A stretch of DNA of 64,000 nt from Candidatus Latescibacterota bacterium (GCA_963667175.2 CAXXXF010000017.1:43256-107255), one strand, 5' to 3'; positions 1 through 64,000 are shown, numbered from the stretch's first letter. Notes: generated from the sequence alone by a model not told the origin. Program-made: numbers and translations.

Positions 1-1
1 G

Positions 2-64
2 GAGGAGATCCAACGCAAAATCGAAACCATGATCTCGCGTCTGGATTCAGTGAATACAGCGTAA
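2..64 (+). CDS. C-terminal fragment of a small coiled-coil protein upstream of zapA (ZapB-like), truncated by the window edge
   Basis: Frame reads EEIQRKIETMISRLDSVNTA-stop; position immediately upstream of zapA. Confidence 0.45.
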   Translation, partial: EEIQRKIETMISRLDSVNTA

Positions 65-131
65 AACAGCACCGCCGACGTCCACGCCGCGCCACGGAGC
101 TTCACGCTGCGTCCGGATGTCCCGAGGTCTC

Positions 132-416
132 ATGTCTGAACAACCGCTAATACGCGTCCAGATCTTCGGCACCGAATACAACGTCCACTCGGAAGGCGAC
201 CCGGATCACGCCCGGGCCGTGGCACGGTACGTCGACCAGAAAATGCGTGACGTCGCAAACGCCATTTCACTTCGTTCGGTTGCCAAGATTGCAGTCGTAG
301 CCGCCGTCAATCTCGCGCACGAACTGCTCAAAGAGGAAGAAGCCAGTCGAAAGTTGGGTAAGACCCTGACGGACAAGACCCACAATCTTGCCTCTTTAAC
401 AAACCGGATTGCGTAG
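132..416 (+). CDS. zapA: Cell division protein ZapA
   Basis: VQIFGTEYNV...VARYVDQKM...IAVVAAVNLAHEL pattern; zapA-6S-rny synteny. Confidence 0.85.
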   Translation: MSEQPLIRVQIFGTEYNVHSEGDPDHARAVARYVDQKMRDVANAISLRSVAKIAVVAAVNLAHELLKEEEASRKLGKTLTDKTHNLASLTNRIA

Positions 417-439
417 AGACGACCTCGATCATATAGGTC

Positions 440-576
440 GTGCCTGCAATTCCGCACACCCAGGCCGGATCAACGATTCCGGTGCCGCCTGCTGCGTTCA
501 TCTGAAACCATCCGGAGCGATCACCGCGACCCGGACGGGACGTGCGGAACCGGATGAGCGCAAGCGGGTTTTTTTT
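440..576 (+). ncRNA. Probable 6S RNA (SsrS)-like structured RNA; boundaries uncertain
   Basis: Lies between zapA and rny, the usual 6S position; 487-504 (GCCTGCTGCGTTCATCTG) pairs with 551-569, with an internal bubble and inner stem; followed by a T-tract. Confidence 0.5.
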
Positions 577-619
577 GTTTACGAGTTGATGCGTGGTCCC
601 AATTGACGTGGAGGCCGAA

Positions 620-2206
620 ATGAACCTGCCGATAGACACGACCATGGAAGTCGTGACGATCATCATGCTGTCGGCCGGGCTGCTTATACTGGGATTCATC
701 CTGGGTTGGCTGATCAGCGGCAAGATCGCGAAGCGCAAGATTCATCGCGCCGAACTCTCCGCGGAGAAAATTCTGGAAGATGCCCAGACCGAAGCCGACG
801 CAATGAAACGGACGGCGGTCCTGGAGGCCAAAGACAGGATACAGCAGGAGCGGCTCCGGTTCGATCAGGAACTGAAAGAAAAACGCGATCGGTCCAACAG
901 GGAAGAGTCGAAACTGAGCAGCCTCAGACGGCAACTCGACAAACGTGCGGACCTGTTGAACGACAAGGAAAAACTGGCTACGGAGAAAGATGAGGGGCTC
1001 CGGCTTCTGGAGGAGCAGCTCGCGGACCGGTCACGGGAACTTGAACAGGGCCAGCTGAGGCAGAACAGGCGCCTGGAACAGATCGCGGGTCTTACGAAGG
1101 AAGAGGCAAAACGGGTCCTGATGGCCAACATGGAAGCGGATGCGGAACGCGATGCGGAATGGCGGCTGAAGGAAATCCGCGACGACGCACTCGTCCGGGC
1201 AAACGATGAAGCCCGGGAAATCATCGCCGGAGCGATTCAACGATTGGCCGCGGACCATACCATCGAGTCCACCGTTGCGGTCGTACGCCTGCCTTCCGAC
1301 GAGATGAAGGGGCGGATTATCGGGCGTGAGGGCCGAAATATCCGGGCCTTTGAAATGGCCACGGGAGTGGACGTCACGATCGACGACACGCCCGAAGCGG
1401 TCATCCTGTCGGGGTTCGACCCCATCCGCCGCGCGATCGCGCAGATTGCCATGGAACAACTGATTCTGGACGGGCGCATCCACCCGGGACGGATCGAAGA
1501 AATCGTACAGAAGTCGAGGGAGTCGATTCAGGAGGTCATGCACGATGCCGGCGTCCAGGCGGCATTCGACGTGGGCGTACCGGGCCTGCACGATCGTCTC
1601 GTCGCTTGCCTGGGCCGACTCAAATATCGCACGAGCTACGGTCAGAACGTACTGAATCACAGCAAAGAGGTGGCCTTTCTAGCGGGTATGATGGCCACTT
1701 CGCTTGGACTCGACGCCCAGCTGACCAAACGCGCGGGATTGCTTCACGACGTCGGCAAAGGGTTGGCGCACGAAGCCGAGGGCACGTACGGAGAGAATGG
1801 CGCTGACCTGGCGCGCAAATACGGTGAAGACACGATTGTGATAAACGCGATCGAGGCGCATCATGGAGATTCGGACCCGATTTCGCCGGTTGCCGTACTG
1901 GTCGACGCGGCCGACACCGTTTCCAGGTCGCGGCCGGGCGCGCAGCGCGAACAGATCGAGAATTACGTCCGACGCCTGGAACGACTGGAGTCCATCGCCA
2001 AGATGATCCAGGGCGTCGAATCGGTCTTCGCCATCAAAGCCGGACAGGAGGTCCGTGTGGTGGCGGACTCCGATATGATGAGCGACGCCGACACGGAACG
2101 CCTGGCCACGCAGATCGTCTCCCGGCTCACGGAAGACGCCACCTGCCCGGGGCCGGTCAAGGTAACCGTCATCAGAGAAACGCGTTCGGTGGACTTTGCG
2201 CGCTGA
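620..2206 (+). CDS. rny: Ribonuclease Y
   Basis: N-terminal TM, coiled coil, KH (KGRIIGREGRNIR) and HD (GLLHDVGK) domains. Confidence 0.97.
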   Translation: MNLPIDTTMEVVTIIMLSAGLLILGFILGWLISGKIAKRKIHRAELSAEKILEDAQTEADAMKRTAVLEAKDRIQQERLRFDQELKEKRDRSNREESKLSSLRRQLDKRADLLNDKEKLATEKDEGLRLLEEQLADRSRELEQGQLRQNRRLEQIAGLTKEEAKRVLMANMEADAERDAEWRLKEIRDDALVRANDEAREIIAGAIQRLAADHTIESTVAVVRLPSDEMKGRIIGREGRNIRAFEMATGVDVTIDDTPEAVILSGFDPIRRAIAQIAMEQLILDGRIHPGRIEEIVQKSRESIQEVMHDAGVQAAFDVGVPGLHDRLVACLGRLKYRTSYGQNVLNHSKEVAFLAGMMATSLGLDAQLTKRAGLLHDVGKGLAHEAEGTYGENGADLARKYGEDTIVINAIEAHHGDSDPISPVAVLVDAADTVSRSRPGAQREQIENYVRRLERLESIAKMIQGVESVFAIKAGQEVRVVADSDMMSDADTERLATQIVSRLTEDATCPGPVKVTVIRETRSVDFAR

Positions 2207-2349
2207 AGGCGCCGGCCCGGTCCCCGCTTTCCCCGCAACCGTATCCCGAAGGTCCGCGTGTCCGTTGCCGGCTTTATTGCCTGCCGGAACAAACGCCTGC
2301 GCGCGGGCAACTCAGCCTCACTCATTGACCGAAATCTACAGGTGTCCAC

Positions 2350-3138
2350 TTGAATATCCTGTTTGTCGGCGATATCTACGGCAGGCCGGGCAGAAAAGCG
2401 GCCGCGGACCTGATTCCCCGCCTCAAGGAAAGCCACGGGATCGATTTCTGTATCGCCAATGGAGAAAACGCCGCCGGCGGCTTCGGCATTACCGAAAACA
2501 TCGCGAAGAAACTCTTTGCCTACGGGGCCGACGTGATTACCACGGGAAACCACGTCTGGGACCGAAAGGACGACATCCCGTACATACTCGGCGCCGACCG
2601 GGTTCTGCGTCCGTCGAATTTCCCGGAGAGTGTGGGCGGCGCCGGTTACGGCGTCTTCACCGCCTCGAACGGAATCCCGATCGGCGTGGTCTGCATCCAG
2701 GGCCGGGTGCATATGCTCGACCTGGACTGCCCCTTTCGCGTCGGCAGGGAAATAGTGGACCGCCTTCGCCGGCAGACCCCGGTGATTCTCATCGATTTTC
2801 ACGCGGAGGCGAGTTCTGAAAAAATCGCGTACGGATGGTTTATGGACGGCCGCGCCAGCGCCGTTCTTGGCACCCACACCCACGTGCAGACCGCCGATGA
2901 GCGCATTCTGCCGGGCGGAACGGCCTACGTGTCCGACGCCGGCATGACCGGCCCCCACGACTCCGTGATCGGCACCCGCAAGGAGCCGGTGATCCAGCGG
3001 TTTCTGGACCGTATGCCTGTGCGGTTTGATCCCGCTGAAGGCGACGTCAAGCTTTGCGGCGTCGTCGTGGAAGTCGAAGACGAAACCGGAAAAGCGACAC
3101 GAATCGAGAGACTGCGCGTCGACTGGCAGGAGACCTGA
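2350..3138 (+). CDS. ymdB: YmdB-like metallophosphoesterase (TIGR00282 family)
   Basis: GDIYG, NGEN, GNH, DFHAE, GTHTH motifs; follows rny. Confidence 0.93.
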   Translation: MNILFVGDIYGRPGRKAAADLIPRLKESHGIDFCIANGENAAGGFGITENIAKKLFAYGADVITTGNHVWDRKDDIPYILGADRVLRPSNFPESVGGAGYGVFTASNGIPIGVVCIQGRVHMLDLDCPFRVGREIVDRLRRQTPVILIDFHAEASSEKIAYGWFMDGRASAVLGTHTHVQTADERILPGGTAYVSDAGMTGPHDSVIGTRKEPVIQRFLDRMPVRFDPAEGDVKLCGVVVEVEDETGKATRIERLRVDWQET

Positions 3139-3140
3139 TC

Positions 3141-4352
3141 GTGGCGGAACGGCCCTATACCGTTACAGAAATAACGCAGGCAATCCGAAAAAAACTCGAA
3201 GCGGAATATCCCGTCCTGTGGGTTGTGGGTGAAATATCTCAATACAACCAGGCGGCTTCGGGCCATCGTTACTTTACTCTCATCGACCAGACCTGCCAGC
3301 TCCGGTGCGTGATGTGGCGGTCTGCGACGCCGGCGTTCCAACCCGAAACCGGCGTCAAGGCGCTCGCCCGGGGGCGGATTACGGTCTATGAACGCAACGG
3401 CGAGTACCAGCTGATCGTCACGCAGCTCTTCCCCGCTGGCAGCGGCCAGCAGCAACTCGCCCTGGAAGCGTTGAAGCGCAAGCTTCAGGAGGAAGGGTTG
3501 TTCGATCAGGCGCGGAAACGCGCGCTGCCCGCGTTCCCGCTTTCGATCGGTGTGGCCACGTCCCGCACGGGAGCGGCGATTCGGGACATTCTCAATGTCC
3601 TGGAAAGGCGATTTCCAGGTGTCACCATCATACTCCGGCCGACGCTGGTTCAGGGCGCCGGGGCGCCGGAAGACGTGGCGCTTGCCATCGGAGAGCTGAA
3701 CGCGCACGGCAAGGCTGACGTGCTGATCGTGGGGCGCGGCGGAGGTTCCGTGGAAGACCTGGCCGCGTTCAACACCGAGGTCGTCGTTCGCGCCATCTGC
3801 GGCTCCGGCATTCCCGTAATTTCCGCCGTGGGACACGAAGTTGACGTCACCCTCGCCGACCTTGCCGCCGATTGCAGGGCGCCCACGCCATCGGCGGCGG
3901 CCGAACTGGCCGTTCGCGACGCCGACGAGTTGCGCGCACGGATTCAAAACCTGACAAAGCGCTCCTGCGTCGCGCTGAACCGCTATCTGAAAGAGAACCA
4001 GGACCTGCTCAGCGGCTACATGGGCCGGTACGGATTGCGAAAGGTCGAAGACAACGTCCTCCAGAACGTCCAGACCGTCGACGACCTTCAGAGGAGCCTC
4101 CAGAGCGGCCTCAGGCGCATTTTCGACCTGCGCATGGAATCGTATCGCCGCCGCACCGTCGAACTCGGCGCGCTCAGCCCGCTCTCCGTCCTGAGCCGGG
4201 GGTACAGCCTCACGCATCGGGCCGACAACAATGCGCTGGTCACCCGCGCCGAATCACTTTCGAAGGACGAGCAGGTCCGCGTTCGCCTGTCCAGAGGCGA
4301 AATCTTCTGCACGGTCGACCGTATTCTGGCCGAGAGTCCGACGGTACGTTGA
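3141..4352 (+). CDS. xseA: Exodeoxyribonuclease VII large subunit
   Basis: VVGEIS..SGHRYF OB fold; RGGGSVEDL; SAVGHEVD; APTPSAAAE. Confidence 0.96.
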   Translation: MAERPYTVTEITQAIRKKLEAEYPVLWVVGEISQYNQAASGHRYFTLIDQTCQLRCVMWRSATPAFQPETGVKALARGRITVYERNGEYQLIVTQLFPAGSGQQQLALEALKRKLQEEGLFDQARKRALPAFPLSIGVATSRTGAAIRDILNVLERRFPGVTIILRPTLVQGAGAPEDVALAIGELNAHGKADVLIVGRGGGSVEDLAAFNTEVVVRAICGSGIPVISAVGHEVDVTLADLAADCRAPTPSAAAELAVRDADELRARIQNLTKRSCVALNRYLKENQDLLSGYMGRYGLRKVEDNVLQNVQTVDDLQRSLQSGLRRIFDLRMESYRRRTVELGALSPLSVLSRGYSLTHRADNNALVTRAESLSKDEQVRVRLSRGEIFCTVDRILAESPTVR

Positions 4353-4437
4353 GAGTCGACGGCATTCCCTCTTGACGGTTACGCGGTTCGGGCGGGTACT
4401 CGAACGTTACAGGCCCTTCAAACCCACGAGGAATCCG

Positions 4438-4692
4438 ATGGCCGAAGAAGAACCCACTTTCGAAGAGGCGCTGAAAAAACTCGAGACCGCGGTAGAGACC
4501 CTGGAAGGCGGAAACCTGCCCCTGGCGGAAGCGCTCCGACTCTTCGAAGAGGGACTGAAGGCGTCGAACCACTGCCGCGCGCGGCTCGAAGAGGCCAGAC
4601 AACGCGTCGAAGTCCTCGCCGCAGAGAGCGGAAACGACTTTCAGCTGACCGACCTGGATGCCGACGGGGTACCCCCGGAACAGGGTGCGTAA
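4438..4692 (+). CDS. xseB: Exodeoxyribonuclease VII small subunit
   Basis: TFEEALKKLETAVETLEGGNLPLAEALRLFEEG. Confidence 0.93.
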   Translation: MAEEEPTFEEALKKLETAVETLEGGNLPLAEALRLFEEGLKASNHCRARLEEARQRVEVLAAESGNDFQLTDLDADGVPPEQGA

Positions 4693-4770
4693 CACCGATT
4701 GCGAGATCCGGAAATTCAGGCTACATTGATTTATGCAGCCACAGCGTATTATTTACGAAGAGCGGTTCCA

Positions 4771-5637
4771 GTGAAGCGCATCGGCATTCTTGCATATATC
4801 GAACGAGACGGCATCGGTCCCATCCTCCAGAATTTCGTGAGGCTCGCGCAGGACCAGGACATCGAGCTCATTCTGGAGGAACCGTTACGGGAAGTTTGTG
4901 TCTCCAGCGGGGTCTCTTACCGGCCAGGCGCCCACCTGGCCGGTTGTTCGGATATTGTCGTCGCCCTGGGCGGCGACGGCACCATTCTGCGCGCGGCCAA
5001 CCTGGTCGGCGCTACGCAGAAGCCCATTCTGGGCGTCAACCTCGGGCGGCTGGGGTTTCTGGCGGGAGCCGCGCTCGAAGAGTTGCGGGAAAGTCTGGGC
5101 AGATTGAAACGGGGGGAATACCAGCTCGAGGAACGCATGGCCCTCGAAGCGGAAATCGGCAACAGGACTTTTTTCGCGCTCAATGAGTTCGTATTCGAAA
5201 AAGCGGTGCTCGCCCGTCTGGTCCAGGTGAAGTCCTGGATTTCCGAAACGCCGTTCAGCTCCTTTTTCGGGAACGGCATTATCGTATCCACCCCAACGGG
5301 CTCAACCAGTTACAGCCTTTCCGCGGGAGGGCCCATCGTCCATCCCGATCTGCGGGCATTCATCGTCACGCCAATCTGCGCGCACTCGCTATCGTTGCGT
5401 CCCGCCGTCGTCCCGGGCAGTCAGTCGATCACCGTGCAGATGATCGCCGAACACACCGATATCATGGTCACCGCGGACGGCAAGATCGTCTCTCCGATAC
5501 AGCCTGAAGAACGCGTGCACATCCGACAGGCCGCCCATACCACCCGCCTGATCAACCTCCAGGGGCTGTCCTTCTATCAGTTGCTCAGTCGAAAACTGGA
5601 CTGGAGTCTGGACCGGCGCAAAACTCGGGAGTACTGA
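4771..5637 (+). CDS. nadK: NAD(+) kinase
   Basis: GGDGT, GRLGFL, LNE, STPTGSTSYSLSAGGP motifs; start codon uncertain. Confidence 0.93.
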   Translation: MKRIGILAYIERDGIGPILQNFVRLAQDQDIELILEEPLREVCVSSGVSYRPGAHLAGCSDIVVALGGDGTILRAANLVGATQKPILGVNLGRLGFLAGAALEELRESLGRLKRGEYQLEERMALEAEIGNRTFFALNEFVFEKAVLARLVQVKSWISETPFSSFFGNGIIVSTPTGSTSYSLSAGGPIVHPDLRAFIVTPICAHSLSLRPAVVPGSQSITVQMIAEHTDIMVTADGKIVSPIQPEERVHIRQAAHTTRLINLQGLSFYQLLSRKLDWSLDRRKTREY

Positions 5638-5639
5638 AC

Positions 5640-7340
5640 GTGCTCTGCCGCCTGCTGGTCGTCAACTATGCGTTGATCGACAGAGTTGAAATTGAATTCG
5701 GGCCCGGGCTGAACATCATTACGGGTGAAACCGGCGCGGGCAAATCCATCCTCATCGGCGCCCTGGGTCTGGTACTCGGAACGCGAGCGAGCCCGGACGT
5801 GATCCGGACGAGCGAGAAACGGTGTCTTGTCGAGGCCATTTTCCAGCTGAAATCCGATCACCGGTGTCTGCCGCTTCTGGACGCCATGGGCATCGAGGCC
5901 GAGCACGGTGAACTCATCATCCGCCGGGAGATCGTCGCGAACGGCCGCAGTCGCTGTTTCGTAAACGGTCTGGCCGTCCCCGTCCGTGGGCTGCTCGACC
6001 TGGCCCGGGCCCTGGTCGACCTTCACGGACAACACGATCACCAGTCGCTGCTCTACGCGGAACGTCATATCGACTTTCTGGACGGGTTCGGCAGGCTCGG
6101 CGAACTCCGGGAATCGGTCGGTATCGCCCACGGTCGTCTGGCGAACCTGCTCGCGAAGCGGGAAAACGCCGACGCCGAAGCACGGCGCATGCGCGACCGG
6201 CGGGAACTTCTCGAATTTCAGGTTGAAGAAATCGCCGCGGCAGACCCGGAACCGGACGAAGACGAGCGGCTCTTGCAGGAACGATCGCTGCTCACCCACG
6301 CCGAACGACTGATTGAAACCGCCGTCAACCTGGAAACCCTGCTCTATCAGGGAGACGATTCCATCGTGGATCGCCTGGGCGCGGCAGAGCGCCTCCTGAA
6401 CGACGCCGTGCAGATGGACGAATCGCTCCGTCTTCAAGCCGATGAATTGATCGCCCAGCGTTATGCCATTGAGGAAATCGCCCGTTTCTTTTCGGAGTAC
6501 GCACGCGGCGTCGAGCACGACCCGGAACGCCTGGCGGAGGTCAGCGGGCGCCTGGACCTCCTGGCGCATCTGAAGAAGAAATTCGGCGGCAGCCTGGAAA
6601 CGGTGCTTGCGTATCGTGAGAACGCGGAGAAGGAACTGGCGCAGTCGGAGCGTCTGGACCGTTCGCTGGCCGAGGTTGAGGGAGACATCGACTCCGCCCG
6701 CGCCGGCCTGGCGGACCTGTGCGCCCGGCTTTCCGGAGCGCGCGAAGCCGCCGCGCGAGACCTCGCGCGCGCAACGATGGATGCGCTCGGAGACCTGGGG
6801 ATTCCGCGGGCCGACTTCCGCGTCGAGCTGATCCGGGACGAGTCGCCCGACGGCTGGGTAAACCTGGAAAACCGGCGGTTTCGCGTGGGCCCGAAGGGCA
6901 TCGAGCGCGTGGAATTCCACGTTTCCACGAACCCCGGCGAAGCCCTCAGGCCGCTGGTCAGAGTGGCTTCCGGCGGTGAGGTGTCCCGGATCATGCTGGC
7001 GCTCAAATCCGTGCTCTCCCAATCCGATCCGGTACAGGTCCTCATCTTCGACGAAATCGATATCGGCATATCCGGACGCATCGCCGACGTGGTGGGCAGG
7101 AAGCTCAAGAGCCTGTCGTGCGCGCGCCAGACCATCTGCATAACCCATCTCCCACAGATTGCCAGAATGGCGGATACCCACCTTGCCGTGCACAAGGCCC
7201 TGTCGAACGGGCGCACCGTGACCCGGGTGGCGCGCCTCGGCGACGACGACAGAGCGCGCGAAATCGCCAAGTTGCTCGGCGGCGAGAAAATCTCGGACCT
7301 TAGCATGGAACACGCCCGCGAATTGCTGAGTCAGAACTGA
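5640..7340 (+). CDS. recN: DNA repair protein RecN
   Basis: GETGAGKS Walker A, HGQHDHQ, ASGGEVSR, IFDEID, ITHLPQIA. Confidence 0.97.
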   Translation: MLCRLLVVNYALIDRVEIEFGPGLNIITGETGAGKSILIGALGLVLGTRASPDVIRTSEKRCLVEAIFQLKSDHRCLPLLDAMGIEAEHGELIIRREIVANGRSRCFVNGLAVPVRGLLDLARALVDLHGQHDHQSLLYAERHIDFLDGFGRLGELRESVGIAHGRLANLLAKRENADAEARRMRDRRELLEFQVEEIAAADPEPDEDERLLQERSLLTHAERLIETAVNLETLLYQGDDSIVDRLGAAERLLNDAVQMDESLRLQADELIAQRYAIEEIARFFSEYARGVEHDPERLAEVSGRLDLLAHLKKKFGGSLETVLAYRENAEKELAQSERLDRSLAEVEGDIDSARAGLADLCARLSGAREAAARDLARATMDALGDLGIPRADFRVELIRDESPDGWVNLENRRFRVGPKGIERVEFHVSTNPGEALRPLVRVASGGEVSRIMLALKSVLSQSDPVQVLIFDEIDIGISGRIADVVGRKLKSLSCARQTICITHLPQIARMADTHLAVHKALSNGRTVTRVARLGDDDRAREIAKLLGGEKISDLSMEHARELLSQN

Positions 7341-7404
7341 AGGCGCGCATACGGGGCCGCCCGCGAGGGTCGCCGCCGTCTGGCGCGAAGGGAAGGACTT
7401 CCCG

Positions 7405-8557
7405 GTGAAACCGAAGATTCCGAACCAGCTTGACGACGTTTACGGGAAAGTCATTGCCGGCGAAAGGCTCTCTGCCGACGACGGGTTGCGGCTTTACGAT
7501 TCGCCGCATCTCAACGCGGTGGGGTACATGGCCAATATCGTACGCGAGCGTCTCTGCGGCAACGTGGCCTGGTACGTGCGCAACCAGCATATCAACTATA
7601 CCAACGTCTGCAACAAGCTCTGCAGATTCTGCTCCTTTTACGTGCCGCCGAAAGACAGCCGGGGGTACGTACTTTGGCCTGAAGACGTCCAGGAACGGGT
7701 CAGACAGTATCTGCACATTCCCATCACCGAAATCCATATGGTCGCGGGAATCAATCCCAAACTTCCCTATTCCTACTATATCGACATCGTACAGGCGGTG
7801 AAGGAAGTCCGCCCGGAGGTCGCCGTAAAGGCCTTTACGGCGATTGAATGGGTGCAGATCGCCAGAATCGCAAAAAAAACCGCTCCGGGAGGTGATGGTG
7901 GAACTCAAGGCTGCCGGGGTGTCGTCGATCCCGGGCGGAGGCGCCGAAGTCTTCAGCGATCGGGTGCAGGCGGAGATGTTCTGGACCAAGGCCGACTCCG
8001 ACGAGTGGATGCGGGTTGCCCGCACCGCACACGAAGTGGGGCTGCCCACCAATGCCACGATGCTCTACGGCCACGTCGAGAATCCGGACGAACGGGTTCA
8101 GCACCTGGTCAGCCTGAGAGAGCTTCAGGACGAGACCGGCGGTTTTCTGGCCTACATTCCGCTTTCCTTTCACCCTGAACGAACCGAACTGGAAGACCTG
8201 CCCGCCCCCACGGGCGAGGCCGACCTGCGCGAAATCGCCGTCGCACGACTCATGCTGGACAATTTTCCGCACATCAAGACGTTCTGGATCATGAACACCA
8301 TCGAAATTTCTCAGGTGGCGCTCTGGTACGGCGCCGACGACATCGACGGCACCATCCAGGAGTACGAAATCACCAGGCGAACGTACGAAGAGACCCGGCA
8401 GGTGCTCACCCGGAGACAACTGGTGGAACGCATTGTGGAAGCGGGAAGGGTACCCGCGGAACGCGACAATCTCTACAACGAACTCGAAACGCCGGGGGAG
8501 ATCCCCGAAGACGAGGGTCCTCCGGTCATTCCCGGTGGGAAGTCCGTGTTGCCGTGA
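7405..8557 (+). CDS. mqnE: Aminofutalosine synthase MqnE (radical SAM), split by one extra base in an A8 run at 7872-7879
   Basis: CNKLCRFC radical SAM motif in ORF 7405-8178; PGGGAEVF, NATMLYGH, GADDIDGT in ORF 7844-8557; removing one A joins them. Confidence 0.85.
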
Positions 8558-8653
8558 AACACGTCGAGGACCGTCGAATCGCCGTTGCGCCCCCTCGGGA
8601 GAATCGTCGTCGCCAACAGGGGCAATGAGACGTACGGCAGGGAGAACCGATCG

Positions 8654-9754
8654 ATGATCGATGACATCGCGGAAAAAATCGACGCTGAAGAGCGCATCAC
8701 GATGGAAGACGCCAGGCGGCTGATGGCGCATCCGAACGTCACGGAGCTGGGCATGCTTGCGGATACGGTACGCAGACGCAGGTGGCCGGAAGACGTGGTG
8801 ACCTACAACGTCGGCCGCAACATCAACTACACCAACGTCTGCTGGGTGCGCTGCGATTTCTGCGCTTTCTACCGTCCACCCGGATCCGAGGAAGGATACG
8901 TCCTGCCACGGGAACAGATCTTTCGGAAAATCGACGAACTGGTGGCCGCGGGCGGGAAGGCCCCCAAGTCGAACGAGATCCTCATGCAGGGCGGCCTGAA
9001 TCCCAGACTGCGCATCGACTACTATGAAGATCTCTTCTCCAGCATCCGGGAACGATATCCGTCGGTCCACCAGCACTGCCTCTCGGCCACCGAGATCATT
9101 TATATAGCCCACATATCACGACTGTCCATCCGGGACTGTATTCGCCGCCTTCGGGACGCAGGTCTGGATTCCATTCCGGGCGCCGGCGCCGAGATTCTCT
9201 CGGACGAGGTGCGCGACGTCATCGGTTACCGCAAAGACCGGGTGCACGAGTGGCTGGCGGTACACCGCGCCGCGCACGAACTGGACATGCGAACGACCGC
9301 CACCATGATGTACGGCCACGTCGAATCCGTTGACCAGCGCCTCGAACATCTGAAACACGTCCGGGACCTCCAGGACGACACCGGCGGCATGACCGCTTTC
9401 ATTGCGTGGAACTTTCAGCCGGACGACACCGATCTGGCCGCGGACAACACCCGCTGGAACGGGAAGAAAGCCACCGGCTACGACTATCTCCGCACGATTG
9501 CCGTCTCCCGCCTCTTCCTGGACAATATCCCGAGTTTTCAAGCCTCGTGGGTGACGCAGGGTCCCAAGATCGCCCAGGTCGGCCTCAAATACGGCGTCAA
9601 TGACTTCGGGAGCACCATGATGGAGGAGAACGTCGTCTCCGCCGCAGGTACAAGCCACACGGACGACATGAGTCTTCCGACGATGTTACGTCTCATCCGG
9701 GGCGCCGGCTACCGGCCGGCGAGACGAAACACCCGGTACGAAATGGTGAACTGA
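8654..9754 (+). CDS. mqnC: Cyclic dehypoxanthinyl futalosine synthase MqnC
   Basis: NINYTNVCWVRCDFCAF, LMQGG, QASWVTQG, NDFGSTMMEENVV. Confidence 0.93.
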   Translation: MIDDIAEKIDAEERITMEDARRLMAHPNVTELGMLADTVRRRRWPEDVVTYNVGRNINYTNVCWVRCDFCAFYRPPGSEEGYVLPREQIFRKIDELVAAGGKAPKSNEILMQGGLNPRLRIDYYEDLFSSIRERYPSVHQHCLSATEIIYIAHISRLSIRDCIRRLRDAGLDSIPGAGAEILSDEVRDVIGYRKDRVHEWLAVHRAAHELDMRTTATMMYGHVESVDQRLEHLKHVRDLQDDTGGMTAFIAWNFQPDDTDLAADNTRWNGKKATGYDYLRTIAVSRLFLDNIPSFQASWVTQGPKIAQVGLKYGVNDFGSTMMEENVVSAAGTSHTDDMSLPTMLRLIRGAGYRPARRNTRYEMVN

Positions 9755-9765
9755 AAGCCGCGCGA

Positions 9766-10566
9766 ATGACAACCCGCCTTGGTGTGGTCTCTTTCCTGAA
9801 CACACAGCCGCTCGTGCACGCCCTGGAGACCGGTCGAATCGAACACAGCTTCGACTTTACCTACGACGTGCCGTCCCGCTGCGCGGAACGCCTTCACCGA
9901 GGCGAGACCGACGTTGCCCTCATCCCCTCCATCGAAATCGCGCGCGGACTCGATCCCTACAGCGTCGTGCCCGAGGTCAGTATCTCCTCCCGGGGTCCGG
10001 TCGGAAGCGTTCTGCTCCTGCTTCGAAGAGATCCAGCCGACGTCCGGACGCTTGCCCTCGACGCGAACTCCCGGACGTCCACCGTCCTCAGCCGCATCGT
10101 GTTGCAACGAAAACACCGGTGCAGGCCCGAGATCTTACACCAGCCCCCGGACGCCGGGCGCATGCTGGATCATGCGGATGCAGCCGTCATCATCGGAGAC
10201 GCGGCGCTCGCCCTGGAGAAAGGGTCATATCGTGTCGTTGACCTTGGTGAGGCCTGGACCGCACTCACGGGGCTTCCGTTTGTCTACGCCTGCTGGACGG
10301 GAAGGTCGGACGCACTGAGTCCGGATCAGACCGGGCAGCTGATCTGCGCCAAGGCCCTGGGCGTCCGTGAGGTTCCGTCCATCGCAAGGACCTATGCCGC
10401 TTCGCATCCTCGATCCGCCGGATTCTATACCGACTACATGGCCAGGAAGATCCAATATGACTTCGGCCGGGCCGAACAGGAGGGCCTCAGCCTCTTTTTC
10501 AGATACGCCCTTGAAGCGGGTTGTGTCGAGAACATCCCGAGAATGCGATTCTACGCACAATCCTGA
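9766..10566 (+). CDS. mqnA: Chorismate dehydratase MqnA (futalosine pathway)
   Basis: VSFLNTQPL, SRTS, IIGDAAL, DLGEAW..TGLPFVYA; operon context. Confidence 0.9.
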   Translation: MTTRLGVVSFLNTQPLVHALETGRIEHSFDFTYDVPSRCAERLHRGETDVALIPSIEIARGLDPYSVVPEVSISSRGPVGSVLLLLRRDPADVRTLALDANSRTSTVLSRIVLQRKHRCRPEILHQPPDAGRMLDHADAAVIIGDAALALEKGSYRVVDLGEAWTALTGLPFVYACWTGRSDALSPDQTGQLICAKALGVREVPSIARTYAASHPRSAGFYTDYMARKIQYDFGRAEQEGLSLFFRYALEAGCVENIPRMRFYAQS

Positions 10567-10602
10567 CACATCCGACCGAAAGTCGGAGGGAGGGACTCAA
10601 CC

Positions 10603-11655
10603 ATGCCCAGAACCGGCCGCGCCTCGGTTCTCGTCGGCGAACGATTTGAAGTCCGGGAGTTCCCGGTCCCGGAACCGGCGCCCGGAACGGTCCTGTTGAG
10701 ACAGGAACTCGCCGGCATCTGCGGAACTGACCTGCACAACTGGGAATACCAGAGACTGGACGACGAGATCATCCTGGGGCACGAGAACGTGGGGATCGTC
10801 GACAGACTCGGCGACGGTGTGACCCACGATCACCTGGGTCGTCCCGTCAGACCCGGCGACCGGATCGCCCTTGTGCCGGGCACGTCTCAAGGCGCGTACG
10901 GATTCATCCCTGCCGGAGAGCAGCCCTATCTCCGCGGCGGCTTTGCCGAATACATCTATCTCTGGAATCCGGAGACCGTCTTCTTCAAGACCGATCTGCC
11001 CGCCGAGGTCGCCGTTCTGCTCGAGCCCTTCACGATCGGCGTACACGGCGTGATGCGGGCGGGGATCCGATTCGGAGACACCGTCGTCGTTCAGGGTTCC
11101 GGCGCCATCGGCCTTGTCACCCTCATCTGCGCGAAGGTCAGCGGCGCCGGCCGGTTGATCATGGTCGGCGGGCCCCCGGGACGCCTGGCGCTCGCACGGG
11201 AAATCGGCGCGGACGTCACGGTCGACATCGCCGACGTCCCGGACCCGGAAGTACGAAAGCAAATGGTTCGGGACGCCACGCCGAAGGGGGCCGGCGCCGA
11301 CGTCGTCTTCGAGTGCGCGGGCTTTCTGCAAGCCATCCCTGAGGGTCTGGATTATCTCCGTCAGGACGGCACGTACGTCGAAATGGGCCATTTCGTAGAC
11401 GTCGGTTCCTTCGAATGCAATCCCAATCGGATGTTCATGCGCAAGAACCTGCGTTTCGAAGCGGTCTGGGCGAGTTACCCGGAACACTTCGTGCGCGGAC
11501 TTCCCATCCTGGAGAGGAACGAGTTCCCCTTTGCGGATATGGTCAGCCACACCATCCCGCTGGACCGCGTGCCCGAAGGCTTCAACGCCCTGGCCGGCAG
11601 CTATCGCCTGGACGGGAAGGACGCCATCAAGATTGCGGTGTCCGGAAGTCTGTAG
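10603..11655 (+). CDS. Zinc-binding medium-chain dehydrogenase
   Basis: GICGTD, GHE, GSGAIG motifs; lacks the structural four-Cys zinc lobe. Confidence 0.88.
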   Translation: MPRTGRASVLVGERFEVREFPVPEPAPGTVLLRQELAGICGTDLHNWEYQRLDDEIILGHENVGIVDRLGDGVTHDHLGRPVRPGDRIALVPGTSQGAYGFIPAGEQPYLRGGFAEYIYLWNPETVFFKTDLPAEVAVLLEPFTIGVHGVMRAGIRFGDTVVVQGSGAIGLVTLICAKVSGAGRLIMVGGPPGRLALAREIGADVTVDIADVPDPEVRKQMVRDATPKGAGADVVFECAGFLQAIPEGLDYLRQDGTYVEMGHFVDVGSFECNPNRMFMRKNLRFEAVWASYPEHFVRGLPILERNEFPFADMVSHTIPLDRVPEGFNALAGSYRLDGKDAIKIAVSGSL

Positions 11656-11747
11656 ACCTAACCCTGTGTCGACATGAATTAAAGTCGCGCGCCGACCGCA
11701 CCATCAGGTCCGGCCGCATCGCGTACCGACATCCGACGGCAGACACC

Positions 11748-13716
11748 ATGACGCTGCGCGCGCTCCTCGTCGGCCTGGCCATGGCCGTCTGGGTCAACCT
11801 ATGGCCCACCTACTCCAGCCTCATCGCGCATTCCTCGCGCGCAGACTATGCGCACCTGTCGGTAGCCCTGCTGATTCCCTTCGTTTGCCTGCTCGGACTC
11901 AATCTGCCTCTCTATCGTCGAGGACGCGGCCTGTCGGCCTCGGAATTGCTGTCCATCTGCTGTATCGGAATGGTCGCTGCGACCATGCAGGGAGAGTGGC
12001 TCTCGGGATATCTGCTGGGCGTGGTTACGGCGCCCACCTATTTTGCGACACCCGAGAATCAATGGGCCGAACACCTGCTCTCCAGGGTCCCCTCCTGGAC
12101 CATTGTCGCGGATCGAACGGCCGCAACGGGCTTCTACGAGAGTCTGTTCAAGGGCCAGGAATTCCCCTGGAGCGCCTGGGCGGCGCCGGTTTTCTGGTGG
12201 GGCGGATTCCTCGGTTCGGTGCTCACCGTCAGCTTCTGCCTGGTCGTCATTCTGCGCAAACAGTGGATGGACAACGAACGCCTCACGTTCCCGATCGCCA
12301 CCGCCGTGCTGGAGCTCACCGGCGTTTCCGGTTCCGGGCGCAGCCTGGCCACCCTGGTCCGGTCACGCCTGTTTCCGGTTCGGTTTCTGGCTGGTCGTCG
12401 CCATCTTCTGCTGGAATATCGCGACCTGGTTCGTCAGGGCCATACCCGTCCTGGACGTACCCATGACGGTCCTCAGCCGCAAGGTGATCCGGATCGGCGA
12501 GGGTTTCCCCTACTTTGCATTTTCCATCCATCCGATGACGATCGCGTTCGCGTACTTCACCGAATCCAGCGTCCTGTTCAGCATCTGGCTCTTCCACCTT
12601 CTGGCCATCCTGCAGGTGGGCGTCTTCAACCGCCTGGGCTTCAGTATCGGCGGTTCTGATATGTGGTGCTCCTTCGATCCCGCCATCGGCTGGCAGAGCT
12701 TCGGCGGTCTCACGGTGTTTGCGGGCTGGGGGCTCTGGGTTGCCCGGAGCCACCTGGCCGCGGTATTCAGGAAGGCCTTAGCGCGCGGTGCGAGCGCCAG
12801 AGGTACGGGCGCAGTCGACGACGTCGACGACGCTAACGAACTCATCTCCTACCGTACGGCGGTAGTTCTGCTCCTGGCCGGATGCGCGTACCTGCTCGTG
12901 TGGCTTTTCCGCGCGGGGATGGCCGCCGGCCCCCTGATCGCTTTCTGGTTCGCCACCCTCGCGCTCTACCTGGGTCTGGCGCGCATTATCGTGGAAAGCG
13001 GCCTCGTGTATCTGCGCGGCCCCATTACGGCGCAGGCGTTTACGTGGCACCTTTTCGGCATTTCCGGAATGGGTCCGCACAGCGCGGTTGCCCTGGGCCT
13101 GACCTACACCTTTTTCTGCGACGCAAAGACCTGGGCGATCACCGCCCTGGCCCACGTCCCCAGGCTGGGCGTGGCCATGCGGCCCGAACGCCGAAGGCTG
13201 CTGGCGCCCGGCGTTCTCCTGGGCGCCCTTGGCGGCGCCTTTTCCGTGATCGCCTTCATTCTCTACCACGGCTATTACGGCGTGGGCAGCTACAACTTCG
13301 GCGTGGTCAGCTTCAACGGCTCCGGCGACGGTGCCGTTGGCATCTGGCGTTATACGGCCGCCCGCATCCAGCAGGGGACGGCCGGCACAAGCTGGGACCG
13401 CGTCGGGTTCTTCGGCATCGGCGCCGCGTTCACCGGCCTCCTCGTCTTCCTGCGATACCGCTTTCCGGGATTCCCCATTCATCCCATCGGATTCACCATT
13501 TCCGCCTCCAACGTGCTCAGAAGCAGCGTCACCTCCATTTTCATCGCGTGGTTCACCAAAGCCCTTATCATGAGATTCGGCGGCCTCAACAGCTACAGAC
13601 GCCTGACACCCCTCTTTCTGGGCATGTTCATGGGATACCTCGTAGGCGTGGGTCTGGGCGTCGTCGCGGACGTTATCTGGTTCAACGGAGACGGTCACAA
13701 ACTGAATGACTGGTAG
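11748..13716 (+). CDS. Polytopic membrane protein (DUF6785/DUF6784-like putative peptide transporter), frameshifted at about 12372-12376
   Basis: Many TM segments; ILRKQWMDNERLTFPI and FPIHPIG motifs; one extra base splits ORFs 11415-12659 and 12043-13716. Confidence 0.7.
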
Positions 13717-13816
13717 GAAGCTGTTTCAAAATCCTGTGCGCCGAATAGAAATCCTGTTTATCTTCAGTCGGCAATCCAAATCGGCCCGGCGCCACGCCTC
13801 TCCGAAGGTGCACCGC

Positions 13817-15382
13817 ATGACGTTCGACGTCCTCATCCGCAACGGCCTCATCGTCGACGGGACAGGCCGTAGAGACCCGTTCCCGGCGGATATCGCCGTA
13901 CATGGCGACCGGATCGCCGCCGTGGGCAGCCTTTCGAACGTTGAGGCGAAACGGGAGATCGATGCCCGCGGCCACGTGGTCTGCCCCGGATTCATCGACG
14001 TGCACGTGCATTGTGAGCCCGCGCTGCTGACCGGAAACCACCGCTTTGCGGGTGTCGTCCAGGGCGTTACGACGCAACTCCTCGCGCCCGACGGCTTCGG
14101 ATGGGCGCCGTTGTCTCCGGACCTGCGAGGGCAGATGTGGGAGTACACACGGTTCGCCGCCGGATCGGCGGATCTGGACCTAACATGGGAATCCATTGAA
14201 GACTACCTGAACCTGTTTCCAGGGAACAGCCCCTGCAACGTCTACCCGCAGGCGCCCCACTGCGCCGTGCGCCTGAACGTCTGCGGCTGGTCGCCCGGTC
14301 CCGCCACCGATACGCAGATCGACGCCATGGCCGACCTGGTGCGGCAATGGATGGAAGCGGGCGCGGGCTGCCTCTGCCTGGGGCTGGACTACCAGCCGAG
14401 CGCGAATTCCGACCTGCGCGAACTGGTTGAACTCTGCAAAGTGGCGGCGTCCTACGGCGGCATTTACGCGGCGCACATCCGCAACCACATTCTGGGCCGG
14501 GCGGATGCCTGGAAGGAGACCTTCGAGATCTTTCGGCAGTCCGGCATTCCCGTCCACCATTCCCACGAGCGGGCCGACCGGGAGGGCGCCGAGCTTCTCG
14601 AGAATGCCGACAGGGAGGATATCGATCTCACCTTCGAGTCCTATCTCTATCCCGCCGGCATGTCGCACATGACCATTATGCTTCCCGTCGAGGACCAGGT
14701 CGGCGCTCCGGCAGACGTCCTGGATCACCTGGCGGACCCCGGTGTGAAGAAACGGGTCCTTCCCCATCTCCGCGGCTGGCTGGGCGCGTGCAACCAGGTG
14801 GTAGGCCACACCCGATCAGGACGCTACGTCGGCGCCACACTGTCGGACCTGGCCGCCGGGGCAGGCGTCGCCCCGGAGGACTTCGCCTACGATCTCATCC
14901 TGGAGGAGGAAGGCCTGTCCACGTACATTTTCCCGTGGCAGGACACCCCCGAAAACAACGAAACCACGGTCAGGAATACCGCAACGCACCCGCGGATGAT
15001 GGTCGCGAGCGACGGCATCTACAACGTGCGTCACCCCCACCCCAGGGGTTTCGGGTGCTTCGCCCGCGTACCAGGTGAGATCGTCCGCGAGAAGAACCTG
15101 ATCTCTCTCGCGGAAGCCATCCACAAAATGAGCGGCTTCCCCGCCCGGCGATTCGGCCTTGCCGACCGTGGCGAAATCGCCGAAGGCAACGCTGCCGACG
15201 TCGTGATCTTCGATCCTCAGACCGTCAACTCGACCGCCACGTTCGAGAACCCAACCGGAGGCCCCGTGGGGATCCCGTACGTGCTGGTCAACGGAACGCC
15301 GGCCGTGGATGGGGGCGCGCCCACCGGCGCGCTTCCGGGCAAGGTGCTGCGCCGCAACGCCTCGCCGGCGAGCCGACCATGA
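13817..15382 (+). CDS. N-acyl-D-amino-acid deacylase family amidohydrolase
   Basis: PGFIDVHVH, AAHIR, HPRGFG, RGEIAEGNAADVVIFD. Confidence 0.88.
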   Translation: MTFDVLIRNGLIVDGTGRRDPFPADIAVHGDRIAAVGSLSNVEAKREIDARGHVVCPGFIDVHVHCEPALLTGNHRFAGVVQGVTTQLLAPDGFGWAPLSPDLRGQMWEYTRFAAGSADLDLTWESIEDYLNLFPGNSPCNVYPQAPHCAVRLNVCGWSPGPATDTQIDAMADLVRQWMEAGAGCLCLGLDYQPSANSDLRELVELCKVAASYGGIYAAHIRNHILGRADAWKETFEIFRQSGIPVHHSHERADREGAELLENADREDIDLTFESYLYPAGMSHMTIMLPVEDQVGAPADVLDHLADPGVKKRVLPHLRGWLGACNQVVGHTRSGRYVGATLSDLAAGAGVAPEDFAYDLILEEEGLSTYIFPWQDTPENNETTVRNTATHPRMMVASDGIYNVRHPHPRGFGCFARVPGEIVREKNLISLAEAIHKMSGFPARRFGLADRGEIAEGNAADVVIFDPQTVNSTATFENPTGGPVGIPYVLVNGTPAVDGGAPTGALPGKVLRRNASPASRP

Positions 15383-15518
15383 CGCACGCCCCGTACCCGC
15401 ACGGTGCGACGTTTCGGACCCGGCCGTCATCCGACGCGCGCGCCGCCGCCAGCCGTTCGTTACCGACGTGTGCGTTGCAGCCACTACAAATCGATCAGAA
15501 TCGAGAGGATGTCCAGTC

Positions 15519-18500
15519 ATGCTGATGTTCGCCCTCGTGCTCGTCCTGATCCTTCTCGCACTCCGGCCGGACCCCGCCGGCGCGGACCCTGTCTTTCCGC
15601 CCGACCTGGACGATTCCGACGTGGAGCGCCTGCGCCGGAACCTCGAACCCGTAATCTCGTTGTCGGAACGCGAACTTCTGCGCCTCATTCCCGACCGCGC
15701 GGGCATCTATTTCGTGGACTGTCCCAACTGCGACGGCGGCGCGCAGGAGGGCCAGATCGACTGGACGATCGAAGACCCGGACCGCGTCTTCTGCAAATAC
15801 TGCGGCCTGAAATATCCCAACGATAGATTTCCGGATACCGAAATCCTGAGCGTCGTCAATCCCGTGGGCGAGACACAGGAGTATCCGTACTGGGAGGACG
15901 AATCCGGGTACAGGCACTTCTTCCAGGCAAAGGGGTGGTACCTGGCGCGGGCCTGGTTCGCCGGGGCCGCCCATGACCTGGCGACGCTCTACTTTGCGAC
16001 CGGAGACCGTTCCTTCGCCCGCCGCGCGGCCCTCATTCTGAACCGCTTCGCCGAGGTCTATCCCGGGTACTGCGTTCACCACGACCTGCCCTTCCGGCGG
16101 AAGATCATTTTCCCGGGCAGCCAGGGCTTTCCCTATCCAGTCCAGGATTACCGGGCTTCCAAGTGGGACTGGTGGGCCTATATGGACATACCGGAAAACC
16201 TGATCTACGCCTACGACCTGATCCGGGACAGCGGTGAACTGGACGAAACCATGATTCGTCGCATCGAGGACGGGTTCTTCCACGCCAGCGTGGCCTTCAT
16301 CCGGGGGTTCCCGCCGGCGCTCGGCAACATGGATCCCACGCTTCTGCGCGGCATGGTCGCGGCGGGTCGGGTCCTGAAGGAACCCGACTACATTCACGAC
16401 GTGGTCGACCGTATCTCGCGGCTCATCGCCGTCAACTTCCTCGTGGACGGGGTATGGCGCGAAGGCGCGATCTCGTACCACAACCAGACCATCGGCGGGC
16501 TGCGTCAGGTGATGGAGAGACTGGACGGTTACAGCGACCCGGACGGATACGTGCATCCCGCCGACGGGGAGCGTTACGACAATCTGGACCTGAACGCCCG
16601 TTTTCCCATCCTGACAAAGGCCGCGGGCATCCCAGCGCTTCTCTGCTATCCAAACGGCCGCGTGGTCCCCACCCACGACACCTGGGCAAAAGGACGGCGG
16701 AACGCCCCGGAATCGACGGGCCCCATGCTCCTTCCGGGCATGGGCCACGCCCGCCTGAGTACGGGCAGCGGAGACGACCGCACCCAGACGTACCTCCACT
16801 TCTCCGGCGGATACGGCCACCAGCACGCGGATCTTCTGAGCATCACCCTCTACGCGCGCGGCCAGGAGCGCCTGAGCGACGTCGGGTATACCCACACGCG
16901 CCACCGGTGCTGGACGATCAGCACGCTGTCGCACAACACGGTTGCCGTGGACGGCAAGGACCAGGCGTTCGGCTCCGAAAACGCGCCCTCGGACGGCAAC
17001 CTCCTGCTCTTCGTCCCGCACAGCGACACGTTCCAGGCGATCGAAGCCTCGGGCGACCGCGCCTATCCGGGCGTCACGTCCACCTACCGGCGGATGCTGT
17101 TACAGATCGGCCTTTCATCGGAACAGACGTACGTCGTCGACCTGTTCCGGGTCGCGGGCGGCCGTCGTCACGAGTACATCCTGGCAGGCGACGCGGACCA
17201 CGAGGGCACGATCGAAACCGACCTCTTCTCCGAGCCCCACGGCGAGACGCTGCTCCCGGCGGGCGTGACCGCCACCCTGCCCACAGGAGAGAGCGTCCAG
17301 GGCGACGCCGGGGGACACAACCTGGGATACGCGTTCATTCGCGACGTACGGCGCGCCGGAGTCACCCGGCCCTGGCGCGCTACGTTCACCAGCCAGGCGT
17401 CCCCCGAGGGTTTGGTCCGCGTTTACAGCCTGACCGGCCCGGGCGGAGACCTCTTCACGGCCCGGGCGCCCTCCATCCGGAATGCGGACGAGGACGACAC
17501 CCGTCTGGACGCCGTCACCATGCCCATGCTGATCCATCGCCGCGAAGGCGAGAACCTCTCCACCCTCTTCAGCACCGTCCTGGAACCCAGCGGCGACCGT
17601 CCAGCCATCACAAGCGCGGAGCGTCTGGAACTGCACGGCGCCAGCGAAGAGGACGTCGCGCTCCGGATCGTTTCCGGCGACGTCACCGACTATATCCTTT
17701 CCGCGTCGGACGAGAACCGCACGCTCGAGTTCGGCGACCTCCGCTTCCTCGGACGCGTCGGCTTCGTCAGAGTACGAGGCGGAAAAGTTGAAGAAATGAT
17801 CCTCGTCGGGGGCACGCTTCTCCAGAAGGGAAACCGCAAGCTCGGCGGCCGCGGCACACGCACGGGCGCCGTCCTCAAAACACTTCGCGAGGCGGCGGGC
17901 GACGACGCGGACGGGCTCCTCATCGACACGGAACTTCCCACGGGCGTGGACCTCGCGGGCCTTACCGCCATTGTCACGGACGGCGACGGGTTCACCTACG
18001 GGCACAAGATCAAAGCCATCCATCACCCGGAAGCCGGCGGCGCTCTGCTGGAGCTGGAGGATGACCCCGGGTACGAAATCACCGCGAAGGGCGGCCGCCT
18101 CCTGTTCTTTCCGGGCCGTTCATGGACCGGCCCGGCGACGATCGAAATCCCCACCGTGGCCAGCCTGCGCATCAACGCGTCCGACGTCAACGCCACCCGG
18201 ACCGGCGACTGGATCAACCTGGTCCGCAATGCGCCGTTCACGCCGCGCGATACGTCCGAAGACGTGGTGTTTCAGGACAAACTCTGGATCAGCAACGCCT
18301 ACTACCATTCCGGTATCCTCACCCGGGACCTCTGGAATTCGTCCGACGGCATCAGCTGGCATCTGGTAAGCGAAGCCACGCCCTACGACGGCTACAGCGA
18401 AATGGTGGCCTACAAGGACAAAATGTGGGCCGTCAAGGCAAGCGTCTGGACATCGCCGGACGGCGTCGACTGGACCCGGGTGCTGGAAGAAACTCCCTTC

Positions 18501-19064
18501 GGGCCGAGGGGCTACGGCGAACTGGTGATCTACCGGGACAGGATGTGGCAGCTTGGCAGCGGCACCGACGTATGGCACACCGGCGACGGCGTCGACTGGA
18601 CACGAGTCGGGTCCAAAGCCCCTTACGGCGACCGGTCCGCCGCCGCAGTGGCCGCGTACGACAACCGGCTGTGGGTGATGGGGGGCAGGATCGACGGGCG
18701 CAACGACCCGCCCGAAAAGGGTTACCCGCAATACACGACCCTGAACGACGTCTGGTGTTCGGAGGACGGCGTCAACTGGACGCGCGTACTCGAAAACGCC
18801 CCCTGGTCGCCGCGGATGTGGTTTATTCCGAAGGTCTACGCGGGCAGACTCTGGATCATCGGCGGGTACGACAACGCCAATTCGGTGAACCTTGGCGACG
18901 TCTGGTACACCGAAGACGGCCGGGAGTGGCACGAATTCAAACCTGATACCCGTTTTTCGCCCCGCCACGAGTCCACCTGCTACGTGTTCAAGAACAGCCT
19001 CTGGGTTGTCGCGGGCAATACATGGCCTGTCGTGAACGACGTCTGGCGGCTTACGCTTCCGTGA
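15519..19064 (+). CDS. Secreted heparinase II/III-family polysaccharide lyase-like protein with C-terminal kelch/Asp-box propeller
   Basis: Signal peptide; CPNC...CKYC; DGVWREGAISYH; GHQHADLLSI...SDVGY...TLSHNTVAVDG; C-terminal repeats of WxSxDGxxW and LWxxGG. Confidence 0.75.
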   Translation: MLMFALVLVLILLALRPDPAGADPVFPPDLDDSDVERLRRNLEPVISLSERELLRLIPDRAGIYFVDCPNCDGGAQEGQIDWTIEDPDRVFCKYCGLKYPNDRFPDTEILSVVNPVGETQEYPYWEDESGYRHFFQAKGWYLARAWFAGAAHDLATLYFATGDRSFARRAALILNRFAEVYPGYCVHHDLPFRRKIIFPGSQGFPYPVQDYRASKWDWWAYMDIPENLIYAYDLIRDSGELDETMIRRIEDGFFHASVAFIRGFPPALGNMDPTLLRGMVAAGRVLKEPDYIHDVVDRISRLIAVNFLVDGVWREGAISYHNQTIGGLRQVMERLDGYSDPDGYVHPADGERYDNLDLNARFPILTKAAGIPALLCYPNGRVVPTHDTWAKGRRNAPESTGPMLLPGMGHARLSTGSGDDRTQTYLHFSGGYGHQHADLLSITLYARGQERLSDVGYTHTRHRCWTISTLSHNTVAVDGKDQAFGSENAPSDGNLLLFVPHSDTFQAIEASGDRAYPGVTSTYRRMLLQIGLSSEQTYVVDLFRVAGGRRHEYILAGDADHEGTIETDLFSEPHGETLLPAGVTATLPTGESVQGDAGGHNLGYAFIRDVRRAGVTRPWRATFTSQASPEGLVRVYSLTGPGGDLFTARAPSIRNADEDDTRLDAVTMPMLIHRREGENLSTLFSTVLEPSGDRPAITSAERLELHGASEEDVALRIVSGDVTDYILSASDENRTLEFGDLRFLGRVGFVRVRGGKVEEMILVGGTLLQKGNRKLGGRGTRTGAVLKTLREAAGDDADGLLIDTELPTGVDLAGLTAIVTDGDGFTYGHKIKAIHHPEAGGALLELEDDPGYEITAKGGRLLFFPGRSWTGPATIEIPTVASLRINASDVNATRTGDWINLVRNAPFTPRDTSEDVVFQDKLWISNAYYHSGILTRDLWNSSDGISWHLVSEATPYDGYSEMVAYKDKMWAVKASVWTSPDGVDWTRVLEETPFGPRGYGELVIYRDRMWQLGSGTDVWHTGDGVDWTRVGSKAPYGDRSAAAVAAYDNRLWVMGGRIDGRNDPPEKGYPQYTTLNDVWCSEDGVNWTRVLENAPWSPRMWFIPKVYAGRLWIIGGYDNANSVNLGDVWYTEDGREWHEFKPDTRFSPRHESTCYVFKNSLWVVAGNTWPVVNDVWRLTLP

Positions 19065-19128
19065 CGTGTGGATGCGCCGTTCCGGCATCGAACGGGTATC
19101 GCATGGAAAAGGATACGAGGCCGTAACC

Positions 19129-19563
19129 ATGTCTCGCGTCAAACTTGAACTCCCCGGGACCTTCAACTACGCCACCGACGTCCGGCTTCGCGTTTCCGAC
19201 ATCAACTACGGCGGGCACATGGACAACAATGCCGTCCTGTCGCTCGTCCACGAGGCCAGGGTACGTTTTCTCGAGAGCCACGGATTCACCGAACTGGACG
19301 TGGACGGGGTGGGCATCATCATGGTCGACGCCGTCATCCAGTACAAGTCCGAAGCGTTCTACGGCCAGACCCTGACCTTTCAGGTCGCCGTGGACGGCAT
19401 GACCCGCATCGGATGCGACATCTATTACCGCATAACCGACCGGGACACCGGCATCGAAGTCGCCCGGGCGAAAACCGGGATCGCCTTCCTGGATTACGCC
19501 ACCCGGAAACCGAAACGGATGCCCGCGGGATTCCGGAACCTGTTCGCGGCCGAGGAATCTTGA
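19129..19563 (+). CDS. Acyl-CoA thioesterase (4HBT/hotdog fold)
   Basis: RVSDINYGGHMDN...HEAR. Confidence 0.88.
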   Translation: MSRVKLELPGTFNYATDVRLRVSDINYGGHMDNNAVLSLVHEARVRFLESHGFTELDVDGVGIIMVDAVIQYKSEAFYGQTLTFQVAVDGMTRIGCDIYYRITDRDTGIEVARAKTGIAFLDYATRKPKRMPAGFRNLFAAEES

Positions 19564-19588
19564 CAAGGTCAAGGCGGTTTTATATATT
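19560..19588 (+). promoter_or_regulatory. Sigma70-type promoter of tRNA-Leu
   Basis: TTGACA (19560-19565), 17 bp spacer, TATATT (19583-19588). Confidence 0.7.
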
Positions 19589-19633
19589 TCCTTTCCGGTC
19601 TGCGGGTTCCGGCTCCAGGCCCATGGCTCATGT

Positions 19634-19721
19634 GCCGAAGTGGTGGAACTGGTAGACGCGCTGCGTTCAGGGCGCAGTGAGCCTTGTGCTCGTGGGGGTT
19701 CGAATCCCCCCTTCGGCACCA
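19634..19721 (+). tRNA. tRNA-Leu (anticodon CAG)
   Basis: GCCGAAG/CTTCGGC acceptor stem, anticodon arm CTGCG-TTCAGGG-CGCAG, long variable arm, GTTCGAATC, encoded CCA. Confidence 0.97.
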
Positions 19722-19727
19722 AAAAAC

Positions 19728-19762
19728 AACGGGTTACGTCGAATTGACGTAACCCGTTTTTG
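19728..19762 (+). terminator. Rho-independent terminator after tRNA-Leu
   Basis: AACGGGTTACGTC-GAATT-GACGTAACCCGTT followed by Ts. Confidence 0.8.
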
Positions 19763-19870
19763 TACTGTTGGGATACAGGAATAATCGGCTTTCAGCTTTG
19801 CGTGGAAGTTACGCCTCATGAGTCCGGGGTGTTACCTGCCTCCACGGTGCGGTGTCTTTCCGGTAGACCC

Positions 19871-21229
19871 ATGGAAAAACCGTCAACAGACGCCCGGTTG
19901 GTCGCCACAGTGCGTTCGGGCGACCTCGCCGCTTTCGAGACCCTGGTGAAGCGCCACGGAAATCGCCTCTTCCGCCAGGCGCTGGGTTACCTGCACGCCG
20001 ACGAAGACGCACGGGATGCGCTTCAGGAGGCATTCCTGAGAGCATTTATGCGGCTGGATGCGCTGGAGGATCCCTCCCGTTTTCTACCATGGGTCGGCCG
20101 GATCCTTCGGAACCTCTGCCTGAACAGGCTGAGGCAGGTTCGACGGCGGCTGGCCATGAACGAATCGGCCGGCACGGCGACGGAACCGAAACCACATCGT
20201 GACGAACCGGTTCTTCGCAACGAGGCAATACAGGAACTGCTCGCGTGCCTTCCGGGCGCCAGCGTACGGGCATTCACGCTGCACTATCTCGAGGGATATA
20301 CCATCCGGGACGTGGCCCTTCGGGTGGGATCGACCCAGGGGGCTGTAAAACAGCGCCTCTATCGGGCGCGCAGGCAGCTTCAAAAGGAGGTCTTCCGCAT
20401 GGCACGGGACGAAAGGAGCAGGAACGACCTGCCCGACGGGTTCGTCGCGCAGACCATCGCCCGTCTCCTGGAGCAGGGACGGACGGATCGTTTGTACTTG
20501 AGGACCGATGCGGCTCGGGCCCGGTTCAGGGAAGCGCTGGAAGTATGCCCCGACCATCCCGCGGCGATGATGGAACTGGGCCGTACCGGCGACCCGTTCG
20601 ATGGACCAACCGAGGAAGAAGCGGCAACGCTGCAAAGAGCCGCAAAGGCGCGGCCGGATTCGATCGAGGTTGCGATGGCGCTCGCTGCCGCGCGGCGGCA
20701 CGACGCAGACGCGCAGGCACGCGCGGTTGACAACTGCATCGTGCTGTGCGATGCCCGGCTCTCGCATGCTCCGGATGACATCGTCGCGCTTACCGCGAAA
20801 GCGCAGATGTTCCTGTGGAAGCGGGACTTCGAAGCAATGGAGGCGGTTGCGCGGCGAGCGGCCGGAAACGCCCCCGACAACCAGGAGTGTCTCAACTACC
20901 TGGCACTGTCGCTTGCGCGGCAGAAACGATGGGCCGAGGCCTATCCGCTATATGAGCGGGTGTACAGACTGGACAAAAAGACCGTCTGGGCGTACGTCGC
21001 ACTCAGGCAGATGGGTACGTATCTGGCATTTCACCTGGGAGATTGGAAACGGGCCGTGGGCATACAGGAAAAGGTATGGGCGCTTGCACGCAGACCCAAC
21101 GAAGCCGGCAACCTGATCTATTATTACGGCCGTGCCGGGATGATGCAAAAGGCCGAAGCGCTGTTCCGCGAGGTCGGGGACCACCGTCATCCGCCGAGAG
21201 TCTACGAAATCCTGGGGAGTAACGGTTGA
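19871..21229 (+). CDS. ECF sigma-70 factor with C-terminal TPR extension
   Basis: Region 2 (DALQEAFLRAF..L..PSRFLPW), region 4 (GAVKQRLYRARRQL), then TPR-like helical repeats. Confidence 0.85.
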   Translation: MEKPSTDARLVATVRSGDLAAFETLVKRHGNRLFRQALGYLHADEDARDALQEAFLRAFMRLDALEDPSRFLPWVGRILRNLCLNRLRQVRRRLAMNESAGTATEPKPHRDEPVLRNEAIQELLACLPGASVRAFTLHYLEGYTIRDVALRVGSTQGAVKQRLYRARRQLQKEVFRMARDERSRNDLPDGFVAQTIARLLEQGRTDRLYLRTDAARARFREALEVCPDHPAAMMELGRTGDPFDGPTEEEAATLQRAAKARPDSIEVAMALAAARRHDADAQARAVDNCIVLCDARLSHAPDDIVALTAKAQMFLWKRDFEAMEAVARRAAGNAPDNQECLNYLALSLARQKRWAEAYPLYERVYRLDKKTVWAYVALRQMGTYLAFHLGDWKRAVGIQEKVWALARRPNEAGNLIYYYGRAGMMQKAEALFREVGDHRHPPRVYEILGSNG

Positions 21230-21272
21230 GTTATCCGCGTTGGCGGCAGGATTCCGCGGCCTCGTTCGGCGT

Positions 21273-22958
21273 TTACGATTGCGTTCCGGCGATATCGATG
21301 TTGACCTCAAAGGCGCTAACCGGTACGGATATGCCCCAGTTCTCCAGGACCTCGGGATGGATTTCGCCGATGATGCCGAAGCCATTCCCGTCCAACCTGA
21401 TTTCGCCCGCCCGCCCCGGCAGAAACGTGGGGTGCTCGGACGGCGTGAGGCTGTAGTCGAATCCGAGGTAGTAAGCCAGTGCTTCCAGGTGGCTCTGAAT
21501 CCCCGAGAGAGTGGCGTCGGCGTGGGCCTCCAGCGCCGCCAGGCAGATTTCGGTACGGGTGCCGTAGAGCTCGTCCCGCGCGATGACGCAGACTTCGCCC
21601 ACCTCGAAGATATGATGGGGATACGGGGCTTTCCGGCTCGCGGCTTCCACGCGGAGAAGCCCGGGCAGCAGGGCGTTCCGAACCGCGCTGTAATTCTCGG
21701 ACATGGGGTTGGAGATCTCGACAATCCTCGCGCCGGTGTCGCAAACGCGCTCCGTCAGGTCGGCGCGCGAGGATAGAATTGGCAGGAAGACTTCCTGGAA
21801 CCCGCATCCGACCATCAGGCCGCGGATGCGGTCGGAGAGGTCCTCCTCGGGCGCGGACTTGCCGACGGTGAAATCGTGCGGCAATTCGGGTTCGAAGTTG
21901 TCGAAGCCCACGGCCACGATCACGTCTTCGATGAGGTCCACGGGATGGAGGATATCGTCCCGGTACGGCGCCGGCCGGGCCCGGACGCGGTTGCGGTCGA
22001 GCGCGACGTCCCGGTACCCCATGGCGGCCAGGGCGCGTTCGATGCTTCCGTTGTCGATGGCGCCGCCGATCACGCGCCGGAGGTCGTCCAGGTCGACTTC
22101 GACGGTTTCGGTCATATCCAGAGGGCACCGGATCTCGCGCCCGCGCGGCGTATCATAAGGATAGATGGTGTTTACGGGCAGGATACGGCCTCCCCGGTCG
22201 GCCATGTTGGCGGCCATGATGGCAACGGAAAGCAGCACGGCGTCGAGTTCGGTTCCGGTGGCCTCGCAGAAGAGAAACGAATCGCCGACCTCCACCGCGC
22301 CCGGGTCCCGGCTGTTGATCACGGGAGGCATGGAGAGGACCTCGCCCCGGCTGTCGGAGATGAGGGGAAAGGCGCCGAAGCCCTCCAGCAGGTGCGCGTA
22401 CGTCCGGCCCGTGGGGTGTTCGCTCAGGATATCCCGAAGGGTCAGCCCGGTCTCCATCCCCAGCGGCACAAATCGGGTCGCATCCGGATCGGCCGCGTCG
22501 TAGCGGACGGGAAAGGCGAGGTCGGAAGCGTCGTAGATGCCGATGGCCACGGCGCTTCGACCGCGCCCGTAGCCTTCCGCCAGTTTTTCCTGGGCCTCGA
22601 TGAGCTGCTCGAGGGCCGCTTCGTCCACCGAGACCCCTTCGCAGGCGAAGGCGGCGACGTAGGGACGAAGGCCTTCCAGCGCGGGATCCACGCGCACTTC
22701 AAGTTCCCCCGGCGGGTCATCGAAAAACCCATAGGGTTCGTGCACGCCCTCTCGATGACCCTTGAGCAGCCGGGCGACGCCCTCCGACGACCACAGGTCC
22801 GGCCGATTGGTATCCTTCAACTGGATCCTCAACAGGGCGCCGTCTTCGACCTTGACCTCGGCTTTGACGGCCTCGAGGGCGCGTTCGAGCTCGGGAAGGT
22901 CGTAGGTCTGACCCGCGAGCCGTTCGAGGTCTTCCCTGATCACGGTGATGGTGGGCAT
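21273..22958 (-). CDS. pheT: Phenylalanine--tRNA ligase beta subunit, archaeal/eukaryotic type
   Basis: 561 aa; MPTI start, TNRPDLWS, SMPPVINS, YRDDILHPVDLIEDV; no N-terminal OB or C-terminal FDX-ACB domain. Confidence 0.92.
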   Translation of the reverse strand: MPTITVIREDLERLAGQTYDLPELERALEAVKAEVKVEDGALLRIQLKDTNRPDLWSSEGVARLLKGHREGVHEPYGFFDDPPGELEVRVDPALEGLRPYVAAFACEGVSVDEAALEQLIEAQEKLAEGYGRGRSAVAIGIYDASDLAFPVRYDAADPDATRFVPLGMETGLTLRDILSEHPTGRTYAHLLEGFGAFPLISDSRGEVLSMPPVINSRDPGAVEVGDSFLFCEATGTELDAVLLSVAIMAANMADRGGRILPVNTIYPYDTPRGREIRCPLDMTETVEVDLDDLRRVIGGAIDNGSIERALAAMGYRDVALDRNRVRARPAPYRDDILHPVDLIEDVIVAVGFDNFEPELPHDFTVGKSAPEEDLSDRIRGLMVGCGFQEVFLPILSSRADLTERVCDTGARIVEISNPMSENYSAVRNALLPGLLRVEAASRKAPYPHHIFEVGEVCVIARDELYGTRTEICLAALEAHADATLSGIQSHLEALAYYLGFDYSLTPSEHPTFLPGRAGEIRLDGNGFGIIGEIHPEVLENWGISVPVSAFEVNIDIAGTQS

Positions 22959-23013
22959 GCGTGCTCCTTGATGCCTACGCGCGGGATGCGCGCGAATTCC
23001 GTTTCCCGGCGCG

Positions 23014-24600
23014 TCAGGTCGCGGCCGGCCTGTTTTCTCTTTCGTTCCGGATCCGGTCCAGGTCCGTGCTGAACAGATCGCGGATGTCGTCTATGTCCAG
23101 GGCGACCATCGCCATCCGGTCGATGCCCAGACCCCATGCGATGACCGGAACCTCGACGCCCAGCGGGCGCGTGAGTTCGGGCCGGAACAGGCCGGCGCCG
23201 CCGAATTCGATCCAGCCCAGCGACGGGTGCCTGGCCTGGAGCTCGACCGAGGGCTCGGTGAACGGGAAATAATCCGGCACAAACCGGCATTCGTCCGACT
23301 GCGCGATCTCCAGCGCAAACAGCTTCAGCAGGCCCAGCAGACTCCGGAAATTGATGCCCTCACCCAGGACGATCCCCTCCACCTGGAAGAAGTCGGCGGC
23401 GTGGGTGGCGTCGACGTCGTCGTACCGGAAGCATCGCGCAACCGCGAAATACTTCCCCGGGACGTTCGGTCCGGAAGCAAGCGTACGGCCCGACAGCGCG
23501 GTACCCTGGCTGCGCAGGATGAGGCGGCGCGCGCGGGCCGGACTGAATTCGTACCGCCAGCCTCGGGAGCCCGTGTCGCCGCCGTCGGCGTGGGCGGCGG
23601 CCACGTTGGAGAAGAAAGGTTCTTCGGGCGCATTCGAACGGATGGGCTCCTTGACGTAATAGGCGTCATGGATATTTCGCGCCGCGTGAAACTGCGGCAT
23701 GAACAGAGCATCCATATTCCAGAATTCGGTTTCCACCAGCGGGCCCTTCATTTCCTCGAACCCGAGAGACAGCAGTTTGCGCCGGACACCGTCGAGATAG
23801 GCGCGGTACGGGTGCAGGCGGCCGATGAGAATACGCGGGGGCTTGATGCTGATGTCGTACCGCCGGAACGAGACGTCTCTCCAGTCGCCCGACTGCAACA
23901 TCTCCGGCGTGAGGCGGGAGACCTCGTCGCCCGTCAGCCCGGATTCCAGAATGCGCTCCAGCGTACCCCTACCGGCCGGCGTAAGCCTGTACGTGCGTTC
24001 CAGGCGTTCGTCCACTCGGATGGCGGCCTTGCCCTTGCCACGTTTGCTCGTTCTTTCCAGGATATAGGACTGAATCTCTTCGGTAAAGTCGTCGAGATTC
24101 AGCGCGGCACCGTCGCCGGCCTCCCGAAAGCGCCCGAACAGCCCCGGCACGAGCCTTTCGGTATAGAAGGCGGCTCTGTCGGGATCCGCGATGCGGATGG
24201 CGGCGCCGTCCTGCCTGATTGTGCCTTCGGCCTTCAGCCCGCCGTATGCGCTGCCCCATTCTCCGCGGTCGAAGCGGGTATCCGCCTGGAGGTGCTTCAA
24301 CGTGGGCGCCGGCTCTTTATTGGCGCGCAGCAAAAGCGCGGCCTCCGGCGTCGCACCGATGCCGGCCAGGGCGACCCCCGATTCCGTGAGGCTGACGGTC
24401 GAGACCGTGGCTTCACCGGCGACGTCGAGGAGACCCTTGGAACGCAGCCATTCCAGGGCGCGCCGGACCTGTCCGGAACCGATGCCCGCGGCTTCGGGCA
24501 GGACGGCGTCGGTCAGTTCGTGTTCCTCGCCGGACTCGAAGGCGCGCAGCGTCTTGATTTCGAGGGCGTGAAGGGACGACAGGTCGATCGTTGGATCCAC
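23014..24600 (-). CDS. pheS: Phenylalanine--tRNA ligase alpha subunit, long archaeal type
   Basis: 528 aa with N-terminal extension; WNMDALFMPQFHAAR, FRYDDVDATH, YFPFTEPS, AWGLGIDR. Confidence 0.93.
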   Translation of the reverse strand: MDPTIDLSSLHALEIKTLRAFESGEEHELTDAVLPEAAGIGSGQVRRALEWLRSKGLLDVAGEATVSTVSLTESGVALAGIGATPEAALLLRANKEPAPTLKHLQADTRFDRGEWGSAYGGLKAEGTIRQDGAAIRIADPDRAAFYTERLVPGLFGRFREAGDGAALNLDDFTEEIQSYILERTSKRGKGKAAIRVDERLERTYRLTPAGRGTLERILESGLTGDEVSRLTPEMLQSGDWRDVSFRRYDISIKPPRILIGRLHPYRAYLDGVRRKLLSLGFEEMKGPLVETEFWNMDALFMPQFHAARNIHDAYYVKEPIRSNAPEEPFFSNVAAAHADGGDTGSRGWRYEFSPARARRLILRSQGTALSGRTLASGPNVPGKYFAVARCFRYDDVDATHAADFFQVEGIVLGEGINFRSLLGLLKLFALEIAQSDECRFVPDYFPFTEPSVELQARHPSLGWIEFGGAGLFRPELTRPLGVEVPVIAWGLGIDRMAMVALDIDDIRDLFSTDLDRIRNERENRPAAT

Positions 24601-24671
24601 GTGATTGCTCCCTGGAATCGGTGCTCGAGATCGGCCGAAGACGATGCGGCCGGACGTCCGGGCCGCGGATA

Positions 24672-24985
24672 TAAAAAAAACCTTCCATCCCCATAGGGAC
24701 GAAAGGACGTGACGTCTTCCGCGGTACCACCCTATTTGCGCCCTTCAGGCGCCGCTTGACAGGCGGCCGTTACCGCCCCTCCCTGTTGTCGGCGGGAGAC
24801 ACCGGCGCCGCCTAGTAACGGTTGCCGGTTTCCTTTTTTCTAACCTGCACTGCAGCCGGCAATCGCATTCAGCGTTGCAGCTCGAGAGGGAACTTCGGCC
24901 GTTCATGCCGCGAGGGCGCTTTCAGTCCGGGGCGCCCCCTCCCTTTCCGGTTGGGGACGGCTTACTTTCCTCCGTCATCGCTTTG
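24672..24985 (-). promoter_or_regulatory. T-box riboswitch (Phe specifier UUC) with terminator, leader of pheST
   Basis: Minus strand: GCGATGA..AGTA..GGGAG..CTGAAAG stem I motifs; GAAG-TTC specifier at 24890-24892; T-box AGGGTGGTACCGCG at 24720-24733; terminator hairpin plus T8 at 24673-24706. Confidence 0.9.
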
Positions 24986-24991
24986 GGTGAG

Positions 24992-25020
24992 AACATAGGA
25001 TTTTGACCATCATCTGTCAA
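24992..25020 (-). promoter_or_regulatory. Sigma70-type promoter of the T-box/pheST transcript
   Basis: TTGACA (25020-25015), 17 bp spacer, TATGTT (24997-24992), just upstream of stem I. Confidence 0.7.
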
Positions 25021-25049
25021 GGGGAAACAATTGAAAGGCGGGGGCAAAA

Positions 25050-25480
25050 ACAGCTGTTCAGCAGTCAGCCAGAATCGAAAACGAAAATCAAAGGCGGCAA
25101 CCAGAAAAGCCCGGTTCGCGAAATGCGGGCAACCACAAGAGTTGCCCCTACGGGTACCTCGTTGACGAAGACAATGGCAATTGTGGGCTTATGGCGATTT
25201 TAGGGGCGACTCAGGCGCCGCCTCGACGGATTCCGTGCGGCGTCGATTTATCCATCGAAACCACGATCCCATTTCGCTCGATATGTTGGTCCAAATCCTG
25301 GTTTTCCTCCCCCTCTCCCCCCGGGAGAGGGGGCCGGGGGGAGAGGTCTGCGTGCTCCCGGGCTTACCGCTCCACGGCGCTGACGTCAACGGGTTTGGCT
25401 TTTGCTTCAAGCTGATTGCTGACGGCTGATCGCTGAATGCGAATTGCTGTTTTTCCCTTTGTGCCTCCGTGTGAGTGTCT
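25050..25480. repeat. Intergenic cluster of several REP-like and short-period repeats
   Basis: GTAG-type palindrome at 25127-25151, second degenerate copy near 25200-25225, CCCCTCTCCCCCGGGAGAGGGG hairpin at 25309-25332, heptamer runs at 25051-25072 and, inverted, 25411-25440. Confidence 0.6.
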
Positions 25481-25616
25481 TCATGCTTGACGTTGGCGGA
25501 CGTGCCGCATCCCTGCAAACTGAATATTTGCTTTCCGGGACACCGGATGTGTATCTTTTGTCTGCGCCGTTTTCGATGAACCGGTTGTTCGACTCCAGGT
25601 CCTTCAGGAGTTTCCT

Positions 25617-28600
25617 GTGAAAGACCGACAAGCGCTCTTGCCGCGGATTTCCATTTCGCGACCGGTCACGGTGGCCATGTGCCTCGTGGCGCTGCTGGTG
25701 ATCGGTTGCGTGTCCTATGTGAAGATACGCCTTCAGGCCTTTCCGTCGGGGTGGGAGTGGAAACGGTTGTGGGTGTGGGTGGACAGCCGGGATACGTCGC
25801 CCAAGGAGAACGACCAGGAAATTTGCAGGCTGTTCGAGACGTATCTCGGAACGGTGAAAAACCTCGAGTCAATGCGTACGTGGGCCGGTAAGGACTGGGC
25901 GGACGCCGGTCTGAGGTTTCGCCCGGAAACCGACATGTCTCTGGCCTATAACCAGGTCATGGACCGGCTGGACCGCATGAAACTGGAATTGCCCCCCGAG
26001 AAACGCGATAGGACGGGGGTGTGGAAATACAACGAGGAGACCGACCAGGAGATCATATGGATGGGGGTGGCCCCGCCGGAGGGGCTGGACGATATCCAGT
26101 CCTTCATTGAAGACCGGGTTCAACGACGTCTGGAGCGGATCGACGGCGTGGCGAAGGTTTCCTTCTGGGGGAGATTCCGGAAAGAGATCATGGTCGTTGT
26201 GCTACAGGAGCGCATGCGTTCCCTCGGCGTCCTGCCCGCCGACGTGGTACAGGCGCTGCAGGGAGAGAACTTCGCGCTGGCCGGCGGTCACCTGCAGGAG
26301 GGCGGCAAGAGGTACTTCATCCGCTCCCTGGCGCGGTATAAGGACATGGACGAGATCCGCCGGATACCCGTCAGGCGGTCGAACGGTCTGGAACCCGTCA
26401 CCGTATCCGACGTGGGAGGCGTGCTGTTCGGAATGCCGCCGCGCCTGGGATCCTGGAGAATCAATGGCAAGGAAGCCGTCGGGCTCGACGTGTACAAGGA
26501 GTCGAGCGCCAACGTCGTGGACGTATCCGTCCGGGTGAGGGAGGAACTGGATCGGATCGGCGAGGAAACCGGAGCACAATTCAACGTCATGTGGGATCAA
26601 GGCCGGGCGGTGCGGGATTCGATAGACAATATTCGAACGACCGCGATCTGGGGGGCCCTGTTCGCCTCCCTGATCCTGCTGTATTTTCTCCGCGCCGTGC
26701 GGATGACGGCCCTGATTACCCTGTCGATTCCATTGTGCATCATGATGACGATTTCCGTGCTTTATTTTCTGGACTGGTCGCTGAATCTGCTGACTATGAT
26801 GGGCCTGATGGTGGGGATGGGAATGGTGGTGGACAACGCGATCGTGATCGTGGAAAACATCTATCGAATGCGGGCAAAGGGAAAGGATGCGCACCAGGCG
26901 TCCGTTGCCGGGGCCAGCGAGGTGGGCATGGCCATATCGATGGCGACGCTGACCACGGTGGTGGTCTTCATGCCGTTGATGTTTATGACGGGAAGAGCCG
27001 GGCTGACCTTTGAACTCACAAGGGTCGGTATTCCGGTGGTCGTGTCGCTGTTGGGGTCTCTCTTCGTGGCACTGATCTTCATACCCCTTGCGGCGAAGCT
27101 TCTGGGGAGGCACGCCGCCAGGAAGGACCCGCGGTCGATCCGGTGGCTGCGGCGCAGGTACCAGCGCGGCCTGGGGTGGGTTCTGAACCACCGGCGGGAT
27201 GCTTCGCTTGTTTTTGTTCTCCTGTTTGTTTCCGTCTTCTATCCGGCGTCGAACGTTAAAGAAACGACAGGACGCGCCCGGGTAACTAACGAGTTTTTCA
27301 TTCGTTTCAACGCCCCTCCGTTCTTCAAGCGGGCGGAGATGGAGCGTATCGCGGTTCAGATCGAGGATTTCCTGGACAGCAAACGGGACACCTACCGGAT
27401 AGAAACCGTGCGGCTGGGATACTGGCGGCAGCGGGGCTTTATCCGGGTGTATCTGCAAGAAGAACCGAACAGGGACTGGTGGTACCAGTTTTACAAGAGC
27501 GTTCGAAAGAAGGCCGGTATTCCCGTAAAGGGGTGGATGACGCGAGCTGAGGTGATCGAAGACACCAAGAAACACATACCGAAATTCGTCGGCGTGCGGG
27601 TGATGGTACAGACGCGGTGGCGCAGTGAGCCGGGAGTGTCGGTTTATCTCTACGGAGACGACATCGATCTGCTGGCGCGGCTGTCGGAGGCCGTGCGACA
27701 GCGGGTGGAGGCGATACCGGACGTCGTCAGCGTGGACAGCGACCTGGAATACGCGGAAAAGGAAGTGCAGGTGCTCATCAACAAGGAACAGGCGCACGCG
27801 TACGGGATTACCGCACAGGCCGTGGGCCGCAGCATTTCCTACCAGTTGCGCGGGGTCAACCTGGCGCCGTATCACGACGACGACCGGATGATTTCGGTCC
27901 GGCTGTTTATGGACGAAGACGATCGACAGACGCTGGCACAACTCAAGAAGTTCCCGTTTCGCTCAAAAACCGGTACCCAGATTCCCCTCTCGGCATTCGC
28001 CTCGTTCAACGTTACGGAAGGCAGCGGCGCCATTCGGCGCGAGGACGGAAAAATGCGGATGCGGGTGCGGGCATTTACAACGCAGGAAGACCTGAAAGGG
28101 TTGTGGGAGCAGATCGACCGCGCGATGGTGGGATTCGCCGTGCCGCGGGGGTATTCCTGGAACAAGGGAGAGACCTATTCCAGGTTCCAGGAGTCCGACG
28201 ATACGATGTCGTTCGCAATCGCGATGGCGATTACCTGCGTCTTCCTGTTGATGGGCGTGCTGTTCGAGTCCTTCGTGCTTCCGTTCGCGGTCCTGCTGTC
28301 GATCCCCTTCGCGTTTCTGGGCGTGTACTGGAGTCTGTTCCTGACGAACACCGTGATGGGGAAAATGGCCCAGATGGGTATCATTCTGCTGATCGGCGTG
28401 GTCGTGAACAACGCGATCGTGCTGGTGGATATGATCAATCGGTTGAGGGGGAGCGGCATGAGCCGATCGGAGGCGATCGAGGAGGCCGGATTCAACCGCT
28501 TCCGGCCGATTCTGATGACCACCTTCACGACGGTCTTCGGACTGTTCCCGATGGCCGCGGGATCCGCGACCATGCTCGGGACCCCCTACGCCCCGCTGGG

Positions 28601-28751
28601 CATCACGATGATCGGCGGCCTCCTATCGTCCACGGTCCTGACGCTTTTCGTGGTGCCGCTGTTCTATACGTATCTGGATGACCTGAGGCATTTTCTGAGG
28701 GGGTTTGCAGGGAATGTACTCAAGTCTACGGACCCTGCGAAGTCACCGTAG
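25617..28751 (+). CDS. RND efflux permease, AcrB/AcrD/AcrF family
   Basis: 1044 aa; GMVVDNAIVIVENI, GVVVNNAIVLVD, RFRPILMTT. Confidence 0.93.
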   Translation: MKDRQALLPRISISRPVTVAMCLVALLVIGCVSYVKIRLQAFPSGWEWKRLWVWVDSRDTSPKENDQEICRLFETYLGTVKNLESMRTWAGKDWADAGLRFRPETDMSLAYNQVMDRLDRMKLELPPEKRDRTGVWKYNEETDQEIIWMGVAPPEGLDDIQSFIEDRVQRRLERIDGVAKVSFWGRFRKEIMVVVLQERMRSLGVLPADVVQALQGENFALAGGHLQEGGKRYFIRSLARYKDMDEIRRIPVRRSNGLEPVTVSDVGGVLFGMPPRLGSWRINGKEAVGLDVYKESSANVVDVSVRVREELDRIGEETGAQFNVMWDQGRAVRDSIDNIRTTAIWGALFASLILLYFLRAVRMTALITLSIPLCIMMTISVLYFLDWSLNLLTMMGLMVGMGMVVDNAIVIVENIYRMRAKGKDAHQASVAGASEVGMAISMATLTTVVVFMPLMFMTGRAGLTFELTRVGIPVVVSLLGSLFVALIFIPLAAKLLGRHAARKDPRSIRWLRRRYQRGLGWVLNHRRDASLVFVLLFVSVFYPASNVKETTGRARVTNEFFIRFNAPPFFKRAEMERIAVQIEDFLDSKRDTYRIETVRLGYWRQRGFIRVYLQEEPNRDWWYQFYKSVRKKAGIPVKGWMTRAEVIEDTKKHIPKFVGVRVMVQTRWRSEPGVSVYLYGDDIDLLARLSEAVRQRVEAIPDVVSVDSDLEYAEKEVQVLINKEQAHAYGITAQAVGRSISYQLRGVNLAPYHDDDRMISVRLFMDEDDRQTLAQLKKFPFRSKTGTQIPLSAFASFNVTEGSGAIRREDGKMRMRVRAFTTQEDLKGLWEQIDRAMVGFAVPRGYSWNKGETYSRFQESDDTMSFAIAMAITCVFLLMGVLFESFVLPFAVLLSIPFAFLGVYWSLFLTNTVMGKMAQMGIILLIGVVVNNAIVLVDMINRLRGSGMSRSEAIEEAGFNRFRPILMTTFTTVFGLFPMAAGSATMLGTPYAPLGITMIGGLLSSTVLTLFVVPLFYTYLDDLRHFLRGFAGNVLKSTDPAKSP

Positions 28752-28754
28752 AGG

Positions 28755-28895
28755 AAAAACCGGTGAGACGGGAGTCGTGAGATGGTATCCTTGCCCGATA
28801 GGTTCTTCCTTTGTGCCGTCGGCAAGAGACGATAACGGACGGGGCGGACAATCTCTCCCCTCTCCCGTCTTGCGTCTACCCGCTCCCCGCCTTCA
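28755..28895. repeat. Inverted pair of 7-nt-period repeats between convergent genes
   Basis: AAAACCGGTGAGACGGGAGTCGTGAGATGG ... TCTCCCCTCTCCCGTCTTGCGTCTACC; same start as the element at 34737. Confidence 0.55.
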
Positions 28896-28933
28896 GGAGA
28901 GATCACCGCAGTGAAAAACGACGGCACTGGATG

Positions 28934-29299
28934 CTATCCCGGCCTGTCATCAGGAGGAATGTAGCGGTTGCCCAGTTCCACGTAGTCTTCCCTGACCGGG
29001 CTGAAGATGTCCAGCACCACGGCGGGTCCGTCCACGGCCACCGCTCGATGCGGCACATTGGGCGGGATGAGATAGGCGTCGTCCTTCTCGACCGTACGGG
29101 TGACGTCGCCGATCGTCAGCTCGACCCGTCCTTCGAGCATGATTCCGCCCTGCTCGTGCGGATGATGGTGCAGCGGCACCACCGCGCCTTCGTCCATTTC
29201 CAGCAGGGAGATCATGAGATTCTCGCCGTAGGGCGCGCGGATACGCACACCGGGGGCAAGGTCGTTGACGGGGACGTCGCTCCAGTTGATATGGGGCAT
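28934..29299 (-). CDS. Cupin domain protein
   Basis: VPLHHHPHEQ, IPPNVPH, DIFSPVREDY. Confidence 0.88.
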   Translation of the reverse strand: MPHINWSDVPVNDLAPGVRIRAPYGENLMISLLEMDEGAVVPLHHHPHEQGGIMLEGRVELTIGDVTRTVEKDDAYLIPPNVPHRAVAVDGPAVVLDIFSPVREDYVELGNRYIPPDDRPG

Positions 29300-29345
29300 G
29301 GGGAACTCAGCCGTTTCTTCGACACTCTGGTCCGGGCTCGCAACG

Positions 29346-29855
29346 CTATTGCCCGGCGCCGGGCTTCTTGCCGCGCAGATAGTCCCGCAGGATGCCATGC
29401 TTGACGGATTCTCCCGGCGCAGCGTTGGCTTCTGCCTCGATGGCGCCGAAGAGCTGTCGCGTCATCATCTTCGAGACACTCAGATGCAGCCGCTGTCCCA
29501 CCGCCGCCACGGGGCCGCCAAGCTGCACGTTGCCGCTGTAGGATACCTGCGTCCCGTCGTCCTCGTCGGCGAGGTCGATGCTTCCTTCGCCCTTGACGAA
29601 CCCGGTCTTGCCCTTCGCATCCACGACCATGCGATAATGTCGGGGCGGGTCCAGGTCTCCCAGGCGGATCGTGCCGCTGTAACTGCCTCTAATGGGCCCC
29701 ACGCCGGCGTTGATTTCCAGTTCGTACGTGTTCTCGCCGACAAGCTCCAGCTTGCGGGCGCCGGGAATGCACCTGGCGAGGGCCTCGGGGTCGGTGAGCA
29801 GGTCGAAGACCCGCTGCCGCGGCGCGTTGATCGTATGCGTGCCCTGCAGTTTCAA
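29346..29855 (-). CDS. coxG: CoxG/SRPBCC family protein
   Basis: LTDPEALARCIPGA; GGPVAAVGQRL; cox cluster context. Confidence 0.85.
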   Translation of the reverse strand: MKLQGTHTINAPRQRVFDLLTDPEALARCIPGARKLELVGENTYELEINAGVGPIRGSYSGTIRLGDLDPPRHYRMVVDAKGKTGFVKGEGSIDLADEDDGTQVSYSGNVQLGGPVAAVGQRLHLSVSKMMTRQLFGAIEAEANAAPGESVKHGILRDYLRGKKPGAGQ

Positions 29856-29955
29856 ATGCGCCTCCTCATGGGTTACGGCGGGTCGGTACGCGCTCGCGTG
29901 CGCCCGGAGACACTACCGGACGCACGCGAAGATCTGTTCGGATGATCTGACGCTT

Positions 29956-30822
29956 TCAGGCAGCCCGCTCGGCGGCCCGGGTAAGCGCCTGGCGGGTGAA
30001 GACCCTCGCCAGGTGCGCCCGGTAGTCCCCCGAGGCGTGATGGTCTTCCTGATAGTCATCGACGCCGTCGGCGGCCTTTTCGGCTGCCGCGGCGATGGTC
30101 TCGGCGTTGAGCGGTCCGCCCTGCAGCGCGGCTTCCGCGGCAGATGCCCTGTAGGCCACCGCCGAAACGCCCGTCACGCCGATGGCGACCGACGCGCAGG
30201 CGCCGTTGCTCCGTGTGACCTGCGCGGCAACGCCGCAGATGGCGAATCCCGAAGCCGACTGATGCATCTTGACGTACGCGCCTCCGGAGCCGGCCGGCGG
30301 CGTGGCGATGCGGATTCGGGTGAGGATTTCGTCGTCGCCGATGGCGGTGGTGAGCAGGTCTTCGAAGAAATCGCCGATGGCAACGCTCCGGTCGCCCCCG
30401 GGACCGGAGACGTCGAGTTCGGCGTTCAACGCCAGCATCGCGGCCGGCCAGTCCGCTGCGGGATCCGCGTGGACCAGGCTTCCGCCCACCGTGCCGCGAT
30501 TGCGCACCTGGACGTCGCCGATCGCCGACGCGGTTTCAGGGAGCAGGCCGCATCTGGATTTCAGCAGCCGGTGGCTCTCCACCGTGTGGTGCGTCGCAAG
30601 GGCGCCGATCGAGATCGTTTCGTTTCCCGCGACGACCTTTCGAAGGCCCGAAATGCCGCCCAGGTCGATGAGGGTTGCCGGCGAGGCGAACCGCAGCTTC
30701 ATCAGCGGGATGAGGCTGTGGCCGCCTGCCAGGATCTTCGCGTCGCCGCCGTGTTCCTGAAGCAGACTGAGCGCCTTTCTCAGGGTCTTCGGCGCGTGAT
30801 AGTCGAACGGGCTGGGAATCAT
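29956..30822 (-). CDS. coxM: Molybdenum hydroxylase FAD-binding subunit (CoxM/CutM)
   Basis: LAGGHSLIPLMKLR, QVRNRGTVGGSLVHADPAAD. Confidence 0.9.
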   Translation of the reverse strand: MIPSPFDYHAPKTLRKALSLLQEHGGDAKILAGGHSLIPLMKLRFASPATLIDLGGISGLRKVVAGNETISIGALATHHTVESHRLLKSRCGLLPETASAIGDVQVRNRGTVGGSLVHADPAADWPAAMLALNAELDVSGPGGDRSVAIGDFFEDLLTTAIGDDEILTRIRIATPPAGSGGAYVKMHQSASGFAICGVAAQVTRSNGACASVAIGVTGVSAVAYRASAAEAALQGGPLNAETIAAAAEKAADGVDDYQEDHHASGDYRAHLARVFTRQALTRAAERAA

Positions 30823-30922
30823 TGGCTTCTCTCCAGGTATCGAAGATTTGAACATCCGCGCGGGCGCGTCCAACCGATCGTCGGCCGGTTTTCCGCGCGC
30901 CCTGACGGAACGGGCAGACGAC

Positions 30923-33253
30923 CTACCCCTGCATGAGTTTCCAGAGTTTTTCGGGACGCAGCGGCATGTCGATGTGCCGCACGCCGAACGGTTTGAGCGC
31001 GTCCACCACCGCGTTGACGATGGACGGCGTGGAGCCGATGGTGCCCGCCTCTCCCACGCCCTTGACGCCCATCGGATTCACCGGCGAGGGCGTGACCGTG
31101 TTGTCGAGCTCGAAGCGCGGGAAGTTGTGCGCCTTGGGCAGGGCATAGTCCATGAACGTGCCGGTGAGCATCTGCCCGCTCTCGTCGTAGATGGCCTCTT
31201 CATATAGCGCCTGGCCCAGACCCTGGGCGATGCCCCCGTGGATCTGACCCTCGACGATCAGCGGGTTGATGATCTGGCCGCAGTCGTCAACGGCGATATA
31301 CCGCAGGACGTCCACCTCTCCGGTGTCCGCGTCCACTTCCACGATGGCAATGTGCGTGCCGAACGGGTAGGTGAAGTTGGACGGCTCGAAGAAATGGGTC
31401 GCCGCCATGCCCGGCTCGGTATCCGGCGGCAGATTCACACCCCCGTGTGCGGCCATGGATATCTCCGCCAGGGTGACGCCCTGGTCGGGCGAGCCCTTGA
31501 CGCCGTACTTGCCGTCGTCGACGACGATGTCCTGCGGGTTGCTCTCCAGCAGGTGCGCGGCGATGTTGACGGCCTTTTCCTTGATCTTTTCCATCGCCAT
31601 TACCATGGCCGTACCGCCCACCGCGGTCGCGCGGGAACCGAACGTGCCGATGCCGTACTGCACGGCTTCGGTATCGCCGTGGATGATCCGCACATCGTCG
31701 ATATCCACCCCGAGACCGTCGGCGATGAGTTGCGCAAACGTGGTTTCCTGCCCCTGGCCGTGGGGCGAGACCCCGGTGAGAACGGTGACTTTGCCCGTCG
31801 GGTCCACCCTTACCGTGCCGCTCTCCCAACCGCCCGCTGGCATGGCCGCCGAGGGCCCCATGCCGCAGATCTCCACGTACGTGGAGAAGCCGATGCCCAG
31901 GTACCGGCCCTGTTCGCGGGCGTCCGCCTGCTCCTTGCGGAAGCCTTCGTAGTCGATCTTCCTGAGCGCCTTGTTGAGCGCGATCTCGTAGTCGCCGCTG
32001 TCGTAGGCGACTGCGGTGCCGGTTTCGAAGGGAAACTCGTCCTTGCCGATGAAGTTCCTTCGCCGGACCTCCAGGGGGTCCATGTCCAGATCGTGAGCCA
32101 CGCAGTCCAGCATGCGTTCGATGAGGTACGTGGCTTCCGGCCTGCCCGCGCCCCGGTACGCGTCGGTGGCCATCTTGTTGGTGAAGGCCGCGGTGAGTTC
32201 CATCGAGACGTTCTGGAACCTGTAACAACCGCAGAGCATCAGCCCCGTGAGGGTGGGGATCGCGGGCGTGAGCAACTGGTAGTAGGCGCCCACGTCGGCC
32301 TCCACGGTATATTTGAGGCCCAGGATGGTTCCGTCGTTCTTGACGGGGATCTCCACGTCGCCGACCTGGTCTCGCCCGTGGATGGTGTGCAGGAAGTTCT
32401 CCCTCCGGCTTTCAATCCACTTGACCGGCCTCTTGAGCTGGATGGCCAGATAACCGACCAGGGCTTCCTCGGCGTAGACGTTCAGCTTGCAGCCGAATCC
32501 GCCGCCCACCTCGGGAGCGATGACCTGCACGAGTTGCTCTGGCCGGTTGAGAATGACCGAAAGCTGGGTCCTGAGCAGATGCGGGATCTGCGTGGACGAC
32601 CAAACCGTGAGTTTTCCGTCACCTGGCTGAAATTGTGCGACCACACCACGGGTTTCCAGCGGATTGGGCACCAGCCGCTGGTGGTTGAAACGCTGTTTGA
32701 CCACGCGGTCGGCCTGGGCGAAGGCGTCGTCGATGTCGCCGCCGGCAATCGCCCATGTAAAGGCCTGGTTGCTGCCGAATTGTTCGTGCAGAAGCGGGGC
32801 GCCGTCAGCCAGCGCCGCCTCGGACGAGTTGACGGCGTCGAGCGGGTCGTAGTCCACCTCGATGAGTTCAGCCGCGTCCCTGGCGGCATATGAACTGTCG
32901 GCGACCACGGCCGCGACCGGCTCCCCGACGAACCGTACCTTACCGTGCGCCAGGACCGGATGATCCGGGACCTGGATGCCCGGAAAGCCCTCGGGGTCGG
33001 TGGTGGCGCAGGGAATGGCGCCGATGTTGTCCTTCAGATCGTCGCCGGTAACCACGGCCACCACGCCCGGATGCTCCGAGGCGGCCGAGGTGTCGATACC
33101 GCGGACGTGCGCGTGCCCGTACGGGCTGCGGAGCACGGCGACGTGCAGCGTACCGGGCAATTGGATGTCGTCTACGTATTGCGCAAGGCCCTGGATCAGC
33201 CGGGGATCTTCCCTGCGCTTGATTCTGGCGCCTACGGATTTGCTGACAGGCAT
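30923..33253 (-). CDS. coxL: Molybdopterin-binding large subunit, form II CoxL-like / xanthine dehydrogenase family
   Basis: VGGGFGCK, AYRGAGRPEA (form II motif), GTFGSR, GVKGVGEAG. Confidence 0.85.
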   Translation of the reverse strand: MPVSKSVGARIKRREDPRLIQGLAQYVDDIQLPGTLHVAVLRSPYGHAHVRGIDTSAASEHPGVVAVVTGDDLKDNIGAIPCATTDPEGFPGIQVPDHPVLAHGKVRFVGEPVAAVVADSSYAARDAAELIEVDYDPLDAVNSSEAALADGAPLLHEQFGSNQAFTWAIAGGDIDDAFAQADRVVKQRFNHQRLVPNPLETRGVVAQFQPGDGKLTVWSSTQIPHLLRTQLSVILNRPEQLVQVIAPEVGGGFGCKLNVYAEEALVGYLAIQLKRPVKWIESRRENFLHTIHGRDQVGDVEIPVKNDGTILGLKYTVEADVGAYYQLLTPAIPTLTGLMLCGCYRFQNVSMELTAAFTNKMATDAYRGAGRPEATYLIERMLDCVAHDLDMDPLEVRRRNFIGKDEFPFETGTAVAYDSGDYEIALNKALRKIDYEGFRKEQADAREQGRYLGIGFSTYVEICGMGPSAAMPAGGWESGTVRVDPTGKVTVLTGVSPHGQGQETTFAQLIADGLGVDIDDVRIIHGDTEAVQYGIGTFGSRATAVGGTAMVMAMEKIKEKAVNIAAHLLESNPQDIVVDDGKYGVKGSPDQGVTLAEISMAAHGGVNLPPDTEPGMAATHFFEPSNFTYPFGTHIAIVEVDADTGEVDVLRYIAVDDCGQIINPLIVEGQIHGGIAQGLGQALYEEAIYDESGQMLTGTFMDYALPKAHNFPRFELDNTVTPSPVNPMGVKGVGEAGTIGSTPSIVNAVVDALKPFGVRHIDMPLRPEKLWKLMQG

Positions 33254-33266
33254 GGAAGATCTCCTT

Positions 33267-33731
33267 TCAGGATCTCATCTTTCGGGCCGCGTACTGGACG
33301 GCGTCCACAATGTGCTGGTACCCGGTGCAGCGGCAGAGGTTGCCCTCGATGCCGCGACGGATCTGCGCCTCGGTGGGCCGCGAGTTGCGCTGCAACAACT
33401 GGTGGGCGGCGATGATCATTCCGGGCGTGCAGAAACCACACTGAAGGCCGTGACATTCCCAGAAGCCCTCCTGTACGGGATGAAGTTCGCCGTTTTCGGC
33501 CAGCCCCTCGATGGTGGTAATCTCGGCGCCGTGCGCCTGTACCGCGAGCAGAGTACAGGACTTCACAGCCTGCCCGTCGAGCATCACCGTGCAGGCGCCG
33601 CAAAGGCTGGTTTCGCAGCCGACGTGGGTGCCGGTAAGGCCGACGACGTCGCGCAGATAATGCACAAGCAGCAGCCTGGGCTCCACATCGTGGCTGTTGC
33701 GCTCGCCGTTAATAGTGACTTCCACGTTCAC
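33267..33731 (-). CDS. coxS: [2Fe-2S] small subunit (CoxS/CutS)
   Basis: [12 protein letters not shown]; QCGFCTPG; GNLCRCTGY. Confidence 0.9.
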
Positions 33732-34061
33732 GGGCGACCTCCTTTTCTGATGATTTTCCGATAAATCGGTCCCGATGCAGCTCGAGTGCACGGGACGGAT
33801 CTCGCAGGAACCGTGTGGTGAAAAGTACGCACAACTGTCGCGTCCGCGCAAGCGGATTCTGTCGGGCCGCAGGAAAGGCGCGCTGAGACGTCATTCTACA
33901 GATTCAGACGGGGTCGACGGGCTTGCCTTTTTGGACTCCCGTCTTTAATATTGTACCCGCGCGGCAGGTGAGGACTCCGGCGTCGCGAACCGGACGGTTC
34001 GAGGTCATTCAATCCGGGCTACCGTCTGTTTTTTCGTACGCGTCCTTCGAAGGAACGAGTC

Positions 34062-34823
34062 ATGGATCACAAACTCTATTACGTGGCCGACCCCATGTGT
34101 TCGTGGTGCTGGGGGTTCCGTCCGGTGCTTCAGGAAATCGTGGCGGCGCTTCCGGATTCCATCCCGGTGGGTTACGTGATGGGCGGGCTGGCCAGGGATT
34201 CGGACGATCCGATGCCGGAAGAGACCCGCGCGTACGTGCAGATGAACTGGCGTGAGGTCACAGAGACGACGGGGGCCGATTTCAACTGGGACTTCTGGCG
34301 CAAATGCAGACCTCGCCGGTCGACCTATCCCGCCTGCCGCGCGGTGCTGGCGGCAGGGGCGCAGCGGGAAGACGCCGTGCCGGAGATGTTCGACGCCATC
34401 CAGCGGGCGTATTACCGGGAGGCGCGGAACCCCTCGGATATCGACACGCTGACCGCGGTTGCCGGGTCGCTTTCTCCGCCGCTGGACGCGGATCGGTTCG
34501 ACCGGGACATCCGGTCGCCGGAGATCGAAGGGGAATTGCAGGCGGGTTTCAACCTGCGCAGGTCGATGGGGGTGCGGGAGTTTCCCAGCGTGGTCGTGAA
34601 ACGGGGCGGCGCGCAGATGGACGTCGTCCGCGGATGGGCGGACGCCGGGACGGCGATGGCGAAATTAGATGGAAGCGATAGGCGGGAAGAGGTTAGAAGG
34701 CAGAAGGAAGAACGAAGAAGGAGGAAGGAAAAACTGAAAACCGGTGAAGACGGGAGACGGGAGACGGTAGATGACATCCTTCCCCGATTGGTTCATACTC
34801 ATTGCCTCCGGCAAGTAAGTTGA
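34062..34823 (+). CDS. DsbA family protein; C-terminus runs into a repeat element
   Basis: DPMCSWCWGF CxxC; STYPACRAV; GVREFPS. Confidence 0.85.
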   Translation: MDHKLYYVADPMCSWCWGFRPVLQEIVAALPDSIPVGYVMGGLARDSDDPMPEETRAYVQMNWREVTETTGADFNWDFWRKCRPRRSTYPACRAVLAAGAQREDAVPEMFDAIQRAYYREARNPSDIDTLTAVAGSLSPPLDADRFDRDIRSPEIEGELQAGFNLRRSMGVREFPSVVVKRGGAQMDVVRGWADAGTAMAKLDGSDRREEVRRQKEERRRRKEKLKTGEDGRRETVDDILPRLVHTHCLRQVS

Positions 34824-34925
34824 AACCATACCAGGGCAGATCACATTCTCTCCCGTCTCACCTCTACCCTCTCCCCGTCTTTAGGGCGCTGATAACATCT
34901 CACAGTCTTACGTCTTACCTCTACC
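34675..34925. repeat. Inverted pair of 7-nt-period repeats
   Basis: AGAAGGC/AGAAGGA run, GACGGGAGACGGGAGACGGTAGA, then TCTCCCGTCTCACCTCTACC and TCTCACAGTCTTACGTCTTACCTCTACC. Confidence 0.6.
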
Positions 34926-35001
34926 AGGATCCAGATTTAGACTTACACAGTACACATTTCCACGTAGTGTTTAACTCAAACATTTCAAGGAGGTTATCGA
35001 A

Positions 35002-35463
35002 ATGGCTGAAAGTGAATCCATCTCCCAGGAGCAGATGAACGAGTTTCTGTTCACGCAGGTCGTGCTGATGTTTCAGGGGGCAGCCTGGCAGCATCTGGGC
35101 AAGGTGATGAACCCGGCGAGCAACAAGGTGGAACGGGATCTCGCGCAGGCGAAGAACACCATTGATATCCTGGGCATGCTGCAGGCGAAGACGAAGGGCA
35201 ATCTCAGCGACAACGAACAGAAGTTTCTGGAACACGCGCTGTACGAGTTGAGGATGAACTACGTGGACGAAGCGAACAAGGGTCCGGACGAGGCGGAGAC
35301 CTCCGCAGGTGAGGCCGATGGGGACGCGGCCGACGCCGAAGCGACTGCCGGGGAAGGCGGCGAAGATGCCGCCGAAGGCGCTGAGGCCGAGGCGCCGAAG
35401 GAAGCAGCGTCAGTGGAAGCGGCGGAGGAGGACGCGTCGGACGCTAAGGAGGAAACGGATTGA
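35002..35463 (+). CDS. DUF1844 domain protein with acidic low-complexity tail
   Basis: AWQHLGKVMNP...AKNTIDILGMLQAKTKGNLS...LYELRMNYV. Confidence 0.85.
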   Translation: MAESESISQEQMNEFLFTQVVLMFQGAAWQHLGKVMNPASNKVERDLAQAKNTIDILGMLQAKTKGNLSDNEQKFLEHALYELRMNYVDEANKGPDEAETSAGEADGDAADAEATAGEGGEDAAEGAEAEAPKEAASVEAAEEDASDAKEETD

Positions 35464-35957
35464 CGCGTTCTCTCCTTCCCTGCGCCGTGCTGGTCATGTT
35501 CTGGCTGGGCGGATGCGCGTACTATTCGACCTCCGCAACCGGCGGATCGGGCTTCCGCTCGGTGGCCATTCCGCTGATGGAGAACGAGAGCCTGGAGCCG
35601 GAGATCCAGCAGGCGCTCACGGACAGCCTGATCCAGGCGTTCATCCAGGACGCGGCGCTGCGCGTGACGGACGAGGACCGCGCGGACGTCGTGCTTCGCG
35701 GCACGATTGTCGAGGTGCGGGACGATCCGTTCACCTACCGCGGCCAGGAGGACCAGTTCCAGATTTCGGTCTTCCTGGACGTGAGCTGCTACGACGTGAA
35801 GAACAAGAAGCTGCTGTGGGAGGAGAAGCGCCTGAAGGGATACGGCATCTACAGCGCCGCCGGCCAGCGCGAGGACGCCCGCCACGCGGGCCTCGGCGCC
35901 GCGTTCGACATCCTCACACGGGATATCGTGGATAGGACGCAGGTTGGCGGGTGGTAG
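35460..35957 (+). CDS. LptE-like lipoprotein
   Basis: Lipobox LGGC; SVAIPLMENES...ADVVLRGTI. Confidence 0.7.
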   Translation: MTRSLLPCAVLVMFWLGGCAYYSTSATGGSGFRSVAIPLMENESLEPEIQQALTDSLIQAFIQDAALRVTDEDRADVVLRGTIVEVRDDPFTYRGQEDQFQISVFLDVSCYDVKNKKLLWEEKRLKGYGIYSAAGQREDARHAGLGAAFDILTRDIVDRTQVGGW

Positions 35958-35990
35958 CGAGAGACCATATTCTCACGACCGGAGCTTGCG

Positions 35991-36212
35991 ATGACAAGAC
36001 AGTTGACTGCAATTATAGAACGCGAAGGCGATGGATACGTCGCCCTCTGCCCTGAGGTGGACATTGCGAGTCAGGGTGCAACCGTTTCTGAAGCAAGGGG
36101 AAACCTGAAGGAGGCGTTGGAGCTGTTCCTGGAGACGGCATCAGATACTGAGATCAAGCAACGCCTGCACGAGGAAGTGTACGTCACCCAGGTGGAGGTT
36201 GCCATTGGTTAG
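35991..36212 (+). CDS. hicB: HicB family antitoxin
   Basis: YVALCPEVDIASQGATVSEARGNLKEALELF. Confidence 0.9.
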   Translation: MTRQLTAIIEREGDGYVALCPEVDIASQGATVSEARGNLKEALELFLETASDTEIKQRLHEEVYVTQVEVAIG

Positions 36213-36423
36213 GCTTCGGGTATTGTCGGGACGCGAAACCTGTGAAATACTCGCGGACCACGGGTTTACCGAAGTCCGGCGCAGGAGCAGCCACGTCGTC
36301 ATGCAGAAGATCGCATCCGAGAGTACGATCACTGTCCCGGTTCCTGACCACAAGGAACTACGAAAAGGGACACTGATGGCAATCATTCGGCAATCGGGGC
36401 TACCACGAACGCTGTTCGAGTAA
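36205..36423 (+). CDS. hicA: HicA family toxin
   Basis: GFTEVRRRSSHVVM...VPVPDHKELRKGTL..I. Confidence 0.88.
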   Translation: MVRLRVLSGRETCEILADHGFTEVRRRSSHVVMQKIASESTITVPVPDHKELRKGTLMAIIRQSGLPRTLFE

Positions 36424-36700
36424 GACGCTTGAAACAGGGGACCATGGACATAGCCGGACAGACCGGATAAAAGCATGCGAACAAAAAAGCGGTTCAACGG
36501 CGAAAGTCACGCCGATCAGATCGGGAGTCGCTGCTGAGGAAGAGACACGATCAACTCATACGGTTTTTCCTGTACATTCTTTAGTGGTCCTGGTTTGCCC
36601 CTTTTGTGTTCTTTGTGCCTTTTGTGGCTTTCGTAGATTTTCGTGTTTTATCCTGTTCATCCTGTCCATCCATGTTGGTTAATTTCTGATAAGACATCAA

Positions 36701-39229
36701 ATGAACGAAGCAGCGGCGAGGATCAAGATCAACAAACTGCTCGAGGCGGCGGGGTGGCGGTTCTTCGATGATGAAGGCAAGCCCGCCAACGTTCGCGTCG
36801 AAGCGAGCGTCAAGCTGAAGAAAGCCGACCTGGACGCATTGGGCGAAGACTTCGAGAACGCGACGGGACACATAGACTTCCTCCTCCTTGACGCAAAAGG
36901 CTTCCCGCTCATCGTCCTGGAGGCCAAGTCGGAGGACAAGAACCCGCTGGTGGGCAAGGAACAGGCGCGGAAGTACGCCCGCTCTCAGAACTGCCGCTTC
37001 GTTATCCTGTCAAACGGCAATCTGCATTACTTCTGGGACCTCGAGAGAGGCAATCCGTACCTCATCACCTCGTTCCCCACGCCGGACTCCGTTACCAACT
37101 ACAACAAAGTCCGGCCCAACCCCCAGCGCCTGGTCGATGAGCCCGTCAGCGAGGATTACATCGTACTCACCCTGCGGCCGAATTATGCCTCGGAAGCGGC
37201 GTGGACAAACGAGGCTGAACGCCCCGCTTTCATCAAATCCAACAAACTGAGTTTCCTGCGCCCCTACCAGCTCCGGGCCGTTCATGCGCTTCAGCGTGCG
37301 GTAAAGGACGGGAAGGACCGGTTCCTGTTCGAGATGGCCACCGGAACGGGCAAGACCCTTGTCTCAGCCGCGGTGATCAAGCTCTTTCTGCGCTCCGGCA
37401 ATGCCTCCCGCGCGCTGTTTCTCGTCGACCGGCTGGAACTCGAGGAGCAGGCGCGGAAGGTCTTCACCGCCCTGCTTTCGGCGGACTTCCAGACGGTGAT
37501 CTACAAGGAACGGCGCGACGACTGGCGGTCCGCCGAAATCGTCGTCACGACGGTCCAGTCGCTGCTGTTCAATAACAAGTACCAGTCGCTTTTCTCCCCC
37601 ACCGACTTCGACCTCGTCATCTCCGACGAAGCGCACCGGTCCATCGGCGGCAACGCCCGGTCCGTGTTCGACTATTTCGTCGGGTACAAACTGGGCCTGA
37701 CCGCGACCCCCCGGGACTATCTGAAGGGATTCGACGATTCCCGCCCGACCACGCGGGACCCGCGCGAAGCCGAACGCCGTTTGCTCCTGGACACCTACCG
37801 CACCTTCGGGTGTGAAAGCGGGCAGCCCACGTTCAAGTACTCCCTGCTCGACGGCGTGAAGGACGGCTATCTGATCAACCCGACGGTCGTGGACGCGCGA
37901 ACGAAAGTGACCACGGAGTTACTTTCGGAACAGGGATTTGTCGTCTCCTTTACGGACGATGAGGGAGAAGAACAGGAAGAGGCCTACAAAAAGCGTGAGT
38001 TCGAGAAGCGATTCTACTCCGACGCGACCAACCAGCTGTTCTGTAAGACTTTTCTTGAGAACGCGATCCGGGATCCGGTCAGCGGAGAAATCGGCAAGTC
38101 CATTATCTTCGCCGTCAGTCAGAAGCACGCGGCAAGATTGACTCAGATCCTCAACGCAATAGCCCACATGATGTTTCCGGACAGATACCAGTCGGACTTT
38201 GCCGTGCAGGTCACGTCGCAGATCACGGATGCCCAACAGTTTACCGTGAATTTCAGCAACAACAACCTGCTCGGTTCCGGCAACTTCCTCCCTGAGTATC
38301 TGACGAGCAAATCGAGGGTCTGCGTCACGGTCGGCATGATGACCACGGGGTACGATTGCACGGATATTCTGAACCTGGGTCTGTTCCGCCCGATCTTCTC
38401 GCCCACCGACTTCATCCAGATCAAGGGGAGAGGCACAAGGAAGCATAACTTCCTCGAACAGTCGCTTAATCCGGCGATCGCGGAACGCGTAGACGAGCCC
38501 GATAAGACCGCGTTCAAACTGTTCGACTTCTTTGCCAATTGCGAATACTTCGAAGCGGAGTTTAACTACGACGAAGTGTTGGGATTGCCTGTCTTCAAAG
38601 ACGCCCATGAACGAGAGGACTCGGAATCACAGAGTGCGGACGTGGGTACGTATGAGTACCTGGGGAGAGACATCCTGTCGACCATCAAGGTCGAGGCCGT
38701 CGGTGAGGAAGGGATGAAGATCGACCGGATGTTCTTCGAGAAATTCGAGGATGCCGTCCGGAAGGACGACGTCATTGCGCAGGCCGTTGAGGCGGGGCAG
38801 TGGGACCGGGTCATCGACTACGTCAACCGGGAAGTCTTCGACCGGCCCGAGGAGTTTTACACGCTCGAAAAGCTGCGCAAAGCAGCGGCCGTGGACCGGC
38901 GGATCACCCTTCGGGAGATTCTGGAGAAGGTGTTCGGGCTGATCCCCCGATTCAAATCCAAGGACGAAATGCTGGAAGAGGAATTCGGGAAGTTCGTGGC
39001 CGACTACACCCCCGAACAGGTCGATGCCATCCCCGCGATCAAGAATTACTTCAAGGCGTACGTCACCAGCGACCAGATCCGCCACATCATCGAAAACCGG
39101 GACTACACCGGCCTGGCCACCAACCCCGTACTCTCAATGAAGGACCTTGGCGCCGTACCGGAGAAATACCGCAAACTCGTCCCCGAATACGTTAAGGACT
39201 ACGTCCCGCTAAATCAATTCGCCGCGTAG
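36701..39229 (+). CDS. hsdR: Type I restriction enzyme R subunit (EcoAI/EcoEI-like)
   Basis: N-terminal ID..LEAK nuclease; MATGTGKT, DEAH, GLTATP, MTTGYD, QIKGRGTR. Confidence 0.9.
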   Translation: MNEAAARIKINKLLEAAGWRFFDDEGKPANVRVEASVKLKKADLDALGEDFENATGHIDFLLLDAKGFPLIVLEAKSEDKNPLVGKEQARKYARSQNCRFVILSNGNLHYFWDLERGNPYLITSFPTPDSVTNYNKVRPNPQRLVDEPVSEDYIVLTLRPNYASEAAWTNEAERPAFIKSNKLSFLRPYQLRAVHALQRAVKDGKDRFLFEMATGTGKTLVSAAVIKLFLRSGNASRALFLVDRLELEEQARKVFTALLSADFQTVIYKERRDDWRSAEIVVTTVQSLLFNNKYQSLFSPTDFDLVISDEAHRSIGGNARSVFDYFVGYKLGLTATPRDYLKGFDDSRPTTRDPREAERRLLLDTYRTFGCESGQPTFKYSLLDGVKDGYLINPTVVDARTKVTTELLSEQGFVVSFTDDEGEEQEEAYKKREFEKRFYSDATNQLFCKTFLENAIRDPVSGEIGKSIIFAVSQKHAARLTQILNAIAHMMFPDRYQSDFAVQVTSQITDAQQFTVNFSNNNLLGSGNFLPEYLTSKSRVCVTVGMMTTGYDCTDILNLGLFRPIFSPTDFIQIKGRGTRKHNFLEQSLNPAIAERVDEPDKTAFKLFDFFANCEYFEAEFNYDEVLGLPVFKDAHEREDSESQSADVGTYEYLGRDILSTIKVEAVGEEGMKIDRMFFEKFEDAVRKDDVIAQAVEAGQWDRVIDYVNREVFDRPEEFYTLEKLRKAAAVDRRITLREILEKVFGLIPRFKSKDEMLEEEFGKFVADYTPEQVDAIPAIKNYFKAYVTSDQIRHIIENRDYTGLATNPVLSMKDLGAVPEKYRKLVPEYVKDYVPLNQFAA

Positions 39230-39257
39230 AATCTTTAATACAAAGAGCCGGAACTTA

Positions 39258-40015
<758 letters not shown>

Positions 40016-40666
40016 CATGGATGAACAGGATGGACAGGATAAAACCAAAAGGCACGAAAAAACGAACTTCAGAAACTACGAAACACGCGAAAAAGCGCGA
40101 AAAATGCACGAGAAAAAACCGAAAAGCACGACAAAGGCGCGAGAAAACGAGGAACGGCTGGGAATCGATTCACCATAGAACGCGGGTCATCACTCCGCCC
40201 ACCCCGAAACCCCAGCGTTTGCCGGCCAGCCCGACTCCGGATTCTTAATGGATTTCGTTACATTTTCCGCTGATGTTATTGAAAATCAACCGATTATATA
40301 ACAAATCCACCTGTTTTCATGGATAATTCGAGATAAACCTCAACTTTTTTCTCAAATACAAAAAAAATCCCACGAGCCGAAACCCGTGGGGCCTGCAATA
40401 AGACATTATAGTCGATTTGCAAGAGCCAATAAAACATCCAGACAAACACAATATACATTGAAAATCACATGAAAACAAGACTCTTTCTCAACGAAGTTCT
40501 GCATTCTCGAACCGTCAATTACAAGGCAGTGTTCAGCAACAAGCTCCGGATGATGAATACAACTGCAGCGGCTGGAATCGTTGATGCGTTGGCTGAACCC
40601 GATGTTTTTGGTCCAGTGCTTTTATCCTGTTCATCTTGTCCATCCATGTAAGTTTGAGGTTTTTCG

Positions 40667-43252
40667 ATGTTAGACGCTGAAACGAAACGCCGTATAGATA
40701 CTGCCCGCGATATCCTGGTCGGGAAGGTGCCGGATCCCAAGAGTCAGGTGGAGCAGATCACCATCGCGTTGATCTACAAGTTCATGGACGACATGGACGC
40801 CGTGAGCGAGGAACTCGGCGGCACGCGGAGGTTCTTCGCCGGCGAGTTCGCCCGGTTCGGATGGCCGAAGCTGATGCGCTCCGGTCTGGGCGGACATGAG
40901 ATGCTCAACGTCTACGCCGAAGCCATCGACCGCATGCCCGAGAACCCCGGTATTCCGCCGCTTTTCAGGGACATCTTCAACAACGCGTATCTCCCCTATC
41001 GCGACCCGGAAACGCTCCGCGCCTTTTTGAAGGTCATCGACGAGTTTACGTACGACCACAGCGAGCGCCTCGGCGACGCCTTCGAGTACCTGCTCTCGGT
41101 CCTGGGTTCGCAGGGCGACGCGGGCCAGTTCCGCACCCCGCGCCACATCATCGACTTCATCGTCGCAGTGATCGACCCGAAGAAAAACGAATCCATCCTG
41201 GACCCGGCCTGCGGCACCGCCGGGTTTCTGATTTCGTCGTACAAGCACATTGTCGAGGCCAACACCGACGACGACGGAAACAGCACGCTCACGCCCGACG
41301 AACGGGAAAAACTCACGGCAAACTTCAAGGGCTACGACATTTCACCCGACATGGTCCGCCTGTCGCTGGTGAACATGTACCTCCACGGCTTCCAGGACCC
41401 GCACATCTTCGAATACGACACCCTCACCAGCGAGGACCGATGGAACGAATACGCCGACGTGATTCTGGCCAATCCGCCGTTCATGTCGCCGAAGGGCGGA
41501 ATCCGCCCGCACAACCGCTTTTCCGTGAAATCCAAACGTAGCGAAGTGCTGTTCGTGGACTACATGGCCGAACACCTCACACCATCCGGCCGGGCCGGGA
41601 TCATCGTTCCTGAGGGCATCATCTTCCAGAGCCAGAACGCCCACAAACAGCTTCGCAAGATGCTTGTCGAGGAGTATCTGATCGCCGTCGCCTCCCTCCC
41701 CGCGGGCGTCTTCAATCCCTACTCCGGCGTCAAGACATCCATCCTCATCCTCGACAAAGCCCTGGCGAAAAGAACCGACAGCATCGCCTTCTTCAAGGTA
41801 GAAAACGACGGCTTCGACCTTGGCGCCCAGCGCAGAACGATCGACCAGAACGACCTCCTGCGGACCCAGCAGGCTGTGAAGGAATACATGGGCAATGTTG
41901 GAAACATGGATGGACCTGTCTGCCGTGCCGGGCACGGCACAGGCAGGCAGGATGGGCAGGATAAAGGCGAACCACCCCCCGCCGCCGATCAGTCAATCCT
42001 GGAGCAACTCATTCAGCAAGGGACCGCCCTCATCGCAAAAAAAGACAAGATCGCGGAGAACGGGGAATACAACCTGAGTGGGGAGAGGTATAGGGAATAC
42101 AGAACCAACGATACAAAATACGCCTGGGTAAACCTTGGCGAAATTATCTTGGGCAAACCGACGTACGGTTCCGGGGCACGCAAAGTTACATACGATAACA
42201 AAGTACGATATGTGCGGATAACTGACATCACAGACGACGGAGAACTCCGTTCAAACGATTCAGTTTCGCCTTCACTAATCGAGCCAGACCTCTTCTTGAA
42301 ACCTGGTGACCTGCTTATCGCACGCTCGGGCTCCGTTGGACGTACCTACATGCACGGAAATCAGCAAGGAAATTATCAATACGCTGGTTACTTGATTCGT
42401 TTCCGTATCGATCCGACTAAAGCCGTTCCTGAATTTGTTTATCACGTAACCAAGTCAGAGACGTGGCGCGAATGGATAGACAGTAACTCGAAGACGGGCA
42501 CGCTTACCAATATTAACGCGAGACAGTATTCGAGCTTCAGTTTTCCCCTACCGCCTCTGGATGTGCAGCGGGAAATTGTGGAGGAGATTGAGGGGTATCA
42601 GCGGGTGATCAATGGCGCGCGCGCAGTCATCGAAAACTACCGGCCGCATATCCCCATCGACCCCGACTGGCCGATGGTGCATGTAGGTTCGCTTGCAAAT
42701 ATCGTCAGGGGCAGTTCTCCCCGCCCGAAGAGTGATCCGAGATATTACGGTGGTCCTATTCCACGACTCATGGTCGCGGACATAACACGAGACGGGATGT
42801 ATGCAACACCTCGACTTGACTCATTGACCATTGAAGGAGCAGTTAAAAGCCGTCCTATGAAAAAGGGGGATGTAGTTGTCACCGTGAGCGGCAATCCTGG
42901 ACTGCCAACTATTCTGGCTACGGACGCATGCATTCATGACGGATTCGTTGGACTACGCAATCTGAAGTGTGATGTGGTGCTACCTACGTTTCTCTATTAT
43001 TGCCTCCTCGCACAGCATGATCTGCATGGTACCCAATCGGTAGGTGCCGTGTTCAAGAATCTCACAACACATCAAATACGGGACTTTAGAATTCCTCTGC
43101 CTAACTGTGAAACCCAGCAAGCCATCGTCGCCGAGATTGATGCCGAACAGGCCGCAGTCGCCGCAAATCGCGAACTGTTAACACGATTCGAAAAGAAGAT
43201 TCAGGCGGCTATTGGGAGGGTGTGGGGCGAGACTAAGAAAAACGCGCAATAG
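40667..43252 (+). CDS. Fused type I methyltransferase-specificity protein (HsdM-HsdS)
   Basis: GQFRTPR, DPACGTAGF, NPPF (N6-adenine MTase) followed by two TRD/coiled-coil units (PLPPLDVQREIV; PLPNCETQQAIV). Confidence 0.88.
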   Translation: MLDAETKRRIDTARDILVGKVPDPKSQVEQITIALIYKFMDDMDAVSEELGGTRRFFAGEFARFGWPKLMRSGLGGHEMLNVYAEAIDRMPENPGIPPLFRDIFNNAYLPYRDPETLRAFLKVIDEFTYDHSERLGDAFEYLLSVLGSQGDAGQFRTPRHIIDFIVAVIDPKKNESILDPACGTAGFLISSYKHIVEANTDDDGNSTLTPDEREKLTANFKGYDISPDMVRLSLVNMYLHGFQDPHIFEYDTLTSEDRWNEYADVILANPPFMSPKGGIRPHNRFSVKSKRSEVLFVDYMAEHLTPSGRAGIIVPEGIIFQSQNAHKQLRKMLVEEYLIAVASLPAGVFNPYSGVKTSILILDKALAKRTDSIAFFKVENDGFDLGAQRRTIDQNDLLRTQQAVKEYMGNVGNMDGPVCRAGHGTGRQDGQDKGEPPPAADQSILEQLIQQGTALIAKKDKIAENGEYNLSGERYREYRTNDTKYAWVNLGEIILGKPTYGSGARKVTYDNKVRYVRITDITDDGELRSNDSVSPSLIEPDLFLKPGDLLIARSGSVGRTYMHGNQQGNYQYAGYLIRFRIDPTKAVPEFVYHVTKSETWREWIDSNSKTGTLTNINARQYSSFSFPLPPLDVQREIVEEIEGYQRVINGARAVIENYRPHIPIDPDWPMVHVGSLANIVRGSSPRPKSDPRYYGGPIPRLMVADITRDGMYATPRLDSLTIEGAVKSRPMKKGDVVVTVSGNPGLPTILATDACIHDGFVGLRNLKCDVVLPTFLYYCLLAQHDLHGTQSVGAVFKNLTTHQIRDFRIPLPNCETQQAIVAEIDAEQAAVAANRELLTRFEKKIQAAIGRVWGETKKNAQ
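41915..41947. repeat. 33-bp palindrome inserted in frame within a 9-mer repeat copy inside hsdMS
   Basis: CCTGTCTGCCGTGCCGGGCACGGCACAGGCAGG splits CATGGATGGA from CAGGATGGGCAGGATAAA. Confidence 0.75.
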
Positions 43253-43258
43253 GATGAG

Positions 43259-43981
43259 ATGATGGAAGACGCACTCGAGATGAACGAGTTTCTCCCAATT
43301 TCGTTCAAAACGATCGAAGAAGGCGAATACGTTGCTTTTCTTTGGAGTAGCTTTGAGTCGAATTTCACTCAGCGCAAATTCCAGTTCGCGTACCTGGCCT
43401 TTCACATGCTTGCGATGAGCATTGTATATTTCAAGATCTGGCAGATAAAGCACGCAAGGCCAGAGGAATTTAGAAGAGCCTTAATTGGCTTTAGTAATCA
43501 CGAAGAAAAGGACATCCTGAAGACCACCTCACCCTTTACGTTTAGCATGGTATCGGAGCGCAGAGTTTTTCGTTTTCTCAAACTCGTTGGATGTGATAAC
43601 GGCCAGATTGGAAATTACGCGAGACTTGTCGACGACCGCAATGAGATGGCACATCCGAATGGCCATATTTACGTAAAGTCACAGGACCAACTTGACGCGA
43701 AGATTAGGAATATCCTGAGGGTGATGAGTGACATTCATGCGCAATCCAAACCGATCGTCGAGTCCTGCTATGAAGAGTTTCTCTTGAGCAACTTCGACCC
43801 CGAGACCCGAGAGTACTTTGATGAGAAAGATCAGATCAGGGAAGTTCTAATCCACCATAATTACCTTTCTCCGAAGGACATTGAACTCTGCACCAGATTC
43901 AATGTCGGAGATCTGGCCAATCGGCGCGGATTTGAACATATGAAACGTCTTCACGATTGCTTACTTGCGGACTATGAATAA
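43259..43981 (+). CDS. Hypothetical protein with HEPN-like Rx4H motif
   Basis: Helical protein with RNEMAH (43637-43654); 6 bp downstream of hsdMS. Confidence 0.6.
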   Translation: MMEDALEMNEFLPISFKTIEEGEYVAFLWSSFESNFTQRKFQFAYLAFHMLAMSIVYFKIWQIKHARPEEFRRALIGFSNHEEKDILKTTSPFTFSMVSERRVFRFLKLVGCDNGQIGNYARLVDDRNEMAHPNGHIYVKSQDQLDAKIRNILRVMSDIHAQSKPIVESCYEEFLLSNFDPETREYFDEKDQIREVLIHHNYLSPKDIELCTRFNVGDLANRRGFEHMKRLHDCLLADYE

Positions 43982-44717
43982 AACGGACTGTTCACACCTC
44001 ACTGATTATCGTGCACGCCCCTGAATCAACACATACCAACAAGCCGCGGAACGTGTCAAGAGCAATGGGACGCCGAGAACGCCGACAGAGCGTTTAATTC
44101 CAGATGCGGATCCTAACTACGCAGTCATATGAGAATTGAGGGAAACAGTGTTACGCGAGATAAGGTTACGAAATTTCCGCGGGTTTGATGATCATCAGTT
44201 GCCGCTAAAGGATCTCACGGTAATCGTTGGAAAGAACAATGCAGGAAAGACAACATTGGTGGAAGCGCTCAGGCTTCTGTCCATAGTAGTATCCAGATAC
44301 CGAAATTTGACATATCGAAGACCCCCCGTTTGGACAGACTTACCGCATCGTGACTATGGTGTTGCTCCTTCTTTAAGGAATCTGGAGATAAATTTCCAAG
44401 GGATATTTCACAGGTATAATCCTCCACCAGCGATTTTGGAGGGGTTCTTCAAAAACGGCACGTCAGTTTCCATCTACGTGAATGACACACAAGAGATACA
44501 TGCTACAGTAAGGGACTCAGAAGGCAACGTCGTCCGTAGTCGGGATCAAGCAAGCAAAACTGACCTTCTAGGTGTAAGTATTATGCCTCAGGTCACGCCG
44601 CTTCAACTTACTGAAAAAGTGCTTACGCCCGAATACGTTCGAAGAGCAATGTCATCTGCATTGTCCTCATTGCATTTCGGAACGTGTCAATAGAAATGAG
44701 ACACCTCCCGTTGGGGT

Positions 44718-45731
44718 TTAGTGTAGCAGTTGTTGGCATTCGATGGTGTTCTGTGGTTGGTTAATCCAGACTTGGTCTGGAACGTGTGGTGGTCGAGGAT
44801 GCCCCTTAACAAATCGTTCAGGGTGGTTGTGATAAGCCTGATCCAGCACCGATTGTCTGGCGGCTTGCACCTGCTGTGTGAGCCCATGGTGGACGGTGTC
44901 GGGCGTGAGTAAGCCCAGTCCGCTGTGCCGGTGTTGCGTGTTGTACCAGGAAAAGAAGGTCTGTAAATAGGTACGGGCTTCTTGCGGACCGGTGAAGCGC
45001 CCGGGGTATGAAGGCGCGTATTTGAGCGTTTTGAACTGGCTTTCGGAATACGGGTTGTCATCGGAGACGCGGGGTCGAGCGTAGCTGGCCAGGATGTCGA
45101 GGTCCATCAGCAACTGCGAAAACGTCTTGGCTGTCATGGGTGCGCCGCGGTCCTGGTGCAGCGTCAGTTGTCGGGGTTGAATGCCCTGCTTGTTGCAGGC
45201 GTTGGTGATCAGGCGCTTGGCGTATGTGGCGCTTTCTCTTGTGGCGACCATCCAGGCCACGACATAGCGTGAGAACAGATCCAGTACGACGTAGAGGGGA
45301 TAGGTTTCCCACTTGCGGGTTCCTGGCAGCCGCGTGATATCCCATGTCCAGACCTGGTTGGGCGCATCCGCCATCAAGCGGGGCGGTTCCAGACGTGGAT
45401 GACGCCGCTGGTGTCGCCGCTGGGGCACCTCTCCTGCATCGTGCAGCAGACGGTACATGGTCCGGATCGAGCAGACATACCGCCCTTCCTCGAGCAGCGC
45501 GGCGTAGACTGCCGGTGGCGCCTGGTCTACGAAGCGGTCCTCGTGCAGGATGTCCAGCACGGTAGCGCGCTCGTTTTGGGAAAGCGCACGTGGCGACGAG
45601 GACCGGGCGCCACGAGGCCCGCGTTGGGCTGGCTGACGCGCACGGTAGACCGATGCCCGCGCCACACCCAGCGCCCGGCACGCGGAAGCCAACCCGACCT
45701 TCGGGGCCAGTTGTTCTGCCGCCCGTATCAT
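44718..45731 (-). CDS. IS3-family transposase OrfB (DDE integrase core)
   Basis: WTWDIT, LDLFSRYVVAW, HQDRG, DDNPYSESQFKTLK. Confidence 0.92.
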   Translation of the reverse strand: MIRAAEQLAPKVGLASACRALGVARASVYRARQPAQRGPRGARSSSPRALSQNERATVLDILHEDRFVDQAPPAVYAALLEEGRYVCSIRTMYRLLHDAGEVPQRRHQRRHPRLEPPRLMADAPNQVWTWDITRLPGTRKWETYPLYVVLDLFSRYVVAWMVATRESATYAKRLITNACNKQGIQPRQLTLHQDRGAPMTAKTFSQLLMDLDILASYARPRVSDDNPYSESQFKTLKYAPSYPGRFTGPQEARTYLQTFFSWYNTQHRHSGLGLLTPDTVHHGLTQQVQAARQSVLDQAYHNHPERFVKGHPRPPHVPDQVWINQPQNTIECQQLLH

Positions 45732-46195
45732 ACGTCGTCGTCGCCTGCTGGCGGATTCAGGGGGATGCCCAGGATCTCGGAGGCTTTTTTTTGGATCTCG
45801 AGGATCGTGTTCGCCTGTTCCAATCGTCGTCGCAAACGGGCGATCTCCTTGCGCAGTTGCTCGTTCTCGACGGATACCTCGTCGCGGCGACGCCCTTTCG
45901 GTCCCCGCAGCTTCAACAGCGCCTTGAGCGACCCCTCGCGACGCGCACGACGCCACTGCGTCAACTGCGAGGAATACAGACCCTCGCGGCGCAGCAGCGC
46001 GCCGACTTCACCAGGGGCACGGCACGCGTCGGCCTCTTCCAAGATGCGAAGCTTGTACTTTGCCGTGAAACGGCGACGCCGCGCACGCGCCGGCACTTCC
46101 GGATTCGGCCTCGTGGTTGTGGAGGTCCCGCGCGGGACCTCCACAACCAGAGACCCCTTGCTGCCGTTGCCTACAACATCGGTCCTTGACCTCAT
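45728..46195 (-). CDS. IS3-family OrfA (HTH)
   Basis: RRRFTAKYKLRIL...LLRREGLYSSQLTQWR; A8G slippery motif near 45784-45792; ATGA overlap with orfB. Confidence 0.88.
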   Translation of the reverse strand: MRSRTDVVGNGSKGSLVVEVPRGTSTTTRPNPEVPARARRRRFTAKYKLRILEEADACRAPGEVGALLRREGLYSSQLTQWRRARREGSLKALLKLRGPKGRRRDEVSVENEQLRKEIARLRRRLEQANTILEIQKKASEILGIPLNPPAGDDDV

Positions 46196-47511
46196 CTCTT
46201 GTTCTCCTCTCCGCCCATGATACGACATTAATCTCGAAGGGGGAGTTGTCTCACTCTATATTGGCACGTAGGGTTTTCGGAATCAGCTGAACTTGCTACG
46301 TGAGGATTTTTATTCCGAATTCCAGCGCGTGGTCGAAGACACTTGGCCAGGAGTACGGGTAATGGAGTTGTTGGTCCGAGGAAGGCAGCCCGACAAGCAG
46401 GTATTCTTGCACATTAGAAATGAAGACTTCGTGGGAGAAGTCGGACTGATGGGACATGGTTTGCAGATGTGGTTACAGGCTATGTGGTTTTTGACACGTT
46501 CTGCCCGAAGCACGACGGTCATTCTTGATGAACCTGACGTATACATGCACCCCGACCTTCAAAGAAGAGTAATCCGCTTTCTACGCAATCGATACCCCCA
46601 AACCATCTTGACAACACATTCGATTGAGATTATGGCGGAGGTCGAACCCGACAACATTCTTATCGTCGATAAAGCTCGAGACAGGAGTGATTTTGCGTCA
46701 ACACTTCCTGCAGTCCAAGAGATTACAAGCAACATCGGTAGCGTCCATAATGTCCATCTTTCGAGGCTCTGGACATCGAGAAGATTTCTCTTACTAGAAG
46801 GTAAGGACATCCGGTTTTTGAAACATTTCCAAGATGTTCTTTTTCCGAGTAGCAATGTACCGATGGAGACCATTCCTCATATGTCGATTGGAGGTTGGGG
46901 AGGTTGGAATTTTGCAATTGGATCGTCAATGGCATTACAAAATGCGATGGGAGAAGAGATCGAAGTGTATTGTATCCTTGACAGAGACTACCACACGGAG
47001 AGTGAGATAGAAGAAAGAATGAACAAAGCAATGGAACGAGGCATACACCTGCACATTTGGGCTCAAAAAGAGATCGAAAATTACCTTCTATCACCACCTG
47101 TAATTCATAGATATATCTCGCATCGCACCGCAACACGTACGGACCCTCCGTCGCAGTATGAAGTAAGTGAAAAGATTGAAGAATTGGCATGGAATTTGGA
47201 AGAGGATGTTTTCGATTCGCTCTCTAGCGAATTCCATATAGGCAACCGCAAGAGAGGATTGAGGGGAGCAAATGCCGCAGCGAGAAAATATATGAAACCA
47301 TATAAGGAGGACGGTTCAATAGTACCGATTGTTTCTGGTAAGTCCCTTCTTGCGAAGATCTCATCTTGGTCGAAGTCGGAATTCGGCGTGCAGGTCAGCG
47401 CGATAGGTTTAATCAGTGAGTTTCAGAAATCTGAGATCGACATTGAAGTGGTCCGTGTCATTACCGCAATTGAGCAACTCCGAGAATTTTAGGGCTTTCT
47501 CTATATAACCA

Positions 47512-47909
47512 TCTGCTTACTACGGCCGAAAAGGTTCAGTCTGTTGGATTTCAAAGGGTTCGCAAGTCTACCTGTACCATACAGGGGTCGGCGTCATTTC
47601 CAGTGGTAGGGCACCTCTGGTTTTGGGAAAGCGGATTACCAGAATGACAAGAACGAAGAATATTACGTTCCATTTAAATTTGAGTGGGCCTTAGGCGAAA
47701 GTGAATGGCACCAGGCACCGAGGGCATGGAAGATCAATAAGAAATGGAATTCAAGCCATCGGTTCACACAAACTGTGTTTGTTATTACCGAGGAGATGGC
47801 AGAGGAAATACAGGCAATATTCAAAAAAAACGGAAGGTACGGACTAATTTCCACAGATTTTCCAGCTTCTTTAATCACATTGGAAAGCCTTGGGAAGCAA
47901 TTGAAGTAG
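47512..47909 (+). pseudogene. 5'-truncated, frameshifted gene remnant, possibly a PUA/EVE-like domain
   Basis: SAYYGRKG...VYLYHTGVGVISSG continues after a frameshift near 47615 as GKADYQNDKNEEYYVPFKFEW...; no start codon. Confidence 0.4.
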
Positions 47910-47939
47910 GCGTTGGGTGAGGGTCATTCCCGCCGCTGA

Positions 47940-48307
47940 TTGAAACAGCCGTTTTGCAACACAAAAACGCCCCACACTCGCGTAAGCGAATACAGGGCTG
48001 TCCCAGATCTGACCACGCGTTGGACTAGTCGCTGAATGCCTTTATAGCAAGCCCTGCGATAGCCAAGATCGTCGTAACCTGCAACGGTACTACCCAACGG
48101 TAGAGACCGTCGATCTTGGCTTCCAGGGACGTGCGGGTAGTGTCGATCTTTGCGTCCACCGCGTCTATCTTTGTTTCCATCCGCCCCAAACGGACATCAA
48201 TCTGTTCGACCACGCCCTCCAACCGGGCAATACGCCCCTCGTGGTCCAATGGATAAGGGCGTTCCTGCGTTGGACTCGTCTCGGCCATCGACTTTCATCT
48301 CCACTTG
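47940..48307. repeat. Direct repeat copy A (about 370 bp, includes small coiled-coil gene)
   Basis: Aligns by eye with 57205-57572 across the gene and both flanks. Confidence 0.85.
48025..48288 (-). CDS. Small coiled-coil protein with C-terminal TM helix (DUF1640-like), copy A
   Basis: RIARLEGVVEQIDVRLGRMETKID...WVVPLQVTTILAIAGL; GGAG RBS; paralog at 57290-57553. Confidence 0.75.
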   Translation of the reverse strand: MAETSPTQERPYPLDHEGRIARLEGVVEQIDVRLGRMETKIDAVDAKIDTTRTSLEAKIDGLYRWVVPLQVTTILAIAGLAIKAFSD

Positions 48308-48337
48308 CTGCAGTTTGTTTGGTCAGGGGTACTAGGT

Positions 48338-48844
48338 TCAGATCAGTTGAAGATTCATAAGGCGGTAAGTCATCGCCTGCGGACTAACCTTAAATTTATC
48401 GGCGAGTCGCTCAAGGCCGTCGTCCTCGGTAAGGTCAAAGGGTTGTCGATCAAAAGCCTCCCTAACCCAATGTGCGGGCATGAGCAGAGCTGCTGCGAAC
48501 GCATTCGCTTCCATTTCTTCTGACTCGGTTCCAGAGCCAGACTCCATGTCGCGGAATTGTACGCGATATCCTTTGTCTATATAGGTCTCGCCTTTGTGAA
48601 GTAGGTAATGTGCGATTTCGTGCGCAATACTGAATCGCCGTCGATTGGAATGATGACCCCAGTTGACCCCGATTACAGCTCGGTTTCTTTTTCGGACAAG
48701 CACTCCCGAGCAATCTTCTCCAAGGTCCGCCAATTCGACCCTGACGCCCAAACAGGCGGCGACTTGCTCCACAGGTACGGGTGCAGAATGAACTCTCGCT
48801 CTTGCGAGTAGTCGATCTGCCTGTGTCTCAATCTCTATCGACAT
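48338..48844 (-). CDS. ImmA/IrrE family metallopeptidase (CapP-like)
   Basis: RRRFSIAHEIAH (HExxH), EMEANAFAAALLMP; coupled to HTH gene, divergent from CBASS. Confidence 0.88.
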   Translation of the reverse strand: MSIEIETQADRLLARARVHSAPVPVEQVAACLGVRVELADLGEDCSGVLVRKRNRAVIGVNWGHHSNRRRFSIAHEIAHYLLHKGETYIDKGYRVQFRDMESGSGTESEEMEANAFAAALLMPAHWVREAFDRQPFDLTEDDGLERLADKFKVSPQAMTYRLMNLQLI

Positions 48845-49193
48845 TGGTGCCGATCTTCTCTCGGCTACTTGCGATAAAAGAGACTACCTGGCTTTGGATC
48901 TCTTCCGCTACACCATCGGGGAGACTTGATAATTGGGCGGTTGCATCCGTTCCCGAATACTCGTCTCGTGACGGCAACAGCGAACGCATGTCAACGCTTA
49001 ATGCATCTGCTAGCGACCAAAGTGTGTGCAGAGTTGGCCGTTGATTTCCACTTTCAATGTTCGCAATTGAGCCACGTGCCAAATCACACCGTTGCGCAAG
49101 TTGGGTCTGCGATAGCCCGGCCTTTTGCCGGTATCGTTCAACTTTCTGCCCTACCAGTTCGTAGAGCCTCTCTGAGTTAGGTCGTCGTCGCAT
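48828..49193 (-). CDS. XRE-family HTH regulator (CapH-like)
   Basis: GLSQTQLAQRCDLARGSIANIESGNQRPTLHTL. Confidence 0.88.
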   Translation of the reverse strand: MRRRPNSERLYELVGQKVERYRQKAGLSQTQLAQRCDLARGSIANIESGNQRPTLHTLWSLADALSVDMRSLLPSRDEYSGTDATAQLSSLPDGVAEEIQSQVVSFIASSREKIGTNVDRD

Positions 49194-49206
49194 AATTCTA
49201 GCACAG

Positions 49207-49360
49207 AATTTAAGCAATCCCACATGAAGTGTCAAGCAATAAAAAGCAAATGTGTGAATTGTATCTCTCAAACGCCACAAGAGAGCCGAATATATCGCTT
49301 TTTAATGCAAGGCAATATAGTTTTTTATCCCTTGACATCAGATGGTGTTTTCATTAGATT
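49207..49360. promoter_or_regulatory. Divergent sigma70 promoters for capH/capP and CBASS
   Basis: Minus: TTGACA (49235-49230), 17 bp, TAAATT (49212-49207); plus: TTGACA (49332-49337), 17 bp, TAGATT (49355-49360). Confidence 0.65.
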
Positions 49361-49555
49361 CCCCAAAGTTCTGAGGCACGTCCATTTATTTGGATATTGA
49401 ACCCTTACAACCAATGAGACTGCGATTGATGCATTCCGTTACCATAAATTCGCGTCTCCAGCACAGTTTCCGACTGCGAACCACCACAAAACCCAGATAG
49501 AGACCTGTCGCACTCCGCTTTCTGGGGGCTCTTTGGAAAAAACAGGAGGTGTTCA

Positions 49556-50503
49556 GTGGAATACTTGAACCAGCAGCTAATCAACTACGTTAACCGGATC
49601 AAGCTTACTCAAGAGAAGAAATCCTCGTACGCCAATCAAATTGAGAATCTGAGGAACAATGTTCTCAGTGCCGTAAAGGAAATGGAGAACACCAGGGTGA
49701 CGAGAATATTACAAGCGGGGTCGTGGAAGAAGGGCACTGCGTTGGCCCCAAAGGGAGACTATCCGCTCGATATCGACATGGTGTTTTTCTTAGACGTTGA
49801 TGAAGATTCTTCGTTTGACGCTGAGGATCTGCGCGAGGACATAATCGACGTTTTATGTGGAGCATATCCAAACAAGGAAAGATCGGATTTTACTGATGGC
49901 CAAAAGACGATCGGCATTGTATTCAGGGGCACCGGGCTTGAAGCTGACATTGTGCCGTTTATCCCGGAGAAAGGAAATACGACATACGGCAGGCAACCTC
50001 GAAAAAAACTAAACTCAGGTGAGTTTAAAACCAGCGTTGACAAGCAACTGGAATTCATCAGCAAAATAAAAATTAAATGTTCGAATTTCACATCTATCGT
50101 CCGGATATTGAAGAGTTGGAGGAATTACAAGGAATTGGCACTTTCCTCCTTTGCGATTGAATTAGCGGCGGCCAATTTGGTTCACGAAGGGAGAATAAAT
50201 GGCTCTTCGATAAATCAGGCGATTGTCAGCTTCTTCGAGTTCTTCGGCAACGGTAATCCCGTCGAGGTGTATTTCTCGGGCGCAATTGGGCCAAAGGACG
50301 GCAACGCCCCATGCATAGCGGATCCGACAAACAACGAAAACAATACGATCAGGATGTCTGATAGTGAGTGGGACGAGATCGTCGAGATTGCCGAGAATAG
50401 CTTTGAGACGATTTCCTATGCGCAGGCAGTCAAGGAGACCGGAAAAACATTGGACCTGTGGAAGGAAGTTTTCGGACCGAGTTTCAATATTAATGAGGAG
50501 TAA
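49556..50503 (+). CDS. CBASS oligonucleotide cyclase (CD-NTase, SMODS)
   Basis: AGSWKKGTAL..DIDMV nucleotidyltransferase motif, ADIVP, ADPTN..NN, WKEVFG; AGGAGG RBS. Confidence 0.9.
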   Translation: MEYLNQQLINYVNRIKLTQEKKSSYANQIENLRNNVLSAVKEMENTRVTRILQAGSWKKGTALAPKGDYPLDIDMVFFLDVDEDSSFDAEDLREDIIDVLCGAYPNKERSDFTDGQKTIGIVFRGTGLEADIVPFIPEKGNTTYGRQPRKKLNSGEFKTSVDKQLEFISKIKIKCSNFTSIVRILKSWRNYKELALSSFAIELAAANLVHEGRINGSSINQAIVSFFEFFGNGNPVEVYFSGAIGPKDGNAPCIADPTNNENNTIRMSDSEWDEIVEIAENSFETISYAQAVKETGKTLDLWKEVFGPSFNINEE

Positions 50504-50508
50504 AACTA

Positions 50509-50991
50509 ATGAACGCCATCACGCGAACATATACAAGAACAGACATACGTAGAGTCTTCGAGAACTTTAAAGCAGACCTGCAAATGCTTGCGGTAAGGAC
50601 CCAAGCAATGGAATCAGACCATGCAGAAAGGTGTGCTGATGATGTCTGTATAATGGCCCAAGAAGAGTGTTTGAAGTGCGTCCATGTCCAATTGTATGAC
50701 GCTGCCGGAAATCTCATTAAGGTCCATCGGTATTCCGTAAAAAAGGACATTATATCAGATGCGCAAAGGCCTGGTGGAAATAGATGGCCATGCTTACCGT
50801 CCGGGACACTATGCGTGATAGTAGAATACTCAGATAGGGACAAGGCGGAACAACTCAAAGTGTCAGGCAAGTTAGAGCTACCTTGGAGCCCGTCAGCCCT
50901 GTCGACCGACTACTCCAGAATGCGAAACGACGCCGGCAGACTCTATTCCAGTAATACCTACGGATTACGCAGGGATACATTCGCGGTCTAA
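50509..50991 (+). CDS. Bacterial HORMA domain protein (Cap7-like)
   Basis: TRTYTRTD N-terminus, YSSNTYGLRR C-terminus; between CD-NTase and AAA ATPase. Confidence 0.8.
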   Translation: MNAITRTYTRTDIRRVFENFKADLQMLAVRTQAMESDHAERCADDVCIMAQEECLKCVHVQLYDAAGNLIKVHRYSVKKDIISDAQRPGGNRWPCLPSGTLCVIVEYSDRDKAEQLKVSGKLELPWSPSALSTDYSRMRNDAGRLYSSNTYGLRRDTFAV

Positions 50992-51004
50992 ACGGGACAA
51001 GATA

Positions 51005-51907
51005 ATGACACAAGATACGTTTGACGCTGTACGAGAGTTGCCATCAGATGATCTGGATGATATCGCTGGAACGCTTGTTGGATTCAAGAGACGTTATGAA
51101 ACATTGAAAAATCATCTAATGATATCGTTAATGCCAGATCAGATAGAGCAATGGAGCAAAAAGCACCATGGACGGATTATTCCCCTATGTGACGTTATTC
51201 GACATAGATATCCGGTTTTTCTTTTCAGTGGCGATGTTGGGACCGGAAAAACAGTAACGGCCGAATGTGCGGCAGACCGGTTGACAAGGGAAATGGGCAG
51301 AGAGGGTTTTTTGCTTAAGCTGAGCACACGCGTGAGAGGTAAGGGACTACATGGAGAAATGAGTCAACTTATTCAGGACGCCTTTGAGAATCTGACAACT
51401 CAAGCGGGCAAAAAACGACTTTCGTTTCTGCTGATAGACGAGGCAGATTCAATTGCATCACTTCGGTCCACGGAACAGATGCACCAGGAAGAAAAGGCTG
51501 CTGTTAATACTCTGATACAGAAAATCGATGAGATTCGCCAGGTGGACGGTCGGGCTGTTATATTTCTGTGCACCAACAGAGCAGATGTTATCGATCGAGC
51601 GGTTGTAAGGCGTGCTGCACTACACATGGAGTTTTCTCGACCAACTGGAGACGAGAGTTTAGAACTGCTGACGCGTGATCTTCAAGGAATAGAATTGGCA
51701 CCAGAAGAGCTATGCGAATTAGCGGCTCTAACCTCAATTGGAGGATTGTATGAGGAAAACGGTTATTCGTTCTCCGATTTTCGGTTGCGCTTTTATCCAG
51801 AAGCGCTTTCTCAGGCCTTTCCGGACCGCGCACTGACTTTCAAAGTTCTGAAGGATACAGTGTCAATCATAAAACCAAGCCCCCGGATCGACAAAAATGC
51901 AAAATGA
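51005..51907 (+). CDS. TRIP13/Pch2-like AAA+ ATPase (Cap6-like)
   Basis: GDVGTGKT, LIDEAD, QMHQEEKAAVNTLIQKID, CTNR. Confidence 0.88.
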   Translation: MTQDTFDAVRELPSDDLDDIAGTLVGFKRRYETLKNHLMISLMPDQIEQWSKKHHGRIIPLCDVIRHRYPVFLFSGDVGTGKTVTAECAADRLTREMGREGFLLKLSTRVRGKGLHGEMSQLIQDAFENLTTQAGKKRLSFLLIDEADSIASLRSTEQMHQEEKAAVNTLIQKIDEIRQVDGRAVIFLCTNRADVIDRAVVRRAALHMEFSRPTGDESLELLTRDLQGIELAPEELCELAALTSIGGLYEENGYSFSDFRLRFYPEALSQAFPDRALTFKVLKDTVSIIKPSPRIDKNAK

Positions 51908-52472
51908 CAGCATGAACTCAAGTCGGGATATTCTTAAGAAACTGAGAAACAAAGCGGAATTGTGCCGTTTCTGTCACGCAGCGCTGAAGGAACGATATAG
52001 CGGTTTCCGTAGCAGCAAAGAATTCAGCGTCGTGTTGTTATCCTTGATTTCTGCCGCATTAATCGGTTTCTACTATCGACGTGTTTGGACTGGCGAACTG
52101 ATCTTGTCCCTAATTTTTCTGATACCACTCTTCACGGCCATTGTTCAAGCACTGGACAACACCGTATTCAAATGGACCGAGAAAGTGGCGCGGCACGAGT
52201 CAGCGGTAGCAATATGGGGAGATTGGATTAGAGAAGCTGACTTTCTTGAGAAGCGTATCGAGCTATATTCCATTGAAGTGATAAACGAAAAAATCCAGAA
52301 TATACAGGACAAGTACATTGTTTGTATGGGTAATACAACGCAGATACCAAATGCAAAGTTTCTGCAATTCAAAAGAAAATTCAGAATACAGGTATTGAGT
52401 TCGAAGAAGATCGATGAGATGACATTGGAGGAATTAGAGTCTTACAGTAAGACTTCAACGCAAAATGCTTAG
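51897..52472 (+). CDS. Two-TM membrane effector (SLATT-like) of CBASS
   Basis: Two adjacent hydrophobic helices with flanking H..L and A.RH positions; last gene of the operon. Confidence 0.65.
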   Translation: MQNDSMNSSRDILKKLRNKAELCRFCHAALKERYSGFRSSKEFSVVLLSLISAALIGFYYRRVWTGELILSLIFLIPLFTAIVQALDNTVFKWTEKVARHESAVAIWGDWIREADFLEKRIELYSIEVINEKIQNIQDKYIVCMGNTTQIPNAKFLQFKRKFRIQVLSSKKIDEMTLEELESYSKTSTQNA

Positions 52473-52570
52473 AAGTTTGGTCACGCTGCTTGCATAGAGG
52501 TTGTCTTTCGCCACACCATCATCGTAATATTCTATGAGCTCTACGGGCGGGAAAAACGACCCATCCAAAT

Positions 52571-53092
52571 CTAACTCCGCAGATTTGCAATTGCTTCGTC
52601 AATGGAATACGAAGGGCCGGTGCTTGGCTTATGTTCCCGATCCAAGATTAACAGGTTCCAACTTACCTCTCGAAGGAGTGCACTGCATATCCGTGCGTTC
52701 TTATCCACGATCCTGAATTTTTCGTATGTGTTGGCGTCGAGTTTACTGAGCAATCTTCCTGTAGAGGTCCAGGTTTCCGAGGGTGTTCTTTTTCCGGTTT
52801 CCTCCAGGCCAGCGATTGCTTTCTCTACATCACCGTTACGACACATCGATTTGTAATTTTTCGGATTCTGCTCAAGCGATTGCAAAAACTTACGCCAGTC
52901 AGCGATCACTTTCAAAATATGCTCGTTCGTTTCTTCAAACCCCTAGCGCATTTCTTTTAGCAGACTCTGCCGGATTTCTTCCTCCTTATCCTGTCGGAAT
53001 TCTTCCTCCATAGAGGGCTGTGACAGTTCATCCATGAATTGCCGTACTGGTCTGTATGTCGCAGACATCACATCCATCACTGCAGTGCCCAT
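52571..53092 (-). pseudogene. Hypothetical protein interrupted by an in-frame TAG at 52943-52945
   Basis: GGAG RBS, then MGTAVMD...LLKEMR-TAG-GFEETNEHILKVIADW, continuous with ORF 52571-52915. Confidence 0.6.
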
Positions 53093-53172
53093 CTCGTTTT
53101 CTCCAGAAAGATATCTGGTTGTCTTTTATTACCAGGAACAGCAAATAGTGGCCAGTGGTCAGGAAGAGCAGT

Positions 53173-53933
<761 letters not shown>

Positions 53934-54545
53934 TGTCAGCTTTCATTTATTTTCAGGAGCAGCAAATAGTCGACATCCAGATCCAACCAAAGAAGAGTGG
54001 GAGGACGTAAACAATACGGTGCTCCCCGTAATAAATATCTTTCCGAAAAAATATGCACGCGTGTCCACAATGTCAACTGTGTTTTATGCAACTGTCAACG
54101 CAAAAAATAAAAGTCGAGTCCACTCTGAAAAGTGAGATTCGTGTAATTTTCCTTCAATTTTGGTTCAGAAGCGGCAATTTTCGACAAGATCTATATCCGC
54201 ATAAACCATTATATATGATATTTTTATACCAGATATGATTTCGATTTACTTCGGAATGACACATCGTTTTAGACCTCGTCAGACGAAATTTGAGTCGTTT
54301 TCCACTCATTTCGAGAGTGTCTGCAAGAGCGTCTCAGATGAACTCAGGCTGGTTGGGGAGGCATTGTTCTAAGGATTCCCGTTACTTGCAGGTTCAGGGT
54401 TGAGCGCCTTGAAAATCGTAGAATTGAACCACCAAAAATTGGGAGTGCCCTCGAATTACTACTGGTCGCCGGCAACCGCGGACTCACTAAGCAAGTCGAT
54501 AAAGATGGCATGGAGGACGATGGATTGGGTGCGAAGGGATTTGCC

Positions 54546-55472
54546 ATGAAGAATGTCATGCAGAAAATCAACATGCTCAATGATGATGAAATTTCGAAGT
54601 TTAAAAATCCGGCCCACCGAATCATGGAGGCCAGCGAGCAGATGTTTCGCTCGTTTCACGCGAATCCCATTCAACGCGACTTCTCGTCAGAATTCGAAGC
54701 CATTGCCGCCTGGAGTACAGTTACGTGCTGTTATTCCGGCATTGAGCAGGCCCTGAAGTGCCTATTAAAGATGCAAGGTACGTTCATTGACAAGCCTGCT
54801 CGGGAGGGTGGACACCGCCATCACGATATTGGGAAGCTCTTCAAGGATCTTGCTCCTGAAGAGCAGGATGTTCTCCGCGTCTCCTATGGTATTTATCGTT
54901 CGCTGCACGATTGCATTCCCCCCGAAACCGTCGACTGCTTCCTTGACGGCATTGACAAAGGGTACACGACGTGGCGCTATTTCCTCCTTGATGGACGAAA
55001 GTCGGACGATTGGCCGACGCCCCATCCCGGTGCGATGGTAGATATCTGGTCAGCACTTTCGAATATTATTTGTGCAAGGGTATACTGCAATCACGGACTT
55101 CAAACAGTGAAACAGCGAATCGACATCCATCTGCGTGAGGAACATATCCGTGCGGAGCGTGAGTCGGACGACGAGCGAGACATCCGACACATCAACGAAA
55201 TCCTCGGCTGGCAGCAAAGGGATTGTTTCCTGGATATCAATGTCTACTCCAGTCTCCTCTATTGCCATGGGAACGGAAAACCACTCCACGTCGACCCACA
55301 GTCGGCCTCCGTACCTGAGGAACTTACCAGACTGCCTGTACTGAAAGCATTCACTCGCAATGTACGGCAACGAAAAAACGACAATGACCTTTCCCATTTT
55401 CAACACCGAGCCGAAACCAGCAGGATAGTTTGGAATTCTGCTACAGTTCGCTTCGAGACCGACTTCCATTGA
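54546..55472 (+). CDS. Hypothetical protein, HEPN-like N-terminal half
   Basis: YSGIEQALKCLL...HHDIGKLF...WRY pattern resembles HEPN ExxLK...H motifs. Confidence 0.5.
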   Translation: MKNVMQKINMLNDDEISKFKNPAHRIMEASEQMFRSFHANPIQRDFSSEFEAIAAWSTVTCCYSGIEQALKCLLKMQGTFIDKPAREGGHRHHDIGKLFKDLAPEEQDVLRVSYGIYRSLHDCIPPETVDCFLDGIDKGYTTWRYFLLDGRKSDDWPTPHPGAMVDIWSALSNIICARVYCNHGLQTVKQRIDIHLREEHIRAERESDDERDIRHINEILGWQQRDCFLDINVYSSLLYCHGNGKPLHVDPQSASVPEELTRLPVLKAFTRNVRQRKNDNDLSHFQHRAETSRIVWNSATVRFETDFH

Positions 55473-55870
55473 ATGACGTTCACCCCATATCATTCCGCTG
55501 GCAGCCTCCGATCACCATTTGGTGGATTTGAATCCGCGTCACTATTCCCGGTTTATTGTCATTATCTCATCCGTCCTGTCCATCCATGTTGATTTTGATT
55601 CGCCAATTCCACCTGAGTTCGTGTAGAGGCTCATACGTCGGTTTCGAGCAACGTGCACAATCAGCTTCCACCGCTATTGCCCTGTTGTTGTGTTTTTATC
55701 CTGTTCATCCTGTCTATCCATGTAAGTTGCTTTGCCTTTTGGTTTTGAGATATCCATGTTGACCAATGTCGGAACAAGGCCGCGACGGTTTTTTTACGTC
55801 AGTATTCTGTGCCATCGTTGAACGAAACGCGTCAGTTTGGGTGATAAGCTTAAAGCCAGGGGTGGAGGCG

Positions 55871-56914
55871 ATGTTGACACGCCTGCAGATACGAAATTTC
55901 CGCGGCTTCAATGCGCTCAAGATTGACCACTTAAATGCTATCAACCTGATTGCCGGGAAAAACAACTCTGGAAAGACAAGCCTGCTTGAAGCGATTTTTC
56001 TTCTGTCCGGAGCGGGGAATACTCAATTGGCAATGAATGACAATGGCATTCGGGACCTGGCGCCACACGGGGTTTCTACGGGCGATCCGTTCTGGAAACA
56101 GCTTTTTTTCAATCGGGATATGGGACGATCGATCGAGATTACCGCGCGTCGTTCAACACGCGATCAATTGACCCTTAAGATCACTTCGGAAAGACAGCCG
56201 ACGACCGAAATACCCCTTGACCGAACGAATGGAACGTCCACTACAAATTTCCTCAACGAGCAATTGCTCGCGTTTGAGTATACTGGACCGTCAGCGAATT
56301 CGGTAAAGAGCCAGATTCGTATGAAGGAACAGGGCTTTCAGGTAGATCAGCCTTCGACAAGTCCCCTGTTTCGGGCGATATTCCTCTCGTCTCGAAATCG
56401 GAATATCCACGAAGACGCAGTAAGATTAGGACGGTTAAGGCAGCAAAAGCAGGGAGATATGCTCTTGACGGCACTGCGGGTTTTCGAACCGAGATTGCTG
56501 AGCATTGAGGATAATGCTTATAGCGGAACGCCCATGATCTGGGGAGATATCGGGTGGTCCGAATTGGTACCATTATCCGTAATGGGCGAAGGCATGACAC
56601 AGATCGCCCGCCTTGTATTGGGTATCGCTTCCGTACCGGATGGCGTCGTTTTGGTGGATGAACTCGAAAATGGCATACACCACTCGGTACTACCTGATGT
56701 ATGGCGCGTCATCGATGAAGCGGCCAAACAGTTTCGGACTCAAATATTCGCAACCACGCACAGTCTGGAATGCGTCATTGCAGCTCATGATTCTCTCAGA
56801 AAGGACAGGTTCCGGCTACACAGGCTTGAGATTACTGAGAACACAAGCCGCTGTGTCACATACGAACCTGAATCAATCGATTCGGCAATCCGCCATAATC
56901 TCGAGGTTCGATAG
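55871..56914 (+). CDS. AAA_15/AAA_21-type ABC ATPase
   Basis: GKNNSGKT, MGEG, LVDELENGIH, QIFATTHS. Confidence 0.88.
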   Translation: MLTRLQIRNFRGFNALKIDHLNAINLIAGKNNSGKTSLLEAIFLLSGAGNTQLAMNDNGIRDLAPHGVSTGDPFWKQLFFNRDMGRSIEITARRSTRDQLTLKITSERQPTTEIPLDRTNGTSTTNFLNEQLLAFEYTGPSANSVKSQIRMKEQGFQVDQPSTSPLFRAIFLSSRNRNIHEDAVRLGRLRQQKQGDMLLTALRVFEPRLLSIEDNAYSGTPMIWGDIGWSELVPLSVMGEGMTQIARLVLGIASVPDGVVLVDELENGIHHSVLPDVWRVIDEAAKQFRTQIFATTHSLECVIAAHDSLRKDRFRLHRLEITENTSRCVTYEPESIDSAIRHNLEVR

Positions 56915-57045
56915 GAACGCCAGGACCACAAGCAATTCAGTCGGAAATCCAGCTTCTTGTAGAAGGCAATGACCATCTAGATTTTTTATGAAGCATTTGT
57001 CAAACATCCTTCTCTTTACCGTATCCGTATCTGCCCTGTTTTGTG
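56911..57045 (+). pseudogene. Truncated DUF3226/TOPRIM-like partner of the ATPase
   Basis: IGTPGPQAIQSEIQLLVEGNDHLDFYEAF then runs into a 9-mer repeat copy; ATA in place of a start codon. Confidence 0.55.
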
Positions 57046-57204
57046 GTTTTATCCTGTCCATCCTGTCTCTCCGTGTTTGATGGTCTTGAACTGCATTTTC
57101 CACGTGAGTCCGTGTCGGCGCTCAGGCGTCGGCTTCGAACAACAAGCGCATATCGGTCCATCCGTGTAAATAATCGGAAATTGCGGGATCCTGTGCGCCG
57201 TCGC

Positions 57205-57572
57205 TTCAAACATCCGTTTTACGACACCGAAAAGCCCCACACTCGCCAGGTCGAATGCGGGGCCGTTCCAAATCCGGACATGCCGGCGACTAATCCGAGA
57301 ACGCCTTGAATGCTAGCCCTGCGATAGCCAGTACCGTCGCAACCTGCAACGGTACGATCCAACGGTACAGCCCGTCGATCCTGGCTTCCAGGGACATGCG
57401 GGTCGTGTCAATCCTGGCGTCCACCGCGTCTATCTTTGTCTCCATCCGCCCCAAACGGACGTCGATCTGTTCGACCACGCCATCAAGACGGGCAATACGC
57501 CCCTCATGGTCCAGAGGATGCGGACGTTTCTGCGCTGGATTCGTCTCGGCCATCGTCTTTCATCTCCACTTG
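57205..57572. repeat. Direct repeat copy B
   Basis: Aligns with 47940-48307. Confidence 0.85.
57290..57553 (-). CDS. Small coiled-coil protein with C-terminal TM helix, copy B
   Basis: 87 aa, near-identical to 48025-48288. Confidence 0.75.
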   Translation of the reverse strand: MAETNPAQKRPHPLDHEGRIARLDGVVEQIDVRLGRMETKIDAVDARIDTTRMSLEARIDGLYRWIVPLQVATVLAIAGLAFKAFSD

Positions 57573-57707
57573 ACGATATTATATGGTCAGTTGTGAAGTC
57601 AGATTGGTCAGAGTCGTACTGTGCGGTCCAGGGTGGGAGGACTCATCGCCATAATGCGGAATAGGTAGCATTCCTCCCGCTATTTGGTTTTGTCCTGTTG
57701 ATCCTGT

Positions 57708-58037
57708 CTATCCATGTTTGCTGGTTTTGATCTCTTCCAACAGGTCGCGCAGTTCCTCGGCAATTCGAGGATCCGGCTTGCCAGCAAGCGCTTTGCTGGC
57801 TAACTGCTCTGCCAGGCGCGGCTGGTTGCAGTCCAAAGCCAGCCACCCGGCACTACGGTGTAATATCGAATAAGTTGGCTCCACCGGCTCGGACATCTCA
57901 CCAAGAGCCTTGAGCTCCAGGTTCAGGGCCTGGTCAAACAACTCCTGTGACCGCTCCCTGTTTCCCCGTCGCCGTTCTTGATCGGCCAAAAACGCGGCAT
58001 TCATGGCTTCGTCGTGGAATTTATCAACATCGCTCAT
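57708..58037 (-). CDS. Hypothetical TPR-like helical protein
   Basis: MSDVDKFHDEAM...PTYSILHRSAGWLALDC...IAEELRDLLE; stop codon supplied by a 9-mer repeat copy. Confidence 0.65.
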   Translation of the reverse strand: MSDVDKFHDEAMNAAFLADQERRRGNRERSQELFDQALNLELKALGEMSEPVEPTYSILHRSAGWLALDCNQPRLAEQLASKALAGKPDPRIAEELRDLLEEIKTSKHG

Positions 58038-58540
58038 TTTTTCTGAACCTCTGCAACCCGAGTCCCCAAATCTACGACGATAACGTACATTTGCATGATG
58101 AATGGAAGTCACTTCAAAGTCGACTGTGTAAATGACCGGTGATGTTCGATTTGGCAATGTCAGAAATAATCGCCAATCGGTACAGCACAGATGTATCTCT
58201 GATATTACGGGACAAGGGTTCGAACAACTGATTAAACCCAAATGCTGCACATAAGTATAGTATTTTTGTGGGAGATGTCAAGAGTCGATGAATGACCGGA
58301 ATCTGGCAATTTGAGCAATTTCAGTTGATCTGGTTTTGCGGGTCTGTTTTCTTTTCATCCTGCCCATCCATGTTTGTTGGTTTTGATCTGCCGCTGCGCA
58401 GTTTTGTGGCTTTCGTTGCGGTATTTCTAAGGGTCTTGACAAGAAGTCAAGCCTCTGTATATTTACGAATGAAATTTCCCCGTGTGTATTGTTTATGATT
58501 GAAAGAGATTTTTGTCTCAAAAGAGGGGTGGAGCGAAAAC

Positions 58541-59101
58541 ATGGGGACCTTAGTCCTTGATTCTTCTACGGTAATTCCTACTTTTGTAAAAGCCCCTACT
58601 GCGAAAATTGAGAAAGAGGACACGACTACATTAGATGTCGACTTAGTGGTAAAGGATCCTGTGCAAAAGGCCATACAGGATTTGCACGCAGTCGAAAAAA
58701 CTGTGGATCATCATTTGTTAATTATGTCTGAAATCGTTGAAACCTTTAATGAAGATGGAACTGGCTTTTATGCTGAGATATCTCGTTTAACGAGTACCGA
58801 TGATTTAATCGCTAATCTTGAAGAAAGTGAGCCGAAGTTATTTAAGGGTTTGGATGAAATTCACAAAGAGCAAGAAATAATAGAACAAAATGTAGTACGC
58901 GCTCCTAACCCATATAATCGAAAAATCTTAGATAAGTACATCAAGGTGGCAAGCAAGTATAAGGAATACCTAAATCTCTTTCAGGATTATAAATGGAACC
59001 TTATGATATACCAAGCCCGACACGAACATTACGCGGGTAAAGATGCAGGTTCAGATGGAACAGACTCCAGACAATCTACAAAAGACTCTGACACTACTTG
59101 A
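58541..59101 (+). CDS. Hypothetical AT-rich helical protein, candidate antitoxin
   Basis: GGAG RBS; overlaps downstream RelE-like gene. Confidence 0.55.
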   Translation: MGTLVLDSSTVIPTFVKAPTAKIEKEDTTTLDVDLVVKDPVQKAIQDLHAVEKTVDHHLLIMSEIVETFNEDGTGFYAEISRLTSTDDLIANLEESEPKLFKGLDEIHKEQEIIEQNVVRAPNPYNRKILDKYIKVASKYKEYLNLFQDYKWNLMIYQARHEHYAGKDAGSDGTDSRQSTKDSDTT

Positions 59102-59381
59102 AATAGAATATCTTCCAATTACTCTAGATTCACCAGGGAAGGCTTTTGCAAAACATCGCGATCGTCTACCCGAAGAAATGAAAGAGAGTTTAGAGGAAGT
59201 CATTCAAGAACTAAGGACGAATACGCTCAAGCCCGGTCGTAAGTTCAAAAAATTAAAAAACAAAGATGGTGACTTTTTTGAAGTTCGGTTAAACAAACAA
59301 TATAGATTTGTGTTTGAAATCTATGCTCCAGGAAAAGGAATTCATCTTGCCGTTGGGACGCATAAACAGGTAGGAACCTGA
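59043..59381 (+). CDS. RelE/ParE-superfamily toxin-like protein (start uncertain)
   Basis: FKKLKNKDGDFFEVRLNKQYRFVF...LAVGTH. Confidence 0.65.
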   Translation: MQVQMEQTPDNLQKTLTLLEIEYLPITLDSPGKAFAKHRDRLPEEMKESLEEVIQELRTNTLKPGRKFKKLKNKDGDFFEVRLNKQYRFVFEIYAPGKGIHLAVGTHKQVGT

Positions 59382-60142
59382 TAGAATTCCCGAATAAGAA
59401 AGACGCCGAAACAAACCATTCAAGGTCGCGCGCCTTTGGGCAGCCCTGGGGGAGAACTCCCCTGGGGATTATTTATTATATGATGGAAATATGACAAATA
59501 TTCCGGGGCTGTGTGAAATGTTCGCGCGCGCCGGGTAGCGGTACGACCGATGGGTGGATGAAGTACGAATGCCCGAGCCCATGCCGTTTTGGCAACAAAG
59601 CGGGACCCCCACTGTTCCGATGGTGTGGCGGCGCAAGAGAAATATCTGGATTTAGACCATAACGTATTTTGTAACGTCCGAGATTTTCTACGAAACATAC
59701 TGAAGCCATTGTCTACAGTAATGGGGAAATCAATAGGTTGAAGGTCGGGTCCGCGCATCCATTCGACTATGAGGTCTGAAGACAATCCTTGAAAAAACGT
59801 TAGTCCTGGTGCACGTTCTACACCCATGTCCACTCGGCATGGGTTCTTTATCAGGCGTAACCTTGCCCGAATTTTACTCATAAAAGGACGTCATTGCTCG
59901 GTGTTCATCCTGTCCATCCATGTTTGGTGGTTTTGATCTGCGAATTCCACATCGGTCCGTGTCGGCGCTCGAACGTCGGCTGCGGCAACTTGCACGATCA
60001 GCTTCAACCGGATTTATCCGTCTTTGGGGTTTTATCCTGTTCATCCTGTCCATCCATGTTTGTTGTTTTGTGTCGTTGAAGTTGCTTTGCCTTTTCGGTT
60101 TTGCCGTTTCCGTCTTGATCCATGTTGCGAAGGAGGCCGCGA

Positions 60143-60754
60143 ATGCCATATATCGACGTCATTCTTCCGGAGGCCGCGACGGGTTTGTTGAAGCAGCAGT
60201 ATGACGCCGCGATGGGGCGGGAAGGCCGCGTTTGGGGCATTGTCTCCGCGATGAGCCAGAACCCCCGCGCGATGAAGGCGTCGCTGGATTTCTACGGCGC
60301 ATTGATGCACGGCCCCTCCCCCTTGAGCAGGGCGCAACGAGAGATGCTCGCCGTGGTCGTCTCGGCCGCGAACCATTGCGTGTACTGAATACGCGCCCAC
60401 GCCCACGACCTCCGTGCCGAGGTCGCCGCAGAATTTGGCGTTGAAGATGACAACGAGGCCGACCGGCTGGTGCATCTGATTGCGGCCGACTGGCGCAAGG
60501 CCCCCCTCTCCCCCGCCGACCGCGCGCTGTGCGCCTTCGCGGAGAAGCTCAGCCTGGATCCGCGGGACTCGACCACCGCGGATATCGAGCGGCTGCGCAA
60601 GCACGGCTTCGACGACCGCGCCATCCACGACGCCGTCCAGATCACCGGCTTCTTCAACTACATCAACCGTGTGGCCGATGCGCTCGGCGTCGAACCGGAG
60701 ACATTCACGAAGGCATGGGAAGAAACCGGCGAAGATCCTGACAAAGGTGAATGA
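60143..60754 (+). CDS. AhpD/carboxymuconolactone decarboxylase-like peroxidase, probable selenoprotein (CxxU)
   Basis: REMLAVVVSAANHCVY-TGA-IRAH continues in frame to FFNYINRVADALG; hairpin at 60406-60425 downstream of the TGA. Confidence 0.85.
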
Positions 60755-61383
60755 AGCATGGATGCACAGGACAGGCAGGATAAAGGCAAAACAGGAGATA
60801 GCATCACAAACATACAGACGGGACACAACAGGGTGCGGTCTGCGGCTGATGACGAGACTCCGTAGTACATTACAAGCACGTTGACGCAGTGTGCGACATC
60901 GATCCCGTGAAGCGTAAATCCGGAACTGCGACGGCAGGATTAAATGATGTGCTGGCTTGACCAGGTGTTTCCGGTTTGGATGTTATCCTGTTTATCCTGT
61001 CCATCCATGTCGGCAATGGTTGGTAGCGAATGACCATCGAGAATTGATGCAGTGGAACACGGATACAGTGGAACACGGATACACAGGATAGGCAGGATAA
61101 AGGCGTAAAACCGGAAAAGGCGGTAGGAGAAACCAGGTCAGGTTGGCAGGCGAAAATATGGCAGCGACAGGAGGCAGCGCGAAAAGCTGGATTGATCGCT
61201 GGCAAGGAAGTCAATCTTTCTTGGATTTGTCGATATTATCCCGTTCATCCTGTCCATCCATGTGAAATTCTCGATTTGTCCCCGTTAGTCATACCCTGTC
61301 GTTTCATTTGACAGGATTTCTTGTTTATGTATATTATGACCATAGTCATAACTATAGTCATATATTTTACGTGGTGAGAATTC

Positions 61384-61614
61384 ATGAATTCCATCTCGAA
61401 GAGCAAACTGAAAGCGAACATGCTGCGCATCTTTCGCGAGCTTGAAGAATCCGGCGAGTCGTTGATCGTCACGGATCGCAGGCGCCCGGTGTTGCGCATC
61501 CAGCCGATTTCGAGAAAGAAGACGGTCGAAGACGTTTTCGGCGCGCTTTCGGGCCAGGTCATTTATCGCGACGACGTCAATCTTCCAACCACAGATGAAT
61601 GGACTGAATTGTGA
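61384..61614 (+). CDS. Phd/YefM family antitoxin
   Basis: ISKSKLKANMLRIFRELEESGESLIVTDRRRPV. Confidence 0.82.
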   Translation: MNSISKSKLKANMLRIFRELEESGESLIVTDRRRPVLRIQPISRKKTVEDVFGALSGQVIYRDDVNLPTTDEWTEL

Positions 61615-61994
61615 TGGTCCTCCTGGACACGTCCGCCCTCACCTTCTGGACGCTCGATCGAGATCGGCTGTCGAATGCTGCCGCAAGGGCGATTGCGGAG
61701 GCCGACAGGATAGCCCTGAGTGCGATATCGATATGGGAAATCGGTATCAAGGTCAAGAAAGAACAACTGTTTATACCGATTCCAATCCTGGAATTCGCTG
61801 ACAGACTGGAACAGGTCGACCGCATCGAAATCCTCCCGGTTTGCGCCCGGACATGGATCAGAAATCTGGAACTCGCCTGGGACCATCGCGACCCGGCGGA
61901 CCGGACCATCGTCGCCACCGCCGGCCTGAACGCCTGTCCCATCGTCACCTCCGATGCGATCATCCGGGCGTACTACTCGCAGACCATCTGGTAG
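61611..61994 (+). CDS. VapC-family PIN domain toxin
   Basis: LLDTS, SAISIWEI, HRDPADRTIVATA, IVTSD. Confidence 0.9.
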   Translation: MMVLLDTSALTFWTLDRDRLSNAAARAIAEADRIALSAISIWEIGIKVKKEQLFIPIPILEFADRLEQVDRIEILPVCARTWIRNLELAWDHRDPADRTIVATAGLNACPIVTSDAIIRAYYSQTIW

Positions 61995-62139
61995 ACCGGG
62001 ATTGACTCACATCGCGAGCAGGATTTCGGTCGATCTTCCTGTCCCCGCCTTTGCCTTAATCACGCTAATCAGGTTTTAGTCACACGAATCACTGTCGGTT
62101 TTGGATTTGTCCATCCCCGTCGCGCAAGGTATATTCAGA

Positions 62140-62592
62140 GTGATGACGACGCGAGATTTCACCGCAACCACGTTCGTCGTCCAGGACGGCAGGACGCTGT
62201 TGCTGTTTCACAAGCGGCTCAGGCTGTGGCTTCCACCGGGCGGGCATGTCGATCAGGACGAACTGCCGTGCGACGCGGCCGTCCGGGAGGTCCGGGAAGA
62301 ATGCGGTCTGGAGGTGGCCCTCCTGTCACCTCGCTCGCGGATGGGCACGGTGGACGTGCTTAGCCGCCCCGAATGCATTCTCCTGGAACAGATTTCAGCC
62401 GATCATCAGCACATCGACCTGATCTATTTCGCGCGAGTCACGGGCGGCAGCCTGAAGGTGGCGGCTTCCGAGGCAGAGGGTTACAGGTGGTGCGGCCCCG
62501 CGGACCTGGAAGACGAGTCGATCGCGGAGGACGTTCAGCGGCTGGGGAAACTGGCGATCGAGGCCGTGGAGACCCGCGGGACAAAAAACTGA
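62140..62592 (+). CDS. NUDIX hydrolase
   Basis: PGGHVDQDELPCDAAVREVREECG Nudix box; HQHIDL. Confidence 0.9.
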   Translation: MMTTRDFTATTFVVQDGRTLLLFHKRLRLWLPPGGHVDQDELPCDAAVREVREECGLEVALLSPRSRMGTVDVLSRPECILLEQISADHQHIDLIYFARVTGGSLKVAASEAEGYRWCGPADLEDESIAEDVQRLGKLAIEAVETRGTKN

Positions 62593-62600
62593 GGAACGAT

Positions 62601-63548
62601 ATGCCGGCGGCCAACGCGGTGGTGGACGACGTCCTGGAACTGATCGGCGAGACGCCGATGGTGCGGCTGAACCGGATGGTGGAACCGGGCATGGCCGAAG
62701 TGGCCGTGAAAATCGAAGCCGCCAACCCGGTCTGTTCGGTGAAGGACCGGATTGCGTACGCCATGATCGATGCCGCCGAGCGGGACGGCAGCCTGAAACC
62801 GGGCATGACCGTTGTGGAGCCCACCAGCGGGAATACCGGCATCGGCCTGGCCCTGGTGGCCGCGGCGAAGGGATATCGCCTGGTACTGACCATGCCGGAT
62901 TCCATGAGCCGCGAGAGGCGGGACCTCCTGCAGAGTTTCGGGGCCGAAGTGGTCCTGACGCCGGGCGCGGAGGACATGCAGGGCGCCGTGGACGAGGCGG
63001 TACGCATCGCGAGGGAGGCCCCCGCCGAGACGTTCATGCCCCAGCAGTTCGCGAATCCGGCGAATCCCGAGGTGCACCGCCGCACAACCGCGCGCGAGAT
63101 CCTGGACGCGGTGGCGGGGCGTTTGGACGCGTTCGTGGCCGGCGTGGGCACGGGCGGAACCATCACGGGCGTGGGCGAGGTCCTGAAGGCGGAACTGCCC
63201 GGGATCCTGGTGGTGGCGGTGGAGCCGCAGCGGTCCAACGTGCTTTCCGGCGGCGCGCCGGGACTTCACGATATCCAGGGCATCGGCGCGGGATTCGTTC
63301 CCGAGGTTCTGAACCGGGAGATCTACGACCGGGTGATCTGCGCGACCGAGGCCGATGCATTCGAGACCTCGAAGCGCCTCGCTTCCGAAGAGGGCATCCT
63401 GAGCGGCATTTCCGCGGGCGCGAACGTCTGGGCAGCGCTCCGGGTGGCGGAGGAGTTGGGCGAAGGCAAGCGCGTGGCCACGGTGATCTGCGATTCGGCG
63501 GAACGGTACTTCAGCGTTCCGGGCTTTATGTCGGGGAAAGAGGCGTAG
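62601..63548 (+). CDS. cysK: Cysteine synthase A
   Basis: SVKDRIA, PTSGNTG, GVGTGGT, IQGIGAGF. Confidence 0.95.
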   Translation: MPAANAVVDDVLELIGETPMVRLNRMVEPGMAEVAVKIEAANPVCSVKDRIAYAMIDAAERDGSLKPGMTVVEPTSGNTGIGLALVAAAKGYRLVLTMPDSMSRERRDLLQSFGAEVVLTPGAEDMQGAVDEAVRIAREAPAETFMPQQFANPANPEVHRRTTAREILDAVAGRLDAFVAGVGTGGTITGVGEVLKAELPGILVVAVEPQRSNVLSGGAPGLHDIQGIGAGFVPEVLNREIYDRVICATEADAFETSKRLASEEGILSGISAGANVWAALRVAEELGEGKRVATVICDSAERYFSVPGFMSGKEA

Positions 63549-63677
63549 TCGACGGTGTCGGAAACAGCCGGATTTTCCGTCTATTTGTACGAGTTCCGGT
63601 AAATTTGGTACCAGTTCACTTTTGACAGGTTGTATGACTCGCCGGGGCTCCAGATCTCCCGGTGAAGGGAGACGAGA

Positions 63678-64000
63678 ATGCCCAGAGAAACAGAACCCTC
63701 ATGGCGCGATGGCATGCGCAGCCTGCATCCGGACGAATTCGAGAGCCTGTCCGAACTGGTCCACACCGTGTTCCGGCCGGGTCTGGTCGACGAATATCCC
63801 CATTTCTATACCCCGGCGCACGCCGGTGAAATGCGGGTGGTGGTGGTGGACGGTCGCGTCGTGTCTCATATCGGCGCGCTGCGGCGGAACGCGTCCATAT
63901 TCGGATGCACCGTGCGCGCGTCGTCCCTTGGCGGGGTGGCCACGTACGAAGAACACCGCGGAAACGGGTACGCAACGGCCCTGTTTGAAGACACGATGCG
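63678..64000 (+). CDS. GNAT family N-acetyltransferase (Eis-like), truncated by the window edge
   Basis: Manual translation: ...VDGRVVSHIG...LGGVATYEEHRGNGYATAL. Confidence 0.8.
   Translation, partial: MPRETEPSWRDGMRSLHPDEFESLSELVHTVFRPGLVDEYPHFYTPAHAGEMRVVVVDGRVVSHIGALRRNASIFGCTVRASSLGGVATYEEHRGNGYATALFEDTM

What the first reader, a model, noticed from the sequence alone, without database searches (positions are those of the whole stretch)
36443..61262. 9-nt-period repeat family that punctuates an integrase-less defence island
Seen: about 16 copies of CATGGATGGACAGGATGAACAGGATAAAA, all between 36.4 and 61.3 kb; I saw none in the first 36 kb. They lie close to gene boundaries: about 25 bp before hsdR, about 13 bp before hsdMS, 2 bp after the AhpD stop, supplying the stop of 57708-58037, and truncating the TOPRIM gene at about 57045. 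Six or seven same-orientation copies separate unrelated cargo genes at 55.5-60.1 kb. No integrase, tRNA att site or attC is visible. Inference: a cassette-like acquisition or shuffling system that uses these repeats as recombination or insertion sites, with the enzyme encoded elsewhere.
Basis: partly seen in the sequence, partly recalled or inferred. Interest (0 to 1): 0.8.

Follow-up and report, generated by a model that had tools for sequence, protein, structure and literature searches.

The report
Interspersed hairpin repeats at defence hotspot
A short repeated DNA motif that crowds a variable anti-phage gene island is one arm of a widespread, probably mobile hairpin repeat found in many bacterial phyla; it marks places where genes are gained and lost and is the landing site of a self-splicing intron.

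Summary
Fifteen copies of CATGGAT(nnnCAGGAT)2 lie at 36650-61262 and none elsewhere on the 107-kb contig. The expectation is 0.54 per 25 kb, and this is the densest stretch of the genome.

The repeat is not specific to the island. The genome holds about 119 "arms". Every genome of the genus searched has 23-59, most other genomes of the phylum have none, and five genomes from other phyla have 35-227. In those phyla the arms mostly form inverted hairpin pairs beside housekeeping genes.

The arm is also the homing site of a group II intron lineage.

Twelve congeners show a hypervariable hotspot between hicBA and an ahpD-like gene. Homology breakpoints cluster at arms, and the 23.4-kb island is bracketed by a 32-nt perfect direct repeat.

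I found no integron integrase, and no RAYT or tyrosine recombinase lies near the arms. Gene modules also occur without arms elsewhere.

Arms repeatedly flank GxxExxY nuclease genes, including in relatives' hsdR-hsdMS spacer.

Best reading: a REPIN/MITE-like repeat that passively seeds recombination, not a dedicated cassette system.

The parts
36646..36674 (-). arm copy (0 mismatches); left bracket of the island, 26 nt before hsdR
40016..40044 (+). arm copy that forms the 5' exon of intron 1; start of composite element A
40016..40335 (+). composite element A: arm, ACGAAA-rich tract, structured module and module B with a promoter-like site on the minus strand (40320->40293)
40620..40648 (-). arm copy 18 nt before hsdM-S
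41938..41962 (+). arm look-alike inside the hsdM-S reading frame (4 of 19 mismatches); kept in 4 relatives
55560..55588 (-). weak arm copy with an 83-nt extension (family D6)
55694..55722 (-). arm copy upstream of the AbiLi-like ATPase gene
57047..57075 (-). arm copy after a truncated TOPRIM-like start
57688..57716 (-). arm copy that supplies the stop of ORF 57708-58037(-)
58344..58372 (-). weak arm copy
59894..59922 (-). weak arm copy with the D6 extension
60030..60058 (-). arm copy (0 mismatches); right bracket of the island; 32-nt exact match with 36646
60757..61009 (.). inverted arm pair (60757+ / 60981-) that folds as a hairpin
61074..61262 (.). inverted arm pair (61074+ / 61234-) that folds as a hairpin
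39258..40015 (-). ORF-less group II intron 1 (758 nt, GTGCG...CTAC), inserted between ..ATCCATG and TAAGTT of an arm
53173..53933 (-). ORF-less group II intron 2 (761 nt), other target lineage, inside its own ~910-nt repeat
36675..60058 (.). variable island; absent between hicA and the ahpD-like gene in G010, G003 and G005
35991..36423 (+). hicB-hicA-like pair (named by eye from the translation; Pfam and NCBIfam gave no hit for the two ORFs); conserved left flank
36701..39229 (+). type I restriction subunit R
40667..43252 (+). type I methylase-specificity fusion
44136..47492 (+). AriAB/OLD-like ATPase gene, split by an rve-type IS (44678-46273)
48338..52472 (.). CapP/CapH plus type III CBASS (cyclase, HORMA, TRIP13, 2TM effector)
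55766..56914 (+). AbiLi-like ATPase
57708..58037 (-). small gene whose C-terminus is replaced at the arm; longer in G007, G008 and G013
58499..59381 (+). two-gene module (second ORF weakly YoeB-like), found without arms at another locus in G003
60122..60754 (+). ahpD-like / peroxidase-related gene, here in two ORFs; conserved right flank

Best explanation
The 29-mer is one arm of a modular, interspersed, non-coding repeat family of the REPIN/MITE/BIME kind. The arm is made of 9-nt units (ATCCTGTnC on the T-rich strand) and ends in CCATG. In this genus most arms stand alone and carry a TTTCGT-rich tract; in other phyla they form inverted pairs (hairpins).

Coding relatives of the unit carry a GxxExxY (PDDEXK_3) gene between the arms. 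The copies in the window are therefore best read as ORF-less derivatives.

The arms have piled up in the intergenic spacers of a hypervariable defence/TA hotspot between hicBA and an ahpD-like gene. There they act passively. Direct copies sharing up to 32 nt of exact match give the host's homologous recombination machinery places to delete segments, and to insert circular or incoming segments Campbell-fashion. Each such event leaves an arm at both junctions. This would explain three things: the breakpoints at arms, the genes cut off at arms, and the 32-nt perfect direct repeat around the 23.4-kb island.

Independently, the arm is the retrohoming target of one group II intron lineage, through EBS1-IBS1 pairing (CATGGAT with ATCCATG).

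SHOWN: the family, its spread, the intron target, the hypervariability, the breakpoint clustering, and the GxxExxY-in-arms cases.
INFERRED: recombination at the arms, and how the arms multiply.
For: FAMILY AND SPREAD. There are 122 hits at <=4 mismatches against 3 in the reversed-genome control. After merging, 119 arms remain, and 82 of them do not lie inside my gene calls, although 0.80 of the genome is called coding. Arms are clustered: 39% have a neighbour within 3 kb, against 11.6% under random placement. Neighbours mostly share orientation, 23 of 30 pairs.

The distribution is patchy. The own genus has 23-59 arms in 10 of 10 genomes, and 77 of 121 genomes of the phylum have none; the control pattern gives 0 everywhere. 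Five genomes of other phyla have 35-227. The degenerate 28-mer hit at least 105 loci, whose record titles name at least 12 phylum-level groups. 50 of 112 such arms have an inverted partner within 260 nt. Two window pairs fold through their arms (z -2.5 and -1.9).

INTRON. 7 of 25 intron 5' ends abut ..ATCCTGTnCATCCATG|T and 2 more abut ..GTCCATG|. The D1 loop reads CCCATGGATCGGG in intron 1 and GATTGTCAGCCGG in intron 2, each complementary to its own 5' exon. G012 has hsdR and hsdM-S but neither the intron nor element A.

HOTSPOT. In 12 of 12 congeners the flanks are conserved and the content between them is variable (198 bp to more than 20 kb); module order differs in G007 and G008. 25 of 96 HSP ends lie within 10 nt of an arm, against 0.093 for intergenic positions. 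The bracketing arms share 32 nt exactly; the next best pair shares 25 and the median of 91 pairs is 12. The empty site in G010, G003 and G005 has arms between hicA and the ahpD-like gene; in G010 it is a single arm.

GxxExxY.
- 3 of 20 GxxExxY genes in five arm-rich genomes have arms on both sides.
- ORFs between arm pairs are PDDEXK_3 in L180 and L217, where the convergent arms lie 440-460 nt apart; L227 is a third case.
- The hsdR-hsdM-S spacer of G015 and G011 holds an arm directly upstream of a GxxExxY gene.
- A Terriglobia arm pair encloses a GxxExxY N-terminal remnant (E 7e-9).
- The two GxxExxY genes of this genome sit between short inverted repeat tracts. For C16 these are the same ACGAAA/TTTCGT tracts as the arm tails; for C4 they are another family (cacaaagacac).
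Against: - Arm-to-arm exact matches are short (the median longest match is 12 nt and only one pair reaches 32). RecA-type recombination at most of them would be rare.
- HSP ends are biased towards arms simply because arms are conserved sequence, and the 12 relatives are not independent.
- The perfect 32-nt bracket and the uniform orientation of seven arms fit a site-specific insertion equally well.
- Cross-phylum identity of a 25-28-nt arm suggests recognition by a protein, which a purely passive role leaves unexplained.
- GxxExxY presence does not track arm presence: arm-rich G008, G002 and both genomes of family f4 have none, and many arm-free genomes have it.
- Only 2 of 22 GxxExxY genes of the own family and order have an arm upstream.
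- No clean filled/empty pair with a target-site duplication was found, so mobility of the arms is not shown.
Confidence: 0.55

Rival explanations
1. A dedicated, enzyme-driven cassette system. The arms are recombination or insertion sites recognised by a protein encoded elsewhere, possibly a GxxExxY PD-(D/E)XK nuclease, which excises and inserts arm-bounded gene modules.
For: - Seven arms at 55.5-60.1 kb share one orientation.
- A 32-nt perfect direct repeat brackets the island.
- Breakpoints fall at arms, and genes are cut off at arms.
- The arm sequence is conserved across phyla.
- GxxExxY genes lie between arms in at least 6 lineages and in the hsdR-hsdM-S spacer of G015 and G011.
Against: - No integron integrase was found.
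- No arm lies within 5 kb of any of the 3 tyrosine recombinase, 3 Y1_Tnp or 2 GxxExxY genes of this genome.
- 13.6 kb with at least three defence systems has no arm, and G012 has 11.5 kb of other cargo without arms.
- Module 58527-59478 lies at another locus in G003 without arms.
- In other phyla the arms sit between housekeeping genes and inside operons.
- GxxExxY is not found in arm-rich G008, G002 and family f4.
- Homology ends at varying positions relative to the arm.
Confidence: 0.2
2. A regulatory or RNA-processing element that travels with genes: a 5' leader, insulator or RNase III hairpin kept by selection on expression. Its place at gene boundaries would then be functional, not recombinational.
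For: - The arm lies 18-64 nt upstream of hsdR, hsdM-S, the AbiLi-like gene and the ahpD-like gene, on the same strand.
- Genome-wide, the CATGG end faces a gene start 54 times and a stop 28 times.
- The arm before hsdR is kept in 4 of 4 relatives that have hsdR.
- Module B carries a promoter-like site.
Against: - Within 150 nt the split is 21 starts to 20 stops.
- The arms themselves give no sigma-70-like or terminator-like hit.
- Most genomes of the same order have 0-1 copies, which does not fit a conserved host function.
- Some arms lie inside truncated genes.
- Rfam has no match.
Confidence: 0.1
3. Neutral bystanders. The arms are selfish or decaying repeats that collect in the hotspot only because insertions there are tolerated, and they play no part in gene gain and loss.
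For: - Arms are enriched in lower-GC DNA (median 0.581 against 0.603).
- Many copies in the window are degenerate (4-7 mismatches).
- Most of the island's systems are not bounded by arms.
Against: - HSP ends exceed the intergenic null nearly threefold at 10 nt.
- The two arms that bracket the island are the best-matching pair of 91.
- Gene truncations fall exactly at arms.
Confidence: 0.13

Closest known systems
REP / REPIN elements with RAYT transposases (abstracts of PMC3116915 and PMC3337134, seen in the listing)
   Same: Short extragenic palindromic units, often as inverted pairs, at tens to hundreds of copies. They are non-coding and patchy among lineages, and a small gene sits between flanking repeat copies.
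   Different: No RAYT link: 0 of 12 Y1_Tnp loci in arm-rich genomes, and 0 of 3 in this genome, have arms nearby. The arm is built of 9-nt tandem units. The same arm sequence occurs in at least 12 phylum-level groups, whereas REPINs are described as lineage-bound (abstract of 10.1101/2022.05.22.493013). The enclosed gene is a GxxExxY PD-(D/E)XK protein.
Integron gene cassettes with attC sites (abstract of PMC8876359, listing)
   Same: Repeats at gene boundaries in one orientation, variable cargo, and a direct-repeat bracket.
   Different: There is no IntI. Arms in this genome are mostly solo, not imperfect palindromes with R/L boxes. The rule of one gene per repeat does not hold. The arms are dispersed genome-wide beside housekeeping genes.
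Group IIC and IIC-attC introns that insert after terminator stem-loops, other inverted repeats or attC sites (abstracts of PMC1702495 and PMC3001079, listing)
   Same: A group II intron lineage uses a multi-copy, non-coding, palindrome-type repeat as its landing site, outside genes.
   Different: Here target choice is explained by 7-nt EBS1-IBS1 pairing that covaries between lineages. Most targets in this genome are solo arms without a stem-loop. I did not determine the intron class; Rfam places it in D1-D4-4.
Mosaic repeats (BIME of E. coli, BOX of pneumococcus) and MITEs such as Neisseria Correia elements (recalled, no call)
   Same: Modules combined in variable number and order, an extragenic position close to gene ends, and a reputation as recombination hot spots.
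   Different: Different sequence and a different host range. No target-site duplication and no DDE transposase partner were found here.
Integrase-less defence hotspots between conserved core genes (recalled, no call)
   Same: Conserved flanks, variable defence and TA cargo among close relatives, and no integrase.
   Different: Here nearly every junction near the edges of the hotspot carries a copy of one repeat family.

Membership tests
Integron cassette array (attC / IntI) | Integron integrase in the genome | tested here: not met
   TIGR02249: best 88.6 bits against a cut-off of 265; 0 of 1 genome over the cut-off
Integron cassette array (attC / IntI) | Each repeat is an imperfect palindrome with R''/R' boxes (RYYYAAC ... 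GTTRRRY) | tested here: not met
   Only 8 of 119 arms of this genome have an inverted partner within 700 nt. In other phyla 68 of 112 arms are preceded by AA (giving AAC), but the arms pair perfectly, without bulges, in the cases read. The consensus itself is recalled.
Integron cassette array (attC / IntI) | About one promoterless gene per repeat, in an array | tested here: not met
   No arm between 41963 and 55563, which holds at least three systems; genes lie on both strands
REPIN-RAYT system | Extragenic palindromic units in inverted pairs, many copies | tested here: met
   82 of 119 arms lie outside gene calls. 50 of 112 cross-phylum arms are paired. Arm-rich genomes have 35-227 copies. 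In this genome, however, only 8 of 119 are paired.
REPIN-RAYT system | A RAYT (Y1 transposase) gene flanked by the repeat | tested here: not met
   0 of 3 Y1_Tnp genes of this genome have arms within 5 kb. 0 of 12 Y1_Tnp loci in four arm-rich genomes have arms within 1.5 kb, and G132 has no Y1_Tnp.
MITE | Terminal inverted repeats around a short non-coding core | tested here: met
   Hairpin units with loops of 1-190 nt in other phyla; two units in the window
MITE | Target-site duplication and filled/empty sites | tested here: inconclusive
   Presence/absence differences exist (the arm upstream of hicB is present in G010, G003, G005 and G001 but absent in the window), but without clean edges
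MITE | An autonomous partner that shares the ends | tested here: inconclusive
   GxxExxY genes lie between arms in L149, L151, L155, L180, L217, L227, G015 and G011. But GxxExxY is not a known transposase, and its presence does not track the arms.
Group II intron homing site | The intron 5' end abuts the repeat and EBS1 is complementary to the last bases of the 5' exon | tested here: met
   7 of 25 intron ends lie at full arms and 2 at ..GTCCATG. CATGGAT pairs with ATCCATG in intron 1, and TTGTCAGC with GCTGACAA in intron 2.
Defence hotspot between core genes | Conserved flanks with variable cargo among close relatives | tested here: met
   12 of 12 congeners; cargo annotated

The most novel reading that the evidence does not exclude
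The arms, together with the sibling short-period tracts (ACGAAA/TTTCGT, CACGAAG, GTGATTAA) that flank other GxxExxY genes, are the ends of a cross-phylum class of minimal selfish elements. Their only gene is a GxxExxY PD-(D/E)XK nuclease. This would be a REPIN-RAYT analogue with a different enzyme. Its ORF-less offspring spread through intergenic DNA, seed direct repeats at which gene modules are exchanged, create integrase-less defence hotspots, and give group II introns safe landing sites.
Probability: 0.25. Interest if true: 0.8.

Novelty: new variant of a known kind. Interest (0 to 1): 0.6.

Why it matters
Interspersed palindromic repeats are usually confined to one lineage. This one has essentially the same 25-28-nt arm in at least 12 phylum-level groups, at up to 227 copies per genome, yet is not found in most near relatives. 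That pattern points to horizontal spread of a very small element whose enzyme is unknown.

The repeated finding of GxxExxY genes between arms gives a testable function for a large protein family of unknown role.

For the island itself, the data offer a simple route by which a defence hotspot can gain, lose and reorder genes without an integrase. They also show a group II intron lineage that survives by targeting a multi-copy non-coding repeat.

Tried and rejected
- RFAM. No family matches the arms or element A, either at gathering thresholds or at E <= 10 on 40000-40700.
- PROMOTERS AND TERMINATORS. The arms do not coincide with sigma-70-like or terminator-like consensus hits.
The sequence at 36443-36475 looks like a degenerate arm but does not pair with 36646-36674 (z -0.64).
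- IS110. 8 copies insert at AAAACAG|AG, and only 1 of the 8 lies beside an arm.
- RAYT/Y1 transposases, tyrosine recombinases and the integron integrase show no link.
- GxxExxY CO-OCCURRENCE ACROSS 121 GENOMES OF THE PHYLUM. No match with arm presence.
- SEQUENCING RUNS. No RNA holder is listed. The 17 runs are kept as contigs, with shares <= 0.36. Laid contigs of X1-X4 show many joints with ends in arms, but their sides are only 18-39 nt at 90% likeness, which is what a repeat gives anyway. A joint 53172->53934 that skips exactly intron 2 has sides of 18 and 25 nt. I draw nothing from either.
- VIRAL CONTIGS. Only 2 matches.
- LITERATURE. Six 16-mers of the arm, searched anywhere in the text, gave 0 papers. 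For GxxExxY/PDDEXK_3/PF13366/TIGR04256, 5 papers hold a term and 4 were listed; the passages read in 2 of them give no function.
- PDB. No sequence match for a GxxExxY protein.
- A SMALL ORF IN THE ARM. I considered that the arm encodes one (MDGQDEQDK...). In this genome no Shine-Dalgarno-like sequence precedes it, and in G015 the frame is closed after 33 codons. In G011 and in Terriglobia the arm's ATG is in frame with a GxxExxY ORF or its remnant.

Full report
OBSERVATION. The typed 29-mer occurs 8 times at <=3 mismatches, against 0 in 100 shuffles, and 14 times at <=7 mismatches, all between 36646 and 61262. I then used a core that keeps only the periodic part: CATGGAT...CAGGAT...CAGGAT, 19 specified bases, <=4 mismatches. 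With it the window has 15 copies at 36650-61262, and the 107-kb contig has no other. The expectation is 0.54 per 25 kb (Poisson 4e-17), and no other 25-kb stretch of the genome is as dense.

ANATOMY. On the T-rich strand a copy reads TTTTATCCTGTTCATCCTGTCCATCCATG. In many copies it is preceded by a TTTCGT-rich low-complexity tract of 60-200 nt, and in several window copies it is followed by TTTGnTGGTTTTGATCT.

The longest form is element A (40016-40335 in the window), with similar full forms at about 20 places in the genome. It adds a conserved structured stretch and a module B. Module B holds a promoter-like ATGAAA-16-TATAAT site that points through the tract and the arm. Copies are mosaics of these modules.

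The arms themselves are not sigma-70-like promoters or intrinsic terminators by consensus scans, and they match no Rfam family. Two window units, 60757/60981 and 61074/61234, are inverted pairs that fold through their arms (z -2.5 and -1.9).

IN THIS GENOME. The core gives 59, 73 and 122 hits at <=2, <=3 and <=4 mismatches, against 0, 0 and 3 in the reversed genome. After merging register shifts, 119 arms remain. Of these, 77 are intergenic, 5 overlap a gene end and 37 lie inside my own crude gene calls, which cover 0.80 of the genome.

The CATGG end faces a gene start 54 times and a stop 28 times, but within 150 nt the split is 21 to 20. Arms sit in DNA of somewhat lower G+C: the median over +-3 kb is 0.581 against 0.603 (p 1.5e-8). 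Without this contig it is 0.587 (p 6.7e-5). They cluster: 39% have a neighbour within 3 kb, against 11.6% on random placement. Neighbours mostly share orientation, 23 of 30 pairs, or 17 of 18 without this contig.

Ten other clusters (139 ORFs scanned) are mixed. Some hold defence or mobile genes: a second type I system with an arm between hsdM and hsdR, GmrSD with a HepT/MNT pair, and Fic with an IS110 and an intron. Others hold sucD, rpiA, TonB-ExbBD, a purF-like gene, ThrRS and GNAT genes.

ACROSS GENOMES. In 121 genomes of the phylum (<=2 mismatches; the control pattern gave 0 everywhere), all 10 genomes of the own genus have 23-59 arms. Sister genera have 13 and 1-3. One genome of the order has 12. 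One other family has 21 and 28 copies of a CAGGGAT variant. 77 genomes have none.

Their record titles name Nitrospirae, Chloroflexota lineages, Latescibacterota, Burkholderiaceae and Gammaproteobacteria, Planctomycetota lineages, Desulfobacterota lineages, Acidobacteriota lineages, Gemmatimonadota, Verrucomicrobiota lineages, Elusimicrobiota, Hydrogenedentes and Acidimicrobiales. The window's own flanks resemble the loci titled Latescibacterota.

Five such genomes hold 118, 35, 227, 117 and 37 arms. There the unit is usually a hairpin: 50 of 112 arms have an inverted partner within 260 nt. I scanned 128 of the 138 ORFs next to arms in 66 loci. The neighbours are nearly all housekeeping genes, often within operons (livM/livG, lptF/lptG, nrdD/nrdG, hydrogenase subunits, polA, eno, rplS). 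Few are defence genes. Viral contigs hold only 2 matches. So the link to defence genes is local to this genus's hotspots and is not a property of the repeat.

INTRONS. The genome has 25 intron 5' ends and 10 copies with a 463-aa reverse transcriptase frame.
- Seven abut ..ATCCTGTnCATCCATG|T(A/G)AGTT. These comprise window intron 1, two further 758-nt ORF-less copies and four full-length copies. Two further 758-nt copies abut ..GTCCATG|.
- Seven end in ..ATTCA| or a close variant. At least four of these lie at the module-B edge of the same composite.
- Eight, including window intron 2, abut ..GCTGACA| inside a separate ~910-nt repeat.
- One has another 5' exon.

The domain I loop reads CCCATGGATCGGG in intron 1 and GATTGTCAGCCGG in intron 2, each complementary to its own 5' exon. 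So the arm is an EBS1-IBS1 homing site. G012 matches the conserved flank at 95% identity and hsdR/hsdM-S at 90-92%. It has hsdR, 135 nt, then hsdM-S, without the intron or element A.

THE LOCUS IN TWELVE CONGENERS. The blocks 34957-35968, 60143-60786, 61308-62006 and beyond are kept in all twelve. The hicBA-like block 35981-36426 is kept in most, in whole or in part. Between hicA and the ahpD-like gene the content runs from 198-370 bp (G010, G003, G005) to more than 20 kb.
- Four relatives have the type I system.
- G009 has the AbiLi-like gene and the 57.7-58.4-kb module, but neither the restriction system nor CBASS.
- G007 and G008 hold shared modules in a different order.
- In the empty sites the spacer between hicA and the ahpD-like gene carries arms. 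In G010 a single arm ends 45 nt before the ahpD-like ATG. In the window, arms stand at both ends of the island.
- Those two arms share 32 nt exactly, the longest match of 91 arm pairs (the next is 25, the median 12).

I collected the ends of window-versus-relative HSPs within 36000-61500, dropping IS and intron matches. This gave 96 ends. Of these, 25 lie within 10 nt of an arm and 47 within 50 nt, against 0.093 and 0.221 for intergenic positions. This test is inflated by two things: the arms are themselves conserved sequence, and the relatives are kin.

The small gene 57708-58037(-) ends in the arm in the window and in G009, but runs on as a longer frame without an arm in G007, G008 and G013.

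Against a cassette rule, module 58527-59478 lies at an unrelated locus in G003 without arms. G012 carries 11.5 kb of other cargo without arms.

ENZYMES. I found no integron integrase. The 3 tyrosine recombinase genes, 3 Y1_Tnp genes and 2 GxxExxY genes of this genome have no arm within 5 kb. IS110 copies target AAAACAG|AG, and only 1 of 8 lies beside an arm. In four arm-rich genomes, 0 of 12 Y1_Tnp loci have arms within 1.5 kb, and a fifth genome has no Y1_Tnp.

GxxExxY genes (PF13366; TIGR04256 in 3 of 3 tested) behave differently.
- 3 of 20 in those five genomes have arms on both sides. One is the loop of a single hairpin unit.
- In the unbiased sample of arm loci, the ORF between convergent arms 440-460 nt apart is a GxxExxY gene in L180 and L217. 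L227 is a third case.
- In Terriglobia the arm's ATG opens a frame whose first 37 residues align with GxxExxY (E 7e-9) before it decays.
- The hsdR-hsdM-S spacer, which in the window holds element A and the intron, holds a GxxExxY gene in G015, G011, G016 and G027. In G015 and G011 an arm lies directly upstream of that gene. In G015 the arm is expanded to about 17 units.

Against an obligatory link, only 2 of 22 GxxExxY genes of the own family and order have such an arm. The others are flanked by other short-period repeat families, among them the ACGAAA/TTTCGT tracts that form the arm tails here. In addition, arm-rich G008, G002 and family f4 have no GxxExxY match, while many arm-free genomes do.

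READING. The identity of the thing is well supported. It is a modular, interspersed, non-coding repeat of the REPIN/MITE/BIME kind, spread patchily and across phyla, and used by an intron as a landing site.

Its part in the island's plasticity is inferred. Direct arms at junctions, the 32-nt bracket, the breakpoint clustering and the truncated genes all fit recombination between arms. The lack of any nearby or co-occurring recombinase, the arm-free stretches and the scattered homology ends favour the host's homologous recombination over a dedicated enzyme. A site-specific system, perhaps with a GxxExxY nuclease, is not excluded.

A regulatory role fits the upstream positions but not the patchy distribution.

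LIMITS.
- The gene calls are my own crude model.
- The relatives are kin.
- No RNA data were on hand and only contigs could be laid.
- No clean filled/empty pair was found.
- The consensus motifs of attC and TOPRIM, and the size of the minimal recombination substrate, are recalled and come from no call.
- The papers cited were seen as abstracts in search listings, except PMC8934634 and PMC3424549, of which I read single passages.

Noticed in passing
window 39258-40015 (-) and 53173-53933 (-): Two ORF-less group II introns. The genome holds 25 intron 5' ends, falling into three groups by target site (plus one with another 5' exon), and 10 copies with a 463-aa reverse transcriptase frame. One group inserts at the other end (module B) of the same composite repeat.
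   Followed up: yes
window 53122-53154 and 53943-53975: Intron 2 lies inside a ~910-nt unit that recurs at 97-99% identity at six or more places in the genome. It is flanked by a 33-nt direct repeat (82% alike). The nature of that carrier unit is unknown.
   Followed up: partly
window 44136-47492: An AriAB/OLD-like ATPase gene is split by a 1.6-kb rve-type IS (44678-46273). The IS has at least eight further copies at 94-99% identity in the genome.
   Followed up: partly
window 60122-60388 and 60470-60754: The conserved ahpD-like (peroxidase-related) gene is in two ORFs here, so it may be a pseudogene in this genome.
   Followed up: no
window 41938-41962: An arm look-alike lies inside the methylase part of hsdM-S and is kept at the same place in G012, G007, G011 and G013. 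It may be chance or an old insertion turned into coding sequence.
   Followed up: no
L247 (G015) 126-290: The arm upstream of a GxxExxY gene is expanded to about 17 tandem 9-nt units, so the unit number is unstable.
   Followed up: partly
G002 and G007 stretches printed: A 32-nt palindrome of the GCCTGCC type (..cctgtctgcgtgcgtgccacacgcacaggcagg..) sits inside an arm at the same relative place in two genomes. This is a second small repeat family nested in the first.
   Followed up: no
window 47931-48230 and 57196-57495: A 300-nt duplication (81% alike) carries a small 87-aa ORF (48025-48288 and 57290-57553, both on the minus strand), once beside CapP/CapH and once beside an arm.
   Followed up: no
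own genome C16:152835-153179 and C4:279098-279448; L249 (G027); L248 (G016): GxxExxY genes are flanked by their own short-period inverted repeat families (ACGAAA/TTTCGT, cacaaagacac, cacgaagg, gtgattaa). This looks like a general trait of the gene family.
   Followed up: partly
window 48338-52472: A complete-looking type III CBASS (cyclase, HORMA, TRIP13, 2TM effector) with divergent CapP/CapH regulators. A 78%-identical copy lies in the same hotspot of G011.
   Followed up: partly
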